From positions 3,991 through 67,990 of the forward strand of contig CAZOOS010000001.1 in the NCBI GenBank assembly GCA_964581475.1: a stretch of DNA of 64,000 nucleotides, read 5' to 3'. The stretch is from an uncultured Hyphomicrobium sp. Lineage in GTDB: Bacteria; Pseudomonadota; Alphaproteobacteria; Rhizobiales; Hyphomicrobiaceae. Made by a program: the position numbers and the translations under genes. Below the pieces are notes generated by a model. It was not told the origin of the DNA. It made no database searches and was given only the letters and a program-made list of their open reading frames with translations. Shown here piece after piece: positions 1 to 64,000 of the stretch; position 1 is the stretch's first letter, and every line of letters starts with the position of its first letter.

Positions 1-1091
1 GGGTTGAGGTCGACGACGCCGACGACTGCCGAGGGCCTCAGCAGATTCAAGAACGTCACACCCTTCGAGCCGCCGCCCCAGATCACGGCACGCATCCCGC
101 TGCGCTGCAGTTCATCGACCACACGTCTCCAGTGGTCCAGTTTGCGGCGATATCGGTCAGGGAAGCGCTCGACGCATCCTTTCACCACGCGCGCATCCAT
201 CGCGGATGGCGTCGTCTCGCCTGAGCCCGGTGTGCATTCGATGCCGATGAACTGCCCGTCGTACAACTCTGAAATGCGCCGGATGGTGAAGCCGTTGCGC
301 GAAAACAGATGATGCAGCGAGGCGTCGGAGAAGTAGGAGCAGTGCTCGTAAATCAAGTCCCAAATGCCGAGGTCGCGCAGCGTGTATGCGGCGTTCGGCA
401 CCTCGAAAAAGACAACAGCAGCCTCCTTTGAGTCTAGCGTGCGGCGGATTCCTGCAACAAACGGGTCGGGCTCTTCGATGTGCTCAAGGACGTGCCTGCA
501 ACACAGCAAATCGCAGGGATAGTTGGCAAACTGTGTGCCGTAGAAATCGCGAATGAAGGTCGGGTTCGCCGACGCCAACTGATCATGATCGCTCGGCGCG
601 TAGCTCTTGTCGAACCCGTAGCCGCGATTGTTGCCCACCTTGCAGAGAAGCGAGAGAAAGTCACCGCGGCCGCAGCCGACGTCGATGACGTCCTTTTCAC
701 GGATGCCGTATGTATCGATTAGGCGATGGGCGAGGTCCTCGGCGTATCTGCTGAAGTGCGGCGAGAAATGCAGCGAGTTCTCGTACGCCTCAGTGTACTC
801 CAGCTTGCCTGCATCGAATGCCGAATTGAAGACGTGACCGCAATCGCTGCACAGCGTCAGTTCGATGTCGCCGGTCGCCGCCGACAGCGCCTCGGTGCGG
901 GTTGACCACAGGACATTGCAGAAGACCGGGACGCCGCGGACATCGATGAAGCGAGTGACGGCTGCGCTCGAGCACACGGGGCAACCGGGCGCAAGCCGAC
1001 GATTGCGCTCCTCCCGCTCTTCGCTCGCCTCCGGCTCATGCTCATCGGATGTCGCCGGGCAGTCCTTGGAAACACAGACCCTGTCATGCAT
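1..1091 (-). CDS. NDP-sugar C-methyltransferase-like class I SAM methyltransferase, runs off the left edge (3' partial)
   Basis: Not in the ORF track because it has no stop in the window. Manual translation gives CPVC...CSDC zinc motif, VIDVGCGRG SAM motif, RHVLEH, FFEVPN, WDLIYEHCSYF and IWGGGSKG. Clear paralog of 4547..5770. Confidence 0.85.
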   Translation of the reverse strand, partial: MHDRVCVSKDCPATSDEHEPEASEEREERNRRLAPGCPVCSSAAVTRFIDVRGVPVFCNVLWSTRTEALSAATGDIELTLCSDCGHVFNSAFDAGKLEYTEAYENSLHFSPHFSRYAEDLAHRLIDTYGIREKDVIDVGCGRGDFLSLLCKVGNNRGYGFDKSYAPSDHDQLASANPTFIRDFYGTQFANYPCDLLCCRHVLEHIEEPDPFVAGIRRTLDSKEAAVVFFEVPNAAYTLRDLGIWDLIYEHCSYFSDASLHHLFSRNGFTIRRISELYDGQFIGIECTPGSGETTPSAMDARVVKGCVERFPDRYRRKLDHWRRVVDELQRSGMRAVIWGGGSKGVTFLNLLRPSAVVGVVDLN

Positions 1092-1233
1092 GGCAGACTG
1101 ACTTTCCCCCCCGTCGGACGCCCGCAACATTGCCACGAACACTACGTGGCGCCCCGACGCCTCACGTCAACAGCGCCATAGGTATGGAGCGGCGCCGCTG
1201 AACTCGTCGGCGTCCTGACGTTGACGGCAGTGG

Positions 1234-1273
1234 AGCTACGCCGAAAGGTGTAGCTGGTGCCGGAAGGGGGTAG
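1234..1273. promoter_or_regulatory. Palindrome AGCTACGCCGAAAGGTGTAGCT plus a weaker copy 20 bp downstream, in a divergent promoter region
   Basis: Near-perfect dyad. Related 18-mers recur in other EPS intergenic regions. Could alternatively be a GNRA-loop RNA hairpin. Confidence 0.5.
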
Positions 1274-1449
1274 GGGACCGCATGGCTCGGTCATCTTGTG
1301 CGCGTCTCGGCCGATTGACTAGCCTTCGACGAAGTCTGTTTGCCCTGCCGTGGGAAAGCTCGCCGCCAGACACGGTCACGTTGGTGCGCGAATCTTCAAG
1401 TCCAAGCGGCGTCGCAGCAGACCAGTACCACCGGAGGGTTCGGTCCATC

Positions 1450-2283
1450 ATGAAAGTGGCAATTCTGGCCGGAGGGCACGGGACACGACTGGCGGAGGAA
1501 ACGCAGATCCGCCCGAAGCCCATGGTCGAGATCGGCGGCATGCCAATTCTCTGGCACATCATGATGCACTACTCGCAATTCCGTCATAACGAATTCGCCA
1601 TCGCGCTCGGATACAAGGGCGAGTACATCAAAAAATTCTTCACCGACTACTGCGCCCTCAACGGCGATCTGACCGTCCGCATGGACCGCAAGAACGGTGC
1701 GGTCATCAAGCCGCACCAGAAAACCCATCCCGAATGGCAGGTCGACCTCATCGAGACCGGTGCCGAAACACTGACCGGCGGCCGCGTGAAGCGGCTCGCT
1801 CCCTTCCTCGGCGATGAAACATTCATGCTGACGTGGGGCGACGGAATTTCCGACATCGACCTCGATGAGCTCCTCGCCTTCCATCGCTCGCACGGCAAGC
1901 TCGCCACCGTCACCGCGGTTCGTCCTCCGGCGCGATATGGGCATATGCGGTTCGACGGGCCGCGCGTGACCAAGTTCTCCGAAAAGCCGCAGGCGGCGGA
2001 AGGCTGGATCAACGGCGCCTTCTTCGTGCTCGAGCCCGCGGTGCTCGACTATATCGACGGGGATCTGGTGATGTTCGAGCATGCGCCTCTCGAACGGCTC
2101 GCTCAAGACGGCGAGCTGATGGCGTACAAGCACACCGGTTTCTGGGCCTGCATGGACACGCTCAGGGACAAAACGAAACTCGAGGAAATGTGGCGCTCCG
2201 GGGACCGCCCGTGGGCAACCTGGGAGCGGCGGAAATGCGAGTCTTCGTCACCGGCCATCGCGGCTATATCGGCACAATTCTGA
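1450..2283 (+). CDS. rfbF: Glucose-1-phosphate cytidylyltransferase
   Basis: [55 protein letters not shown] at 1450 follows GGAGGG. Confidence 0.93.
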
Positions 2284-4547
2284 CGCCGATGTTGCTCGAA
2301 GCCGGACACGATGTGTTCGGTTGCGACAGCGACCTCTACGAGCGCTGCACCTTCGCGGCTGGCGGCACTATCTCCGACGTGCCTTCCCTGCGTAAGGATA
2401 TTCGCCACCTCGAGGTCGCCGACCTGCTGGGCTTCGATGCCGTAATGCATCTTGCCGGGCTGTCGAACGACCCGCTGGGCGATCTCGATCCGCAACTGAC
2501 GTTCGAGATCAATCATCTCGCGTCGGTCCGCCTGGCCGAGCTGAGCAAGCGCGCGGGTGTCGGCCGCTTCATCTATTCGTCCTCGTGCTCGAATTACGGC
2601 CGCGCCGGGAATGAGTTCATCGACGAAACAGGGGCGCTCAACCCGGTGACGCCCTATGGGCGCTCGAAGGTTCTCGCCGAGCGCGACATCGCACCGTTGG
2701 CGGATGGGAATTTCTGCCCAACCTATCTGCGTTCGGCGACGGCTTACGGCGTGTCGCCACGGCTGCGCTTCGATCTCGTTCTCAACAATCTGGTCGCCTG
2801 GGCGATGACGACGGGGCGCATCTTCATCAAGTCGGACGGCACGCCGTGGCGCCCGATCACGCACATCGAGGACATCTCGCGCGCGTTCATCTCCGTCCTG
2901 CATGGCGATCCGGCGAAGGTGTTCAATCAGGTGTTCAACGTCGGTATTACCTCGGACAACTATCAGGTGCGCGAACTCGCCGAGATCGTCGCCTCCGTCG
3001 TCCCCAATTGCGAAGTCTCGTATGCGCCGGACGCGGGTCCCGACCTGCGCTGCTACCGCATCAATTGCGATAAGATCGCTCGCGAGCTGCCCGAGTTCAA
3101 ACCGCAATGGAACGCCCGCAAGGGCGCCGTGGAACTCTACGAGTCCTATAAAGAAAGCGGCGTCACGCTCGAGGAGTTCGAGGGCCCGCGCTATCAGCGC
3201 ATCGCTCACATTAAGATGCTGATTGCCGACAACGTTATCGATACCAAGCTCGAGCACGTTGCGGAGCGCACGCGGGCTCCCGCCCACGCCGCGAACGGTC
3301 AGGAAGCGGACAGCTTTGCGGTGCAATGCGGCGACACGCATTGCCACTCCTGTGGTCACCACGGACTGCTACCAGTTCTCGATCTCGGCAAGATGCCGAA
3401 ATCCGACGGTCTGGTGGCGGACGGCCGGGTCGGTATCGAGCAGCGCTATCCGCTGCAGTTGGGCTTTTGCCCGTCGTGCACGCTGGTACAGCTGCTCGAC
3501 GTGCCGCCCGCTTCCGAGCTATTTGGCGCCGGATATCTCTACTTCTCATCTTACTCGCAGGACTTGCTCGAGCACGCGCGCGCCAATGCCGAGGAACTCA
3601 TCGAGCGCCTGGGGCTCGGCTCGCAAAGCCTCGTCATCGAGCCGGCCAGCAACGACGGCTACATGCTGCAGAATTTCGCCAGGCACGGTATTCCCGTGCT
3701 GGGCGTCGAGCCGGCGCCCAAGCAGGCGGAGGTTGCCCGCCGCGCGGGTGTGTTCACGCTCAACGAGTTCTTCACCAGGGCCTTTGCCCAGCGTCTGCGC
3801 GCTGCGGGTCGCTCGGCCGACCTCCTGATCGCCAATAACGTCGTCGCCCACGTCACCGACACCAACGACTTCGTGGCTGGCGTGCGCGCCCTGCTGAAGG
3901 ATGACGGGCTGGCGGTCGTCGAGTTTCCCTACGTGCGCGATCTCATCGATAAGGGCGAGTTCGACACCATCTATCACGAGCACCTGTGCTATTTCTCGGT
4001 TACCAGCGCCGATGCCCTGCTCAAGCGGCACGGCCTCTACATCAACGACGTGCGCCGCATTCCCATCCACGGCGGTTCGTTGCGCCTCTATTTGCAATGC
4101 AAGGAAGAGCGCAGCGCGGCGGTCCGCGAGTTGCTTGCCGAGGAGCGGGCGCTGGGCATCGACACCTATGCCTATTACGAGACGTTCGCGGCGCGCGTGC
4201 GCAACTTCCGCTCCGCCGCCCGCAAGCTGATCGGCGACATCAAGGCCGACGGCAAGCGCATTGCCGCCTATGGCGCCGCTGCCAAGGGCACGATCATGCT
4301 CAACTACCTTGGCTTCAACGAAAACACGCTCGAGTACGTGGTCGACAAGAACGTCCACAAGCAGGGCATGTACATGCCGGGTGTCGGCCTGCGCATTCAC
4401 GATCCGCAACGTCTGATCGAGGACCAGCCCGATTACCTGATGATTCTGCCGTGGAACTTCCGCGACGAGATCATCCGGCAGCAGACCGGGTATCGCGACG
4501 CTGGCGGCCGCTTCATTGTGCCCATCCCCAATCTGGATGTCGTGTGA
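2235..4547 (+). CDS. Fusion: NAD-dependent epimerase/dehydratase (SDR) + NDP-hexose C-methyltransferase
   Basis: N-terminal GHRGYIG and YGRSK (YxxxK). C-terminal CHSC...CPSC zinc site, [28 protein letters not shown]. Continuous frame. Confidence 0.88.
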
Positions 4548-5770
4548 TGTTGGATACGCCGGCAATCTCGGAGGCCAGGAGACCGAGCGTGCATACGTCG
4601 GCTGCTTGTCCCTGTTGCGGCGGGACAGCGACGGAGGTTCTCTATTCCGTTCGCTCGATTCCCGTGCACAGCTGCGTGCTGCTCGATACGCCAGCGGCGG
4701 CACGCAGCTTTCCGCAGCGCGATCTAGAGCTCGCCTTCTGCGACGACTGCGGCTTCACTTTCAATCATATCTTCGATGAAGCGCTGATGCGCTACTCCAC
4801 GGACTTCGAGGAGTCGCAGCACTTCTCCGATACGTTCAACCGCTTTGCCAAGCAGCTGGCAACCGAGATCGCGGCGCGGTGCCAAACCTCGGGCAAGCGC
4901 GTGCTGGAGATCGGCTGCGGGAAGGGCGAGTTCCTCGCCGAGCTGTGCGAGGTCGGCAACGCCAAGGGGGTCGGCATCGACCCCGGGTATCGCGCCGACG
5001 GCGGACGCGCGGGCGCCAGCACGCGCCTCGAGTTCATCATTGATCACTTCGGCCCGCGCTATGCCGATCTCGTCGCCGACATCGTGCTGTGCCGCCACAC
5101 GCTAGAACATATCAGCCCCGTCTCGCGGTTCATTGCCGACATCCGCGAAATGATTGGCACGCGCGACTACACCTGGGTGGTGTTCGAGACGCCAGACTTC
5201 AAACGCGTGCTGGAAGAAGCCGCGTTCTGGGACATCTACTACGAACATTGCTCCTATTTCAGCCCTGGCGCGCATGCGCATCTGTTTCGCGAACAAGGCT
5301 TCGAGGTCACCGACCTCGACCTCGTCTACAGCAGCCAGTACATCGTCCAGTACGCCCGCCCTGCGCGCGGGCGCACGCGCCGGCACCTGCCGCTGGAAGG
5401 TGATCGCGATGTGCTCCGCGAACTGGCGAGCACGTTTGGCGCGCGCGTGCGCAGCATCCAGAGCCGGTGGCAGCAGCGCATCGGCGAGGCACATGCCGCC
5501 GGCCGCCGTGTCGTTCTATGGGGCGGTGGGTCGAAGGCCGTCTCCTTCCTGACGACGCTGCGTCTTACTGACGAAGTGCAGGCGGCGGTCGACATAAATC
5601 CCTACAAGCAAGGCAAGTTCACCCCCGGCAGCGGACATCCCGTGATCGCGCCGGAGGCGCTCATCGAGCAGCCGCCGGATCTGGTCGTCGTCATGAACCC
5701 GATCTATGTCGGCGAGGTGCGCAAGGCGCTCGCCTCGCTCGATCTTTATCCGGACATCGCTGCGGTCTGA
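4547..5770 (+). CDS. NDP-sugar C-methyltransferase-like SAM methyltransferase
   Basis: CPCC...CDDC, LEIGCGKG, RHTLEH, FWDIYYEHCSYF, LWGGGSK, DINPYKQG. ATG overlaps the upstream TGA. Confidence 0.85.
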   Translation: MLDTPAISEARRPSVHTSAACPCCGGTATEVLYSVRSIPVHSCVLLDTPAAARSFPQRDLELAFCDDCGFTFNHIFDEALMRYSTDFEESQHFSDTFNRFAKQLATEIAARCQTSGKRVLEIGCGKGEFLAELCEVGNAKGVGIDPGYRADGGRAGASTRLEFIIDHFGPRYADLVADIVLCRHTLEHISPVSRFIADIREMIGTRDYTWVVFETPDFKRVLEEAAFWDIYYEHCSYFSPGAHAHLFREQGFEVTDLDLVYSSQYIVQYARPARGRTRRHLPLEGDRDVLRELASTFGARVRSIQSRWQQRIGEAHAAGRRVVLWGGGSKAVSFLTTLRLTDEVQAAVDINPYKQGKFTPGSGHPVIAPEALIEQPPDLVVVMNPIYVGEVRKALASLDLYPDIAAV

Positions 5771-5846
5771 TCGGCAAGCCGGATCAGTCGCACGAACGTC
5801 GAATGGAAGTCGCCAGAGCGACGCTGGCAACTCTGCAGAGGTGAAG

Positions 5847-6833
5847 ATGTCGGTTCGTGTGTCCCTATCGTTGCCGGTTTACAATGGCGAGAAGTTCGTC
5901 GCCAAGGCGATTGGGTCCGTGCTTGCGCAAGACTTCACCAGCTTCGAGCTTATTGTTACGGACAACGCCTCTACCGACCGAACTGAAACGATCTGCCGCG
6001 ATCTTGCTGCTCAAGACGCGAGGATCCGCTACGTCCGGAATGAGAGAAATTTGGGGGCGGCGGCAAATTTCAACCGCGGTTTCGAATTGGCCACCGGCGA
6101 ATACTTCAAATGGTGCGCCCACGACGACTTCATAAGCACAAACTTTGTTGGCGGGGCCGTGCGGGCGCTCGACAGTAGCCCCAAGGCGGTCGCTGCATAC
6201 GGCCGGCTGGAGTATGTCGACCGTGAGGGAAACCTCATCTCGCGCGATCAAGGACGCCCAGACGTCTCGGTCTTCGAGAAGACGTTTCCAGAAATGCAGG
6301 GTATCTCGCCGGCGCGCAGGTTTGCGATGCTGATAAACGCGGGCGGCTCCGACAATGTGATGTTCGGCATGCTGCGCAGAAGTGCTCTCTCGCGCACCTC
6401 CCTGCATAGGCCGTACTACATGTCCGATCGTGCCCTTCTGGTCGAACTCGTGATGGAGGGTGCGTTTGTATATGTGCCGGAGATCGTCCTCTACAACCGG
6501 GATCACCAGGGACGCTCGACACGTATCGCCGACAAGATGACACGCGGGACCTGGACAAATCCAGCGGTGCAAAGCAACAGCTGCTTCGAGCATCTGAGCC
6601 TGCTGCGGCAGCACTTCGAAACCGCGTACCGGTCGCGCGGCACGGCGCCGCTAGGTTTGACGATCACTTCTCTGGCCGTTTGGGCGCTGCATCCGATGCG
6701 CGTCGGTTGGTGCGCCTTGGAAGTGATCGGCATCGTTTCGCCGGGCGCGCGGAATATTCTTGGCAGATTTGCCTGGCGGGTTGTGGACCTTTTCAGAGCG
6801 CCACTTCGCCTTCTTGCCACAGCACGCGACTGA
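5847..6833 (+). CDS. Glycosyltransferase family 2
   Basis: SLPVYNGEKF, DNASTD, NLGAAANFN, WCAHDD. Confidence 0.9.
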   Translation: MSVRVSLSLPVYNGEKFVAKAIGSVLAQDFTSFELIVTDNASTDRTETICRDLAAQDARIRYVRNERNLGAAANFNRGFELATGEYFKWCAHDDFISTNFVGGAVRALDSSPKAVAAYGRLEYVDREGNLISRDQGRPDVSVFEKTFPEMQGISPARRFAMLINAGGSDNVMFGMLRRSALSRTSLHRPYYMSDRALLVELVMEGAFVYVPEIVLYNRDHQGRSTRIADKMTRGTWTNPAVQSNSCFEHLSLLRQHFETAYRSRGTAPLGLTITSLAVWALHPMRVGWCALEVIGIVSPGARNILGRFAWRVVDLFRAPLRLLATARD

Positions 6834-6838
6834 TCATT

Positions 6839-7828
6839 ATGCAGATCGCCGACCCAGTATGTTTGCAAGAGCTGTCCTCCGCCGGGCTAGTCCCCGCAGG
6901 GAGCGATTGCCGCAATTTGGTGGTTGTCCGGGCGGGTCGCAATTCTCTGCACGAGCGCTGGATCGAGGGCGGAGGGGAGCGAGGCTTTGACGTCCTGGTC
7001 GCCTCTTATGAGGAGGGGGCTTGCTGTCAAGCGGACGCGCGCACGTCGATGATCTCCGTTCCCGGGCCGAAGATTGCCGGCTATGCGCAAATCTTTCGCC
7101 GCTATCCGGCGTTGTTCGATAAGTACGATTTCATCGCGTTGTTCGACGATGACATCATCGCGACCAGACGGGACATCGAGCGGCTCTTCGAAATCGGGCG
7201 CCGACACCGGCTCGATCTGTTCCAGCCGGCGCTCTCGTGGGACAGCTACTTTTCCTATGCCGCGACGCTGGTGAACGGCGCATACCGGCTTCGTTTCTCG
7301 AATGCCATCGAGATGATGTGCCCAGTCTTCAGCGCCGCGCAGCTCAAACGCGCGATGCCGCTCTTTGAGTTAGGGTATGAGACCGGCATAGACCTGCTGT
7401 GGACGCGTCTCGGCGATGATCCATGGTTCCGCTATGCGATCGTCGACGATGTCGTCGTCAAGCACACCCGGCCGGTTGGCACCACCAGCCGGCGACAGGG
7501 CTTCCTTCCGGGGGAGCGCTATGACGGACAGGTGCGTACAGTCCTCGATCGCTTCGGCGCAACCTTCCGCGGCTTCGTGTGCTACGCGGCCATCGACCGC
7601 CGCGAACAAGCCGTCGTGTCGAGGTGGGCGATAGCGCTGCGCTCGATTCGTACGTGGGCGGCCTGGAATCAAACTCCGCTCCGCGCCCCGGAATTTGCGC
7701 GACTCGCGACCGACTTCACGCGGCATTGCTTGTTACGTCCTCTCAACCTGACGCGCGTTGATGTCTCTGCACCTCGACCAGGCTGGCGCGGACACGCTAT
7801 GGCCAAGGTTGGGGAGATCGCGCGATGA
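6839..7828 (+). CDS. DUF707-like putative GT-A fold polysaccharide protein
   Basis: RNLVVVRAG..SLH..W, YDFIALFDDD, LFQPALS, EMMCPVF, resembling DUF707 from memory. Overlaps the wzx start. Confidence 0.6.
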   Translation: MQIADPVCLQELSSAGLVPAGSDCRNLVVVRAGRNSLHERWIEGGGERGFDVLVASYEEGACCQADARTSMISVPGPKIAGYAQIFRRYPALFDKYDFIALFDDDIIATRRDIERLFEIGRRHRLDLFQPALSWDSYFSYAATLVNGAYRLRFSNAIEMMCPVFSAAQLKRAMPLFELGYETGIDLLWTRLGDDPWFRYAIVDDVVVKHTRPVGTTSRRQGFLPGERYDGQVRTVLDRFGATFRGFVCYAAIDRREQAVVSRWAIALRSIRTWAAWNQTPLRAPEFARLATDFTRHCLLRPLNLTRVDVSAPRPGWRGHAMAKVGEIAR

Positions 7829-9267
7829 AGAAGATCGGCAGCAAGATCGCCAATGGCGCGTTCTGGACCGCAGTCGAGACTTGGGGGCAGCAGGCGACGT
7901 TGTTCATCGTTTTCGTCGTGCTCGCCCGGTTGCTCAGCCCGCACGCGATCGGGCTCGCCGCTCTAGCAATGACGGCGCCAGTAATCCTCGCCGTGCCCGT
8001 GACCAAGGGCATCGCCGATGCGATCATCCAGCGGCCCGAGATCGACCAACTGCACTTGGACTCCGCATTCTGGTTCCTAGTTGGCGTCGGTGCGCTGTTG
8101 AGCGGGCTGGTAAGTCTTTCAGCTCATCTCATTGCGTTTGCGTTCGACGAACCGCTCCTCGTCGAGCTTGTTCGTTGCGCCGGCCTGATTATCGCCATTC
8201 AAGCCATCGCGGCCGTACCGATCGCGATTCTCAAGCGCGACCTGAATTTTAGGCTGCTGGCCATACGCAGCCTGACGGGCAGTGTGGTCGGGGGCGCGGT
8301 TGGCATCGGATTGGCGGTTGCCGGTCATGGCGTGTGGAGCCTTGTCTGGATGCAGATCGCCAAGGCACTCACGGAGACCGGCATTCTGCTGTTGTTTGGG
8401 GCTTGGCGACCGCACCTGCGCTACTCCTATGAGCGCTGCCGTGAGTTGTTTGGGTTCGCCACCCCGATCGTCGGATACTCGCTATGGTCGTACGTGAATG
8501 AGGAAATTCCCAAGGTGGCGCTTGGAGCGTTTCTCGGCCCCAGTGCCGTGGGCATATACGCCGTGGCGCGTCGGCCGCTCGAGTTGCTATCGAACGTATT
8601 CCTCGGACCGATCACCGGTATGGCCATGCCAGCGGTCGCCCGGCTGCAGAACGACAGGGCCAAGATTGACCAGTTCTTCGACGGCTCGATCCGCGTGGTC
8701 ACTATCATAGGGTTCCCCGTGTTCATCGGGCTTGCCGCCATCGCCCCCGATGTTGTGCCCTTGGTCTTCGGCGAGCACTGGTCAGCGAGCGTCCCCGCTG
8801 TTCAAATCCTCATGCTGCTTGGCATTGTGCGGACGCTCGACAGCGTATGCGCCGGCACCGTTCTCGCGCTTGGCCACTCACGGTTGATCCTCAAGTTCAA
8901 CATTGTCTATACGGTGCTCGCAGCCATCCTCGTGACCGCCGGCGCGCAAATCAGCATCGAGGCGACAGTCGCCGCGGTCGTGTTCTGCAACTTCGTTCTG
9001 GTGCCGCCCCTCCTCTACTACACGCAGCGGCTCGCGGGCATAAACGTGCTGAAGCCGCTCGCGACATTGCCGCGACTCACACTTACGACGACGCTGATGT
9101 TCGTGTCAGTCACCGCCTGGCGGCATGCCGTCGATGCTCCGGTGGATCCCTGGGCCCTCGCCGGCGCCATCGCCGTAGGTGCTCTGGCCTATGGCGCTGC
9201 TACCATGGCGCTCAACCGCCCAGACATTTTTGCCACGCGCGATCTGCTGCTGAGAATTCGCGGCTAG
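7825..9267 (+). CDS. wzx: Polysaccharide flippase (Wzx/PST family)
   Basis: Multi-pass hydrophobic protein; LARLLSP, AIIQR, GVWSLV, LGPSAVGIY, VFGEHW. Confidence 0.88.
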   Translation: MKKIGSKIANGAFWTAVETWGQQATLFIVFVVLARLLSPHAIGLAALAMTAPVILAVPVTKGIADAIIQRPEIDQLHLDSAFWFLVGVGALLSGLVSLSAHLIAFAFDEPLLVELVRCAGLIIAIQAIAAVPIAILKRDLNFRLLAIRSLTGSVVGGAVGIGLAVAGHGVWSLVWMQIAKALTETGILLLFGAWRPHLRYSYERCRELFGFATPIVGYSLWSYVNEEIPKVALGAFLGPSAVGIYAVARRPLELLSNVFLGPITGMAMPAVARLQNDRAKIDQFFDGSIRVVTIIGFPVFIGLAAIAPDVVPLVFGEHWSASVPAVQILMLLGIVRTLDSVCAGTVLALGHSRLILKFNIVYTVLAAILVTAGAQISIEATVAAVVFCNFVLVPPLLYYTQRLAGINVLKPLATLPRLTLTTTLMFVSVTAWRHAVDAPVDPWALAGAIAVGALAYGAATMALNRPDIFATRDLLLRIRG

Positions 9268-9301
9268 AAGCGCACAGAGAAAAACGGGGGGATCGCAGCG
9301 G

Positions 9302-10684
9302 TCAGGCCTTCACGATGTGCGGGCCGGAGGCTCCATTCCGGGCGCAGGCGTTACGAGTATCGATGACCAGCCTCGACGCCTTCGCGACATGCCTCCAGTC
9401 GATCACGTCATGATCGGTGGAGATCAGAACCGCGTCGTAGGAGCCCAGATTGTCTTCAGATAGCTCGACGGAACGCCTGCCGGACAACTTGGCATGCTCC
9501 CTCGTAGGCGGGATCTCCGCCACGTAAGGATCGTGATAGTCGACGCGCGCGCCTCGGCGTTCGATGAGATCCATCAGCTTCAGCGATGGGCTCTCACGCG
9601 TATCTTCCACGTTCTTCTTGTATGACATTCCGATGAGCAGTATTCGGGCGCCATTCAACGCGCGGCCAGCTTGGCTATCCAGAGCCTCCAAGAGGCGATC
9701 GACTACGTAGTGCGGCATGTTCGTGTTGATCTCGCCGGCGAGTTCGATGAATCGCGTCACGATCTCGAGCTCTCTCGCCTTCCACGTCAGATAGAACGGA
9801 TCGATGGGAATGCAGTGCCCGCCGAGGCCAGGTCCCGGATAGAACGGCATATATCCGAATGGTTTGGTCTTGGCGGCGTCGATGACTTCCCAAACGTCGA
9901 TGCCCATCTTTTCGTAAATCACTTTGAGTTCGTTCACGAGGGCGATGTTGACGGAACGAAAGATGTTCTCAGTCAACTTCACCGCTTCCGCCGCGGCGGT
10001 CGACGACACGGGAACGGTCCGCACCACGAGCAAATCGTAGAGAGCCCGAACGAGACGCAGGGAAGTGGGATCATCTGCGCCAACGACCTTAGGAATAGTT
10101 GCGGTGCCGTATTGCCCATTCCCCGGATCCTCGCGCTCGGGTGAAAATGCGAGGAAGAAATCCTTGCCGGCCTTCAGGCCAGTCGCCTCGAGTATCGGCT
10201 GCATGATCTCGCGCGTCGTGCCTGGCCAGGTCGTCGACTCGAGAACAACGAGCTGCCCGGGACGCAACGCGTCGGCGATGGCCTGAGTGCTCTTCTCGAC
10301 GAATGAAAGGTCGGGCTCACGATTGCGAGTAAGCGGCGTTGGCACAGCGATCAGTATTACGTCCGCCTCACTCAGCCTGACGAAGTCATTGGTCGCCTGA
10401 AACCGGCGAGCATCAATGGCTTCCATGATGGCGGCGCCGGGAATGTGCTTAATGCCGCTGTTGCCGCGGTTGAGCTGTTCAACGCGCGCCTCGTTGGTAT
10501 CGAAACCGAGGACCTTGAACCCCGCCTTGATCGAAACCAAGGCTAGCGGGAGCCCGACATAGCCGAGCCCCATGACGGCAACGGTACAGCGCCGCGTTTC
10601 GATCTGTTCCAATAGGTTCAAAGCGTGCGAAACGTCTGCGTAGCGCACGCCCGCTGGCTGCGTTTGGACGTCCAAAAGTTCCAT
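9302..10684 (-). CDS. Nucleotide-sugar 6-dehydrogenase (UDP-GlcNAc dehydrogenase, WbpA/WecC family)
   Basis: GLGYVGLP, VPTP, LESTTWPGTT, FSPERED, KLTEN, GPGLGGHCIPIDP, SYKKNVEDTRESP. Confidence 0.92.
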   Translation of the reverse strand: MELLDVQTQPAGVRYADVSHALNLLEQIETRRCTVAVMGLGYVGLPLALVSIKAGFKVLGFDTNEARVEQLNRGNSGIKHIPGAAIMEAIDARRFQATNDFVRLSEADVILIAVPTPLTRNREPDLSFVEKSTQAIADALRPGQLVVLESTTWPGTTREIMQPILEATGLKAGKDFFLAFSPEREDPGNGQYGTATIPKVVGADDPTSLRLVRALYDLLVVRTVPVSSTAAAEAVKLTENIFRSVNIALVNELKVIYEKMGIDVWEVIDAAKTKPFGYMPFYPGPGLGGHCIPIDPFYLTWKARELEIVTRFIELAGEINTNMPHYVVDRLLEALDSQAGRALNGARILLIGMSYKKNVEDTRESPSLKLMDLIERRGARVDYHDPYVAEIPPTREHAKLSGRRSVELSEDNLGSYDAVLISTDHDVIDWRHVAKASRLVIDTRNACARNGASGPHIVKA

Positions 10685-10973
10685 GCTGCCCGAATCCCGT
10701 TAGTCACGGCCGCGACGGCGCCGGCGGCTGAAAAGCTGCGTCGAAAAATGATTGTGCCATAGGGACATCGGCGCGCGCGCTAAGCGCTTCGACGTGCGGG
10801 TGGTACGTCGAATGGCGAGGCTGACCGACCTTCTACGCCTTTGGAGAGCGTTGCGAGCATCGACCGGGCGGCTACATTTCAAATGCAGAACCGATCTGCC
10901 GAGCTACCGGGCCATCTTCACGTGGCAGCAGTCCATGTTGGCTGTCCGGCATCCCGGTCAGAGGGAGCACCAG

Positions 10974-11939
10974 ATGGCCGATTCAATCCTGGTTACCGGT
11001 GGCGCCGGCAATATTGGCAGCGCGCTCGTCCGCGGTCTGATCAAGCTGCCACAGACGCAAGTGGTCGTTGCCGATAACCTATCGACGGGCAGCCTCGATA
11101 AGGTCCGCATCGACGCCGGCAATCTCACTTTCGTGAAAACGGATGTGAATGACTTTGCCGATCTAGCGCCGTTGTTCTTTCGCTTCCACTTTACGCATGT
11201 CTTCCATTTCGCCGCCGTCGTGGGTGTGCAGCGGACCTTGGAGAATCCGCTGCTCGTGCTGCGCGACATAGCCGGCATCGAGAACGTTCTGCGGCTCTGC
11301 AAGAACACGGGCGTACGACGCGTCTACTTCTCGTCGTCGTCTGAGGTCTACGGCGAGCCGTTCGAGATACCGCAGAACGAAAAAACAACGCCCCTGAACT
11401 CGCGGCTTCCGTACGCCGTCGTCAAGAATATTGGCGAAGTCTACCTGCGGACTTACCAGCGCGAATACGGTCTGCCGTACACCATTTTCCGCTTCTTCAA
11501 CACCTATGGTCCGCGCCAGAGCGAGGACTTCGTGTTGCCGAAGTTTGTAAGAGCGGCAATGAATGGCGAGCCGCTGACGATATACGGGGACGGCTCACAG
11601 ACGCGATCGTTCTGCTATGTTGACGATACGGTCGATACCTGCATCGCCGTCCATCGGACGGGGGCGGAGGAGAACGACGTCATAAACATCGGTAGCGATC
11701 ATGAGATCAGCGTCCGGCGCTTGGCTGAAACCGTCATACGGGTTCTGAAGTCTTCTTCAAAACTGAAATCGCTGCCGCCGCTGAAAGAGGGCGACATGAC
11801 CCGGCGGTGCCCAGATACCGCGAAGATGAGAGCCCTGTTAAACCGGCCCCAAGTATCGCTGGAGGACGGCATTCGGCGTCTCGCGGCGTATCAAGCCGAA
11901 CTCGATGAAGCCAATACCGTGGTTCGCAAGCGCGCTTGA
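10974..11939 (+). CDS. NAD-dependent epimerase/dehydratase (UDP-sugar decarboxylase/epimerase-like SDR)
   Basis: VTGGAGNIGS, SSSEVYG, YAVVK, RFFNTYGP, GDGSQTRSFCYV. RBS GAGGGAG. Confidence 0.88.
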   Translation: MADSILVTGGAGNIGSALVRGLIKLPQTQVVVADNLSTGSLDKVRIDAGNLTFVKTDVNDFADLAPLFFRFHFTHVFHFAAVVGVQRTLENPLLVLRDIAGIENVLRLCKNTGVRRVYFSSSSEVYGEPFEIPQNEKTTPLNSRLPYAVVKNIGEVYLRTYQREYGLPYTIFRFFNTYGPRQSEDFVLPKFVRAAMNGEPLTIYGDGSQTRSFCYVDDTVDTCIAVHRTGAEENDVINIGSDHEISVRRLAETVIRVLKSSSKLKSLPPLKEGDMTRRCPDTAKMRALLNRPQVSLEDGIRRLAAYQAELDEANTVVRKRA

Positions 11940-11953
11940 GGGCGAGCCGACGA

Positions 11954-13243
11954 ATGAAACTGGTATACGTCAGCCAACCGTATGACCGGTTCTTCCCGCC
12001 GGAGCAAAACTCCATCGGACTGATCGTCTATCACACGGCGCTGCAGCTGGGACGCAGCGCTGGCATCACGCTTTACGGGAAGGACCATCCCGATGACGTG
12101 GCGCCGGAAGGCGTGCCGTTCAGCATCAGGCGCATCCCGGTCCTACGTGACCGGCTTTTGCAAAAGCTCATCCGCGACTGGCCGCGTTTGGCGGGCTGGC
12201 TTGGGCTTGTCGACAAGATCGATGACCATGCGGAATACCGTTCCAAGGTCCGGCGGTTACTCGATGAGGACAGACCGGGCGTCGTGCACGTCATGAACTA
12301 TTGGAACTGGTGCCGCGATCTGAAACCACCTGGCTGCTCGCGCCGGCTTGTGCTCGAGATGCAGTGCGAGTGGCTTTCGCAGCGCGACCACGATCAGGTG
12401 GCGAGGCAACTCGAGGCGGTCGATGCCGTGGTTGCCGTCAGCGACCACATCGCCACGACTTTTCGCGCAGCATTCCCCGACTATCCCGGCATCGTTGCCA
12501 CGGTCGGCAACGGGGTCGATGTCACGCGCTTTCAGCCCCGCCCTCAGTCAAAAGCGGCCCCGTCACAGGGCGCCGATCGAAAGCGGCGCATTCTTTTCGT
12601 TGGGAGGGTTTCACCCGAGAAGGGAATCCATACGCTGATCGAAGCGTTCGGTGAGCTTGCGCGTAGGTTCGAGGATGTCGAACTGCACATTGCGGGTCCG
12701 AAGTGGGCTCTCTCTCCGGATTTCATAACGAGCCTATCGTCCGACCCGCGGGTCACCGCGCTCTTGCGATTCTATGATCGCTGGGGGGCATGCACGTATG
12801 AACAGCACCTCGAAAAACTGATTGCCGACTATGATGTGGGCGAACGCGTGCGCTTCCTGGGCAATGTCCCTCACGCGAAGCTTGTGGAAACGTATCAAGC
12901 GGCCGACGTCGTCGTTAATCCCTCGCTCAGCGAAAGCTTTGGAATATCGGTCGTCGAGGGCATGGCCTGCGGCAAACCGGTGGTTGGCACCCGCGTCGGC
13001 GGCATGTGCGAGTCAGTTGCCAACGACCGAACGGGGATGCTCGTCGAGCCGGACAGGCCGGACGATCTCGCGCGTGCCCTGGCATTCATCCTCGAGGATC
13101 CGGCACGCGCCCACGCTATGGGCTGCGAAGGTCGCAAGCGGGCGGTGGAGGAGTATTCATGGCAAGCGCGCGCCGACCGTTTGATGACCGTTTATCGCAG
13201 GCTGGCGGGGGAACGGTCCAGCATCGCCGCCGCGCTCCATTGA
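11954..13243 (+). CDS. Glycosyltransferase family 4
   Basis: AVSDH, GNGVD, FVGRVSPEKG, SESFGISVVEGMACG. Confidence 0.92.
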   Translation: MKLVYVSQPYDRFFPPEQNSIGLIVYHTALQLGRSAGITLYGKDHPDDVAPEGVPFSIRRIPVLRDRLLQKLIRDWPRLAGWLGLVDKIDDHAEYRSKVRRLLDEDRPGVVHVMNYWNWCRDLKPPGCSRRLVLEMQCEWLSQRDHDQVARQLEAVDAVVAVSDHIATTFRAAFPDYPGIVATVGNGVDVTRFQPRPQSKAAPSQGADRKRRILFVGRVSPEKGIHTLIEAFGELARRFEDVELHIAGPKWALSPDFITSLSSDPRVTALLRFYDRWGACTYEQHLEKLIADYDVGERVRFLGNVPHAKLVETYQAADVVVNPSLSESFGISVVEGMACGKPVVGTRVGGMCESVANDRTGMLVEPDRPDDLARALAFILEDPARAHAMGCEGRKRAVEEYSWQARADRLMTVYRRLAGERSSIAAALH

Positions 13244-13900
13244 GGCGCTGAGCGGCTTCCTGAAGAACGTATACGTGTGCCGGATGCTCGTATCCGTCAG
13301 ATACTCCTTCACGCCCATCGGCGGGAACGTCGACCGTTCGAAGGCGCCAAGCTCAGGGCTCTCGCTAGGCGGATATGGGCGCAACTCGTCGACGTCGTTC
13401 CAGCCGAGGATAAACCAACCGCCCTCGCGCAGGCACCGCCGACACGCCTCGAATGAAGGCTCCGCCTCCTCACGCGTTTCTATTGCCGTCTTCATGAACA
13501 CGCCGTTGCAGACGATCGCGTCGAAATAGCCGGGCGCGAAATGGCGACCGAGGTTCATCAACGTATCGCATACATGCAGCGCGGCGCCGTAGCGGCGCTT
13601 CTCCGGGTCAACGTCGAGCGTCCAATACTCCTTGGAGCGGAACATCGGCTCGTAGGGCTTGGTGTACCACTCGCAGCCGACGAACAAGATGCGGTTCACC
13701 TGCGGATCGTCGCGCAGATCGGTCAAAATGATCGATTCAAGGATCTTGCGATCCTCCGTGAGGTGAAAATTGCTCAGGCTACGCAACAACGCGGGTGAAT
13801 GCTTGCGTAGGTAGTCCCGTACCAAGACCCTCAGTCTTCTACGCATGGTCTGCGGCTGTTGCATGCGGCCTCCCAAGGAAGTGCCTGTCGTGCGGTTCAT
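13157..13900 (-). CDS. Class I SAM-dependent methyltransferase (alternative start 13864)
   Basis: ILFVGCEW, TLDVD, FDAIVCNGV, LREGGWFILG. ATGA overlap with the upstream FkbM gene. Confidence 0.7.
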   Translation of the reverse strand: MNRTTGTSLGGRMQQPQTMRRRLRVLVRDYLRKHSPALLRSLSNFHLTEDRKILESIILTDLRDDPQVNRILFVGCEWYTKPYEPMFRSKEYWTLDVDPEKRRYGAALHVCDTLMNLGRHFAPGYFDAIVCNGVFMKTAIETREEAEPSFEACRRCLREGGWFILGWNDVDELRPYPPSESPELGAFERSTFPPMGVKEYLTDTSIRHTYTFFRKPLSASMERGGDAGPFPRQPAINGHQTVGARLP

Positions 13901-14649
13901 TGCGCCGGTGCCGGCCGCGCGACGACGTGCGCCACGTGCCAATCGATGCCCTGGTAGGCGGCGGGGAGGGGTGTCAGCACGTAGCCTGCCGCAGACCAAA
14001 AGGCGGCAAGAGCCTCGACCTTACGCACCAGTCCCGCGCGGCTCGCATCATCGATTTCGTAAAGGACGGTCGGCCGATGCGCGCGTAGCGTTCCCACCAT
14101 GCCGGTCAACGCTTCCAGCTCCGCGCCCTCGACATCGATCTTGATCAGCGAAGGCGGGCGCAAGCCGCGCTGAGCGATCACCGTGTCGATGCTCACGAGG
14201 TCGACCTCGATACGTCCGCACAGATCGGGGGGGGGACCTACCGAGGCGAGTGTAGCGCCGCCGATATGGCGGGCGAGCATCAGCTCGGCACGGCCATCCG
14301 AAGAGCCTACGGCAGCGGCGAATACGTCGACCGTATCGAAGCCATTCAAATGCGCGCTGCGAGAGATGGCGGCGGCGTTCTCGGGCACCGGCTCGAAAGA
14401 ATAGATGCGCCCCTGCGGGCCCACGTGTCGGGCCGCGATCAGCGAAAAGAAGCCTATATTGGCGCCGATATCGTAAAAGACATCCCCCGCCGACAGGTTC
14501 TTGGCGATAAACACCTGTAGCGGGCGCTCGTAGGTACCGCGCGCGAAATTGGGGTCGGCGCGCCGTGCCGTGAGCTTCAGCCCAGCGGCCTCGCCGGCCT
14601 CGACAACCGTAGGGGCAAGTGCATCGCGTAGTTTCGTCATCAATTGCAT
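13897..14649 (-). CDS. FkbM-family methyltransferase
   Basis: FYDIGANIG, SFEP, IKIDVEGAE. Confidence 0.92.
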   Translation of the reverse strand: MQLMTKLRDALAPTVVEAGEAAGLKLTARRADPNFARGTYERPLQVFIAKNLSAGDVFYDIGANIGFFSLIAARHVGPQGRIYSFEPVPENAAAISRSAHLNGFDTVDVFAAAVGSSDGRAELMLARHIGGATLASVGPPPDLCGRIEVDLVSIDTVIAQRGLRPPSLIKIDVEGAELEALTGMVGTLRAHRPTVLYEIDDASRAGLVRKVEALAAFWSAAGYVLTPLPAAYQGIDWHVAHVVARPAPAQ

Positions 14650-14700
14650 CTGCTATCTTCCAGTGGTTCCGCTCCAAGCTCGCGGCACTTCCGCCAGCCG

Positions 14701-15519
14701 TTAAGTGTTTGCCTCATAGCGCCGGAACGTCTCGTAGTCGGTTAGGAGGCGCTCGACGAGGTCGCCACCGGAAAGGTCGGACAATATCGGCCAGCTGCGT
14801 CGTCCCTGCGGCCGCTGCGTCTGCGAGACGTGCGCAGCCAGGGCATTGCGCTTCACATCGAGCACATCACCCACATAGATATGGCTGTTGAACGCCGAGA
14901 CCGAGCGCAGCCCGGCAGCGGTCTTCCAGGTCTGGCGCGCTGTCGTGCGCCACAAACGCGGGAGATCACCCGTCATGCGCACCCATGGCCAATGGTACCA
15001 GTACCAAATGGGGTACTCGTAGACGGTCACCGGGCGAGCGTGCGTACGCAGCGCGGCGCGCACGGCTTGATAGGCGGCTGTGTGATCAGTCGTGGGCTCG
15101 CCGGCGTGGGTGACGAAGACGCTGTCGGGCTGCCATTCAGTAAGCAGTGGCGATATCGCCCGAGCGATGGCAGGTACGTGTTGATGTGCGCGCCCGTCCG
15201 GAAAGCGCAGGAACGTGACATCATTTGGCGCGCCGCCGAGCCGCCGCACGGCCTCAATCGCCTCGGCTTCGCGCAGTTGGCGCAACTCCTCGGCACCGAT
15301 GTGATCCGCATGCGAGGCCGCGCCGTCGGTGATGAACACAAACCTGACGCGGGCACCTGCCGCGATCTTCTTGCAAGCGATGCCTCCGCAACCCAGTGTC
15401 TCGTCGTCCGGGTGGGGGGCGAAGATAACCGTCGAGCTTTGCCCGTCGACGTCGATCGGACTGAGTTGCTCGCGCATCAGCCTATCGAGAGCGCGGCAGG
15501 CGGCACGTCGCGTGAGCAT
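14701..15519 (-). CDS. PIG-L/LmbE family deacetylase (start uncertain)
   Basis: APHPDDETLGCGG, TDGAASH, REAEA, DH, HVSQ. Confidence 0.88.
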   Translation of the reverse strand: MLTRRAACRALDRLMREQLSPIDVDGQSSTVIFAPHPDDETLGCGGIACKKIAAGARVRFVFITDGAASHADHIGAEELRQLREAEAIEAVRRLGGAPNDVTFLRFPDGRAHQHVPAIARAISPLLTEWQPDSVFVTHAGEPTTDHTAAYQAVRAALRTHARPVTVYEYPIWYWYHWPWVRMTGDLPRLWRTTARQTWKTAAGLRSVSAFNSHIYVGDVLDVKRNALAAHVSQTQRPQGRRSWPILSDLSGGDLVERLLTDYETFRRYEANT

Positions 15520-15786
15520 GAACTCGTTCCGGTGACTACAGCCTGACAACGGTGTGGCCGCTGGATCGACTAAGCGCAGTGTCACTGCAGCGCGATAGGT
15601 TGCCGGCCTGCGGGTCACCCACGAGAATGGCACCACACACCGGCCCTGTCCTGGGGCCGCCATACCTCTTTCGGCTAGATCGACCCGCATACGATTTGTC
15701 TATGGAATCTGGGGAGTTCCGAGGCTAGGGACTAGTAATTCGAACAACTGACGGCCAGAGGTCCAGGTGAGCGCCCGGCTCCTGCG

Positions 15787-17883
15787 ATGACAAAGCCGAT
15801 CTTACTTGGAAAGAAGCGGCCACCGGCGCGTCTGCGCGCCCTGGTGGTCGACGTGTTTACGGACGACCGCTCGGCGGGCCGCGTGCTCGGAACGAAAGCA
15901 ACGACAGGTGCTGGGAGGCTCGTCCGCGACACCGAGCGGGTGATGGCCATCGATCACGGCGCACTGCGCCTGCAGCCGCTCATCACGCCCGGGTGGCAAC
16001 GTCAGGGCATCGCCTATGGCCCATTTTCGCGAACGGCCGGTTTGACGTTGGCGGTGGCGATCACTAATGGGCACAACACCTCGCAAGCCGCCGGGCTGCC
16101 GGATGGCATCGCGCGGAGACTGTGGCGCTGGGCGAAAGGCCCGGAAGTTGATCCGCTGACGCAGCGGCTCATTCGCGCGTTGCGCGCGTCGCCGCGAAAC
16201 CGGCTGCTACGCCGCTTCCGCGGGTGGTTGCACAGCACGGTGCGGTTCTACAAGCGGCCAGATTATAACGAGAATCTTGCGCTCGGCTGGTTCACCAGCG
16301 AATCCCCCAGCGACCCGCTCGTCGACGGTTGCGGCTTTATCCTGCATGCCGCCGAAGGGGAGAACGGTGAACTCTGGGCACGCACCGGCGAGCGCTGCCT
16401 GAGCGCCTTCCGTCGCCTGCAGAATCTGCAGATCTACTATCTCGTCACGCTGCGCCAGCAGGGCGCCATCTACTATGTCGCAGCTAGCGAGGGCGCGCGT
16501 GGGCTCGGTGCTTTCCCGATGATGCGGCCGGTGGCGATTGACGCGTTCAACTCGGACGAGACACTGTACGCCGGCATTCACCAGTGTGTGCTGGGCCAGA
16601 TCGGTTTTCGTGTCGATACCCGAGTTCACAAGGTTCATATCGAGCAGCTACCGGAGCTCGGCGCACGGTATGCCGGTTCGCACGTCGCAGATGCACTGAC
16701 GGGTGAGGGTGCACTCCAGGCGGCTGCGGCGGGCGGCAATTGGAACGTTCTGCGTGGGCACTGCGAGCGGACAAAAAGCGGCGCGAGCACGCGCAACTCA
16801 GAAACCATTGCCATCCTTAAGCCGCAAGCACCGTCGGGCTTAGTCCACGCACTCATAGATTCGAGCGGCGGCGCGGCCGGGCTGGTATGGCGGGCGGAAG
16901 ACAAGAGCAACTACTGGCTGCTGGTGGTTTCACCCAGCGCGGTAAGACTCGAGCGGGTGGAAAACGGAATGCGATCCACCATCGCCGCAGACGAAACCTC
17001 TATCGGCCGGCTTGGCAGAACGCAATCGGTCCAAATCCTTGATAGCGGCAGCGAATTTGGTTGCTATGTGGATGGTGTTAGGCTCTTCGACCGCTGGTTT
17101 GACGACCGCACGCTCGCGAACGCGACCGGTGTGGGGGTGTGGTGGGACGCAGGTAGCCAGGTCCGTGTGCGGGATTTCGAAGCCCATCCGCGCGCGGTCC
17201 CGATTCCGCCTTCGATCCAATTCGAAGCCCCGTGGAGCCGATTTGGTTCGCAGGTCATTCTTGCCGACGACTTTCTCGGACAGCGGGGCGAGCTGGAGGA
17301 GCGGCGCGCGACGACGGGCGGTGCCGTGTGGGAAAAGACCATCGGCTGCGGCGTCGTCGATAGCGGCGACGGATTAGCCAAAGTTCGCGCCAGTGTGGAT
17401 GCGCCCCATCCCGGGCGCACCTTCCACACACTCGCCTGGTCGAAGCCGGACTTTGCCGATCTCGCTGTGCGGATCACGCCACCAGGCACACAGCGCGGCG
17501 AACGCCACAACTGCCGGTGCGGCCTCGTCTTCTGGCAAGACAACGACAACTATCTCTCCTTCACGGCGTATTTGGACGACGCCTACAACGGCGCGTCGAT
17601 CGCGTTGTTCAGCAAACGAAACGGATTTGAAGAGCTTTACGATGCGGTCTGGACGATGGTGGCCGACGCCATCCGCTGGGGCGAACCGTTCGACCTGCGC
17701 GTCACCTTCGATGGTTTGCGCTTTGTCATACTGATCGACGGCGAGCCCGTGCTGCAGCGATCGCTTACGGATCTCTATCCATCCGACACTGCAATGTGCA
17801 TCAGACGCGTCGGTATAGCCGTGAACTGGGAGTGGGGCAACGACACTGGCTCGAAGTTCGAGACGTTCACAGCCCGCTACTGA
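15787..17883 (+). CDS. Large beta-rich hypothetical protein in the EPS locus
   Basis: 698-aa ORF rich in Trp/Gly beta-strand patterns, with repeated GLV(F)W..D..NY elements. No recognisable catalytic motif. Confidence 0.7.
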   Translation: MTKPILLGKKRPPARLRALVVDVFTDDRSAGRVLGTKATTGAGRLVRDTERVMAIDHGALRLQPLITPGWQRQGIAYGPFSRTAGLTLAVAITNGHNTSQAAGLPDGIARRLWRWAKGPEVDPLTQRLIRALRASPRNRLLRRFRGWLHSTVRFYKRPDYNENLALGWFTSESPSDPLVDGCGFILHAAEGENGELWARTGERCLSAFRRLQNLQIYYLVTLRQQGAIYYVAASEGARGLGAFPMMRPVAIDAFNSDETLYAGIHQCVLGQIGFRVDTRVHKVHIEQLPELGARYAGSHVADALTGEGALQAAAAGGNWNVLRGHCERTKSGASTRNSETIAILKPQAPSGLVHALIDSSGGAAGLVWRAEDKSNYWLLVVSPSAVRLERVENGMRSTIAADETSIGRLGRTQSVQILDSGSEFGCYVDGVRLFDRWFDDRTLANATGVGVWWDAGSQVRVRDFEAHPRAVPIPPSIQFEAPWSRFGSQVILADDFLGQRGELEERRATTGGAVWEKTIGCGVVDSGDGLAKVRASVDAPHPGRTFHTLAWSKPDFADLAVRITPPGTQRGERHNCRCGLVFWQDNDNYLSFTAYLDDAYNGASIALFSKRNGFEELYDAVWTMVADAIRWGEPFDLRVTFDGLRFVILIDGEPVLQRSLTDLYPSDTAMCIRRVGIAVNWEWGNDTGSKFETFTARY

Positions 17884-18050
17884 ACGCGCACTTGCGGCCG
17901 CTGCAGCCGGGTGTGGTGCGCTGGGGTGAGGAGGCCACAGCGGGCCGTTCGTCCACCGGCACATGGACAGCGTCAGCCGTCGCGATGCGAGGAGAGAGAA
18001 GAGGGCGAAAATGCCGATCTGCCCAAGAACATACTCAGCATTGTCCGCCC

Positions 18051-19370
18051 CTATCTTATGCCCCGTTGCATCCGCGCAGACGGATACGCGACGGGGCCCC
18101 CATAGCCCGACGAGGCACGCGCCAGCGATCTCGAATCCGCCGGTTCTGCTCCGGCGAGCTTTTCTTCGTAGAGGGCGATGAGCTGGTCGCCCCAATCCTG
18201 CGGTGTCGGCGCCAGCGAGCGTGCCGTATCGAAGCCGCACTGGCTCATGTCCGCGACCAACGCGTCGTCGCCCATTATGCGGGTGATGGTTTTGGCCATC
18301 GCCGTCACATCGTGTCCGTCACAGCCAATTCCGGCCCCGAGCCGCTCAAGGTCACCGGAGATGAGTGCGGCGTGCGATACGATGATTGGTATCCCACTCA
18401 TGGCCGCCTCGATTGCCACGAGGCCAAACGTTTCGCGCCATTGACTGGGCATGACCAGAGCGCGCGCGTCACGACAAAGTTTGGCGATTTCTGTCTTTGG
18501 CTTCCAGCCCGCCAGCTCCACTTCCGGGAAATCGCAGCGGATGACCGGCGCCAGGGGCCCCGTGCCGATGATGCGGAGCGGAGCCCCGGCGCTACGCGCC
18601 GCCCGAGCCAAGTGCATGACACCCTTGTCTTGCTCGAGGCGCCCGACGAATAGAAGCCTGTGATTGAGTTCGGCGGTGACGCGCGACGGCAGCCACGGCG
18701 AGGCCGGGTTGCGCAGCACGCGGATCGAGCGGCGATCTATGGACTGCGCGAGGAGGGGTACCATACCTTCGTGCACGGCTAATACGGTAGCGGATGTATT
18801 GAGCAGGTCCATCGCCAGTCGGCGAACAGCGCTGCGCGCAACCCGCCAAAGCTTGTGCGCATAGTTCCGCTTGTCGCATTGGGCCATGAGGCAGGCGGCA
18901 CCCATGGGTGAGCGATTGCAGATCTCACCGCGCGGGAAGTGGAAATAGCCGCCGTTTGGACAGGCCAGGAAATAATCGTGCGCGCAGAGCACGAGGCGAT
19001 GCGCCACGCGGCGCAACGGAACGAACGCCGCGGGCGATAGAAACTTGTGCCAGTTGTGAAGATGGTAAATCGTGCCGGGCGTATCGTTCTTGGTGATCCA
19101 CGCATTGAGCTGGCTGGCCGCCCTCCGGCTGTAGAGGCCGCGTAGGATAGCAGGCCGACTGCCCTCCAGAATGTGCCGGCCGCCAAACGCAACGAGGTCG
19201 GCGCCACGCCGCCCAACGTCGGGGTTGGCGCCGCCGTCGCCAGTGATCATCGTCACCGCTATGCCTCGGGAGCGCAATTCCTCCACGGACGCGAGAGCGA
19301 TAGCAGCCGCGCCGCCACTGGGGACGCAATCGTCATTGATGACAACGACACGCTCGATCGGAGATGGCAT
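18051..19370 (-). CDS. Glycosyltransferase family 4
   Basis: HLHNW, AHDYFLACPNG, FVGRLEQDKG, WRETFGLVAIEA. Confidence 0.9.
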   Translation of the reverse strand: MPSPIERVVVINDDCVPSGGAAAIALASVEELRSRGIAVTMITGDGGANPDVGRRGADLVAFGGRHILEGSRPAILRGLYSRRAASQLNAWITKNDTPGTIYHLHNWHKFLSPAAFVPLRRVAHRLVLCAHDYFLACPNGGYFHFPRGEICNRSPMGAACLMAQCDKRNYAHKLWRVARSAVRRLAMDLLNTSATVLAVHEGMVPLLAQSIDRRSIRVLRNPASPWLPSRVTAELNHRLLFVGRLEQDKGVMHLARAARSAGAPLRIIGTGPLAPVIRCDFPEVELAGWKPKTEIAKLCRDARALVMPSQWRETFGLVAIEAAMSGIPIIVSHAALISGDLERLGAGIGCDGHDVTAMAKTITRIMGDDALVADMSQCGFDTARSLAPTPQDWGDQLIALYEEKLAGAEPADSRSLARASSGYGGPVAYPSARMQRGIR

Positions 19371-19569
19371 AGCGGGTCATTCGAACTCGCGCGGGAGGCG
19401 GTCACAGCTGACGCTAGTTATTTTGAATGTCCGCCAGATGTGACGAGCCTAGCGGTGCCGAGCGCGGGCGGCGCTCATCACAACGCTGTAGACCTGACCA
19501 AAAGGTGTAAGTTGCCGTACTCCGTCGGGTCGGTGCGCTTTGTTGGTGGGTCGTGCATTATCCGAGTGA

Positions 19570-20430
19570 ATGCGCTCGCCCGCTTCTAGCGATCGGATGG
19601 GCCTGGCTCGAGGGTCTAGAGCATTGCGTTATCTGCGCCGCGTCCTTGCCTGCTTCGGTCTGCTCGTCCTCGCCTCCGGCACACAGGGGGTGGAGCAGCC
19701 GTATACGCCCAGCGATATCGATCTGTCGGGCTACAAGCTGACCTTCGACGAAACGTTCGATCGGTTGGACGTTTCAGCTTGGGGCCCGGGAACGCGCTGG
19801 ATCGCGCACACGCCTTGGCACGGCGACTTCGGGGATGCGCAGTTTGCCGACCCAGCGCCGGACTTTCCCTTCACGATCGAGAACGGAATACTGCGTATCG
19901 AGGCGCGCAACGGCAGTGACGGAAAGTGGCGCTCGGGGCTACTGTCTTCGGCCGATACCTCCGGGAACGGCTTCTTCCAGCAGTTCGGCTATTTCGAGAT
20001 GCGTGCGAAGCTGCCGCCGGGACCCGGAGTCTGGCCGGCGTTCTGGTTGATCGCCAACAAAGATCCCAAGACGTCGGCCGAAATCGACATTCTCGAATAC
20101 TACGGCGTCGGTCCCGACATTTATCACACGACCGTGCACGTCTGGCCGAAGAGTAAAGGCATCGAAAAGCAGACGCATCACATACAGCACAGCGTTCCCT
20201 ACGGCTCTCTCTCCGATCAGTTTCATACGTACGGTGCTTCGGTCGAAGCGGATTGGATCATCTTCTATCTCGATGGCAAGGAGACGGGGCGCGTAAAGAC
20301 GCCGCTCGAGCACCATCGTCCCATGTTTATCCTGCTCGACTTGGCGCTGGGCTCTGGTTGGCCGATCGATAAGACGATCAATCCCTCATACATGTACGTC
20401 GACTATGTGCGGGCCTACAGAAAGAACTGA
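19570..20430 (+). CDS. Secreted glycoside hydrolase family 16 (ExsH/ExoK-like glycanase)
   Basis: Signal-like N-terminus; GYFEMRAKLP, WPAFW, catalytic EIDILE. Confidence 0.9.
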   Translation: MRSPASSDRMGLARGSRALRYLRRVLACFGLLVLASGTQGVEQPYTPSDIDLSGYKLTFDETFDRLDVSAWGPGTRWIAHTPWHGDFGDAQFADPAPDFPFTIENGILRIEARNGSDGKWRSGLLSSADTSGNGFFQQFGYFEMRAKLPPGPGVWPAFWLIANKDPKTSAEIDILEYYGVGPDIYHTTVHVWPKSKGIEKQTHHIQHSVPYGSLSDQFHTYGASVEADWIIFYLDGKETGRVKTPLEHHRPMFILLDLALGSGWPIDKTINPSYMYVDYVRAYRKN

Positions 20431-20445
20431 CGCGGTCTGTGCCCA

Positions 20446-22476
20446 ATGCGGATCATCCACCTTGTCAACCATTGCGTTCATGGCGGCAACGTCATCGTAC
20501 CCGTCGATCTGGCCTGCCAGCAGGCGCGCGACGGGCACGATGTCGTCTACGCGAGTGCCGGCGGCCGCTACGAGGAGCTTCTTGAGCGCTGTGGTGTCCG
20601 GCACCTGCATCTGCCGCAGAGTCTACGGAACCCGGTCACCGCGGCGCACAGCATAAGAAGCTTGCATTCGTTTTGTCGCAGCTTCCAACCCACGCTGTTG
20701 CATGCCCATATGATGTCGGGAGCCGTGGCCGGCTATGTGACCTCGCGCGCTCTCGGTGTGCCACTTGTGACGACGGTTCACAATTCCTTCGACCGCCATT
20801 CTCGGCTGATGCGGCTTGGCGATCACGTGGTCGCCGTCAGCGAGGCGGAGCAACGCCGGCTCCTGGCCCAGGGCTACAGCGGGGAGCGGCTGCATGTCGT
20901 CCACAACGGAACCATCGGTTCGCCACGCGACGAGCGGCAGAGCTCGCATCATCACGTCGTTATCGAGCGCCCATGCATTGCCACCGTGTGCGGGCTTGAG
21001 AAGCGCAAGGCCGTCGACGACCTCATTGAAGCTTTTCGCCTGGTTGCGGAGCGCGCTCCGAACTGGCACCTCTACGTCGCCGGCGATGGACCAGAGCGCG
21101 CGGCGCTCGAGAAGCTTGCCAAAGACGCCGGCCTCACGAGCCGCATCCACTTCCTCGGCTATGTCGACAACCCAAAGCCGGTCTTTGATAGCGCCGACAT
21201 CTTCGCCCTAGCCTCGCATGCCGAGCCATTCGGGTTGAGTATCGCGGAGGCGCGCCACGCTGGCTGCGCGGTTGTCTGCACCAACGTTGGCGGCATACCC
21301 GAGCTCTTGGAATTCGGCGCGGCCGGGGCGTTGGTCGAGCCGGGCAATCCGGCGGCGCTGGCGGCAGAGCTCGGTGCGCTCATGACAAGCCCGCGTGCCC
21401 TTCAGGCGGCAAGGCAGAGGGCCAAATGCAATTCGCAGCGCTTCAACGTCAGCCGCGTCGCAAGCGACTATATGCGTGTCTATGAGATTGCCGTCCGGCA
21501 GCGGCGGCCCACCGCATCGGGGGCAATCGTCAGCAGGCTTTCCCCGTCGAGTGATGTCGCTTCGGGCGATCAAGTTGGGGATGGGGATGACCGGCGACGA
21601 TTGCGTCTGGCCGTCGGCATCGCGTCGTTGGGACGACCGGCGGTGCTGGCGCAGACGCTACAGCGGCTCAGATTACAGTCTCGCGCCCCCGATTATGTTG
21701 TGGTTTGCGCCCCTGATAGCTGCGACCTGCAGGGCGCGGCCCAAGCCTATCCTGGGGTGACGGCACTGGCGGGACCGCGCGGACTTGCCTGTCAGCGCAA
21801 CGCCATACTGCGTGACGTGCAGGCATATGACGTCCTGGTGTTCTTCGATGACGACTTCGTCGCCAGCCCCGACTATCTGCAAAATGTCGAAGCGATCATG
21901 CTCGACCACGCAGATGTTGTCATGACCACCGGCCGGCTGATCGAGGACGGCATCCTCGGCCCGGGTCTCACCTTCGATGCGGCCGATTGGCTGGTACTGG
22001 GGACGAGCTCAGGTTCCGCTTCGTTCGGCAGGATAAGGGACGTCTACAACGGCTACGGCTGCAATATGAGCATGCGCATCGCTCCGGTGATCGCTCACGA
22101 GCTCACCTTCGACGAGCGGTTGGCCCTGTATGGGTGGCTGGAGGATGTCGATTTCAGCAGGCAGCTTGCGCGCTTCGGTCGCGTCGTTTCCACGGAAGCG
22201 ACACGCGGCGTGCACCTCGGTGTGAAGCAGGGACGCCAGTCGGGGCTGAAGCTCGGCTACTCGCAGGTTGCCAACCCGCTCTATCTTATCGGCAAAGGCA
22301 CGATGAGCCCCGCGAGAGCGCTCACGCTGATTGCCCGCAATCTCGCTGCCAACACCGTCCGCAGCCTGCGCGCGGAACCCTGGGTCGATCGGCGCGGACG
22401 CCTTTTCGGTAATATCCGCGCGATGTTTGATCTCCTCATGGGGCGGCTCGACCCCGGCCGCATTCAAGTCATGTGA
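20446..22476 (+). CDS. Two-domain glycosyltransferase (GT4 + GT2)
   Basis: GT4 motifs HAHM, TTVH, EPFGLSIAEA; GT2 motifs FFDDDF, YGCNMS, YGWLEDVD. Confidence 0.88.
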   Translation: MRIIHLVNHCVHGGNVIVPVDLACQQARDGHDVVYASAGGRYEELLERCGVRHLHLPQSLRNPVTAAHSIRSLHSFCRSFQPTLLHAHMMSGAVAGYVTSRALGVPLVTTVHNSFDRHSRLMRLGDHVVAVSEAEQRRLLAQGYSGERLHVVHNGTIGSPRDERQSSHHHVVIERPCIATVCGLEKRKAVDDLIEAFRLVAERAPNWHLYVAGDGPERAALEKLAKDAGLTSRIHFLGYVDNPKPVFDSADIFALASHAEPFGLSIAEARHAGCAVVCTNVGGIPELLEFGAAGALVEPGNPAALAAELGALMTSPRALQAARQRAKCNSQRFNVSRVASDYMRVYEIAVRQRRPTASGAIVSRLSPSSDVASGDQVGDGDDRRRLRLAVGIASLGRPAVLAQTLQRLRLQSRAPDYVVVCAPDSCDLQGAAQAYPGVTALAGPRGLACQRNAILRDVQAYDVLVFFDDDFVASPDYLQNVEAIMLDHADVVMTTGRLIEDGILGPGLTFDAADWLVLGTSSGSASFGRIRDVYNGYGCNMSMRIAPVIAHELTFDERLALYGWLEDVDFSRQLARFGRVVSTEATRGVHLGVKQGRQSGLKLGYSQVANPLYLIGKGTMSPARALTLIARNLAANTVRSLRAEPWVDRRGRLFGNIRAMFDLLMGRLDPGRIQVM

Positions 22477-22531
22477 CCCTGTTGTCCGCGGCGCTCGCAA
22501 GTCGCTTTGCTCCGGCGCGGGCGTTTGATCG

Positions 22532-23968
22532 TCAATAGGCAGGGGCGCCGACGGGCCCGTCGCACCATGGTCTCGGGACCCGCGCGGCTGGGGCAGCTTC
22601 CTGCGCAAGCAGTCTGCGGCCTGCCAGCAGCGCCGCAAGCGCGGTGAAGAAGAATATTCCTGGATCAGCATTGCCCGCCGACGTGACGAGCGCGACCATC
22701 GTGGCAAATGCCGCGGCGCGGATGCCCATACACGTTGCCGCCGTCTCCATGAGCTCGGGGGCGGGACGTTTGGCAAACGGGCGCTTGAGCAGCTGCCACG
22801 TGAGCACGGCGAACACGGCCATCCCCAAGGCACCCAACTGCGACAGTACGGCGACGACCCAGCTCGACGCGCGCGAGCTTCCCAAGCCAACACCGAGCCC
22901 ACCGGTGTCGAGGAACGCCATGTAGCTCTTGTAATTCCAATAAAGGCGCTCTGCCGCCGACGCTGACATCGCTTTGTTCACGACTGTGCCCTGGAATAGC
23001 TGCTCGATCGGATCGAGTGCGTGATCGGTCACTATTGCGATCGCCAGAACGGCTAGGACAGCAGCGGCGGCGCAGGCCAGAACCCAGAGATCGCGCGACC
23101 GCAGCCGGCAGCGCATTGCATCGAGGATGAGCGTGGCGAGAAAGATCGATGTCAGCACCGTCAAGACGATGTATCCCGTCGACGAGGTCGACAGCAGCAG
23201 AAGGGCTAGGAGGATCAGGGTCAGCACAAAGGCCGGCCGCGAACCCGTCGCTCTCCAATAGCTGAAGGTGAATGCGAACCCCGTGGCTGTTGCAGCCGCG
23301 CACGTCGATGCCTCTGGGTAGGCACCCACGATGCGCCAGATCCCTTCGGCCCGCACATCGGACAACATTGAATATCCAGCCGTGCGGAGAAAACCGAGGA
23401 CGTCGCCGTCGCCGACAAGCTTACCGCAGAGGTCCACTATGCAGAGGCCGGCATGCACCCCCGCGAAGGTGAACATCGCGATCTTCAGGACGCGGAAGTA
23501 GGCGGGGTTCAGCAGCAGCACGCTAAAGGCGAAGAAGCAAAGCGCGTTGGCGATGAAGTAGCAGCTCTGGTTGATGTTTCCGGAGACCGGGACGAGCGGA
23601 ACTTCAATGATCTTGCCGTCGCCCGGCACGAAGACGGTTGTCTGCCCCTCGAAGAGGCGTGGCAGTATGAGCGCACCGGCGAGGACGTAGATGACGAGGA
23701 ACGAGACCAGGGCGGCAACCCATTGATCGGCAAGAATCGTACGCAACCCGTCCAACGCCGACTTTCGCCCCAATGTGGTTACGATGAGCAGGCCGGCGAG
23801 CGGCGTGAAGAGCAGCAGCGACGAGCCGCCCATCGCTGTTAAAGTGGCGATGGCGGTTGCCCCGAAGGGTAGGGAAGCAAAGAGTGCCACAGTAACCGTC
23901 GACCGTGCGAAGTAACCCGCAAGGAGTAGGACGCTCAGCAATGCGACGGCGACTGGTTCAATCTGCAT
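22532..23968 (-). CDS. Multi-pass membrane protein, probable Wzy polymerase/O-antigen ligase-like
   Basis: Many TM segments; YPEAS, LSTSSTG, GVGLGSSRASS. Only polymerase candidate in the locus. Confidence 0.7.
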   Translation of the reverse strand: MQIEPVAVALLSVLLLAGYFARSTVTVALFASLPFGATAIATLTAMGGSSLLLFTPLAGLLIVTTLGRKSALDGLRTILADQWVAALVSFLVIYVLAGALILPRLFEGQTTVFVPGDGKIIEVPLVPVSGNINQSCYFIANALCFFAFSVLLLNPAYFRVLKIAMFTFAGVHAGLCIVDLCGKLVGDGDVLGFLRTAGYSMLSDVRAEGIWRIVGAYPEASTCAAATATGFAFTFSYWRATGSRPAFVLTLILLALLLLSTSSTGYIVLTVLTSIFLATLILDAMRCRLRSRDLWVLACAAAAVLAVLAIAIVTDHALDPIEQLFQGTVVNKAMSASAAERLYWNYKSYMAFLDTGGLGVGLGSSRASSWVVAVLSQLGALGMAVFAVLTWQLLKRPFAKRPAPELMETAATCMGIRAAAFATMVALVTSAGNADPGIFFFTALAALLAGRRLLAQEAAPAARVPRPWCDGPVGAPAY

Positions 23969-24100
23969 TGCGCTTAGCTTGCGAATCCGTTTGCCTGCCT
24001 CAAGACCGCGCGGTGGTGGCCCGCTAGCGGTTCGCATTTCCCACGGCAATCTTCGCCCTGGAGCAAAGCCAGGTTTCTATTCGAGATTGGTAGGAGCGCA

Positions 24101-24334
24101 CTGCTGAACTTAGTCTGGGCTAGCTTAGTCGCGGCGATTGCAGGGCTGGTCATCGGCCTGCGCTTTCGCGCGCCCGCGCTATTGGCCGGGGCCGCGGTTC
24201 TTACCTGCGGAACAATCAGCGTGGCCCTCCACTTCGATTGGTCATTCCTGCGCACGATCACTGTCGTACTCCTGCTTCTGGCCGTGCATCAGGTCGCGTA
24301 TCTGATTGGGCTCCTTGCATCTTCTCGTCGCTGA
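24101..24334 (+). CDS. Small hydrophobic membrane protein (77 aa, CTG start), ExoX/SyrA-like
   Basis: AGGAG RBS then CTG; (M)LNLVWASLVAAIAGLVIGLRFRAPALL...VHQVAYLIGLLASSRR. Fills the gap between genes; missed by the ORF track. Confidence 0.65.
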   Translation: MLNLVWASLVAAIAGLVIGLRFRAPALLAGAAVLTCGTISVALHFDWSFLRTITVVLLLLAVHQVAYLIGLLASSRR

Positions 24335-24359
24335 GGGCTTGACCACCTGGGCTATGGGG

Positions 24360-25196
24360 CTAGGTCGTATCGTCGAACTGCATGACGGCGGGAATGGTCC
24401 TGGCGAGAAGCCACAGATCGAGCCAGAAGGACCAGCGGCGTACATACCAGCGGTCGAGACAAATACGCTTCTGGTATCCAATTCTGTTGCGTCCGCTAAC
24501 CTGCCAAGCTCCGGTGAGGCCAGGCCGGGCCCTCACGTAGTCCTTCCAGTAGTGGCCGTAGCGGACAATCTCCTGCTCGACGATCGGCCGTGGGCCAACG
24601 CAGCTCATGTTTCCTTGGAGAACGCTGATGAGCTGCGGCAACTCGTCGATACTCGACTGCCGCAGGAGGCGCCCGAGCGCGGTAATCCGCGGATCGCGCC
24701 GTAGCTTCTGACGGGCAAGCCACTCCCTTGCAGCATCGGGATTCTGCTCAAGGTATTGGTCCAGTGTCGCCTCAGCGTTGCTCACCATGGTACGGAACTT
24801 GAAACACGGGAACGAAGCGCCGCCAAACCCTATGCGCCGCTGAGAAAAGAAGATGGGCCGCCCCATCGTCACGTAGATAAGAAGCATGACGATCAGCATG
24901 AGCGGTGCGAGGAGAACCAAAGCCGTTGACGCTGTAGCGATGTCCAGCAAGCGCTTCGTCAGGCCGCCGAGCGCGTAGCGAGATCCCTCTTCGAGCTTAC
25001 CTTGCGCGTAGCGGGGGATGAACTCGATATCCGTCAGCCTCTGGCGAGATTCCTTCGGCCGTAGAAACAGGCGCGGGTCCGAAGCGATCACAGCGTCGAA
25101 TGCGGCGCGGGCGCGCTCTAGCTCACGCCCGGCGGCTTCACAATCGCCATCGTGCGGGGGCAGCTCAAAGGCGTTCGATAGAGTTTCGCTGGACAC
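24360..25196 (-). CDS. Priming undecaprenyl-phosphate glycosylphosphotransferase (ExoY/WbaP C-terminal type; alternative start 25238)
   Basis: KRLLDI, FKFRTM, DPRIT, SIDELPQL, SCVGPRP, RPGLTGAWQVSGRN. Confidence 0.92.
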   Translation of the reverse strand: MSSETLSNAFELPPHDGDCEAAGRELERARAAFDAVIASDPRLFLRPKESRQRLTDIEFIPRYAQGKLEEGSRYALGGLTKRLLDIATASTALVLLAPLMLIVMLLIYVTMGRPIFFSQRRIGFGGASFPCFKFRTMVSNAEATLDQYLEQNPDAAREWLARQKLRRDPRITALGRLLRQSSIDELPQLISVLQGNMSCVGPRPIVEQEIVRYGHYWKDYVRARPGLTGAWQVSGRNRIGYQKRICLDRWYVRRWSFWLDLWLLARTIPAVMQFDDTT

Positions 25197-25404
25197 GACG
25201 CATACCTCACCGAGCCTGACTTTTCCCCCACGGCCCAACGCTTACAAGACGCGCAAAATTGGTAGGCGCGTACGGCCGAAGGGATATCCCTCAACTTGCG
25301 CAGCGATAGGAGCGCGCACGGGCGTTGCTCCAAGCGGGCGTAAGCCCCGGTGCCCAGAAGCACCGTCGTTCAGAATGCAATGGAGAAAAGACGAGCGAGC
25401 TGGC

Positions 25405-26154
25405 CTAACCGGCCAGCTCCTCGCCGTTGAGCAGACGGTTCGCCATAAAGGCGACCTCCGTCCGGTTCGTCGCGTGGAGCTTTTTCATGATGTTGCGCAC
25501 GTGCACTTTCACGGTGCTCTCGCGCATTTTCAGCTCGTAGGCGATGATCTTGTTGGCCTTGCCGCGGCGTAGGGCTTCGACCACCGCGGCTTGGCGTGTG
25601 GTGAAAAGACCGTTGCTCTTTGGTGTGGCCGCCGCCGTTTCGGGCGCGCGATGGGCCGCCACCAAACTGCTGGCTGGCACGAACACCCCGCCGGCTCGCG
25701 CCAGATCTATGGCGTGAAGGGCGACGTTTATCGAGAGGCTCGTCGGCACGTACCCGCGGACGTTCTTGCCCAGCATCTGGACGATAATGTCTGGATCCTC
25801 GTTGTCAGACAGAACGACGGCCGGACAATCTCCGATCTGGGGCGAGAGCCGAGTTAGGTGCTCAACCTCCGCAATGGCGTCCACCTTCGAACGCCCGGTC
25901 TGGCAGAGCACCACGAGTGACGGGTGCATCCGCTGTCCGACTGCTACCCACTCGTCGAGCGTGGAGTAGCACTCGACCGCCACGCCGCGTTCATGATTAA
26001 GGACTCGGGCGAGGCACTCCCTGGACAGGAGATGCATATCGACAATAACGATTAGCGGTGTTTGGCCTCGAGACGCGGAGCCCACCAAATTTGCCTTAGG
26101 TTCAACGTCGCCTTGGCCCAATACGTCCTGCATTTGCTGGCTAGGTGCACGCAT
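25405..26154 (-). CDS. LuxR/NarL-family regulator with degenerate receiver domain
   Basis: C-terminal FTTRQ..V..LRRGKANKIIAYEL..ESTVKVHVRNIMKKL helix-turn-helix. Confidence 0.9.
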   Translation of the reverse strand: MRAPSQQMQDVLGQGDVEPKANLVGSASRGQTPLIVIVDMHLLSRECLARVLNHERGVAVECYSTLDEWVAVGQRMHPSLVVLCQTGRSKVDAIAEVEHLTRLSPQIGDCPAVVLSDNEDPDIIVQMLGKNVRGYVPTSLSINVALHAIDLARAGGVFVPASSLVAAHRAPETAAATPKSNGLFTTRQAAVVEALRRGKANKIIAYELKMRESTVKVHVRNIMKKLHATNRTEVAFMANRLLNGEELAG

Positions 26155-26398
26155 CGTTCGATCCAATCTAATGGACTCAACCCTCAGTCAATCCCCCGAC
26201 GACGTCTCCATTCAAAGCATGTTTTTACAACATCTTAGCTATGCAACTTAACGTAATTCGTCATTCGTTCGCTTGCAATCCAAAAGCTCTGTCGTCGTCG
26301 TACTTCTTTGGGAGGATGTCAGTTTGGCCACGTTGCGGTGCGGGATGTCGTAGAGGGCGCCATGCTGCCCAACCCAGCACCAACTGGGGCGGCGCCGT

Positions 26399-27502
26399 TC
26401 AGTGAGTTTCGGAGCGGGCGACGGGTTTGCCGGCGTTGTCGGACGCGGCCAGTCCGGGCTCGTTACCTTCAACAAAGCGCACTTCGGGGTAAGGCGAGTG
26501 CCGCACGCACATAAGCGGATGCGGAGACGAGCCGAGATACGTTTTGAAGAATGCAACGGTGTAGGCGTCGATGATGGCGCGAACGCGCAGGCCCACGGAG
26601 CGCCTCGCACCGCGTGCAAACCTCACGGTAGTCACCAATCGATCGCTAAAGTGCTCGCGGCGTGCACCGACAATCTCGATGATGTGGCTGGTTGGCAAAG
26701 ACGCCTGCATCCTCGCGCCGTTGCCGGTTGGTCGGGAAGAGGTTTGCTTCGCCTCACTATCTCTATCGCCACACGAATGCTGGTCCGCGTTCTTTGCAGC
26801 GGAGTCGCTGCGCATAAGAAGGTAAGGCACCTTCACGAGGGGGCCGTCGGCGCCGGGTCCGTCGAGGCTGCCCGCAACGACGTAGCGCCCATCGACCGCG
26901 CTCGTCGCTGCCGCGACGGTGCCGCCCAGGGCGTAACCTAGGATGCCCGCACGCTTGAGATCGAATCGTCCCGCCCAGGTGCCCACCGCACTTTTGGAGT
27001 TCAACTGGTCGAGCGCGTCGAGGAGCTCTGAAGCAGCAATAACCCCTGAGCGAATTCGGTGATCTGCAAAGTTCGCAACCGATTCGTCCTCACTGACGAG
27101 CGCTTGCTGACGCTGCCTGCTGTCATTGACGAATGGATTTTGTAATGCTGCGAGGATGAAGCCGTGGCTGGCGAGGTTGGCCAACGTGTACGTGTTGTCC
27201 TGACGGCCGCCAGGCGCATCCGGCACGTAGGTAATGAAAGGAAACACGCTCTGCGCGGAGGGCAGTTGCGCGCGGTAGCGTGCTGGTGCCCAGGTTGGGT
27301 GCCGTAAGCGCGAGTACAATGTGAGCAGCCGGTCGCCTACCGTCGGGGCGCCCTCCGTCGGGTACCAGAGCTGAATGGTAAGGTAGCGTCCGACGGCGCC
27401 GGCAATGCGCAGGCGCGCGCGAAGCCTGCCGACATCGTGCGGCCCCGTGGGCTGCACAATGGCGGAAGGAAAGATCGCATAATAGTTCAGCACTTGCTGC
27501 AT
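26399..27502 (-). CDS. Alpha/beta-hydrolase fold protein (PAF-acetylhydrolase-like) lacking the nucleophile Ser
   Basis: QPTGPHDVG, IQLWYP, NLASHGF, G-Y-A-L-G, SLDG. Confidence 0.7.
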   Translation of the reverse strand: MQQVLNYYAIFPSAIVQPTGPHDVGRLRARLRIAGAVGRYLTIQLWYPTEGAPTVGDRLLTLYSRLRHPTWAPARYRAQLPSAQSVFPFITYVPDAPGGRQDNTYTLANLASHGFILAALQNPFVNDSRQRQQALVSEDESVANFADHRIRSGVIAASELLDALDQLNSKSAVGTWAGRFDLKRAGILGYALGGTVAAATSAVDGRYVVAGSLDGPGADGPLVKVPYLLMRSDSAAKNADQHSCGDRDSEAKQTSSRPTGNGARMQASLPTSHIIEIVGARREHFSDRLVTTVRFARGARRSVGLRVRAIIDAYTVAFFKTYLGSSPHPLMCVRHSPYPEVRFVEGNEPGLAASDNAGKPVARSETH

Positions 27503-27565
27503 GGTGGTCGCTGGCGATGGACCGGCAAACAGCAGATCCCGGTTGTAACTCGGCCGCTGACAGTT

Positions 27566-28870
27566 TTAGCTTCGTGCATCGGCGGACGCCGCATGGGTTG
27601 CATTCGATGGGTCGACGTCGGATTGGAGGACCCTTCTCCAGTCGAGGGGCCGCTCTGCACCGGCGTAGTTATCGTGCATGCCTACCGTGGCGGCGAAGGC
27701 TCGTGTAACCTGGCGCGCGAACCGCTGTGGCCCAAAGCGCGCTGCATTCTCGCGGCAAGCGGCGGGAAGAAGAGCCCTGGAATTCTCCTCAAAGCGATCA
27801 ATGGCGTCGATGACAGCCGCCGTCGATTGCTGGCGAAAGAAAACGCCCGTCGGCCTCTGGTGGAGTCCAAGCGGGCGCACGATGTCGGTTGCGCCACCGC
27901 GACCAAAGGCTATCAGGGGCGTGCCGCTGCCTTGCGCCTCGACAAGCGCAATTCCGAAATCTTCGCACCCGGCGAAGACCATCGCACGCGCTCGGGCGAC
28001 GACATCGAGGTATTCGGCGCGCGGCAGAAAGCCGGCGAAGGTCACGTTGGGTCCGGCGAGTTTACGCAGGCCGCGCATTTGCTGCCCGTCGCCAACCACG
28101 ACCAAGCGCCTCTTAGGCATCGCGGCAAATGCCTGGATGACGAGGTCCGTCCGCTTGTAAGGGGCGAGAAACGACGCCGTCACATAGTAGTCGTCCTTAT
28201 CGGCTGAGAACTGCAGTTCGTCGATCGGAACCGGCGGAAAGACGACCTCCGATTTGCGCCCGTACACGCGCTTTATGCGGCACTGCACATAGCTCGAGTT
28301 GGCCAACATGAGATCGGGCCCGTTGGCCGTTCGCACGTCCCAGGTCCGCAGCTTGTGAGCGCAGTAGCGGAACAGCAACCCCTTGGGTCCATACCCGAGG
28401 CGGCCCTGCTTGAGATAGGAGAACTGCTCGTCCCAGGCGTACCTGATCGGACTATGAACGTAGCAGAGATGCGGCTGATCAGGCCGCGTCAGCACACCGC
28501 GCGCGAACGCGGCGGAGGAGGTGATCACGGCATCGAAGTCCGTGACGTCGAACTGCTCGATCAAGATTGGGCAGATCGGGAACAGAGACCGGTAGAACTT
28601 GTCCACCATCGGCAGCCGGTTGGCTATCGAGGTGTGAAAGGTGACGCCGGGAAAATGCTCTTGCTTCACTTGATCTGAGAGGAAGTCGAATAACGTGAAG
28701 ACCTCCGCCCCGGGAAAGATCCTGCACAACTCCGCGAGCACTCGCTCGCCGCCGCGGAAATCGGGGCACCAATCGTGCACGATGGCGATGCGTTTAGGCA
28801 GCCAGCTCGCATCAGGCCCGTCGGACAGGCCACGCAATTGTCGGTGAATGGCGGCCACCTTATACGGCAC
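27566..28870 (-). CDS. Glycosyltransferase family 4 (WbaZ-like)
   Basis: AIVHDW..GGERVL, CYVHSPIRYAWD, ANS, EDFGIALVEAQ. Confidence 0.92.
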   Translation of the reverse strand: MPYKVAAIHRQLRGLSDGPDASWLPKRIAIVHDWCPDFRGGERVLAELCRIFPGAEVFTLFDFLSDQVKQEHFPGVTFHTSIANRLPMVDKFYRSLFPICPILIEQFDVTDFDAVITSSAAFARGVLTRPDQPHLCYVHSPIRYAWDEQFSYLKQGRLGYGPKGLLFRYCAHKLRTWDVRTANGPDLMLANSSYVQCRIKRVYGRKSEVVFPPVPIDELQFSADKDDYYVTASFLAPYKRTDLVIQAFAAMPKRRLVVVGDGQQMRGLRKLAGPNVTFAGFLPRAEYLDVVARARAMVFAGCEDFGIALVEAQGSGTPLIAFGRGGATDIVRPLGLHQRPTGVFFRQQSTAAVIDAIDRFEENSRALLPAACRENAARFGPQRFARQVTRAFAATVGMHDNYAGAERPLDWRRVLQSDVDPSNATHAASADARS

Positions 28871-29234
28871 AGGAGCTCCGGTTCTGTTAGCGCCGCCTAT
28901 AGCGAATTCAGTCGATCTCGGTGCGCCACCGCCGAGCGAGCGATCGTGGAGTATTCGATGTGGGGTTCTTCGCCTTCAAGCCAGACGATCGGTGCTGAAA
29001 TGGTTGCTATGGAGCCGCCCGGCTGAGCGCAAGCGCTGCCTCGGGAGGGTCGCCCTCTTCTTTGTGCGCAAGGGCGGTGCGAAAGGGCGTAGACAGCGTA
29101 CGGCTGATAGGCATGGGCATGGTCACGCCTATTCTTTTGTTGCTGCTTCATTGGCCCCGTAGCCGAACTAGTCTGGTGCCAAAGCTCGCGGCTGCCAGGG
29201 CCATCCGTGCCCGCTAGCGCTGCGCACCTTCGAC

Positions 29235-30605
29235 ATGCAATCTGTTGCGGATGCGAGAATTCCCATGCCGAGATGGATCCATACACTGGCCCTTGCGGCT
29301 CTCGTCAGCTACCTCACACTGCCGACGGTAGGTGTCATCGCGGCAAGCTCCCAAGGGGATCCTGGAACGGAGTACCGCCTCGGGCCCCAGGACAAGATCA
29401 GCATCAAGGTCTACGAGTGGCGTCCGGCACGCGACGAGGTCTACGAGTGGTCGGCCTTCAAGGCCGAGCATACGGTCGATGCCGCCGGCTTCCTGTCACT
29501 GCCATTGATGGGGCAGGTCGCGGTCAAGGGCATGACGACGACCGAGTTAGCGCAGGATATCGGCGACCGCCTGCAACGGCGCATGGGCCTGGTTGAAAGC
29601 CCCGATATCACCGTCGAGCTGGTCCAGTTCCGCCCATTCTACGTGGTCGGCGCGGTCGAAAAGCCCGGCGAATATCCGTATCGGCCGGGGCTCACGGTGC
29701 TCAAGGCATATGCGATCGCCGGCGGCAAGCCGCGCAGTTCCCTCGGTCTCGTGCGCCTGGAGAGGGAAGCGATCGCGACGCGCGGCGAATTGGATGCGCT
29801 TGATCTCGAAGGTCAAAGCTTGCTGATCCGACTTGCCCGGCTGCGGGCGGAGCTGCGCAATGCCTCGGCAATCGAATGGCCCGCGGAGCTGAAGGGGCGG
29901 ATCGAGGCTGGTCCTCTGAACCGTGTGGTTCAGCAGGAGCAACTCGTCTTCGATATGCGCAACGAAGCGTATCGGACGCAGCGAACCGCGCTCGAGCAGC
30001 TCCAGGCCTACCTCGATGCGGAAGTCGGATCGCTGGAGAAGCAGGTTGAGGTACACAAGGCCGAATCCACCTCCGTCAAGACGGAAGCCGAACTGATCGC
30101 GGGTTTGTACAAGAAGGGTCTGGCCATCACGTCGCGCAAGCTAGCGCTCGAGCGCACCGTCGCGCAGGTGGACGGCGATCGCCTGCGGCTGGAGTCGAGC
30201 CTTATGCGCGCCCGGCAGGAGGTCAGCAAGACCAAGATCGCCATCATCGATCTGCAAGCCAAGCGTAGCAGTGACATCTCCGGCGAGATGCAGAAGGCCC
30301 AGGCAAGGTTTGAGGAGCTCCGCTCCCGTTCCGATACCGCACGGAACCTTCTATTTGAGACCGAGAACCTCGCCCCGCAGCTCGTGGCTTCGCACGAGAA
30401 GGCGCAGGACTTACAGCCGCATTTCCAGATCATGCGAGGTGGAAGCCCCGCGAGCATTAGCGTCGCCGAGTCGGCGAACATCGAGCCGGGTGACACCCTT
30501 GTCGTGGAAGCGCCAACACGTAGGGCGATGACACAATCGCCGACGTCCGACGCAAACACTGCAGCGAACGCTGCGGCCGAGGTAATCTCCGAACGGTTAC
30601 GCTAA
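29235..30605 (+). CDS. Polysaccharide export protein (Wza/ExoF-like, long coiled-coil C-terminus)
   Basis: EYRLGPQD, LSLPLMG, RPFYVVGAVEKPGEYPYRPGLTV, IEPGD. Confidence 0.88.
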   Translation: MQSVADARIPMPRWIHTLALAALVSYLTLPTVGVIAASSQGDPGTEYRLGPQDKISIKVYEWRPARDEVYEWSAFKAEHTVDAAGFLSLPLMGQVAVKGMTTTELAQDIGDRLQRRMGLVESPDITVELVQFRPFYVVGAVEKPGEYPYRPGLTVLKAYAIAGGKPRSSLGLVRLEREAIATRGELDALDLEGQSLLIRLARLRAELRNASAIEWPAELKGRIEAGPLNRVVQQEQLVFDMRNEAYRTQRTALEQLQAYLDAEVGSLEKQVEVHKAESTSVKTEAELIAGLYKKGLAITSRKLALERTVAQVDGDRLRLESSLMRARQEVSKTKIAIIDLQAKRSSDISGEMQKAQARFEELRSRSDTARNLLFETENLAPQLVASHEKAQDLQPHFQIMRGGSPASISVAESANIEPGDTLVVEAPTRRAMTQSPTSDANTAANAAAEVISERLR

Positions 30606-30779
30606 TCCCCTCATCGAAAGCCAGTTGCTGCGACGGTGCTTGCTGCGGCCAAGGTTGGTCCGGTTGGGCGAGCCTTGTTCGCGAGGGTGCATCGGCGCGA
30701 AGCGCTTCTGCGGCTCTTGCTCCAGCCCCAACTGCGGGTCCCCTGTGGCGGATGAAGCGCGCCGCAGCGCCAGCCGCGG

Positions 30780-32822
30780 CTAGGCGCGGCGCCGGAGCGG
30801 GGCCGTCACCGGCGACCAGTGGCTGAGATAGTCGGCGACTGCGTCCCCGTAGCGGACGGTCGAGGTATCGACTTTGTTAAGCACAATACCAAGGATCTTG
30901 GCGCGTGCATTACGCAGCAGATGGACCGCCTCCAACAGGACCGGAACGGGAGTTTTGCCCCACTCGGCGACGAGCATGGTGCAATCGAGTAACGAACTCA
31001 TGGCGAGGCTGTCGACGCTTGCCACGAGGGGCGGCAGCTCGATGATGACGAGCTCGTAGTTCTTCTGCAGCTGCTTGAGCAGCGACTGCGCCTTCGGCGA
31101 CCCGAGCAGCACATCGGAATGCGCCGTCGCACCGTTTGCGGTCGGGAGAAAGTGAAGGCCGGCGTCGTTGGCGCTGAAGATGCATTGCTCGAGTTCGGCG
31201 GTTCCCTCGATCGCGTCGACAAGTCCGTACGTCGCCTGCGGTGCCAGGATCTGGCTGAGGCGACCGGTGCGCAAATCGCCGTCGACGAGCAGCACGCGCG
31301 TCCCCGTGGCGGCGTAGAGAGCGGCAAGGTTCGCGCTCAGCGTGGACTTGCCTTCGTTGGGAACCGCGGACGTCACCGCAAGGCAGCGGATCGGTCGCGA
31401 ACGACTGGCGAGAGCGATGGCGGTCTTCCAGGTCTTGATGCCGTGGCTGAAGCCTGAGAACGGCAACGCGACGGCGGCATTCAGCTTGTCGGCCTCGGTT
31501 GGCGTCGGGCGGGTTTCACCCTCGTCGTCGTGCTGAATGGCGCGTTGTGCCAGACGTCCCTGAAGCATCAAGCCCGCCCGCGTGTTGATCGCCAACAGCA
31601 ACCTGGCAAGGCGGGCGAGAGCGAGTGGGCGCTGATCCAGTGTCGACTTGAAGAATTGTGCGGCTTGCGATTTCCGTAGCCGCGACGTCAGGCCAGAATT
31701 TGAAGTGGTGACCGCGAGAAGCGGGATGCTGGCAAGACACTCGACGCCGATCTCATCTCGGATCTGGCGTGCGCTGGACACGCTCCGGTCGATGTTCTGG
31801 CGGAAGAGTGCAATTCCAAAGCCCAAGGCGCAGCCGGCAAATCCTCCGAGGACGATGATAAGCTTTGTCTTGGGATGGCTTTGGCTGATCAAAGGCGATG
31901 CCGCGCTGATGACGCGCGCGTTGGTGACGGGATAAGACTGCTTCTGCACCGATTCAGTGTAGGCCAATAGGTAGCTTTCATAGATCCGGCGGTAGGTCTG
32001 CGCGGTCGAGTCGAGCTCCTCGATCGTATTGTTCCGATGCGCGGCGGTTGCATTCGGCGACGCCTCTGCCGGCGTCGCCTGAATGGGGCGCGCGGGATCG
32101 CGAGTCGGCGTGATGCGATAATCGCGCTTGGCGCGAAACTCCTGGGCATTGAGCGCGGCATCGTTCATATGCGTGCGCAGCTCGTCGATGCGCTGCTCCA
32201 ACCAGGCATTGCTGCGGCCGGCCGCCTGCGCGCGGGCGGAGAACTGCTCCTGAATGTAGGCCTCGGCCGTCGCGTTGGCGATCTTTGCAGCGAGCTCCGG
32301 GCTCTGCGATCTGTAGAGTATTTCGATGGCGTAGGAGACGCCGATGCGGCGCACGTAGAGATTCGACTGATACCGGCCGAGGGCCGTGCGTTGAATCGCG
32401 TCGGGGGTTGCCGGTGGGGCGCCTGCAAGCCACCGCAACATGCTACCGGACTCCCTGAACTCGGGCACATCCTGGAGCTTCAATTGGTTGATCACCGCTA
32501 TGGCGATCTTTTCCGATCTCAGCACCTCCAACTGGCTCTCGATCTGGGAGTTGTCGATTGTGAATGTTGTGTCGGAATTGGTGTCGCGTAGGACCTGCGG
32601 GAGGCTCGGATCGATGATGATCTGTGTGCGCGCCGTGTACAACGGCTCTGCCGAGTAGCTGTACGCGGCCGCCGCAAGAATACCGATCAGAAAGCATGTC
32701 AGAATCGTTCTCGCGTAGCGCTGGATGAAGCGCTTGATATCCTGGGGGGTGATGAGCCCATCTTCACCCGCGCTCGTCTTGGGATCGAGCGGGTAACTGA
32801 CGGATGGATCTTGAGTTTGCAT
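30780..32822 (-). CDS. Polysaccharide co-polymerase/BY-kinase (Wzc/ExoP-like)
   Basis: Two TM segments flanking a periplasmic domain; SAVPNEGKST Walker A, LLVDGDLR, VIIELPP, GIVLNK. Confidence 0.9.
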   Translation of the reverse strand: MQTQDPSVSYPLDPKTSAGEDGLITPQDIKRFIQRYARTILTCFLIGILAAAAYSYSAEPLYTARTQIIIDPSLPQVLRDTNSDTTFTIDNSQIESQLEVLRSEKIAIAVINQLKLQDVPEFRESGSMLRWLAGAPPATPDAIQRTALGRYQSNLYVRRIGVSYAIEILYRSQSPELAAKIANATAEAYIQEQFSARAQAAGRSNAWLEQRIDELRTHMNDAALNAQEFRAKRDYRITPTRDPARPIQATPAEASPNATAAHRNNTIEELDSTAQTYRRIYESYLLAYTESVQKQSYPVTNARVISAASPLISQSHPKTKLIIVLGGFAGCALGFGIALFRQNIDRSVSSARQIRDEIGVECLASIPLLAVTTSNSGLTSRLRKSQAAQFFKSTLDQRPLALARLARLLLAINTRAGLMLQGRLAQRAIQHDDEGETRPTPTEADKLNAAVALPFSGFSHGIKTWKTAIALASRSRPIRCLAVTSAVPNEGKSTLSANLAALYAATGTRVLLVDGDLRTGRLSQILAPQATYGLVDAIEGTAELEQCIFSANDAGLHFLPTANGATAHSDVLLGSPKAQSLLKQLQKNYELVIIELPPLVASVDSLAMSSLLDCTMLVAEWGKTPVPVLLEAVHLLRNARAKILGIVLNKVDTSTVRYGDAVADYLSHWSPVTAPLRRRA

Positions 32823-33826
32823 CACGACGCCCTCGGAATGGGCCAGCAATGCTGCTCGCCAATACGCTTCAGCAGCCGCGCATTCCACCTCCATCGGCTG
32901 CTATCGCGGGTGACGACCGCCGGTCGTGGCGAGACGCGCCGCGCAACTCCAAGGGCAGAAATGATCTTCGCGCGCCCCACTAGGAAATCGGCCCCACCTA
33001 CCAAATCGGCGTATGAGCTAAGCACCGAAGCGACGTCGTCGTCCGCTGTCCGGCGCGGACCCAACAGGATATCGATGAGTGTCCCCGCCAGGAATGGAGA
33101 AAGGTACGCCGTACGTCCCTGGACAAGGTGACCCATGACGGCAGCGAGGGAGAGGATCTCGTGAGCCGAATCATACTCGTCATACACGTAGGCCCCGTTG
33201 AGACGAGTGCTGACCGTAGCGACGACGACGTCGGCTAGCGATAACGGCCACTCGATGAGTGGGGCAGCGTGCGGGCTCTTGTGCGGGACCCCGTCAGATG
33301 CGTCCCTGAGCATACGGTCGGCGTATGCGAGCGCCGTCAGCTCGGGGACTAGCCAGCCAGGGAGGCCTGCTTCATCGGCTGGCGCCCGGCCGGTTCGGAA
33401 CTCCCCGGAATCGATGTTGCCGCTAGGATATTCTGATACGCCTGCTGGTTCAGAGAACTGGTTTGCCGAAACGCTGGTCACCAGGCCGCTGGCAATGAGA
33501 TGTTCGATGACTCTCGAGGCTGAGGGGGCTTGTGTGCCGCCGAAGCTTCGCGCGATCTTTCGCGCAGTCGTTCCAGCGCGCGTGACGAGTGTTCTGGTCA
33601 AGTAGCTGACGGGGCCGCGCTGCGCGTCGCCCGCGTCATCCGCACGCGCTGGTGATCGCCGGCAGAGCGATGGCAAAAGATAGGCGAGTTCGTCATCGCC
33701 CACATTGCCCCAATCAGCCTTGTACCACGAGGTTGCGAGAGACTGATCGACCAGCTCCTCTCCCCATGCGCTCAAGGCCGGCTTGCGGCCCGAAAATCTA
33801 ACCAGTGCATTGGAGTACCAGAGCAT
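32822..33826 (-). CDS. Hypothetical protein translationally coupled to wzc
   Basis: 334-aa ORF filling the gap; its TGA overlaps the wzc ATG (TGATG). No known motif. Confidence 0.55.
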   Translation of the reverse strand: MLWYSNALVRFSGRKPALSAWGEELVDQSLATSWYKADWGNVGDDELAYLLPSLCRRSPARADDAGDAQRGPVSYLTRTLVTRAGTTARKIARSFGGTQAPSASRVIEHLIASGLVTSVSANQFSEPAGVSEYPSGNIDSGEFRTGRAPADEAGLPGWLVPELTALAYADRMLRDASDGVPHKSPHAAPLIEWPLSLADVVVATVSTRLNGAYVYDEYDSAHEILSLAAVMGHLVQGRTAYLSPFLAGTLIDILLGPRRTADDDVASVLSSYADLVGGADFLVGRAKIISALGVARRVSPRPAVVTRDSSRWRWNARLLKRIGEQHCWPIPRAS

Positions 33827-34039
33827 TTGTCAATTTGTCCCCGCGAACTAAATAGGAACAACGATCCCTCCGTCAGAAGGGCCTTGGTACCACGCGCGGT
33901 GCGGCTGGGGGATTGAGTCAAACGAGGTAGGCCCTACCTCTGCGGACGACACAACGCGGCGGGTGCTGTCAGAGCGCCGGGCGCGCAAAGTCAACGTGCT
34001 GCCGATGCACCGAGCCGATATGCGAAACCGCACCGGTTC

Positions 34040-35467
34040 CTAGCGGGTCTCGTCGCTGGCGCGATGATAGATGTCGTCGGTGCGAATGATGTCGTCTTCA
34101 CCGAGGTAGCTTCCCAGTTGCACCTCGATCATTTCGAGCGCCACTTTGCCGGGGTTCTCCAGGCGGTGCCACTGCGTCGCGGTGATGTAGACGCTCTCGT
34201 TCTCCTGGATGAGCTTCTCGCATTGGCCGATGGTCACTTTGGCGGTGCCGCAGACCACGACCCAATGCTCGGAACGGTGATGGTGCATTTGCATTGACAG
34301 GCGGCCGCCCGGATTGACGTGCAGCAACTTTACTTGGAAGCGTGGGCCCATGCTTAATGTTTCGAAGTATCCCCAAGGACGGTAGTTGCGAAGATGTTGG
34401 GTCTGCTCCTTACGCTTGAGCTCTGTTAGGCGAGCGACCAACGTAGAGACATCTTGTGCGCGCGCCTTGTCGGCAACCAGCAGAGCGTCGGGGGTGTCAA
34501 CGATAATAAGGTTATCGACCCCGATCGCAGCAACGAGCGAGCGGTCGCTGTGGATCATTGAGCGGGACGTGTCGAGGAGGACCGCATCTCCCTCGACGGC
34601 ATTGCCTGCGGCGTCCTGCGGGGAGTTCTCCCACAATGCAGCCCACGAGCTGACGTCACCCCAGCCGAAGTCGATGGGCAGCACGACCGCTGCCTTCGTC
34701 TTCTCCAGGACCGCGTTGTCGATCGATACGTGCGGCGATCTAGAGAATGCCGATTTGCCGAGGCGCAGGAAACCCAGATCCTCAGTCGCGTCGGCTACGG
34801 CGGCGCGCACGGCATCGAGAACCGCAGGAGTGTAGCTCTCCAGTTCCTCGATCAGCCTGCGTGCCTTGATGAGGACAATACCGCTATTCCAAAGGAAGGA
34901 TGGGTCGGCGGCCAGCCGTTCGGCGGCTTCCTGTTCGGGCTTTTCAAAAAACGTATCGGCAACATAGGCCCCGGCCCCGATCGCCTCGCCGCGGTGGATG
35001 TAGCCATAGCCCGTATGCGGACCACTGGGAGAGATGCCGAGGAGCACCAGCTTTCCGGTCTCCGCGATGCTGGCCGCCTGCCTCATGTACTCGAGGAACG
35101 CGGAGGCGTCCTTGATCAAGTGGTCGGTTGGAAGGAGCGCGAGAATGACATCGGCATTGTCCTTAGCGGCAACAAGCGCCGCTGCCGCAACGGCCGCCGC
35201 CGTATTGCGCGCCACGGGCTCCAGAATAATGGCTTGAGCTTCGACGTCGGCGCGCGCCAGCTCCTCGCGGACGAGAAACCGATGGTCAGCATTGCAGACG
35301 ACGATCGGCGCGGAGAAGCCCGCTTTGCCACTCAGCCGACGCAGCGTCGCTCCGAGCAAATTGCCCTGCCCATCGAAAAAGCGGATGAACTGCTTCGGAT
35401 ACATGGTGCGCGACAACGGCCATAGCCGTGCACCCGAGCCACCGGACAGAATGACGGGAACGATCAT
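34040..35467 (-). CDS. manC: Mannose-1-phosphate guanylyltransferase/mannose-6-phosphate isomerase
   Basis: PVILSGGSGARLWPLSR..PKQF, LEPVARNTA, FFEKP, RPWG, QMHHHRSEHWVVV. Confidence 0.95.
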   Translation of the reverse strand: MIVPVILSGGSGARLWPLSRTMYPKQFIRFFDGQGNLLGATLRRLSGKAGFSAPIVVCNADHRFLVREELARADVEAQAIILEPVARNTAAAVAAAALVAAKDNADVILALLPTDHLIKDASAFLEYMRQAASIAETGKLVLLGISPSGPHTGYGYIHRGEAIGAGAYVADTFFEKPEQEAAERLAADPSFLWNSGIVLIKARRLIEELESYTPAVLDAVRAAVADATEDLGFLRLGKSAFSRSPHVSIDNAVLEKTKAAVVLPIDFGWGDVSSWAALWENSPQDAAGNAVEGDAVLLDTSRSMIHSDRSLVAAIGVDNLIIVDTPDALLVADKARAQDVSTLVARLTELKRKEQTQHLRNYRPWGYFETLSMGPRFQVKLLHVNPGGRLSMQMHHHRSEHWVVVCGTAKVTIGQCEKLIQENESVYITATQWHRLENPGKVALEMIEVQLGSYLGEDDIIRTDDIYHRASDETR

Positions 35468-35670
35468 GCGACAAACTCGGCTGACTGCTTCCACCGGGCA
35501 GAGCGCGCAGGGAAGCGCCTGCCGCACGGACTTCTGCAACGTCGGCCACAGTCGGGTGGACGGAGGGCGGAGCGCAAGAATGCACATAGGTGTAATCCAT
35601 TCGGACTACGCCCGGCCCGGTAGGTACTGCGAAGCGGCAAGCCGTCCGAGGACGTTGTTCCTGCGCAGGA

Positions 35671-36420
35671 CTAGAACCGATAGTTGATGCCCGCGCGTCC
35701 GACCTGGGTGGTCATGTCGACGGTGTGCTCATTGAGGAAAGCAGGTGCCGTCGGCAGGAACGATGACTCTCCCTTGACGCTTCCGAAGTCGGCGAAAAGG
35801 TACTCGCCTTTCAAGGACAGATGCTCAGTTATCGCGTATTCGACGCCGCCGCCCGCAGTCCAACCGGTCTGCACCAAAGTCTTGCTGAACACAGCAGCAT
35901 CCGGGCCCCCTGCCATCCGCATGTAGATGTCCCAGTCTCCGGCGACTGCACCTGCTGTTACATACAGAAGAGCGGGACCGGCCGTAACGCCCAGCCGGCC
36001 GCGCAAAGTCGCCAGCCACGACAATTCGGCGCGCTGTGAGACGGACGTGACGCCGGTGCCGGGCACACTGCCGCCGGAGCGTGAGCTGCTAAGATCGACA
36101 CCGCTGATGTCGGCTTCGACGCCGACAACCCAGATGCCGTGTTGTTCGTTGAAGCCCACCTGAACACCGGCAGTCCCGCCCTCGGCCGCCAGTGAACTGC
36201 TTGCTCCGCTGCGCAACGACGCGGCTTGATCAGGAAGCGTGTTCCAAGCGCCGGTGGGATTGACGCCAAAGTCGGCATCTGCAGCCGCGTAGCCGAGGTT
36301 GCCGCCAACATAGAACCCGGTCCAAATGGGTGGGTAAGAGGTTTCGGCCACCGTCGGGCCAGAGAGCAACAGCGAACCGACAATGGCGATGCTTCCAGCC
36401 GGGCAGCCGAATCTGATCAT
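35671..36420 (-). CDS. Outer-membrane beta-barrel protein (Omp25/Omp31 family)
   Basis: Signal peptide, WTGFYVGGNLGY, LRGRLG, GWTAGGGVEY, C-terminal GINYRF. Confidence 0.9.
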   Translation of the reverse strand: MIRFGCPAGSIAIVGSLLLSGPTVAETSYPPIWTGFYVGGNLGYAAADADFGVNPTGAWNTLPDQAASLRSGASSSLAAEGGTAGVQVGFNEQHGIWVVGVEADISGVDLSSSRSGGSVPGTGVTSVSQRAELSWLATLRGRLGVTAGPALLYVTAGAVAGDWDIYMRMAGGPDAAVFSKTLVQTGWTAGGGVEYAITEHLSLKGEYLFADFGSVKGESSFLPTAPAFLNEHTVDMTTQVGRAGINYRF

Positions 36421-36730
36421 TGGAACCCCCGAACGCTAGCGCTGTTCTAAGCTTAGGTCGGGGATTCTTCGGACCACGGACTTTCTGTCCGTATGGTCAA
36501 CGTCGCCGGGCGGCGAAGGGTCAGGCAGTATGCAGCACTTGGCCGGCGCCCCGACAGGATGGGTATCGGCCGCTCTGCAGCAAGACCGCCATCATGCAAG
36601 AGGGGTGCAAAACCCTAGGGCTCGCAGCCGAGACAGATGGGACGCTGCCCAGACGTGCTGCGGGATTGGGCCGCGTAACCGCTACCTGAGCCGACTGTCG
36701 CCATCGCCCTGCGTGAGTAGGTTAACAAGG

Positions 36731-36922
36731 TCAGCGGCTTCTTGTTTTTTTAAGGATAATGGCCGCAACGCTCGCCAGCAGGGCGATCACCGCAACGCTA
36801 CTCGAGCCATCAAACTCCGGCACGGGGGGCGGATTGGGCGTGACCTGAAAAAAGCCAGCAGCGGCCTGGTCGATCGCCACAAGGGTCATCAAGAGGGTGG
36901 CCGCACCAATTTTCAGTTTCAT
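36731..36922 (-). CDS. Small VPEID-CTERM-type (VPEFD) exosortase substrate, 63 aa
   Basis: AGGAG RBS; signal peptide ending AAA, then GFFQVTPNPPP-VPEFD-GSSS, TM helix, KKTRSR. Confidence 0.85.
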   Translation of the reverse strand: MKLKIGAATLLMTLVAIDQAAAGFFQVTPNPPPVPEFDGSSSVAVIALLASVAAIILKKTRSR

Positions 36923-37080
36923 GTTTTCTCCTGTCGCGGCGACGCAAATGGTCCCGAACAAGGTTCGCCACCCGGGAGACATGATCGATTTTGAGAAGCC
37001 GCGCTAGACCGTCCAAAGGCGTAGCTTCCCGCCCAAAGGGGGTGGAGGGATTGCCTACGGATCGTTCATGAGAAGTGCGC

Positions 37081-37872
37081 TTACTTCAGAGGCACCGCGC
37101 AGCAGTCTGGACTGTGGAATTTATAAGCCACACCGATCCGCGCCACCCAGAACTGGTCGTCCCACTTCGTGTCGGCGGTCGCGGTCCCGGCCGGCGCGAC
37201 GACCAGATAGGACTGATCATTGCTGCCAAGGTCGACATACAGCGCCTCGGCGCGAATGAACCAGTTGGAGTCGTGCAGGAGTTCCGCGCCTCCGCCGACC
37301 GTCCAACCGAACTTCAATTCCCTGTTGGACTGCGTGAACGGGCCCAAATTCAGGGGCGAATTTCCGCAGCCGACGCAGTCGTCGCTCAGCGTTTGGTTGA
37401 CGAGCGCATAGGCTAAGCCGGCCGTGCCATAGAGCAGCACGTGGTCATGGACCACAAAGCCGGTTCGGCCACGCAGCGTGCCGAAGAAGTCCATTCTGCT
37501 CCGCAGACTTGTCGTTTCGGGGAGGCCGACGATTGCCCCGGGCGGTTCACGGTCGAATGCCGTGGGCGACGTGTCCAGATAGTTGAAATCGGCCTCGATG
37601 CCGTAGACCATATGGTCACAGCAATGTTGCCAGTTGTAGCCAACATACCCGCCGAAGGTGACTCCCCGATCCTCGTCGGAGAATTTCTGGCCGATCGTCA
37701 GATTGTTGACGTCGACCTTATGGGCCCCGAAGCCGACCGCGGCGCCGATGTACGCGCCTGCAAATGGTGCTTCGCAGCAGGCAGTCGGGGCCGACTGGAC
37801 CATGCCATCCGCCCAGGCTGCCGTTCCAAACAAGCCCATCATTAAAGCGATTAGCGAAAGGTGCCGCGTCAT
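37081..37872 (-). CDS. Outer-membrane beta-barrel protein (Omp31-like), Cys-rich
   Basis: Signal peptide, FAGAYIG, GYNWQ, LRGRTG, GWTVGGGAE, GVAYKF. Confidence 0.88.
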   Translation of the reverse strand: MTRHLSLIALMMGLFGTAAWADGMVQSAPTACCEAPFAGAYIGAAVGFGAHKVDVNNLTIGQKFSDEDRGVTFGGYVGYNWQHCCDHMVYGIEADFNYLDTSPTAFDREPPGAIVGLPETTSLRSRMDFFGTLRGRTGFVVHDHVLLYGTAGLAYALVNQTLSDDCVGCGNSPLNLGPFTQSNRELKFGWTVGGGAELLHDSNWFIRAEALYVDLGSNDQSYLVVAPAGTATADTKWDDQFWVARIGVAYKFHSPDCCAVPLK

Positions 37873-38135
37873 GTGCCCCTCAGGTTGGTGAGATCATTAC
37901 ACACGCAACATGGCTAGCGCACAGGATGCACACAGGATCCAAACAGGAAACTCAGAACACCGATTCGCAAGTTGCCGTCGATGGCTGATCACTGAGGCAG
38001 GGTCTGAATAGACCGGGCGAGATACCTCAAACCCACACATCGAGCGGCTCAACACGCCCGCCGAAATCGAACACCGAGGCGTTTGATCGCGGTCGCCGCT
38101 GACGTCGCGCGCAGGGCTACCGCTTTTGATTCGGT

Positions 38136-39755
38136 TTAGAGCAACGTCCAGTGTTCCGCGGCGACGGCCCAGATGAAGATGACGAGGTTTGAGGCCATGT
38201 GGGCAGCGATCGCCTCCGACAGGCGGTTGGAGCGGTAGACAAGCAGCGCATATACGGCGCCGGCAGCCGCAGCCGCTATCCAGCGTTGATGAATAAGTCC
38301 GAAGAGCAGTGATGTGACGACGAATGAGAACCAAGTGAAGTGCCCTGGTGGCACCCTATCGAACTCGCGTGAAATGAGAATGCGCTGCAGGTAGCCGCGA
38401 AACGCTAGCTCCTCGGTGATCGGCACCAGGATCACGGAACCAAAGCCACGACAGGCGAGCCAAAGCACCACAACCCATGTCGGCAGAGTTGCCAGCCATA
38501 GTGCAAGTGCATCGCCTCGTTCCCCCGGCGGGTCGGTGAGCGCCCAGGCGATGCCGATTCCGGCCCCGACTGCGAGCGCCAGCGGCGAAGCCGTCATCGG
38601 CATCGCGGCATAGACACGGCGGAACACCCAGAGCGCGCCCCCGACCGCCGCAACTTTCAACAAATACAGCCATTGGTCATGCGGAGCGAAGAGTGAGGCA
38701 ACGATGCTCGTCGCCATGAGGGCGATGAACGGAACGAGCAGCGACAGCAGGATTTGATCCTCCGACCGCGCCAAGGAGGTCGATTGTTTCGCGCTAACGC
38801 GGAAGTAGGGGGACCAGGTTGAGAACGCCATGAGGGCGATGGCGATGCCGAGGAACGCGATCCATCCGGCCTGCGAATGGAAGCCGTTGAGCGCAATTTC
38901 GGGAGAAACGTGTGCGCCGATGCTAACCAGTAGAGCGATGCGGACTACGTTCAAGGTCCACGAGGCGGCGATCCCGATCGGGATAAGCAATAGTGCGTGG
39001 GGGAACCGCAATTGGTGGCGCATCAACCAACAATAGAAGCCAAGGAAGGTCGTTACGAGACCGATGCCTTCGTATCCGGAGCATTCCTTCAAAACGCGAA
39101 CGTGAAAATCCCCGGCACCCAGCAGATAATGCCCGACGTCGAGCGCGACATTGTTCTCGTAGAGGCTGAGGATCCAGTGCGCTGAGTGCAGGGTCCAGCC
39201 AGCGAAGCTGTTCCAGCTCTCTAAAGCTAGCCGACCGCTGACGACGAGAACTGCACCGCTAATCGCTGCTATTGCGATTTGGGAAGGCATTTCGCGCAGG
39301 AGCCACCGCCAGAAGCTGGGCGGCGCACTGATTGCGGCAAGCGATGATCCGTTGAGGAGCAGCAACAGGCAATACAAAGCGAACCAGTACCAGGGTGGAG
39401 CAGCGGCGTGTGCCGCTAACTTGGAGAATGCGACTGTTGCGGGAAGAAGAAGGGCAAACAGGCTCAGGTTTATCAACACGCTGGCGCGCCAATTGTATCG
39501 CCGCATCGCCGAAGTCCAGATCCGGGTTACCCGAGCACGCGTCTGCCATGCGCCCAATAAGAGGACTACCGACGCAACGAGAACCGCTTGCGCCGCGACC
39601 TTGGCGTAGGTGACGGGGTTCATCCATTCCGGAATGCCTGTAGGAAAATTGAAGGCATACGAGACGAGCAAGATCTCGCTGAGCGCCAACACGCCAAAAA
39701 CAGCCAGCCGGCCGAGACTAGATCGATCGCTATGCGCCGCAACTGCGTGCTGCAT
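38136..39755 (-). CDS. xrtE: Exosortase E fused to CAAX (Abi) protease, VPEID-CTERM system
   Basis: ECSGYEG (Cys), NVVRI (Arg), FHSQAGW (His); C-terminal EELAFRG, FGLIH, HMASN. Confidence 0.92.
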   Translation of the reverse strand: MQHAVAAHSDRSSLGRLAVFGVLALSEILLVSYAFNFPTGIPEWMNPVTYAKVAAQAVLVASVVLLLGAWQTRARVTRIWTSAMRRYNWRASVLINLSLFALLLPATVAFSKLAAHAAAPPWYWFALYCLLLLLNGSSLAAISAPPSFWRWLLREMPSQIAIAAISGAVLVVSGRLALESWNSFAGWTLHSAHWILSLYENNVALDVGHYLLGAGDFHVRVLKECSGYEGIGLVTTFLGFYCWLMRHQLRFPHALLLIPIGIAASWTLNVVRIALLVSIGAHVSPEIALNGFHSQAGWIAFLGIAIALMAFSTWSPYFRVSAKQSTSLARSEDQILLSLLVPFIALMATSIVASLFAPHDQWLYLLKVAAVGGALWVFRRVYAAMPMTASPLALAVGAGIGIAWALTDPPGERGDALALWLATLPTWVVVLWLACRGFGSVILVPITEELAFRGYLQRILISREFDRVPPGHFTWFSFVVTSLLFGLIHQRWIAAAAAGAVYALLVYRSNRLSEAIAAHMASNLVIFIWAVAAEHWTLL

Positions 39756-40141
39756 TGTTACTAGGTACCCCGATTGTCGCGGTCAGAAATCAGGCGCCCC
39801 GCATAAACATGGCGTGTCGCGGCGCTGAAGATGGGCCTGATGCTATGCCATCGCTTGGCCGCGAAGCGAATACGGCCTTCGCTTGATGCGACATGACGAT
39901 GAGAACAAGAGGGCTAGGTGCGAGGCCCCTCAGCTAACCCAAATTAGGTACACCGCGTCATCCGCGACGCGAGCACGGCGCGCATCGAGCGTTGGGCACC
40001 AAGAACACAAATGATGAGCACTGTATGAGCGCGCGCGCATAAGGGTCAGTCGGCCAAACCACCTCAACGGTCAGCAAACTGAACCTCGTGCGACGGGCCA
40101 TGGCCCTTATTCGGCGAAGACTGACTTCTTACCTTAGGACT

Positions 40142-40260
40142 GGGCGCGAGCCTGACCCCCCAACAGAACGCGCCCGACGCGGGTACTCCCCCGTCCCGCG
40201 TCTAGACCCTCCTGCAGGGCCGGCCCCGGTGTTCCTCCCCCCGAGCGCCGGGGCTTTCTC
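40142..40260 (+). ncRNA. Probable cuckoo/alpha-r14-like sRNA: three GC stems with C-rich loops
   Basis: GGGCGCG/CGCGCCC, GACGCGGG/CCCGCGTC (loop TACTCCCCCGT), GGCCCCGGTGTTC/GAGCGCCGGGGCT (loop CTCCCCCC), then a short T-rich tail. Confidence 0.65.
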
Positions 40261-40316
40261 CTATGGGCGGCCGACCCCCAACGCCCGGTGCCGCAATAAT
40301 ACCTGTCCCGAGTATT

Positions 40317-40342
40317 GGAACTTCACGGGTTGCGGTGGAATT
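40317..40342 (+). promoter_or_regulatory. EcfG/RpoE2-like general stress promoter (GGAAC-N19-TT)
   Basis: GGAAC ttcacgggttgcggtggaa TT, ending 32 nt before a GGAGG-led ATG. Confidence 0.45.
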
Positions 40343-40374
40343 TCTGTGCCGATGCCACTTTCGGAGGTCTCGCT

Positions 40375-40524
40375 ATGGATCAGGTTTGCGACACCGCACC
40401 GGCGACCGAAAAAACGACACGGCAGACTACGACGCCCGTTCCCCAGAGGACCGATGAGGCTGCTGGCGAAATCACGGCGACCAGCAATATCGAAGAGCGC
40501 TTTGCGAACTGGGGCACCGATTAG
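40375..40524 (+). CDS. Small Thr-rich hydrophilic protein (49 aa)
   Basis: Strong CGGAGG RBS; MDQVCDTAPATEKTTRQTTT...EERFANWGTD. Confidence 0.5.
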   Translation: MDQVCDTAPATEKTTRQTTTPVPQRTDEAAGEITATSNIEERFANWGTD

Positions 40525-40744
40525 GCCTGCTTGGCTGTTGCGTTTGTGGCCAGCTCTTCGAGGAGGGCCAAGTTCTTCTAGGGGGCCTTGTCTAGCTTGG
40601 TCGGCCTTCGTTGAAAGGGTTGATCTGGCTCAGCGCCACTGACGGATGTTCTTCCGAGACCGGGCCTGTCTCCGTGCATTTGACGATTGCAGGGAAACCG
40701 TTTCGTGGGATGATGTGCGGCCGCACCGGGGGCCGGCCTCTCCC

Positions 40745-41002
40745 ATGTCCGACCGAAGCAATTTCAGCCACTACAAACTTGCGGCACTCTTCGGCATTGC
40801 AGGGTTTGCACTTGGCTGGCTAACGAGGCCGATCGTCGAGGCAAGAGCCACCGCATTGGAATGGCGCGAACTGGTCGCCCATGTCTCTGGCGATCTGGAT
40901 CCGCTTCTTAGGGCCACCGCCACGCAGACGCTGGTGCACATCGCCATGTTTGGCTTTGCGTGTGCCCTCTTGGGTTACGTCGTTGCCCGCATGAAGCAAT
41001 AG
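40745..41002 (+). CDS. Small two-TM membrane protein
   Basis: Two hydrophobic helices (LAALFGIAGFALGWL; IAMFGFACALLGYVV). Confidence 0.55.
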   Translation: MSDRSNFSHYKLAALFGIAGFALGWLTRPIVEARATALEWRELVAHVSGDLDPLLRATATQTLVHIAMFGFACALLGYVVARMKQ

Positions 41003-41195
41003 CTTACACCCACCTTGATGAAGGCCTGGGCCCGCTGATCGGGGGAGACACTGACGGCGCGCGGCACTGCGGTGCACAACACCTATTTAGAGAACAATCT
41101 CTTAAGTTTGCACACTGAATGATCTTCTCACTTGAGCTCAATTCGGCGTAAGCTGTACGAGGGTAGGGCACTGCCTATTCCCCTCGGTGACGACC

Positions 41196-41432
41196 ATGGA
41201 GTTTCCAGCCGCATCCTATGACCCGGAACTACTGAGCTTAATGTCTCGCGCCTATGACGACGCGTGCTCCGACGACGCCGTAAAGAACTCTGCCGCACCG
41301 CCTGATGCTGCACGCACGATGATGGCGCTGCGAATCATGACGGCGGTAGCCGCGGGCGAGCGCAGTACCGACCGGCTCAGACTTCTCGCGCTTCAGTCAA
41401 TCGACGGCCGCAAGATTGGTCATGCCGCTTAG
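41196..41432 (+). CDS. Small conserved-type Hyphomicrobiales hypothetical protein
   Basis: YDPELLSLMSRAYDDA...MALRIM..VAAGER..DRL pattern, recalled as a common rhizobial small-protein family. Confidence 0.65.
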   Translation: MEFPAASYDPELLSLMSRAYDDACSDDAVKNSAAPPDAARTMMALRIMTAVAAGERSTDRLRLLALQSIDGRKIGHAA

Positions 41433-41571
41433 TCGAAGGCTGCCTCTGTAGGCGGTGAGCAGCCCCGATGCCCCTCGCCCCGGTGCCACGCAATCGTCAC
41501 GTCCTGGCCCTGTTATCGGCTTCACTTTGCGCTTTGTTTACATGAGGCGGGACGCTGCATCGGGGGATGCC

Positions 41572-41772
41572 ATGCTGTTCGACGCCATCGCATTCATCTT
41601 GCTTTGCGGGATGATGCTGGTTCCGCTCATCAACGTGGTCGTGGGGCTCATCTTCGGAGCTTGCTTTGGTGGGCCGCTTGGCGCGCTAACTGGCCTGGCG
41701 CTTGCCGTTTTCATCAGCGCCATTGAGCACCGGCGCTCCGGCGTGCAGGCGCCCGATACTGCCAGCCCATAG
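41572..41772 (+). CDS. Small membrane protein
   Basis: GGGGGA RBS; 66 aa, mostly hydrophobic. Confidence 0.5.
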   Translation: MLFDAIAFILLCGMMLVPLINVVVGLIFGACFGGPLGALTGLALAVFISAIEHRRSGVQAPDTASP

Positions 41773-42019
41773 GCGAAAGCTGGTGAGAAGGGCATCCTGG
41801 CGGAAGCGGTGGCGGTCGAACGGGCCCGCAAATACAAAGCGCAGCCAAGCTGTTGGATTGCCGCGGGATCGAGGCGTCCCCGTTTCCGTCCCTCTATCAG
41901 AACGCGGTCTACGCACGCACGCGACTTGCGCTCTTGCCTCGTTAGCGGACATTCTGAGTGCAGGTCTGGATGTCAGCTTTGGGTCGGGAGCTGACGTGCG
42001 CTGTTCATCGGCAACATGA

Positions 42020-42051
42020 AAGGGCCGCAGGTGGAGGCACCTGCGGCCCTT
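42020..42051 (-). terminator. Intrinsic terminator of the 40-aa peptide gene
   Basis: Perfect 14-bp stem AAGGGCCGCAGGTG/CACCTGCGGCCCTT with a 4-nt loop, about 25 nt after the stop. Confidence 0.75.
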
Positions 42052-42074
42052 CATAACGCATCATCTACAGCGAA

Positions 42075-42197
42075 TTAGCGGCCGCCGTAGGTGTTGCCGC
42101 CGAAGGTGCCGTGCACCGACAGCGAGCTGTCGGCATAGGCGGGCGCGGCTGCAATCGCGGAGATGCTGAGCAGGGCGGCGAGGATCAAGGTCTTCAT
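42075..42197 (-). CDS. Tiny secreted peptide (40 aa): MKTLILAALLSISAIAAAPAYA-DSSLSVHGTFGGNTYGGR
   Basis: TAGGAG RBS, Sec signal with AYA cleavage site, own terminator and operator. Below the ORF-track cutoff. Confidence 0.8.
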   Translation of the reverse strand: MKTLILAALLSISAIAAAPAYADSSLSVHGTFGGNTYGGR

Positions 42198-42295
42198 CTG
42201 AGTTCTCCTAGGGGTTGCGGTTTCAAGACAAGTTGCGGACTGGCTGACAGCGCCAGCGCTTCCGTGGACGGTTATGCCAATCCGCCGTCTCGATC

Positions 42296-42414
42296 TGAAA
42301 TGCCGAGTTCCTTCGGAATCGATGCTCGGGGGCTATGAAACGCTTTGCGGCCGTTGGCGAATTCGGCCGGGTAATAGCCAACGGCTATCGAGACGGGAGT
42401 CGATCCGCATTTCT
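42296..42414. promoter_or_regulatory. Divergent LysR operators (peptide gene / DM13 gene)
   Basis: TGAAATGCCG...ATGCTCGGGGGCTAT (42322-42336) and ATAGCCAACGGCTAT (42374-42388)...CCGCATTTCT. Confidence 0.7.
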
Positions 42415-42501
42415 GGCGAGGAGGAGATCTCGCTATACTCGGAACCTGAGGGCGCCACTAGCTGTCGCTGCCTGCCGCACTCCGATTAAAGAGGACGCTC
42501 C

Positions 42502-42972
42502 ATGCTCCGCTTGCTTCTCCTGCTCGCTACGCACGGCGCCATGCTGGGCCTCGGGTTCCTGCTTGGTATCTATTTGCTGCCGATCCTCACTGCGCCCGCA
42601 GGGCCCGACCAGGCCGTGCTGCAGGCGACAGAGGCCACCGCCCTCTTCAAGGGTCGCTTTGAACGCAATCTCAAGGGCAGCGACTTCGTGCATTGGGGCG
42701 AAGGAGAGCTGCGCGTGTCGCCCGACACGATCGCCCACCAGGGGCGCCTCGCGCCGGGCCCCGACTACAAGCTCTACCTTGCGTCGGAGTTCGTCGACAC
42801 CAAGGAAGCCTTTTTGAAGATCAAGGGGCAGTCCAAGCGCATCGGCGACGTGAAGACGTTCGATGGTTTCCTGCTCGATGTGCCCCCCGGCGTCGACGTC
42901 GCCGCCTACACGACGGCGGTCGTATGGTGCGAGGCATTCAGCCAATTCATCAGCGCCGCGAAGTATCGCTGA
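42502..42972 (+). CDS. DM13 domain membrane-anchored protein
   Basis: N-terminal TM; HWGEG, APGPDYKLYL, VVWCEAFSQFISAA. Confidence 0.85.
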   Translation: MLRLLLLLATHGAMLGLGFLLGIYLLPILTAPAGPDQAVLQATEATALFKGRFERNLKGSDFVHWGEGELRVSPDTIAHQGRLAPGPDYKLYLASEFVDTKEAFLKIKGQSKRIGDVKTFDGFLLDVPPGVDVAAYTTAVVWCEAFSQFISAAKYR

Positions 42973-43009
42973 CACATGCGCGCAGTTGATGCTGCGGCCG
43001 TTGCGGAGA

Positions 43010-43771
43010 TCAACCGCCGTAGCGCTCGGTTCGGACGATGCCGACCGGGACGCCGGCGTCGACCGCACCATCGGCAGCGGCATTCACGAAGGCGTTCGAG
43101 CCGCAGATGAAGACGTGCCGCGGCGCCTCCGGCAACCGCGCGAGCACCTTGCGCATCATCGCGCCGTCGACGCGGCGGCTGTAATCGCCGTCGCGCATCG
43201 AAGCCCCGCGCGTCAGTGCAAAGACAACGGAAAATCCGTTGTGCTGGTGGTCAAGTTCCATGAGCTCGTCGCGGTAAAGGATATCGTCCCAACTGCGTGC
43301 CGATAGCAGCAACATTGCCGGCACGTCGGATTTCGACGCGCGGCGATCGCGAACCATCGACATCAGCGGCACGAGTCCGGAGCCACCGCCCACCAGCAGG
43401 AGCGGGCCACCGTCGCTTGGGGTCCATACGAAATAGCCGCCCAGCGGACCGCGCAGCTCGATCTCGTCGCCGACCGCGACCACCTCGTGAAAGAACGGCG
43501 AGACCTCGCCGTTGTCCAACAGGTCGATGGCAAGCTCGATGGTGCCGCTTTCTCCGGGCGCCGATGCGAGCGAATAACTCCGCATCGCCCGATATCCGTC
43601 GGGTGCCGTCAGGCGGAGATCGACGTGCTGGCCGGCTAGAAAGTCGAACGGCTTGGACAACGCGAGAATAAAGCTCTTGATGCGTGGCGTGCGCTGGATG
43701 ATCTCCACGACTTTGGCATTTTGCCACTTGGTATCAGGGGGAGCGCCCGATCCCTCGTTAGTCGTTTTCAT
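43010..43771 (-). CDS. FAD/NAD(P)-binding ferredoxin-reductase-like oxidoreductase
   Basis: AGQHV, RSYSLAS, GEVS, RGPLG, GGGSGLVP, FICGS. Confidence 0.9.
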   Translation of the reverse strand: MKTTNEGSGAPPDTKWQNAKVVEIIQRTPRIKSFILALSKPFDFLAGQHVDLRLTAPDGYRAMRSYSLASAPGESGTIELAIDLLDNGEVSPFFHEVVAVGDEIELRGPLGGYFVWTPSDGGPLLLVGGGSGLVPLMSMVRDRRASKSDVPAMLLLSARSWDDILYRDELMELDHQHNGFSVVFALTRGASMRDGDYSRRVDGAMMRKVLARLPEAPRHVFICGSNAFVNAAADGAVDAGVPVGIVRTERYGG

Positions 43772-44363
43772 ACCGCTGCTCGCGCCATGGATCTCCATAC
43801 ATGTGATAACCGCGCAGTTCCCAGAATCCCGCTTCATCCCGTTCGGTGAATTGCAGGCCATTTACCCATTTGGCGGACTTCCAGAAATATAGATGCGGCA
43901 CGAGCAGCCGCGCGGGCCCGCCATGATCGGGCTCCAGCAGCTCGTTGTTGTAGCGCAGGGCGACCATCGCCCGGCCGGCGACGAGATCCTCAGTCGGGAC
44001 GTTGGTCGAATATCCGTCGACCGAGTGAGCAAGTGTGAAGGCCGTCGGCGGAGTCAGTCCGGCCGCGGTCAGAATGTCGTCGATGAGGACGCCTTCCCAA
44101 AGCGTGTTCAGTTTCGACCAAGTCGTCACACAGTGAATGTCGCGCGTGAACTTGGTTTGCGGCAGTGCGTTGAACTCAGCCCAGCTCCATTTCTTCACCG
44201 GCCTTAGGCCGACCTTCAGAGTGAAGGTCCAATTTTCAAGGGCGACCCTCGGCGTCGGACCGGCCGATAGAACGGGGAAGTCGTCGACGAGATGTTGTCC
44301 CGGCGGAATGCGCCCTTCCCCTTCAGGAGGGCGACCGCGACCGGTGAAACCACGCGTCACCAT
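43758..44363 (-). CDS. Sulfite-oxidase-like molybdopterin oxidoreductase (YuiH-like, no export signal)
   Basis: PPGQ, DIHCVTTWSK, HGGPARL, YFWKSAKW, GFWE.RGYH..GDPW. Confidence 0.9.
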   Translation of the reverse strand: MVTRGFTGRGRPPEGEGRIPPGQHLVDDFPVLSAGPTPRVALENWTFTLKVGLRPVKKWSWAEFNALPQTKFTRDIHCVTTWSKLNTLWEGVLIDDILTAAGLTPPTAFTLAHSVDGYSTNVPTEDLVAGRAMVALRYNNELLEPDHGGPARLLVPHLYFWKSAKWVNGLQFTERDEAGFWELRGYHMYGDPWREQRYEND

Positions 44364-44429
44364 GACTTTGCCCCGGCGATTCTGAATCCGTCAGATAGCG
44401 GCGAGAACGTTACTAAATTTCTCACGTGG

Positions 44430-45683
44430 CTAAACGGGTGCACTTGCTGTGCCTTGCAGGCGTGCCGCGGCCGCATTGAGGTCGAGACAAGTCTGCGCCT
44501 CGACCATCACGGGGCCGGCCTGAGGATCCATCCGCTCCTCCTCGAAAAGCTCGTGCAGGTGGATGCCCTCGATCGGATCGAAGTTGCCTTTCCACGGTGC
44601 TCCGTCGATGGTGCGCAACGTCTTTTCGTAGCCCGCTTGCCAGCGCTTACGGATGCCGGACGGACTGAAGTCAACGTCCTTGGTGTGATCCTCATCGCCG
44701 TGTCCGGGCCATAACAGCCGGACGACGTGCATGCGGGTGAGGCATCCGTAAGCGGTCAGCGCGCGCACCGCCTCGCTGCGGCGGACATCGTCCGGCAGCA
44801 ACCCCGCCAGCTCGCGAATGATGTGGCGGAGACGATGGATCTGCGCCTGGCGCGCGATGTGCGTGGCAACACGGCTCGAGTACTGGATGTCCTTCTGCCG
44901 GTGCAGCACCTCCCAGATGGTTTCCGGTTCCGGGCCTTGCGGGTTCCACATGTGCACGGCGAAGACGAGCGAGTTGACGCGCGGGTTCTCGTCGAAGATC
45001 GCCTCGGCCGGCGTGTTGGAGAGGATGCCCCCGTCCCAGTAGAGTTCGCCATCGATGCGCACGGGGGGAAAAGCGGGCGGCAGCGCTCCGGACGCCAGAA
45101 TGTGCTTGACGCTAAGCTCTTCGTTACGGCTGTCGAAGTAGCGCATGCGGCTGGTGCGCACGTGCGCGGCACCCACGGTCAGGCGCGGCTTGTTGCGAGC
45201 AATGAGCGAGAAATCGACGAGCTCGCCGAGCGTCTGCTCCAGCGGTGCCGTCGAATAGAAGCCGGCGTTATCGGCGCCGAGCCGAACGTGCGGGCCGAGG
45301 AAAGCCAGCGGATTGGGAACGAAGAACCCGGGCAGCCCGGCGGTGACTGTCGTCAGGTATGACGCTGACTGTACGAAGCGGGGCCACGCCGACCACTCGT
45401 GCCAGATCGACTTGTGTGCCATGCGGCGCCAGAACTCACGCAACGCCGGGATGCGGTTCTCGCGTTCGTTGCCGGCGATGAGGACGGCGTTGATCGCGCC
45501 GATCGACGTGCCGATTATCCAGTCGGGCTCGATGCCGGCCTCGTGCAGCGCTTGATAGACTCCGGCTTGGTAGGCGCCAAGCGCGCCGCCGCCCTGCAGC
45601 ACCAAGGCGATGCGTCCGTGGCCGTCCGTGGCGTGCGGCGGCTCGCTGCCGTTGGCGCCGTTGAGGTTCGCTGTGGGACCCAT
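44430..45683 (-). CDS. Patatin-like phospholipase (DUF3734 type)
   Basis: LQGGGALGAYQ, GTSIG, WDGG, KDIQYSSR, KDVDFS. GGAGG RBS. Confidence 0.92.
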   Translation of the reverse strand: MGPTANLNGANGSEPPHATDGHGRIALVLQGGGALGAYQAGVYQALHEAGIEPDWIIGTSIGAINAVLIAGNERENRIPALREFWRRMAHKSIWHEWSAWPRFVQSASYLTTVTAGLPGFFVPNPLAFLGPHVRLGADNAGFYSTAPLEQTLGELVDFSLIARNKPRLTVGAAHVRTSRMRYFDSRNEELSVKHILASGALPPAFPPVRIDGELYWDGGILSNTPAEAIFDENPRVNSLVFAVHMWNPQGPEPETIWEVLHRQKDIQYSSRVATHIARQAQIHRLRHIIRELAGLLPDDVRRSEAVRALTAYGCLTRMHVVRLLWPGHGDEDHTKDVDFSPSGIRKRWQAGYEKTLRTIDGAPWKGNFDPIEGIHLHELFEEERMDPQAGPVMVEAQTCLDLNAAAARLQGTASAPV

Positions 45684-45715
45684 GACATCCTCCGGTATGG
45701 TTGCTCGGCACAAAC

Positions 45716-46216
45716 TCAGGGCTGCTTCGAGGCGACGCTGGAGGTGATGGAAGCAATGACCTCCGACGCCATCGTGAATTGCGCATTGCGGTCGGTGATG
45801 TTGTGCCGGCGGGCGATCCAGCCAAAGTCGGTGTAGACGGCCCACACCTCACCCTTGTCGTCCTGGTTCACGAGCAGCCGCACAGGCCAATCGAGGCCGG
45901 AGTCCGGGTTGGAGGTGAGGAACTGAATACCGAGCGGCGGATTGCCGAAGATCAACAGCTTCGACGGCTTGAGCTTCAACCCGGCGTCGGCGCCGAGCTG
46001 CGCCTGATCGACGACCATAAAGAACTTGATGCCCTTGTCTTCGATGTCAGCGCGCAGGCGGCTGACGGTTTCGTCGACGCCATAGCCGCTCTTGACGCGA
46101 ACGATCCCGTTGTTGCTCTCGGCAGCCGTGGCCGTATCGATGGGAAGCGCGCGCAGTGCAAGCGCAGCTACAACGGCGATGATCCAGATGGTCACGACTT
46201 GGGCGCGGACGGACAT
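45716..46216 (-). CDS. Secreted DUF302 domain protein
   Basis: Signal peptide; LLIFGNP, GLDWPVRLLV. Confidence 0.85.
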   Translation of the reverse strand: MSVRAQVVTIWIIAVVAALALRALPIDTATAAESNNGIVRVKSGYGVDETVSRLRADIEDKGIKFFMVVDQAQLGADAGLKLKPSKLLIFGNPPLGIQFLTSNPDSGLDWPVRLLVNQDDKGEVWAVYTDFGWIARRHNITDRNAQFTMASEVIASITSSVASKQP

Positions 46217-46282
46217 GGCGAGTCTCCTCGATGGCTGGGCGTGCGAAAACCTGGGCCCAGCATGAGGAAGCCAACGTCATTG

Positions 46283-46381
46283 CTGAAATAGCGATTGGCT
46301 CAGATGTTCATAGACGCCGACTATCGGCCGATAGCGTTTCATGCCCTGCGGCTATCGAAACCAAACCCAATCGATATTTCA
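46283..46381. promoter_or_regulatory. Divergent LysR operators (DUF302 gene / small secreted protein)
   Basis: TGAAATAGCG...ATAGACGCCGACTAT and ATGCCCTGCGGCTAT...CGATATTTCA, each with 22-bp half-site spacing. Confidence 0.7.
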
Positions 46382-46460
46382 GCCCCCGCCGGCGGGTCCG
46401 TAGGTTGCTCGCCAGCCGCCCACCAACAGGAGCGGTTCCTCAAATCAAAGGAGATCTACA

Positions 46461-46724
46461 ATGACCAAGTTGTTTGCTGCGCTCGCCGTTGCTCTGATCG
46501 CCGTTACGGCGCCTGCCTTCGCCAAGACCGATTGTGACGACGGCTTCAAGAACCACATGGGCAAGATGTCGATCTATGTGAACAAGATGAGCGGCTACGA
46601 ACTGGCTGACGCCGTTCGCAAGTCCCTCGACGCCTACAATTCCTGCAAGGCCGGCGACAGCTTCTCGCCGCACGGCGTTTGGGATCAGATCCTCGCCGAC
46701 ATGGAAGCCAAGTCCCACAACTGA
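46461..46724 (+). CDS. Small secreted protein (87 aa, two Cys, DSFSPHGVWD motif)
   Basis: AAGGAG RBS, signal peptide ending AFA, followed by a terminator. Confidence 0.85.
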   Translation: MTKLFAALAVALIAVTAPAFAKTDCDDGFKNHMGKMSIYVNKMSGYELADAVRKSLDAYNSCKAGDSFSPHGVWDQILADMEAKSHN

Positions 46725-46743
46725 AACGGTCGACTTCCAATCA

Positions 46744-46778
46744 AGGGGGTCTCGGGGTGATCCCGGGGCCCTTTTTCA
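46744..46778 (+). terminator. Intrinsic terminator
   Basis: GGGGTCTCGGG/CCCGGGGCCC stem followed by TTTTT. Confidence 0.65.
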
Positions 46779-46800
46779 TTCCGACAATTGCGAGGATGCC

Positions 46801-48432
46801 ATGCCGGTTGTGCAACATGCGCGCGCGCTGCGCGCCACCCTTTTTGCTGCAGCTCTCATCGGCGTGCCGCTGGCGTTTGCAGTCGATGGCATGCAGTCCG
46901 AAGCTGCGCGTGGTGTCATCCTTTCCCATCTGCCATCGCCCGGAAGCGCTAGCTATCTGAGTCTCAAGCGGACGGCGGGTGATCCGTCAGGCGAGCCGCT
47001 GGAAATGACCAGCGCCGAGATGTGGTCAGTGCCTCTGGGTCGGCTCGACGCGTTCAAGCGAGCGGCTGCCGAGCTCGGCGTTGCCGTCATGGAACTCGAC
47101 GACACGTCGAACCGCGCCTTGCTGCCGATGGACCCGGCAGTACCCATGACGCCGAAGCAGAGCGCCATGATGCACGACGCCATGGGTTCGAAAGCGGCGA
47201 TGGGAATGTCAGCGATGACGCTGCCCGATCCCAAGGTGATGGAGTACGAGCTGACCAAGGGCATGCATGCCCCCGACGGCGTTCAGCCCGGTTCCGATCT
47301 GATGCTGTCCCTCGACGCCGCCACGACCATCAAAGTGCGCCGCTCGCGTGTCGAGAAGACCCCCGAAGGGTACGTATGGCACGGCACCGTCGTTGGTAGC
47401 GACGATCAGGTTACGCTGCTGTGGTGGCCCAGTGGCCGGCTGTCCGGCCAGATCACCTATCGCGGGCGCCATTTCCTGGTGAAGAACCTCGGCGGCACGC
47501 TGCACGGTGTCGTCGAGATGTCACCGCGCAAGCTGCCTCCCGAGCATGCACCCATGGACAAGTCGCTGTTCGACAAGATGCAAATGCGCAAGGATCCGCT
47601 GGTCACCAAAGGCGATGCCAGCATGCTGCGCCAGCCACCTGCCGGGGCGGTCGAACGTCCGCGCGAGCCGATCCGCAACTTACAGGACGCGGCCCCGAAG
47701 GCGCAGGCAAAGGAGGGTGCGGAAATTGCCCTCGTTGTCCCGCCGGCGTTGAGCGGGCAATCCCCGCGCGAGCCCGTGACCATCGATCTGCTCGTCGCTT
47801 ACACGCCACAGGCCGCAGCGCACTACACCGACATCAAGCGCGACCTCATCGAGGTCGCCGTCGAGGAAGCCAACCAGTCGTTCCGCAACAGCGGCGTCAA
47901 CGACGTGCAGCTGCATGTCGTCCACGCCTATCAGACGGACTACGCGGAATCCGGCTCGCACTTCGAGCACGTGTTCCGTTTCGCCGACAAGGGCGATGGC
48001 TATATGGAGGAGGTGCACGCCCTGCGCGATCAGCACAAAGCCGATATTGCCGCGCTGATCGTGCACGATCCCAACGGTTGCGGCCTCTCGGCCGCCGTGG
48101 CGCCGCCGGCCGATCGCGCCTTCACGGTCGTGCATCACGAGTGCGCGGCGCTCAGCTATTCACTGGCCCACGAGATCGGACACATCATCGGCGCCCGCCA
48201 CGATCTGGCGCTCGACGACGACCAGAAGCCGTATCCGTACGGACATGGGTTCGTCTCCGGCAAGGACTGGCGCACCATGATGAGCTACGAGGAGAGCTGC
48301 GACGGCTGCATGCGCCTGCCGATTTGGTCCAGCCCGTTGATCAAAGTGCGCGGCGTTGCGGCGGGCGATGCGACGGCCGACAACGCGCGCGTCATCGCGG
48401 AGGGCGCGGCGCGGGTCGCCGGCTTCCGGTGA
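46801..48432 (+). CDS. Secreted metzincin zinc metalloprotease (M12/reprolysin-like)
   Basis: Signal-like N-terminus; IDLLVAYT, HEIGHIIGARHD zinc motif, TMMSY Met-turn. Confidence 0.9.
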   Translation: MPVVQHARALRATLFAAALIGVPLAFAVDGMQSEAARGVILSHLPSPGSASYLSLKRTAGDPSGEPLEMTSAEMWSVPLGRLDAFKRAAAELGVAVMELDDTSNRALLPMDPAVPMTPKQSAMMHDAMGSKAAMGMSAMTLPDPKVMEYELTKGMHAPDGVQPGSDLMLSLDAATTIKVRRSRVEKTPEGYVWHGTVVGSDDQVTLLWWPSGRLSGQITYRGRHFLVKNLGGTLHGVVEMSPRKLPPEHAPMDKSLFDKMQMRKDPLVTKGDASMLRQPPAGAVERPREPIRNLQDAAPKAQAKEGAEIALVVPPALSGQSPREPVTIDLLVAYTPQAAAHYTDIKRDLIEVAVEEANQSFRNSGVNDVQLHVVHAYQTDYAESGSHFEHVFRFADKGDGYMEEVHALRDQHKADIAALIVHDPNGCGLSAAVAPPADRAFTVVHHECAALSYSLAHEIGHIIGARHDLALDDDQKPYPYGHGFVSGKDWRTMMSYEESCDGCMRLPIWSSPLIKVRGVAAGDATADNARVIAEGAARVAGFR

Positions 48433-48441
48433 GGCGGTCGG

Positions 48442-49665
48442 CTAGGTGGCAACCTCGCGCAGACGGAAACTGAGGATCGCGGCGACGCCCAGGGCGACTC
48501 CAATGCCGGCGACGGTTGCCGGCCAGCCCAGCCGGTCGAAGACTTGCCCGAGCACCGCCGTGCCGACCAGGCCGCCGATGAAGTAGCTGGCGAGATACAT
48601 TCCGCTGGCGGCGCTGCGGTCGCGCTGCGCCGCGTGACTGACGAAGCCCGTAGCCAGCGCCTGCGCGAAGAACGTCCCCACGGCCACAAGCACCATGCCC
48701 GATAGCACCAGCGACAGCCGCGGCGATAGCAACAGCGGCAACCCCAGGGCAGCCGCAGCCAGGCCGCCGAGCAGCGCGTTGCGGGTCCCGAAGCTGCCTG
48801 CCACCGCGCCGGCGAGCGGGGTCGTCAGGATCGACGGCAGGAACACGAAGTAAATGATGCCGAGTTCCATCATGCCGACCGACAGCGGCGGCGCGACAAG
48901 AACGAAGTTGACGAACGTGAAGGTGCCGATGAAGGCGAACAGGATGCAGAAGCCGATACCGAAACCGGCGCGCAGCGAAGGATGCCTCAGGTGCGCGAGC
49001 CAACCCTGCATCGCGTCTTCCACCGGCATTCCGCTCGGCGTGGGAGGCCGTTGTACCGGAATTGCCATGTAGGCAAGGCCCGCACCGGCGAGATTGAGCG
49101 CGGCAAACGTATAGAACGCACCGGCAAGCCCGAAGTGGTCCGTGACGCCGGTGGCGATCAACCGGCCAATGAGGTTGCTCGCCACGTTGCCGGTGATATA
49201 CGCGGCAAACGCGCTGGCGGTTTGCTTGGCGCTGTAGTGCTCGCCGAGATGGGCGAGCGTCAAACTGAAGGCCGTCGCCATGCACAGCCCCTGGACGACC
49301 CGCAGTGTCGCGAAAACAGCGAGGTTTGGTGCCAGCGCCAGCAGGGCTGTCGGGATCGTGAGCAAGGCGAGGCTCAGCACGATTCCGGCGCGACGATCGA
49401 TGTGTCGGCTGAAGAGCGCGACCGAGAGCCCGGCGGCGGCCATGCCGAATGTGCAGGCATTGACGGCAAGCCCCATTGCCGCCGGCGACACGCCATAACG
49501 CGCAACGAGCGTCGGCAGGAGCGCCTGCGCGGCGAATAGATCGACGACCGTCAGGAAGGCCATCGTCGCAATCACGACAAAACGCACCGTGCCGTCGATG
49601 ACGCGTTGCTGTTTGCCCTCGTCTACGGCGACCGGGCTGGCAATCGAGGTCATGTTCCCACTCAT
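48442..49665 (-). CDS. MFS transporter (YnfM-like)
   Basis: About 12 TM segments; QALLP, LRVVQGL, YITGN..GR, ASGMYLASY. Confidence 0.9.
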   Translation of the reverse strand: MSGNMTSIASPVAVDEGKQQRVIDGTVRFVVIATMAFLTVVDLFAAQALLPTLVARYGVSPAAMGLAVNACTFGMAAAGLSVALFSRHIDRRAGIVLSLALLTIPTALLALAPNLAVFATLRVVQGLCMATAFSLTLAHLGEHYSAKQTASAFAAYITGNVASNLIGRLIATGVTDHFGLAGAFYTFAALNLAGAGLAYMAIPVQRPPTPSGMPVEDAMQGWLAHLRHPSLRAGFGIGFCILFAFIGTFTFVNFVLVAPPLSVGMMELGIIYFVFLPSILTTPLAGAVAGSFGTRNALLGGLAAAALGLPLLLSPRLSLVLSGMVLVAVGTFFAQALATGFVSHAAQRDRSAASGMYLASYFIGGLVGTAVLGQVFDRLGWPATVAGIGVALGVAAILSFRLREVAT

Positions 49666-49752
49666 GCGCTGATGCCGCTGCGAGGCGAGACGCACTTCCA
49701 CTACCGAGGGGTGGCGGCAAGGAAGCGACGTCCCGCTCCGCGGGCGGCCGGC

Positions 49753-50220
49753 TCACATGCCGTGCTGCTCAGGGTCCTGGGCGATGTCGGCCGAGATCAG
49801 CACCACCGGCTTTTTGCTGGTGTTTTTCCACCAGTGCGACAGGCCGCCCTGCTCGACCGACAGTTCGCCGGTCTTGTGCACGATCGGTACCTGGCAGTGG
49901 CTCGAGTACTCGGTGATGCTTCCCGACACGACGTAGATGAGCGCGGGCCGCTCGCCGTGGCTGTGCCAGGCGACCTCGCCGCCGGGCTTGATGTCGAGGC
50001 GGCGCATGCGCAGGTGATGCCCGGCGACGGCGATCTTCTCCTTGGAGAGGTCGATCTGGCCGAGCAGCTTTTCCGACACGTCCTTGTGAGCCGTGGCACC
50101 GGCCTTTTGGCCGTCGGTAGTTTCCTTGCCGGCGGGGCAGGTGCCGGCAAAGGCGGGCGCGGAGATGGAAAGTGTGCCTGCAACGAGCGCGGCGAGAAGA
50201 CTGAGTTTGATCCGGGTCAT
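49753..50220 (-). CDS. Secreted cupin-domain protein
   Basis: Signal peptide; PGGEVAWHSHGERP..YVVSG, E....HWWKN. Confidence 0.88.
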   Translation of the reverse strand: MTRIKLSLLAALVAGTLSISAPAFAGTCPAGKETTDGQKAGATAHKDVSEKLLGQIDLSKEKIAVAGHHLRMRRLDIKPGGEVAWHSHGERPALIYVVSGSITEYSSHCQVPIVHKTGELSVEQGGLSHWWKNTSKKPVVLISADIAQDPEQHGM

Positions 50221-50302
50221 GGGGGCATCCTTTGCAAAGGGTTGAACGAGCGCGCGTGACGACAGCGCCCATGTCCGGAGGATGCCCGTCGTGAGGGCTT
50301 GA

Positions 50303-50346
50303 TTTGAAATGCCGATTGGCCACCGTATCGATAGCTCTTGGCTATG
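50303..50346 (-). promoter_or_regulatory. LysR operator upstream of cupin-MFS
   Basis: TTTGAAATGCCGATTGGCCACCGTATCGATAGCTCTTGGCTATG. Confidence 0.75.
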
Positions 50347-50406
50347 GGCGCGCAAAAAAGCTCCCGACAGATGCCAGGAGCCGAAGCAAGACCTGCGGAG
50401 CGGGTG

Positions 50407-51255
50407 CTACTGTGCCGTCCAGCCGCCTTCGACCGGTATCGCGGCGCCGGTGATCGATCGTGCGGAGTGCGAGCACAAGAACACCGCCAGGGCGCCGATC
50501 TCCTCCGTGGTGACGAACTGGCGAGTTGGCTGCGCGTGCAGCAGCACGTCCCGGACGACCTGTTCCTCCGTCAGCCCGCGCGCCTTTGCCGTTTCGGGAA
50601 TCTGCTTCTCGACAAGCGGAGTCAGTACGTAGCCGGGACATATGGCGTTGACCGTGATGCCGTGCTCGGCCGTCTCCAGAGCCACGGTTTTCGTCAGGCC
50701 GAGGATGCCGTGTTTGGCCGAAACGTAGGCGGATTTGAACGGGGAGGCGACGAGCGCATGCGCCGAGGCGACGTTAATGATGCGCCCGAAGCGGCGCGCC
50801 TTCATCCCGGCAACAGCGGCACGGATCGCATGGAAGGCAGCCGACAGATCGATGGCCACAATGGCGTTCCACTTCTCGATGGGGAACGTCTCTATGGCCT
50901 CCACATGTTGGATGCCTGCGTTGTTAACGAGTACGTCGACCGCGCCGAAGGTCTCGGTGGTTTCGTCAACCATGCGGGCTATGTCATCCGGTCGCGACAT
51001 GTCAGCGGCGGAGTAAGCCGTTCTTACGCCATAGGTTTCCGCCAAGTCGGTGACGGTGCGATCAATCTCGCGCCGATCGCCAAAGCCATTCAGCAGGACG
51101 TTCATGCCGCACGCCGCGAACGCGCGCGCAACGCCGAGCCCGATGCCGCTGGTCGATCCGGTGACGATGGCCGACCTGCCCAACAAATCGGCAAATCCGT
51201 AAGGATCCGCGGTCGGCATACTTTTCGCAGGCTTGTCCAGCATTTGCGTCTCCAT
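50407..51255 (-). CDS. bdhA: D-3-hydroxybutyrate dehydrogenase
   Basis: TGSTSGIG, NNAGIQH, SAHALVASPFKSAYVSAKHG, CPGYVLTPLV, GGWTAQ. Confidence 0.92.
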   Translation of the reverse strand: METQMLDKPAKSMPTADPYGFADLLGRSAIVTGSTSGIGLGVARAFAACGMNVLLNGFGDRREIDRTVTDLAETYGVRTAYSAADMSRPDDIARMVDETTETFGAVDVLVNNAGIQHVEAIETFPIEKWNAIVAIDLSAAFHAIRAAVAGMKARRFGRIINVASAHALVASPFKSAYVSAKHGILGLTKTVALETAEHGITVNAICPGYVLTPLVEKQIPETAKARGLTEEQVVRDVLLHAQPTRQFVTTEEIGALAVFLCSHSARSITGAAIPVEGGWTAQ

Positions 51256-51400
51256 CGATCCTTGTCCTGAATTAAAGGAGACCCGGGGCGTGCACGCGAG
51301 GGACGGTAGCGGCCCCGGGTCCAGGCGACTGACGGCGGAGGGGGGCGACCGTCAGCGGGGAACCAGTTTCGACAGCGACGCTATGCGTAAGAAGTTGTAA

Positions 51401-51444
51401 GTTGAAATGCCGTATGGGTCCGGAATTGATAGCAAGCGGCTATG
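51401..51444. promoter_or_regulatory. LysR operator between bdhA and the divergent lysR (probable autoregulatory site)
   Basis: GTTGAAATGCCGTATGGGTCCGGAATTGATAGCAAGCGGCTATG. Confidence 0.78.
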
Positions 51445-51508
51445 GCTTGACGGCGCACAGCGGCTGCAGGACTTTCGCCGCCGAATTTGACTGCGTTGGT
51501 GTCCCCGC

Positions 51509-52405
51509 ATGGAAATGCACCAGGTCCGGTACTTCCTCGCTGTAGCGCGCCTGCTGAACTTCACTCGCGCCGCCGAGGAGTGTCACGTCGCGCAGCCGTC
51601 GCTCACGCGAGCCATCAAGCAATTGGAAGAAGAATTGGGCGGAGAACTTTTCCGCCGCGAGCGCAACCTCACGCACCTGTCCGAGCTCGGCAATCGCATG
51701 CTGCCCCTGATGCAGCAATGCTTCGACAGCGCACAGGCCGCCAAACAGGTGGCGACCTCGATCAAGAAGGGCGCGCTGGCACCGCTGTCGATCGCGCTGC
51801 CGTTCACCATCAACATCGAGATCGTGCTGCCGTTCCTGAAGGAGCTGGTGCGCGCGATGCCGGGCCTCAATCTCAAATTCGTGCGCGGCAGCAGCATGGA
51901 AGTGAGCGAGCACCTGAAGAAGGGGAGCGCCGATCTCGCGGTGGCGCCGAGACTTCCCGAAAGCTGGGATCGTCTCGAGTCCTGGCCCTTGTTCACCGAA
52001 GCCTACCGGCTCGTCACCGCGAAGGCGCATCCGTTTGCCAAACATGGATCCGCCACGGTCGAGGCGCTGAAGAAGGAACGGATGATCTGCCGCCCCTATT
52101 GCGAGGATTTCGAACGCGGAATTAGCTTCTTCAACGCATCCGGCGTTGAAGTTCCAACCGCCCACAACGCGGGCTCGGATGCAGACTTCGTGGCGCTGCT
52201 GGCAGCCGAGCTCGGGGTCGGATTCGCGCCCGAGAGCTGCCTGACGTCGCCCGACCTCGCGCTGATCGAGGTTGAAGGATTTGAGATGGACAGGACAGTG
52301 TTCGCCTACGCCGTGGCCGGGCGCCAGCGCTCAGCGGCAGCCAGCACGTTGATCAAGATGATGCGCGCGGCCGACTGGGGGCGCCAAGAAGGCCAAGCCG
52401 CTTGA
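51509..52405 (+). CDS. LysR-family transcriptional regulator
   Basis: QVRYFLAVA..LNFTRAAEECHVAQPSLTRAIKQLEEELG HTH; 298 aa. Confidence 0.95.
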   Translation: MEMHQVRYFLAVARLLNFTRAAEECHVAQPSLTRAIKQLEEELGGELFRRERNLTHLSELGNRMLPLMQQCFDSAQAAKQVATSIKKGALAPLSIALPFTINIEIVLPFLKELVRAMPGLNLKFVRGSSMEVSEHLKKGSADLAVAPRLPESWDRLESWPLFTEAYRLVTAKAHPFAKHGSATVEALKKERMICRPYCEDFERGISFFNASGVEVPTAHNAGSDADFVALLAAELGVGFAPESCLTSPDLALIEVEGFEMDRTVFAYAVAGRQRSAAASTLIKMMRAADWGRQEGQAA

Positions 52406-52406
52406 T

Positions 52407-53117
52407 TCATGCGCGCGCCGCCGAAACCGCGTCGAGGATGGCCTCGACGTCCATGCGCTTGCGATAGTCGGGATCGATGTGGCGCGCCTTGACGAGCCCG
52501 TCGCTACCCACGACGAACGTCGCCGGAATCGGCAGCGTCCAATTGTCGTTGGCATTGTAAGGCGTGATGTTCCAACCGGCAAACTTCATGACCTGCTTCT
52601 TCTCGTCGCCGACGTAGAAGGCCAAGTTCAGCATCAGCGCGTAGCCGTTGTCCATGTCCGACAGCACCGGATAGCGCGCGCCCACCGCCGACCGCAGCTC
52701 TTCGTTAAAGCGCTCGATCTCTGGCGTGATGACGACCAGTTCCGCCCCGCGCGCCAGCACGGAATCATGGATGCGGGTGAGCGCGTCGGCGGTAATGCGA
52801 CAATACGGACACCAGTGGCCGCGATGGAAGGCGACCACCACAGGACCTCGCTCCACGAGATCGGCAAGGCTCACCAATTTTCCATTCTGATCGGGCAGCA
52901 TGAAGTCGGGCATCGGCTCGCCGGGGCCCGGTGCGTTTTCGCCGGCGCCGGACGCCTTCAGCCGGGCGATCATGCGCTCGACGATATCGGCAAAGTCGGA
53001 ATTGAGTGCGCGCACTTCATCGGCAAACGCTTGCAGCCGCGCGGCCAGCGGCGCATCGAGGTTGCGACAGCGCTCGGTCGTCTCCTCGAGAATTGCGGCT
53101 ATCGATGGTTCGGCCAT
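52407..53117 (-). CDS. AhpC/TSA peroxiredoxin-like protein 1 (alternative start 53186)
   Basis: PDFMLPD, FHRGHWCPYC, LSDMDNGYA, LPIPATFVV, DPDYRKR. Confidence 0.88.
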   Translation of the reverse strand: MAEPSIAAILEETTERCRNLDAPLAARLQAFADEVRALNSDFADIVERMIARLKASGAGENAPGPGEPMPDFMLPDQNGKLVSLADLVERGPVVVAFHRGHWCPYCRITADALTRIHDSVLARGAELVVITPEIERFNEELRSAVGARYPVLSDMDNGYALMLNLAFYVGDEKKQVMKFAGWNITPYNANDNWTLPIPATFVVGSDGLVKARHIDPDYRKRMDVEAILDAVSAARA

Positions 53118-53199
53118 CTTCGGCTCCGAAATTGCGTCGCCCGACGCCACGAATTCATCTTTGTGCAGACGGGCGTAAACCGCCACAAAATATCTGGCA

Positions 53200-53907
53200 T
53201 CACGCGTGTTCCTTCAAGGAACCTATCGCAAGCAGAATATCCTCGATATCCATGCGTGTACGAAAATCCGGGTCGACCTTGCGGGCGACGACGCGCCCTT
53301 TGCCGTCGAGCACAAACGTTGCCGGTATTGGGACGAACCAGGCACCATTGCCCTGATAGCGCTCGATATCGAGGCCGAACTGCTGATAGAGCGCGCGCAC
53401 TTCGTCACCAAGCCACATGACGATGCCCAGAGCCAAGGCGTACCCGTTGTCGATGTCGGACAGCACGGTGACCGTCTCGTCCGTAAGCGAGCAGACCTTG
53501 CGCGTGTATTCGCCGCGCTCCGGCATGATCGAGACGACCTGAACGCCGTGCGCGGCGAGTTCGGCGTGGGCGCGTGCAAAGGCGAGAAGCTCAAGCTCAC
53601 AGTACTCGCACCAATGGCCGCGATTGAAGCTGACGACCACTGGTCCATTGGCCAGCAAGCTATCCAGATCGCGAAGATGGCCGGTGTGTTCGGGAAGCAA
53701 GAACGGCGGCAGGATATCACCTACGGCGGGAGCGGTGATGCCGGCGGCGGCATTCTTGAGTTGCGTGATGAGATGCTGATAGGCGGCGGCGAACGGGCGG
53801 CCGTGTTGTTCGACAGCGGCTGTGAACAGCGCCAGGCGCTCGTTCAAGGGCGCCTCCGCCGCGCAGATCTTCTTGAACGCTTGCTCGAGCGGGCTCGTCT
53901 CGGTCAT
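53200..53907 (-). CDS. AhpC/TSA peroxiredoxin-like protein 2
   Basis: FNRGHWCEYC, LSDIDNGYA, VPIPATFVL, DPDFRTR. AGGAGG RBS. Confidence 0.88.
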   Translation of the reverse strand: MTETSPLEQAFKKICAAEAPLNERLALFTAAVEQHGRPFAAAYQHLITQLKNAAAGITAPAVGDILPPFLLPEHTGHLRDLDSLLANGPVVVSFNRGHWCEYCELELLAFARAHAELAAHGVQVVSIMPERGEYTRKVCSLTDETVTVLSDIDNGYALALGIVMWLGDEVRALYQQFGLDIERYQGNGAWFVPIPATFVLDGKGRVVARKVDPDFRTRMDIEDILLAIGSLKEHA

Positions 53908-53968
53908 CGCGCGACCCTCCTGGGAGGAGCTGCGGCATTCGGAATATTTTTTAGTGTGCTTCGGTAGT

Positions 53969-54691
53969 TCAGCCATGCCTTGCCGTACTATGAGCCTCCG
54001 CGCGACGCAACGCGCTCAAGATTTCATCGACCTCCATTCGTAAACGGAAGTCCGGATCGACGTGCCGGGAGACGACAAGCCCATCAGCGGCAACCACAAA
54101 TGTCGCCGGTAATGGAACGAACCAGCCGTCGTTGCCGTGGATCTGGTCGAGGTGGACGCCGCGCCCCTTCATCAGTTCCTTCAGGCGATCGCCGAGCCAG
54201 AGGACGAGGCCGAGTGAAAGTGCATAGCCGTTGTCGATATCGGTCAGGATCAGCAGCTTGCCCTCGGTGTCGGCGTCAAGCTGGCCGAGGAATCCTTGCC
54301 GGTCAGGCAATATCGACACCACGCGTCCACCGTGCGCGGCGATCTCCTCGTGATAGGCGGCGACGGTCCGCAGCTCGATCTTGCAGAACGGGCACCAATG
54401 CCCGCGGTTGAAGCTGATCACCACCGGTCCAGCAACCAACATCTCATCAAGGCGAATAAGTTCGCCTGAACGCGACGGCAGCGCGAATTGCGGCATGGGT
54501 TCGCCGACATTCGGTGCACCCGCGCCGATGCCGCCGTCGATGAGGCGCGCGACAAGCGTGTCATATGCTTCGGCGAAAGGAAAATTGAGCTCCTGCAACT
54601 TCTCCGAGTAAGCGGCGAGCTTGCGGCTAAGGGGGCCATCCATCACGCAGATGTCTGCGAATGCTTGTTGGAGCGTGTTGGGAGCTGTCAC
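53969..54691 (-). CDS. AhpC/TSA peroxiredoxin-like protein 3
   Basis: FNRGHWCPFC, LTDIDNGYA, VPLPATFVV, DPDFRLR. Confidence 0.88.
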   Translation of the reverse strand: MTAPNTLQQAFADICVMDGPLSRKLAAYSEKLQELNFPFAEAYDTLVARLIDGGIGAGAPNVGEPMPQFALPSRSGELIRLDEMLVAGPVVISFNRGHWCPFCKIELRTVAAYHEEIAAHGGRVVSILPDRQGFLGQLDADTEGKLLILTDIDNGYALSLGLVLWLGDRLKELMKGRGVHLDQIHGNDGWFVPLPATFVVAADGLVVSRHVDPDFRLRMEVDEILSALRRAEAHSTARHG

Positions 54692-54799
54692 CGGGCCGTA
54701 CCAATTCTGTTGTTGTTGCTTACGCCGAGCGCCGATGATGTTAGCGCGGTGCGATGCACGAAGCGATACAGCCTCTCTTTAGATCGTGAACGAGATGAT

Positions 54800-54831
54800 C
54801 TGGAAGCCGGGCACGAGGCGCCGGCTTCCAG
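54800..54831. repeat. Inverted repeat (11-bp stem), possible terminator or stabiliser after the peptide gene
   Basis: CTGGAAGCCGG-N10-CCGGCTTCCAG. Confidence 0.5.
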
Positions 54832-54941
54832 TACTTCCGCGCATCAGACAGTTGCCGTGAAGAACACCGGGAGACCAACCATCGGGCTGGTTGTTTCATT
54901 GGCATGTCTGCGCGGATCGCTTCCAGGTTGTGGCAAGCCGA

Positions 54942-55076
54942 TCAGCGGCCGTCCACGAAGCCGCGCACCGTGATGGTGGAGCCGGTGCGGGCCAGCTCAC
55001 GAACGTCCGAGCCGGCATAGGCGGCCGTCGTTGCCAGCACAGTGCCAAGCAGAGAGGTCAGGATGATCGTATTCAT
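54942..55076 (-). CDS. Tiny secreted peptide (44 aa): MNTIILTSLLGTVLATTAAYA-GSDVRELARTGSTITVRGFVDGR
   Basis: GGAG RBS; Sec signal with AYA site; upstream LysR operator. Confidence 0.72.
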   Translation of the reverse strand: MNTIILTSLLGTVLATTAAYAGSDVRELARTGSTITVRGFVDGR

Positions 55077-55184
55077 GGTCTGTCTCCATATCGTTGAGGT
55101 GTGAACTCCCGTGGCGGGAGCGAAGCCGAGGCGGAACGGTCCGTCTCGCGATGTTCGGAAGATGCAGGACCGGCAGCCAATTCG

Positions 55185-55266
55185 GAAATATTGGCTTTCT
55201 CTCAATTCGATAGCCCGATGCTATCGGCGCGCACTTGCATCAATTCCATAGCCAACCGGCATTTCA
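55185..55266. promoter_or_regulatory. Divergent LysR operators (peptide + peroxiredoxins / bufferin operon)
   Basis: GAAATATTGG...ATAGCCCGATGCTAT (55210-55224) and ATCAATTCCATAGCCAACCGGCATTTCA (reverse complement of the TGAAATGCCG consensus). Confidence 0.75.
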
Positions 55267-55348
55267 CGCGAGCACGCCTCAGCGGCACCTTCTCCGTACC
55301 GGCGCGACCGCGCGCCGTATTCCCTCGAACCGATACGGAGATCCACCC

Positions 55349-55642
55349 ATGGCGAATACAAGAACCGTCCTGTTGTCGGCCGTCGCGGCGTTGGCCGGCG
55401 TGACCGCCCTGTCGCAAGCGACGCTTGCAGATGATGCCAGCAAGGAGAAGTGCTACGGCATCAGCGCTGCCGGTAAGAACGACTGCGCGTCGTCCGGCAA
55501 CAACTCCTGCGCCGGCACCTCGAAGGCCGATTTCGACAAGGGCGCGTGGAAGTACGTGCCAGCCGGAACGTGCACCTCCACTACGGTGACGTTGCCTGAC
55601 GGCAGCTCGCGTAACGGCTCGCTGCAGCCCATCAAGTCGTGA
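55349..55642 (+). CDS. bufA: Bufferin precursor (DUF2282, BufA1 type)
   Basis: Signal peptide; EKCYG..AGKNDC...SCAG....D..AW.YVPAGTC four-Cys pattern. Confidence 0.92.
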
Positions 55643-55650
55643 GGCGTGCG

Positions 55651-56532
55651 ATGTCTGCAGCAACCAAGCTCGGACAGCGCATGAACACCCCGATCCCGGC
55701 GCGTGCCGGGGTCGGGCTCAAGCCCGAGCACTATCGCCACGTAATCGACACCTGGCCCGACGTTGGCTGGTTTGAAGTTCACCCTGAAAACTACATGGGC
55801 GCCGGTGGCTGGCCGCATCACGTGTTGGAGCGTGTGCGTGCGCGTTATCCGCTGTCGTTGCACGGCGTCGGGCTGTCGATCGGCGGCGCGGAGCCTCTTA
55901 ATCGCCAGCACGCTGCACGCTTAGCCGAGCTCGTCAAGCGCTACGAGCCGGGTCTCGTCTCCGAGCACCTCGCGTGGTCCACCCACGAAGGCCACTTCCT
56001 CAACGATCTGCTGCCCCTGCCTTACAACGAGGTGACGCTGGCGCACGTCGCACGGCACGTGGATGAGTTGCAGGAGGTGCTTGGGCGCCGCGTGCTGATT
56101 GAGAACCCGTCGACGTACGTGACTTTCTCAACGAGCGACATGTCGGAGGTCGACTTCCTGAGCGAGCTCGTGCGGCGCACCGGCTGTGGGCTGCTGCTCG
56201 ACTGCAACAACGTCTACGTGTGCGCAATCAATCACCACTTCGATCCCGCGGCTTACGTCGATGCTTTTCCCATCGCGCACGCCGGCGAGATTCACCTCGC
56301 CGGGTACGCGGAGATTGCTGACGATGACGGCTCGCCGCTGCTCATTGATGCCCATGACCGCACCGTACGCGACGCGGTGTGGACACTCTATGCGCGCGTC
56401 ATTGCCCGCGCCGGCGCCATACCGACTCTCATCGAATGGGACAACGACGTCCCGACGTGGGGAGAGCTGCATGCCGAGGCGATGAAGGCCGAACGCATCC
56501 TTCAGCTGAAGGAGGCCTCCCGTGCTGCATAA
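55651..56532 (+). CDS. bufB: Multinuclear non-heme iron oxidase (DUF692)
   Basis: GVGLK, EVHPENY, SLHGVGLSIG, VSEHLAW, IENPS, LLLDCNN, EIHLAG, IDAH, LIEWD. Confidence 0.95.
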   Translation: MSAATKLGQRMNTPIPARAGVGLKPEHYRHVIDTWPDVGWFEVHPENYMGAGGWPHHVLERVRARYPLSLHGVGLSIGGAEPLNRQHAARLAELVKRYEPGLVSEHLAWSTHEGHFLNDLLPLPYNEVTLAHVARHVDELQEVLGRRVLIENPSTYVTFSTSDMSEVDFLSELVRRTGCGLLLDCNNVYVCAINHHFDPAAYVDAFPIAHAGEIHLAGYAEIADDDGSPLLIDAHDRTVRDAVWTLYARVIARAGAIPTLIEWDNDVPTWGELHAEAMKAERILQLKEASRAA

Positions 56533-57332
56533 TGTGCGTATCGTCTCCGTGGCCGACCATCAGGATGCCTTCGCGCGTGCACTCCTGTGGCACGCCGAGG
56601 CATTACCGCCCGCCATCGCTGGACCCCGTGCGGGCACCCCGACGAAGCGTTTCGGTGTCTATCGCAACAACGTATTTGCCAGCCTGACAGGCTGCCTCGC
56701 CGCACGCTTTTCCTGTCGTCGCGCGCCTCGTCGGTGAAGAGTTCTTCTCGGCGATGGCACGAGTGTTCGTGGAGCGCCATCCGCCCACATCGCCGGCACT
56801 GTTCGAGTACGGCGACGACTTCCCCTCGTTTCTCACGTTGTTCCCCCCGGCAAAGGCGCTGCCGTATTTGCCCGACGTCGCACGTCTCGAATGGCACATC
56901 GCCACCGCGTACCACGCGGCCGACGCGCAGCCGATCGACGCGACCGCCTTGGGACAGCTGGGCCATGAAGCGCTCGAGGCCGCACTCGTCCTGCATCCCT
57001 CATGCGCGATCGTTGTTTCGCACTATCCCATCTTCAATATTTGGCAGACCAACACCCGGGACGAAGTCGTGCAGCACGTGGACGCATCGGCTGGCGGCGA
57101 GGCTGCGCTGATCGTGCGCCCGCATTTCAACGTCGAAGTCGTTCGGCTCGACACCGCGGTCTACGCTTTCACCGCCGCTCTTGCCGCCGGTCACGCGCTG
57201 GAGCTCGCCGCCGAAATTGCCACAGAGCTCGACAGCTCACTCGATGTCGGAGAAGCCCTGCAGACGCTCTTTTCCAGCGGCGCCATCATTGGCTTGCGGC
57301 CCGCATCACGCGTTCCATCACGACCAACATGA
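56522..57332 (+). pseudogene. bufC: DUF2063 partner protein, interrupted by a +1 frameshift at TTTT 56708-56711
   Basis: RFGVYRNN upstream. Deleting one T restores ARFPVVARLVGEEFFSAMARVF and joins to YGDDFP..LPDVARLEW. Confidence 0.88.
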
Positions 57333-57342
57333 GGCTCATGTC

Positions 57343-57807
57343 ATGCGCGACCTGATTGATGCGGCCCTCGCGGCCTTCAAAAGCATTCCCGACGATCTCA
57401 TTTCGTACATCGCCCGCATCGGCATTGGCACGACGTTCTTCCGCTCAGGGATGTTGAAGCTGGACGGCTGGGCCGATGGCAACACGCTGACGCTGTTTCG
57501 TGAGGAGTATCGCTTGCCGCTGCTGCCGCCCGAGATTGCCGCTTATCTAGCTACGACCGCGGAGCTGACCCTGCCGTTGCTCCTCTTTGCGGGACTGTTC
57601 ACCCGCTTTGCGTCTGCCGGCCTGCTTGTGATGACCCTGGTGATAGAGGTCTTCGTCTACCCCAACGCATTCGACACCCACGGCGTGTGGGCCGTCGCGC
57701 TGTTCTTTCTAATGAAGTACGGCGCCGGTGCCCTCTCCCTCGATAACCTGCTTGCTCATCTGCGGGGCGATAACGGCAGGGCACCCCGCGAATCAGACGG
57801 TACTTAA
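57343..57807 (+). CDS. bufD: DoxX-family membrane protein
   Basis: FFRSG..K, LFREEY, AELTLPLLL..GLFTR, VYP, HGVW, GAGALSLD. Confidence 0.9.
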   Translation: MRDLIDAALAAFKSIPDDLISYIARIGIGTTFFRSGMLKLDGWADGNTLTLFREEYRLPLLPPEIAAYLATTAELTLPLLLFAGLFTRFASAGLLVMTLVIEVFVYPNAFDTHGVWAVALFFLMKYGAGALSLDNLLAHLRGDNGRAPRESDGT

Positions 57808-58135
57808 GCCAAAGCGGTTCACCGAGCAGGTTGCGTAGAGGGTGGTCCGCCATGCAGAACAACCTTGGCCGTCAGAGTAGACGCCCGGCTTGCGGGCCTG
57901 CTTCACTTGCACGAACCGTGAGCAAGTTCGCCTTAGCCATCCCGCGTCCCCCTTTTTGCTGGAGCGCCGCGTCGTGCGCCCCTCTTTCCGGCCCTCTTTT
58001 TTTGATGTGCTGTCCTGAGATTCGGCAGGCTCGCACGAGCAGCCATGCACACCTGTGTTGTGCGCTAAGTGTCCGCCAGCACAAGCATTCTGCGCTTCAG
58101 TGAGGCGTCATGATTTCTCGTGAGCAGGACTGGGT

Positions 58136-58225
58136 TGGCGGAAGGGGTGGGATTCGAACCCACGGTACCCTTGCGAGCACGGCGGTTTTCAAGACCGCTG
58201 CCTTAAACCACTCGGCCACCCTTCC
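58136..58225 (-). tRNA. tRNA-Ser (anticodon UGA)
   Basis: GGAAGGGTGGCCGAGTGGTTTAAGGCAGCGGTCTTGAAAACCGC...long variable arm...GGTTCGAATCC..CCTTCCGCCA, 90 nt. Confidence 0.97.
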
Positions 58226-58384
58226 TGTCCCGCCGCGGCGGAGCAGCGGAACCTATAGGCGTCGGCGCCTGGCCTCAAGTTGCGTCGCGTGCTTTTTTTT
58301 TACGACATCTAGCGCCCACGCGCGCCGCGGCCGGCGGCCTGATCGCAGATTGGCGTGGATATACGGCGGCTGATATAGGGCCGA

Positions 58385-60064
58385 CTAGCTCGCCAGCGGG
58401 ATCCGCTGTGGCGCCTGGTACACCACGATCTCGCGGGTCCGCGCCCTGCCTTCATCGAAGAAGCAGTAGCCGGTTCCTCCGGCAGCCTTCTGCTGGTACA
58501 GCGCCGTATCGGCCCGCGCCAGCAGCGCTCCACTGTCTTCCGGACCATCGCGCGACACGGCTATCCCCACGCTCGCGCCGATCTCCAGGATATGGCCATT
58601 CAGGACGAAGGGAGCACTCAGCGAAGCGATGACGCGCGAGGCCAGTTCGGCGGTGGCTTGCGAGGGTCGGGGAGTGATCTGCAGTACCACGAACTCGTCT
58701 CCCCCGAGGCGCGCGACGAGGTCCGGCTTGCGGACATTGTCGCGCAGACGATCTGCCACCGCTTTGAGAAGCTCATCGCCCATCAGGTGGCCAAGCGTGT
58801 CGTTCACGTTCTTGAAGCGATCGAGATCGATGAACAGAACACAGACCTTGTCGCCGCGGCGTCCCCACTTCAAGGCGTGCTCGATGTGCTCGACAAGCTG
58901 GGTGCGATTGGGCAGCCCGGTCAGCATGTCATGCTGTGCCATGTAGGCGATCTTGGCCTCTTGCTCGATCCGCTCGGTGATGTCCTCCTGCACGTCCACC
59001 CACCCGCCGCCGGCAATGGGACCTACCTTCTTGAGGATCGTGCGTCCGTCGTCGAGGAGCACCGTCTCAGTAAATGCCGTGCCAGATCCGAGCTTCAGCT
59101 GATGCCGGGCGACCGAGAAGTTACTACCGTCATTGCCCTGTCGCTGAGCCAAGCAGGAGACGATGTCGGCGAAGTATGTTCCGCCGCGAGTCGCCTCCTC
59201 CGCCAGACGGTAGAGCTGCCGGTATGCGGGATTGCACATGATGAGGCGTTGTTCGCCGTCGAACATCGAAAATCCGACCGGCAAATAGCGCAACGCCGCC
59301 TCGAACAATGTGTTCTGTTCATGCAGTGCGGATGCGTAGCGGAAGTTCGCGCGCTGAACGACGGCGGCGGCGAAGGCGGACAACAACACGATGAACGTCA
59401 CCGCGGCGATGGCGAGGGCGAGATGCGACCGGTTCATGCCGATACCATCAAAGGCAACCGTCGGATCGGGCTGGATGGTGACCGCACCCATGGCGGTAAA
59501 ATGCAGAACGCAGATCGCAGCCGCGAGCAGGGCGCCTGCATACACGATCGCCTCCGTTCCCGCTCGGGCGTGGAATGCGAGCATCGCGGCCGCCGCAATG
59601 GCGCAGCCGAGAACCCAAGACGCAGCGACGAGGGTGGTGGACCATTCGATGGTGCCGGGAATGACAAGAGCCGTCATGCCGGCGAAGTGCATCGTACCGA
59701 TGGCGAAGCCGATGAGAATGCCACCCAAGGCCATCCACCAACGATTGCTGCCGGTCGATACGGCAAATCCCGCCGCGGCTAGGGTGATGGCGATCAGCAG
59801 CGAGCCAATGGTGGCGACAGGTTCGTAATGCGTCGGCAATGCGCCTTTATAGGCAAGCATGGCGACGAAATGCGTCGCCCAGATACCCGAGCCGGCGCTG
59901 ACACCGGTAAGTGCTGCCCAGAGGAGTTTGCGGCGACCGCTGCACGCGGAAGCGATTGAGTACATGAGAAATGACGTCAGCGCTGTGGCCACACACACGA
60001 CCACCGCGAGGAGTACGAGCCACGTATCGTGTTCTGTCACCAAGCAAGAAACGACGCGGTACAT
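58385..60064 (-). CDS. MHYT-PAS-GGDEF diguanylate cyclase
   Basis: ATHFVAM/TMHFAGM/VLHFTAM MHYT repeats, PAS-like region, DLDRFK.VND, RKPD I-site, GGDEF. No EAL domain. Confidence 0.92.
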   Translation of the reverse strand: MYRVVSCLVTEHDTWLVLLAVVVCVATALTSFLMYSIASACSGRRKLLWAALTGVSAGSGIWATHFVAMLAYKGALPTHYEPVATIGSLLIAITLAAAGFAVSTGSNRWWMALGGILIGFAIGTMHFAGMTALVIPGTIEWSTTLVAASWVLGCAIAAAAMLAFHARAGTEAIVYAGALLAAAICVLHFTAMGAVTIQPDPTVAFDGIGMNRSHLALAIAAVTFIVLLSAFAAAVVQRANFRYASALHEQNTLFEAALRYLPVGFSMFDGEQRLIMCNPAYRQLYRLAEEATRGGTYFADIVSCLAQRQGNDGSNFSVARHQLKLGSGTAFTETVLLDDGRTILKKVGPIAGGGWVDVQEDITERIEQEAKIAYMAQHDMLTGLPNRTQLVEHIEHALKWGRRGDKVCVLFIDLDRFKNVNDTLGHLMGDELLKAVADRLRDNVRKPDLVARLGGDEFVVLQITPRPSQATAELASRVIASLSAPFVLNGHILEIGASVGIAVSRDGPEDSGALLARADTALYQQKAAGGTGYCFFDEGRARTREIVVYQAPQRIPLAS

Positions 60065-60110
60065 CTTGATCACCAGCGCCTGCCCTGCCGCCAGTGAAAG
60101 AAGCAATTTC

Positions 60111-60125
60111 CTAAAACACTATTAA
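60111..60125 (-). promoter_or_regulatory. CtrA-like box
   Basis: Minus strand TTAA-N7-TTAG, about 45 nt upstream of the cyclase start. Confidence 0.4.
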
Positions 60126-60312
60126 ATCAATCCTGCACTGGACGAAGGTACAAGCGGACGACCCGAGTCGCGGTCGGTCGCCTCAAGCTGGTCCGCGCCT
60201 TTACGCAATCTCAAGTGTGTTTTGCCAACCTGACCCGAGTGCAGGCGCCGCCAGCGGCGCCCATCGCTCGAGGGGTCGGGGATAGGCACGGGGTTCGCGT
60301 CGGCGCGGACCA

Positions 60313-61398
60313 TTGAATGGGCGTGTGCGTACGATGGCGGCGCGGGGACCGGCTCCAACTCAAACGGCGGATTTCGTGCGCGGCGTGCAACGCGGGCGTA
60401 GGCCGCTATCGACCGCGCTGCTCCTCGCCGTTGCTGCCGCAACGCTCTCCGGCTGCTCCGGCGGCGGTGCCTTCGACAGCAACCTCGGCGTCAGCGCCAG
60501 TCCACGGGTCGCCGAAGGGCGGTCGATCGCCAAGGGGGGCGGCATCTACAAGGTGGGGCGCTCCTATCGCGTCGCCGGCCGCTGGTATCATCCGCGCGAA
60601 AACCCCAACTACGATCGCATCGGCACCGCGTCCTGGTACGGCACCGCCTTCCATGGGCGGCGCACGTCGAACGGCGAGATCTACGACATGCATGCGATGA
60701 CGGCAGGGCACCCGACGCTGCCGATGCCGTCGTACGCCTGGGTGACCAATCTGCAGAACGGCCGCACCGTCTTGGTGCGCGTCAATGATCGCGGGCCGTA
60801 CGCCAAGGACCGTCTCATCGACCTGTCGTACCGGACGGCGCATACGCTCGGTTTCAGCCAGCGCGGGCTGGCGCGCGTGCGCGTGCGGTATGCCGGCCGC
60901 GCGCCGCTCAATGGCGACGACAGCGCCGAGCGGCGTCATCTCGCGGCGCAGTCCTGGTATGCCGGCCGGCGGGCGGCGCAAAGCGAGACGGCGTCCATCA
61001 CCACCGGGTCGGTGAGCGCCAAACGGGTGCGCACGGTGGACTACGGCGCGGCGCCCCCGCCGCCGGAGCCGACTTGGTCCGTCGATCGCTACCGCCGCGG
61101 CGAGCTCGAGAACACCAAGCAAGCCGAATCCATCCTCACCAAGCCGCCCGTCGATACCTACGTGCGCGTCGGGCCGTTCGCGACGCAGGCCGAGGCGGAG
61201 CGCCTGCGCTATATGCTGGGTGGCGCCGACGTCAGCGTCATCGAGGCTTCGGGAAGCCGCAGCGATCCGGCCTATCGTTTGCGGCTCGGTCCCTATGACG
61301 ACAGCGACGCGGCCGGGGCCATGGCGCGAATCATCAGCGCCGGTTTCGAAGCCGAAGCAAGCCAGGAAAGGCAGTCGGCAGGAGCGTCAAAGCGTTGA
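60313..61398 (+). CDS. rlpA: Septal ring lytic transglycosylase lipoprotein with SPOR domain (start uncertain)
   Basis: LSGC lipobox, GTASWYG..FHGR.TSNGE, TAGHPTLP, VRVNDRGP, IDLS. Confidence 0.93.
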   Translation: MNGRVRTMAARGPAPTQTADFVRGVQRGRRPLSTALLLAVAAATLSGCSGGGAFDSNLGVSASPRVAEGRSIAKGGGIYKVGRSYRVAGRWYHPRENPNYDRIGTASWYGTAFHGRRTSNGEIYDMHAMTAGHPTLPMPSYAWVTNLQNGRTVLVRVNDRGPYAKDRLIDLSYRTAHTLGFSQRGLARVRVRYAGRAPLNGDDSAERRHLAAQSWYAGRRAAQSETASITTGSVSAKRVRTVDYGAAPPPPEPTWSVDRYRRGELENTKQAESILTKPPVDTYVRVGPFATQAEAERLRYMLGGADVSVIEASGSRSDPAYRLRLGPYDDSDAAGAMARIISAGFEAEASQERQSAGASKR

Positions 61399-61463
61399 CA
61401 CGAGGTGCGCGGAGACTTGATAGTCGTGCCGCCTAAAGCCATCCCGCAAGGTGCAAAAGCGCA

Positions 61464-62672
61464 ATGCTCTTTTCCTCCGTTCGGCGCGTTGGCGGCCCTC
61501 TCCTGCTGCCATTGTGGCTTCTGATCATCGCCTCCCTGGGGGCGGCTCCTAGCCTCGCGCAGCAGCCCCCGAGCGCCAACTTCGGCACCCGCGCCAAGGC
61601 TGCCGTGCTGCTCGACGGCGACACCGGCGCCGTTCTCTATCAGCATAACGCCGATGAGCTGCTGCCGCCGGCCAGTGTCTCCAAGCTGATGACCGCGGCG
61701 GTTGTCTTCCGCGCCCTCAAGGAGGGGCGCATCAAGCTCACCGACGAATTCACCATGAGCGAGCACGCCTGGCGCACGGGCGGCGCGCCCTCGCGCACAT
61801 CGGCGATGTTCGTGCCGATCAATACGCCGGCGACGATCGATGAGCTGCTGCAGGGCATGATCATCCAGTCTGGCAACGACGCCGCCATCTGCCTTGCCGA
61901 GGGCCTCGGCGGCACCGAGGACCAATTCGCCAAGCGCATGATAGTGGAAGCGCGGCGCATCGGCCTCGCCAAGTCGACGTTCGCCAACCCGACCGGACTC
62001 TACGATCCGGGGCAGCTCATGACGGCGCGCGAGATCGCGATGCTGTCGCGCTACATCATCACCGAATACCCCGCGTACTACAAAATCTTCGGACAGAAGG
62101 ACTTCAATTATCGCAAGCACAAATTCCGCAACCGCAATCCGCTGCTCTTCATCGAGGGCCTGGGCGCCGACGGCTTGAAGACCGGGCAAGTGAAGGAATC
62201 GGGTTTCAACCTCGCCGGCACGGCGGTGCAGGGCGGCAAGCGTCTCATCGCGGTGGTGCTGGGTATGGCGACCGAGAACGAGCGTACGGCCGAGGCCAAG
62301 AAGCTGCTCGACTGGGGCTTTCGCAGCTTCGCTCCGTTCAAGCTGTTCAACGTCGGGGAGACCGTCGGTAGCGCACGCGTGTGGGGCGGCAAGAGCTTCT
62401 ATGTCCCGCTGAACGGCGGCGACGGACCGGTCACGGTCATTCTGCCGCGCGTGCCGGAGAATCCGCGCCTCAAGGCGGAGATCGTCTACGACGGCCCGCT
62501 GAAGCCGCCGATCAAGAAGGGCGCTAAGGTGGCGACGCTGCGCGTCACTAGCCAGTCGAACTCGGTCAACGAGGTGCCGCTCTATGCCGCCGAGGATGTG
62601 GAGCCGGGCGGCCTGATGCGCCGCGGCCTCGACGCGCTCGCCCACCTCGCCCTGAGCTGGGTGCCGCTCTAG
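61464..62672 (+). CDS. dacA: D-alanyl-D-alanine carboxypeptidase (peptidase S11)
   Basis: PASVSK (SxxK), SGND (SxN), LKTG. Confidence 0.93.
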   Translation: MLFSSVRRVGGPLLLPLWLLIIASLGAAPSLAQQPPSANFGTRAKAAVLLDGDTGAVLYQHNADELLPPASVSKLMTAAVVFRALKEGRIKLTDEFTMSEHAWRTGGAPSRTSAMFVPINTPATIDELLQGMIIQSGNDAAICLAEGLGGTEDQFAKRMIVEARRIGLAKSTFANPTGLYDPGQLMTAREIAMLSRYIITEYPAYYKIFGQKDFNYRKHKFRNRNPLLFIEGLGADGLKTGQVKESGFNLAGTAVQGGKRLIAVVLGMATENERTAEAKKLLDWGFRSFAPFKLFNVGETVGSARVWGGKSFYVPLNGGDGPVTVILPRVPENPRLKAEIVYDGPLKPPIKKGAKVATLRVTSQSNSVNEVPLYAAEDVEPGGLMRRGLDALAHLALSWVPL

Positions 62673-62732
62673 CCTTGCAGCCGTTCGGCGTGGTACCGAC
62701 GCACCACGGCTGTGGCCGCTAAGGACCGCCTC

Positions 62733-63392
62733 ATGGTGCTCGGCAAATTCATCACCTTCGAAGGCGGGGAAGGCTCCGGCAAGTCCACCCAGGCACGCCT
62801 GCTGTCCGAGCAGCTCTGGCGAGTCGGTATTCACACCTTCATTACGCGCGAGCCGGGCGGTTCGCCCTTCGCCGAGGCGCTGCGCCACGTCATCCTCGAC
62901 CCCAACATGCCGCCGCATTCGGCGCTGTCGGAGGCGCTGCTGTTCTATGCGGCCCGCGCCGACCACCTCGACAATACAGTGCGCCCGGCCCTCAACTCGG
63001 GGCTGTGGGTGATCTGCGACCGCTTCATCGATTCAACCCGCGTCTACCAGGGCGAGGCGGGTGGTCTGCCCGGCGACATCATCGACACCCTCAACGAAAT
63101 CGTGGTGGCGCCGACGTTCCCCGATCTGACGCTGATGCTCGACATCCCGGCCGAGCTGGGCCTCGGGCGCGCCCACAGCCGGCGCGTCGACAAGGTCAAC
63201 CCGGATACCGAGGCCGACGCCTACGAAAAGCGCGACCTCGCCTTCCATTGGAAGCTGCGGGACGCCTTTCGCGACATCGCGCGCGCCGAGCCGGAGCGTT
63301 GCGTCATCATCGATGCGGCGCAGGAGGAACGTGCCGTCTTCGCCGCCGTGTGGCAAGCGGTGCAGTCGCGCCTGCTGGCGCCGCCGCGGTAA
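62733..63392 (+). CDS. tmk: Thymidylate kinase
   Basis: FITFEGGEGSGKST, TREPGG, ICDRF, PDLTL. Confidence 0.96.
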   Translation: MVLGKFITFEGGEGSGKSTQARLLSEQLWRVGIHTFITREPGGSPFAEALRHVILDPNMPPHSALSEALLFYAARADHLDNTVRPALNSGLWVICDRFIDSTRVYQGEAGGLPGDIIDTLNEIVVAPTFPDLTLMLDIPAELGLGRAHSRRVDKVNPDTEADAYEKRDLAFHWKLRDAFRDIARAEPERCVIIDAAQEERAVFAAVWQAVQSRLLAPPR

Positions 63393-64000
63393 TGGCGCGC
63401 GCACCCGCCATCACCGAGTTCGAGGAACTGCCGGAGGCCGACCGGCTCGAGGGTTACCCGCATCCGCGCGAGACGAAGGAGCTGTACGGCCACGCCGAGG
63501 CCGAGCGCCTGCTGGCTGAGGCGCTGGCCAGCGGGCGCCTGCACCATGCCTGGCTGCTGACCGGGCCGCAGGGCATCGGCAAGGCGACGCTCGCCTACCG
63601 CTTCGCGCGCGCCGCGCTGGCGGCGGAGGGCGAGCGCGATGCGTCGGGGCAGAGCCTCGCGGTCGCCGAAACGACGAGCGCCGCACGCCAGGTGAAGGCG
63701 CTGTCGCACCCCGGGCTGCTGCTCATCCGCCGTCCCTACGACGTGAAGGCGAAGCGCTTTGCCACCTCGATCCCGATCGACGAGGTTCGCCGGTTGCGTT
63801 CGTTCCTTTCCCACCGCGCCACCGCTGACGGCTGGCGCGTCGTCATCGTCGACGAAGCCAACGAGCTGAACGTCAACGCTGCGAATGCCTTGCTCAAGTC
63901 GCTGGAGGAGCCGCCGACGCGCACGGTGTTCCTGCTCGTCTCCTCGGCGCCGGGGTGCCTCGTACCGACCATCCGCTCGCGCACCCGCGCCCTCGCCCTG
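63392..64000 (+). CDS. holB: DNA polymerase III delta' subunit (3' partial)
   Basis: Manual translation: HHAWLLTGPQGIGKATLAYRFA, VVIVDEA, NAANALLKSLEEPP, TIRSR. Follows tmk. Confidence 0.93.
   Translation, partial: MARAPAITEFEELPEADRLEGYPHPRETKELYGHAEAERLLAEALASGRLHHAWLLTGPQGIGKATLAYRFARAALAAEGERDASGQSLAVAETTSAARQVKALSHPGLLLIRRPYDVKAKRFATSIPIDEVRRLRSFLSHRATADGWRVVIVDEANELNVNAANALLKSLEEPPTRTVFLLVSSAPGCLVPTIRSRTRALAL

Follow-up and report, generated by a model that had tools for sequence, protein, structure and literature searches.

A conserved OxyR-like operator element in a Hyphomicrobium gene cluster, its probable LysR regulator and a predicted thioredoxin-like partner

The state of a transcription factor is set by a bound partner in the Orp1/Gpx3-Yap1 and Tpx1-Pap1 relays, which are eukaryotic and employ true peroxidases, and in GcvA-GcvR, where GcvR does not have the thioredoxin fold. 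Among LysR regulators, OxyR (E. coli, P. aeruginosa) recognizes four ATAG-type elements 7 nt apart (PMC3378865), LsrB of Rhizobiales is a second cysteine-based redox regulator beside OxyR and has a genetic link to the thiol reductase gene trxB (PMC11975290), and HypT is HOCl-responsive (PMC7464077). RclR, of the AraC family, governs RclABC, a regulon that is small and local and encodes a flavoprotein disulfide reductase along with a small protein of the periplasm, and RclA has a known role in HOCl-responsive systems (PMC7464077). The ECF16 SigF/NrsF regulons (mrpX-yedYZ in Azospira, bcrXQP in Brucella, buf1/buf2 in Caulobacter) have Met-rich secreted proteins, MsrPQ-like proteins, MsrA/B and bufferins as outputs (PMC4436054, PMC8315932, 10.1101/2024.03.18.585515). 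MrpX/YedYZ is described as having a role in hypochlorite defence (PMC4436054), DUF692/DUF2063 proteins in chlorite fitness (10.1101/072470), and the bufferins of Caulobacter as copper-induced and copper-protective (10.1101/2024.03.18.585515).

The locus compared here with these systems is a 16-kb cluster in a window of 64,000 nt (the whole stretch of DNA analysed) from an uncultured Hyphomicrobium sp. Its genes, and the tRNA gene beyond it, are:

42075..42197, minus: 40-aa ORF, predicted signal peptide and mature micro-peptide of ~18 aa
42502..42972, plus: DM13-domain protein
43010..43771, minus: FAD/NAD(P) oxidoreductase of the ferredoxin-reductase type
43758..44363, minus: molybdopterin enzyme of the sulfite-oxidase family, far under the MsrP cut-off
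44430..45686, minus: patatin + DUF3734 hydrolase
45716..46216, minus: DUF302 protein, signal/anchor at the N-terminus
46461..46724, plus: 87-aa secreted protein, two conserved Cys, C-terminal D-S-F-S-P-H-G
46801..48432, plus: secreted M12 metzincin protease, Met-rich pro-region (10 Met in residues 101-160)
48442..49701, minus: MFS transporter
49753..50220, minus: secreted cupin, His and Cys residues conserved
50407..51243, minus: 3-hydroxybutyrate dehydrogenase (bdhA), exceeds the TIGR01963 cut-off
51509..52405, plus: LysR regulator, 298 aa, Cys198, clade-specific C-terminal R286/W290
52407..53117, minus: Prx-like CxxC protein 3 of the AhpC/TSA family, in convergent orientation to lysR and predicted to bind the LysR effector domain
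53200..53907, minus: Prx-like CxxC protein 2
53969..54691, minus: Prx-like CxxC protein 1
54942..55076, minus: 44-aa ORF, same micro-peptide family as the 40-aa ORF
55349..55642, plus: bufA (DUF2282 bufferin precursor)
55651..56532, plus: bufB (MNIO maturase), exceeds the NF050167 cut-off
56522..57332, plus: bufC (DUF2063), split over two reading frames, break at ~56710
57343..57807, plus: bufD (DoxX)
58136..58225, minus: tRNA-Ser(TGA)

Similarity to a close relative ends at ~57878, adjoining the cluster. No signal peptide is visible in the molybdopterin enzyme; its pairing with the reductase is also found behind a site in two relatives' loci.

A sequence-only reading of this DNA had placed one bipartite operator at eight promoters, and all eight elements were found, offset by 0-2 nt:

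Site 1, 42297..42336, minus: toward the 40-aa micro-peptide gene (refined PWM score 41.5)
Site 2, 42374..42413, plus: toward DM13 (40.4)
Site 3, 46285..46324, minus: toward DUF302-patatin-Mo enzyme-reductase (43.8)
Site 4, 46341..46380, plus: toward the 87-aa protein and M12 protease (50.0)
Site 5, 50306..50345, minus: toward cupin-MFS (52.7)
Site 6, 51404..51443, minus: toward bdhA
Site 7, 55185..55224, minus: toward the 44-aa micro-peptide gene and Prx-like trio (45.5)
Site 8, 55226..55265, plus: toward bufA (18.2; leave-one-out 29.4)

When oriented toward the target gene, the eight copies align without gaps as one 40-bp element, laid out as ATAGC-N5-GCTAT, 10 nt, then ~GCCAATCGGCATTTC; the consensus string first proposed describes it loosely, the middle being variable. 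The geometry of the element is that of OxyR sites: two dyads of the ATAG-N7-CTAT type are spaced 22 bp apart, and TTC forms the end. The TTC end faces the target in 8/8 sites, 69-161 nt from the start codon. A YAnnnT hexamer lies ~17 nt past the TTCANN of the element, and 161/240 sites have the A..T of this -10 at the fixed spacing, against a mean of 10.3 and a maximum of 19 in shuffled sets. The TTC end is likely to be the -35 position, with a conserved -10 behind it, in line with the proposal of an activator abutting -35.

Leave-one-out PWM scores of the eight sites are 25.6-43.6, and in a scan of the 3.16-Mb assembly (81.5% complete) nothing else exceeds 15.2. With the PWM rebuilt from 235 sites of relatives, seven sites score 40-53 and site 8 only 18.2; its distal dyad is degenerate, and it lies back to back with site 7. 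The bufferin operon has its site as proposed, but the site is weak and bufC is frameshifted, with no gap at the break in contigs of three runs from one study. The distal dyad of site 6 is ~65 nt upstream of the divergent lysR start, and for 49 of 68 counterparts in relatives the distance to lysR is 50-69 nt. Autoregulation of lysR via site 6 is likely.

The sites follow this LysR from genome to genome. Across 1.37 Mb of sequence flanking 79 relatives of the LysR (47-83% identity), 294 PWM matches score at least 16, against 2.3 per shuffled set, and 265, in 77/79 loci, score at least 20. Among 39 genomes of the genus, the motif is present in 19/19 LysR-positive and 4/20 LysR-negative ones, counts that include kin genomes and so are non-independent; the reversed-pattern control gave 0. 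In a sample of the order, 13 genomes have the strict motif, and, as a point against this association, the clade LysR was not detected in four of them. One of these, a complete genome, has a single orphan site upstream of patatin; another has sites plus decayed lysR and Prx fragments; in a third the site sits at a contig end. The fourth, G285 (20 contigs, 98% complete), has five strong sites in the fetched stretches and two Prx-like genes; the clade LysR was not found there, and weak OxyR-like matches are present. The eight sites are one conserved element, through which the LysR encoded in the cluster likely activates its targets. Phylogenetic footprinting bears out their assignment to the LysR at 51509, and the genes travel together as one regulon in relatives' loci. 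What does not hold is a self-contained island: the regulon is conserved across Hyphomicrobiales, occurs also in Skermanella (Rhodospirillales), and in relatives has remote sites elsewhere on the chromosome.

The regulator resembles OxyR in its LysR fold, P. aeruginosa OxyR (4x6g) being one of the top matches by sequence and by fold, in a Cys at the peroxidatic position and in an aligned downstream Arg. However, it is only ~25-28% identical to OxyR, scores 70.5 bits on the NCBIfam OxyR model (cut-off 329), and falls on a separate, well-supported branch from alphaproteobacterial OxyR in a quick tree. A canonical OxyR is separately encoded in the same genome (contig C143). The OxyR resolving cysteine is not present in the cluster LysR, and a Tyr replaces the His before the Cys. 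Unlike OxyR, the cluster LysR also has a predicted protein partner and an element that is GC-rich in the dyad, with TTC fixed; catalase and AhpCF are not among its recurrent targets. Cys198 is kept in 77/79 relatives, in 119/119, and in 17/17 further, mostly distant, homologues. Profile-profile alignment puts it at the OxyR peroxidatic position with a 2-residue gap relative to C199, and when the single sequence is aligned to 4x6g it falls two residues away. LsrB has its cysteines at other positions (C144/C273), and the gene on contig C54, probably the LsrB-like gene of this genome, falls outside the clade. RclR differs in family and in having two Cys, and HypT in sensing by Met oxidation.

Targets in relatives include MsrA/B, MsrPQ-like proteins, RclA/MerA-like reductases, EgtBD, bufferin and Met-rich secreted proteins. 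The last (14 proteins chosen by eye) have 97 Met in 926 residues, 10.5% against a background of 2.2%. The Msr, MsrPQ-like and EgtB targets are each found in just 2-5 loci. The commonest targets are cupin and MFS (53/79 each), bdhA (51/79) and patatin (49/79), which are not recognized as oxidant-defence genes. The RclA/MerA-like reductase is of the PRK06370 type (362 bits against an RclA cut-off of 740) and is absent from the window. Outputs overlap those of ECF16 regulons, but the promoters here pair a LysR site and a -10 of the sigma70 type instead of the ECF GTAA-CGAA promoter, and cupin-MFS, bdhA-patatin, DUF302 and Prx-like genes belong to the core as well. Because of the Msr, MsrPQ-like, RclA/MerA-like, EgtBD and Met-rich targets, the content suggests a reactive-chlorine/thiol stress signal, and the LysR likely switches on an oxidant-stress programme. 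The original regulon interpretation is partly supported, its stress response being read from gene content; no description of the regulon was found in the literature searched, as that reading had supposed.

In a rival explanation the sites belong to the LysR, but its signal is a small metabolite such as 3-hydroxybutyrate or acetoacetate in an ordinary pocket, Cys198 being a pocket residue, and the regulon would consist of PHB mobilization and accessory genes. bdhA is the usual divergent neighbour of lysR and the first gene behind the site in 40 loci, patatin recurs as noted, and the invariant R126, R155 and R262 of the effector domain could hold a carboxylate. However, distant homologues keep Cys198 and the Prx-like neighbour, often without bdhA, and a catabolic regulon would not be expected to have Msr, EgtBD, RclA-like and Met-rich targets. 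We regard this explanation as unlikely.

Less probable again is that Cys198 binds a soft metal (copper being the likeliest) as the signal, with the small secreted proteins, cupin, DUF302 and bufferin as periplasmic metal sinks. Met-rich proteins bind Cu(I), a His is conserved in the micro-peptides and His/Cys residues in the cupin, the Caulobacter bufferins respond to copper, and bufA stands behind strong sites in five loci. Yet copper efflux ATPases, multicopper oxidases and CusCBA are missing from the recurrent targets, bufA is in just 10/79 loci, bufC is broken here, and a single Cys makes a thin metal site.

The sequence-only reading had counted three micro-peptide genes; two are such, and the third encodes the 87-aa secreted protein, which has no Pfam match. 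The 40-aa ORF has the motif D-x-x-[LF]-[ST]-V-H-G; in the 44-aa ORF its His is Arg here and His in two relatives' loci. The family is present in 19/19 LysR-positive genus genomes against 2/20 others, and a site lies 97-121 nt upstream of 26/30 copies, which are often remote from the cluster, 13 of the 30 having been located via their site. These counts, and the D-S-F-S-x-H-G motif shared by the protein before the protease, could be taken for a loop in which a putative secreted 14-20-residue peptide, processed or imported with the help of the M12 protease, cupin and MFS, feeds back on LysR. We consider this very improbable: equivalents in Bradyrhizobium, Methylocella and Methylocapsa are Met-rich proteins with no micro-peptide, and LysR pockets bind small molecules. 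Binding of the sites by the canonical OxyR is scarcely credible, in spite of the dyad geometry of OxyR boxes (PMC3378865), a similar recognition helix and G285, since OxyR is in 249/301 genomes of the order and the strict motif in 13, the sites cluster near the clade lysR and are missing from 16/20 genus genomes without it, and the P. aeruginosa OxyR motif is described as A+T rich (PMC3378865), whereas the dyad here is GC-rich inside. Some cross-binding by OxyR may nevertheless occur.

The explanation we favour, by a modest margin over doubt, is a one-cysteine, OxyR-like LysR of the cluster's own that would sense thiol-reactive oxidants, be bound by a partner and drive the eight sites. The candidate partner is Prx-like. 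A Prx-like gene accompanies lysR in 76/79 loci (55/55 among loci of at least 18 kb), directly convergent to it in 59/79, and the family is in 18/19 LysR-positive against 1/20 LysR-negative genus genomes. The trio had been called peroxiredoxins, a label that fails: the proteins are CxxC thioredoxin-fold proteins without the peroxiredoxin catalytic motif. Nor is a site directly ahead of them, although site 7 precedes the 44-aa ORF and then the trio.

The predicted complex of LysR with Prx-like protein 3 scores 0.88, against 0.24 for the best of 3 controls; the mark used is reached by 116/157 solved complexes and 2/215 mismatched pairs, counts that apply only roughly to the alignments used. All contacts (100%) agree between runs, and partner pLDDT is at least 93. 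The interface on LysR uses clade-invariant W159 and R286 (61/61), but on the Prx side mean conservation (0.63) is not above that of the whole protein (0.64). It includes neither Cys198 nor the partner CxxC (C103/C106), so that this is no thiol-exchange pose; since a single LysR chain was folded, the surface might be occupied in a tetramer. Direct docking of LysR onto the adjacent thioredoxin-like protein is a prediction of modelling. Unlike in the relays and GcvA-GcvR, the partner has no peroxiredoxin catalytic residues and the pose no Cys-Cys contact.

In the proposed mechanism, a LysR tetramer would, very probably, sit on the strong distal dyad and upon induction occupy the weak proximal dyad by -35 as well, activating sigma70-type promoters, while site 6 would repress lysR. 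The inducer may oxidize or adduct Cys198, the best fit being reactive chlorine species or a comparable oxidant of thiols and methionine, a step we favour only slightly. With somewhat more confidence, the CxxC protein on the LysR C-terminal helix would be a dedicated co-regulator or resetting reductase; as the regulon includes the gene for this protein, feedback would result. Searches of the PDB by sequence and fold returned no similar complex, and no description of a LysR/thioredoxin-like pairing was found in the literature searched. What is new here is the CxxC gene that co-occurs with lysR, and the predicted complex of LysR with this partner.

All eight elements that the sequence-only reading had described between 42 and 56 kb are in the sequence, at most 2 nt from the positions it gave. 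Oriented toward their targets, they form a gapless alignment: ATAGC-N5-GCTAT, 10 bases, then approximately GCCAATCGGCATTTC. In leave-one-out tests with a position weight matrix (PWM), the sites score 25.6-43.6 and the best non-site position of the 3.16-Mb assembly scores 15.2; equally high scores in each test come, across the whole assembly, from the remaining training sites only. When the PWM is built anew on 235 sites found in relatives, the same eight alone exceed 10, the eighth being weak (18.2). Neither PWM finds a further site in this assembly, which is 81.5% complete. The genes and elements referred to below are the following.

42075-42197 and 54942-55076, micro-peptide ORFs
46461-48432, 87-aa secreted protein and the M12 metzincin protease that follows it
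51246-51375 (-), bdhA leader
51509-52405 (+), lysR, 298 aa
52407-53117 (-), Prx3, one of three AhpC/TSA-family CxxC (Prx-like) proteins, convergent with lysR
55226-55265, site 8, pointing to bufA
56522-57332, bufC

The window PWM was also applied to 79 loci around relatives of the LysR, from Hyphomicrobium, Bradyrhizobium, Methylocella, Methylocapsa, Methyloceanibacter, Pseudolabrys and unnamed Alphaproteobacteria. It gives 294 matches of at least 16, compared with 2.3 in shuffled sequence. Matches of at least 20 number 265 and occur in 77 of the 79 loci; there is none in L034 (2.5 kb) or L042. The leave-one-out scores and the shuffled controls rule out chance or a repeat artefact as the source of the eight sites. 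The scan of genome and relatives that had been proposed as a check bears out the element, unique to eight places in its assembly and abundant beside the relatives' lysR genes.

The first dyad is near-invariant in 240 sites of relatives (A98 T98 A93 G89 ... C88 T93 A99 T100), and the second, centred 22 bp on, is weak save for its ATTTC end (93-100%). The anatomy is that of a LysR-type operator, with a T-N11-A recognition dyad, a second dyad abutting the -35 and a site near the regulator's own divergent gene. The OxyR box consists of four ATAG elements 7 bases apart (accessible part of PMC3378865), which is the spacing of the present element; the geometry is exact, the third and fourth elements are degenerate, and at least 12 of 16 positions match the four-ATAG pattern in four of the eight window sites. 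No katG, a gene that could have supplied an OxyR box of this genome for comparison, was found in the assembly. As had been claimed, the ATTTC end points toward the downstream gene, with TTC 69-161 nt ahead of the target start codon. A -10-like hexamer 17 nt past TTCANN has A at place 2 and T at place 6 in 161 of the 240 sites, and in 29 more with a one-base shift (shuffled mean 10.3, maximum 19). We infer a sigma70-type promoter in which the activation dyad lies over a poor -35. At 161 nt the leader of bdhA is longer than usual, and in L004 and L019 a MerA-like gene stands between site and bdhA. Its 130-nt segment folds modestly (z -2.1) into two GC-rich hairpins and is not claimed as an RNA element.

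The LysR itself matches PF00126 (HTH_1) and PF03466 (substrate-binding) above cut-off, and its model and the fold search agree. Its OxyR-family score is 70.5 bits versus 246 for the OxyR encoded on contig C143 of the same assembly, both falling below a cut-off (329) that is E. coli-centred. A quick tree (46 rows, a subsample of the alignments) places it with distant homologues on a branch of their own (SH-aLRT 98) and does not establish a sister relation to OxyR. Cys198, in an R-x-x-C-E motif, is kept in 77/79, 119/119 and 17/17 homologues; Cys71 is absent from the distant ones. HHalign sets Cys198 on the peroxidatic Cys of OxyR (C199 equivalent) with a two-residue gap, whereas aligning the single sequence to 4x6g misses that position by two residues; in the AlphaFold model (pLDDT 88.6) Cys198 sits in the loop preceding helix 201-210. 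At the position of the resolving Cys (C208 equivalent), neither the alignments nor HHalign show a conserved Cys. The low OxyR score, the separate branch and the missing resolving Cys rule out an OxyR orthologue, and the simplest reading of the conserved residues would be a one-cysteine sensor. A database search at E<=1e-50 matched 7,778 of 7,999 scored candidates, of which only the upper slice are true clade members.

The genome has nine HTH_1 matches, and the OxyR on C143 is of the two-cysteine kind. Which regulator owns the sites can be judged from co-occurrence, with the proviso that genome counts include kin and are not independent samples. Among 301 genomes of the order, the strict pattern occurs in 13 and OxyR in 249; the LysR is found at E<=1e-40 in 27 (seven candidates scored per genome), including 9 of the 13. 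The profile search does not find it in the other four. One (G239) has a decayed lysR and Prx fragments, in another (G086) the site falls at the end of a contig, and the complete genome G265 has a single orphan site ahead of patatin. The fourth, G285 (98% complete, 20 contigs; L091, L092, L142, L143), combines five strong sites with two Prx-like genes, no clade LysR being found, and is a real counter-example to ownership by the LysR; loss of the LysR, an assembly gap and takeover by another regulator are candidate causes. In a genus sample of 39 genomes, and with one mismatch allowed, the motif is present in 19/19 LysR-positive versus 4/20 LysR-negative genomes, and the reversed pattern in none of the 39. 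Co-occurrence follows the clade LysR and not OxyR, which goes against the outcome that the sequence-only reading had named as its refutation, binding by the canonical OxyR. The canonical OxyR appears an unlikely owner.

Variant sites lie beside other, more distant LysR genes (L051:6643, L061:6637, L098:8164-8182), one of them preceding what we read as a phasin-like gene; they suggest paralogous sub-regulons with related motifs. In a distant sub-clade (L107, L112, L113) the recognition helix ends in TKGV, and a variant motif, ATAAC...TAT ... TCATTTCC, stands ahead of a Mo enzyme-reductase operon or an efflux operon. Around the distant homologues L110 and L114 there is no site of at least 10, and in L106 none of at least 16.

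In the relatives gene order is shuffled and the sites still stand ahead of the same operons, whose families recur as follows.

Families within the 79 loci around LysR relatives
Prx-like, 76
cupin, 53
MFS, 53
bdhA, 51
patatin, 49
DUF302, 29
87-aa protein, 19
M12 protease, 18
MerA/RclA-like reductase, 15
DoxX, 13
94-aa Met-rich protein, 11
bufA, 10
Mo enzymes, 5
EgtB, 2
DM13, 2

Sites also precede genes for MsrA and MsrB, both scoring above cut-off and with cytochrome b and MsrP-like genes after them (L030, L037), for EgtB-EgtD (L014) and for PRK06370-type reductases. Fourteen small secreted proteins behind sites, picked by eye from several unrelated families, contain 10.5% Met after residue 24 versus a 2.2% background. 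Two distant loci likewise have the window's Mo enzyme-reductase pair behind a site. In Skermanella mucosa (Rhodospirillales), two strong sites (50.1, 52.5) adjoin a LysR of 41% identity and stand between cupin-MFS-reductase-Prx-like and bdhA-patatin. On plasmids, distant homologues lie next to msrA, msrB, osmC and bufferin genes, most of which have no site ahead of them. The regulon had been called self-contained; this holds in its own assembly, but in other genomes of the genus sites occur far from the cluster, mostly before a micro-peptide gene. A weak Atlas lead to PF27144 (17% of one cluster), for which we presume PA2433 to stand, yielded nothing on literature look-up.

The micro-peptides (40 and 44 aa) form one family, with a predicted signal peptide, 14-23 mature residues, V-H-G and a terminal G-R or G-N. 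Its profile is found in 19/19 LysR-positive versus 2/20 LysR-negative genomes of the genus, and both exceptions have sites. A site lies 97-121 nt upstream in 26 of 30 micro-peptide loci, 13 of which built the profile and were found via their site; among the remainder the count is 13 of 17. An Atlas search with the 40-aa peptide returned unnamed clusters only, all <0.9. Metal binding or signalling are guesses at its role. Across the window and L162-L191 the peptides measure 33-44 aa, the family is without a name, and the genes are often far from the cluster. Remote copies are often followed by a gene for a large secreted protein with Cys-containing repeats, 'ARNAEI' repeats and an OmpA-like C-terminal domain (L144:1542-2936, L149, L150, L151, L154); its homologue in the present genome (C124:4396-5982) has no site or peptide upstream. 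The 87-aa protein, which carries a like motif near its C-terminus, is ahead of the M12 metzincin, a weak Mep72 match with a Met-rich pro-region, in 18 of 19 loci, and might be an inhibitor or substrate of the protease. The M12 protease as the partner of the micro-peptide is a weakened idea, since L010 and L048 have the peptide and no M12 in the locus.

In 59 of the 79 loci lysR faces a convergent Prx-like gene, and such a gene is somewhere in the locus in 55/55 long ones; in the genus sample, 18 genomes have both LysR and this family, one has the LysR alone and one the Prx-like family alone. Peroxiredoxins are marked by a PxxxT/SxxC motif and a catalytic Arg. The trio had been labelled peroxiredoxins, and the fold agrees (an AhpC-TSA Pfam match and a BCP/ResA-like fold, with BCP/PrxQ as top matches at 16-22% identity); motif and Arg are both lacking, at odds with the label. 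Because CxxC is present in 59/59 and Pro replaces the Arg of BCP 2cx3, the proteins look like thiol-disulfide oxidoreductases, not peroxidases.

The predicted complex of LysR 88-292, as a single chain, with Prx3 3-234 scores 0.88 in three runs (best control 0.24), with contacts agreeing 100% and partner pLDDT of at least 93. The mark for such scores is reached by 116/157 solved complexes and 2/215 mismatched pairs, and is approximate with our own alignments. The interface comprises LysR 112-116, 159 and 276-292 against partner 73-83, 134-139, 153-156 and 189, and includes neither Cys198 nor the CxxC among the residues named. W159 and R286 are invariant (61/61); in further homologues W290 is kept in 17/17 and R286 in 16/17, neither being seen in the OxyR consensus. 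On the partner's side, interface conservation is no higher than the protein's average. At 46 rows the paired alignment is too small for coevolution analysis, and PDB sequence and fold searches return no like complex. The model supports binding between LysR and partner, without showing it.

The bufferin operon had been counted among the targets. All four genes of a buf1-type operon are indeed there (DUF2282 precursor, MNIO, DUF2063 and DoxX in a single operon), but bufC is not intact and the site is weak. Because bufC is in two frames, with a shift near 56710, and contigs of three sequencing runs (X1-X3, of one study, one possibly the source) have the same sequence with no gap, the operon may have lost its function here, which agrees with the weak bufA site. 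The scan of window proteins in the surroundings of the operon shows no sigF or nrsF. L110 (NZ_CP117258.1) brings the two regulatory systems together: its bufferin operon is accompanied by an ECF sigma and DUF1109 and has a distant LysR and a Prx-like gene as neighbours, and no site was detected there.

A tRNA-Ser(TGA) gene flanks the cluster, similarity with the close relative G135 stops at ~57878, and lysR is patchy (19 of the 39 genus genomes). Beyond this tRNA flank and patchiness, an integrated island would have an integrase and att repeats: no integrase is among the 59 window proteins scanned, the tRNA 3' end is not duplicated on its contig, and a left boundary was not found. A large surface-polysaccharide cluster (1282-39755; GC 60-63% versus a genome mean of 65%), with glycosyltransferases, Wzz/Wzc-like proteins, an export protein, an exosortase-CAAX protease fusion and two OMP barrels, may share the accessory region ending at the tRNA.

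As to mechanism, the LysR would be an activator in which Cys198 senses an oxidant that reacts with thiols, probably a reactive chlorine species or the like, and the bound CxxC protein would gate or reset it. Taken whole, this reading is on balance probable. SigF/NrsF reactive-chlorine and copper regulons have outputs that overlap with the present ones (available portions of PMC4436054, PMC8315932 and 10.1101/2024.03.18.585515), and DUF692/DUF2063 mutants are described as chlorite-sensitive in three bacteria (10.1101/072470, as far as accessible). However, the most constant targets, cupin-MFS and bdhA-patatin, are without an established role in oxidant defence. A LysR that senses a metabolite is an unlikely alternative beside the conserved Cys198. 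Copper as the signal, to which the shared outputs with the copper regulons would lend themselves, is less probable again, with bufA in 10 of the 79 loci. A loop closed by the secreted micro-peptide is distinctly doubtful, and OxyR as owner, in spite of the shared box spacing, is hardly credible given the co-occurrence. Returning to oxidant sensing with partner gating, we propose only tentatively that it is a two-protein redox switch widespread in Alphaproteobacteria: an OxyR-like LysR with one cysteine, its effector domain bound by a dedicated CxxC Prx-like protein, would control a reactive-chlorine/thiol-stress regulon. Its outputs would be sacrificial Met-rich proteins, Msr enzymes and bufferin, plus the secreted, undescribed micro-peptide in Hyphomicrobium-like hosts.

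In the literature searched, the main texts of papers open without subscription, we found no description of the regulator, the operator or the LysR-peroxiredoxin-like complex; transcriptome tables may list the genes unnoticed. The accessible main text of an MNIO landscape paper mentions sigma/NrsF genes and does not contain 'LysR' (PMC12452194). As far as the available text goes (PMC4070704), blr7028-7029, the BjG30 locus of B. japonicum, is an adc-bdhA locus that is TetR-linked and distinct from the present one. Cupin, SDR, LysR and peroxiredoxin are linked to chlorite dismutase in the accessible part of PMC9751292; these may be other subfamilies and are not counted as support.

The general conclusion is that the regulon is real and conserved. 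In its operator logic the system does not depart from ordinary LysR biology; what lifts it above that level is the single cysteine that is conserved, the dedicated partner that is predicted, and the micro-peptide. For a large unnamed LysR clade the analysis yields the regulator, its operator and a list of targets; soil bacteria in culture, Bradyrhizobium spp. and Methylocella silvestris BL2 among them, carry the clade, which makes it testable at once. The secreted cupin, DUF302, the Met-rich proteins and the micro-peptide family, all of them unknowns, are tied to one signal, and bufferin genes come under apparent LysR control where the described control is SigF. If the predicted complex is not real, this is an ordinary, undescribed LysR regulon. 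If it is real, a thioredoxin-fold partner controls a LysR through a clade-specific surface, a mode not found in the literature searched. The two-protein switch, if true, would give partner-coupled redox transcription factors a bacterial counterpart and the bacterial 'peroxiredoxin-like family' a function.
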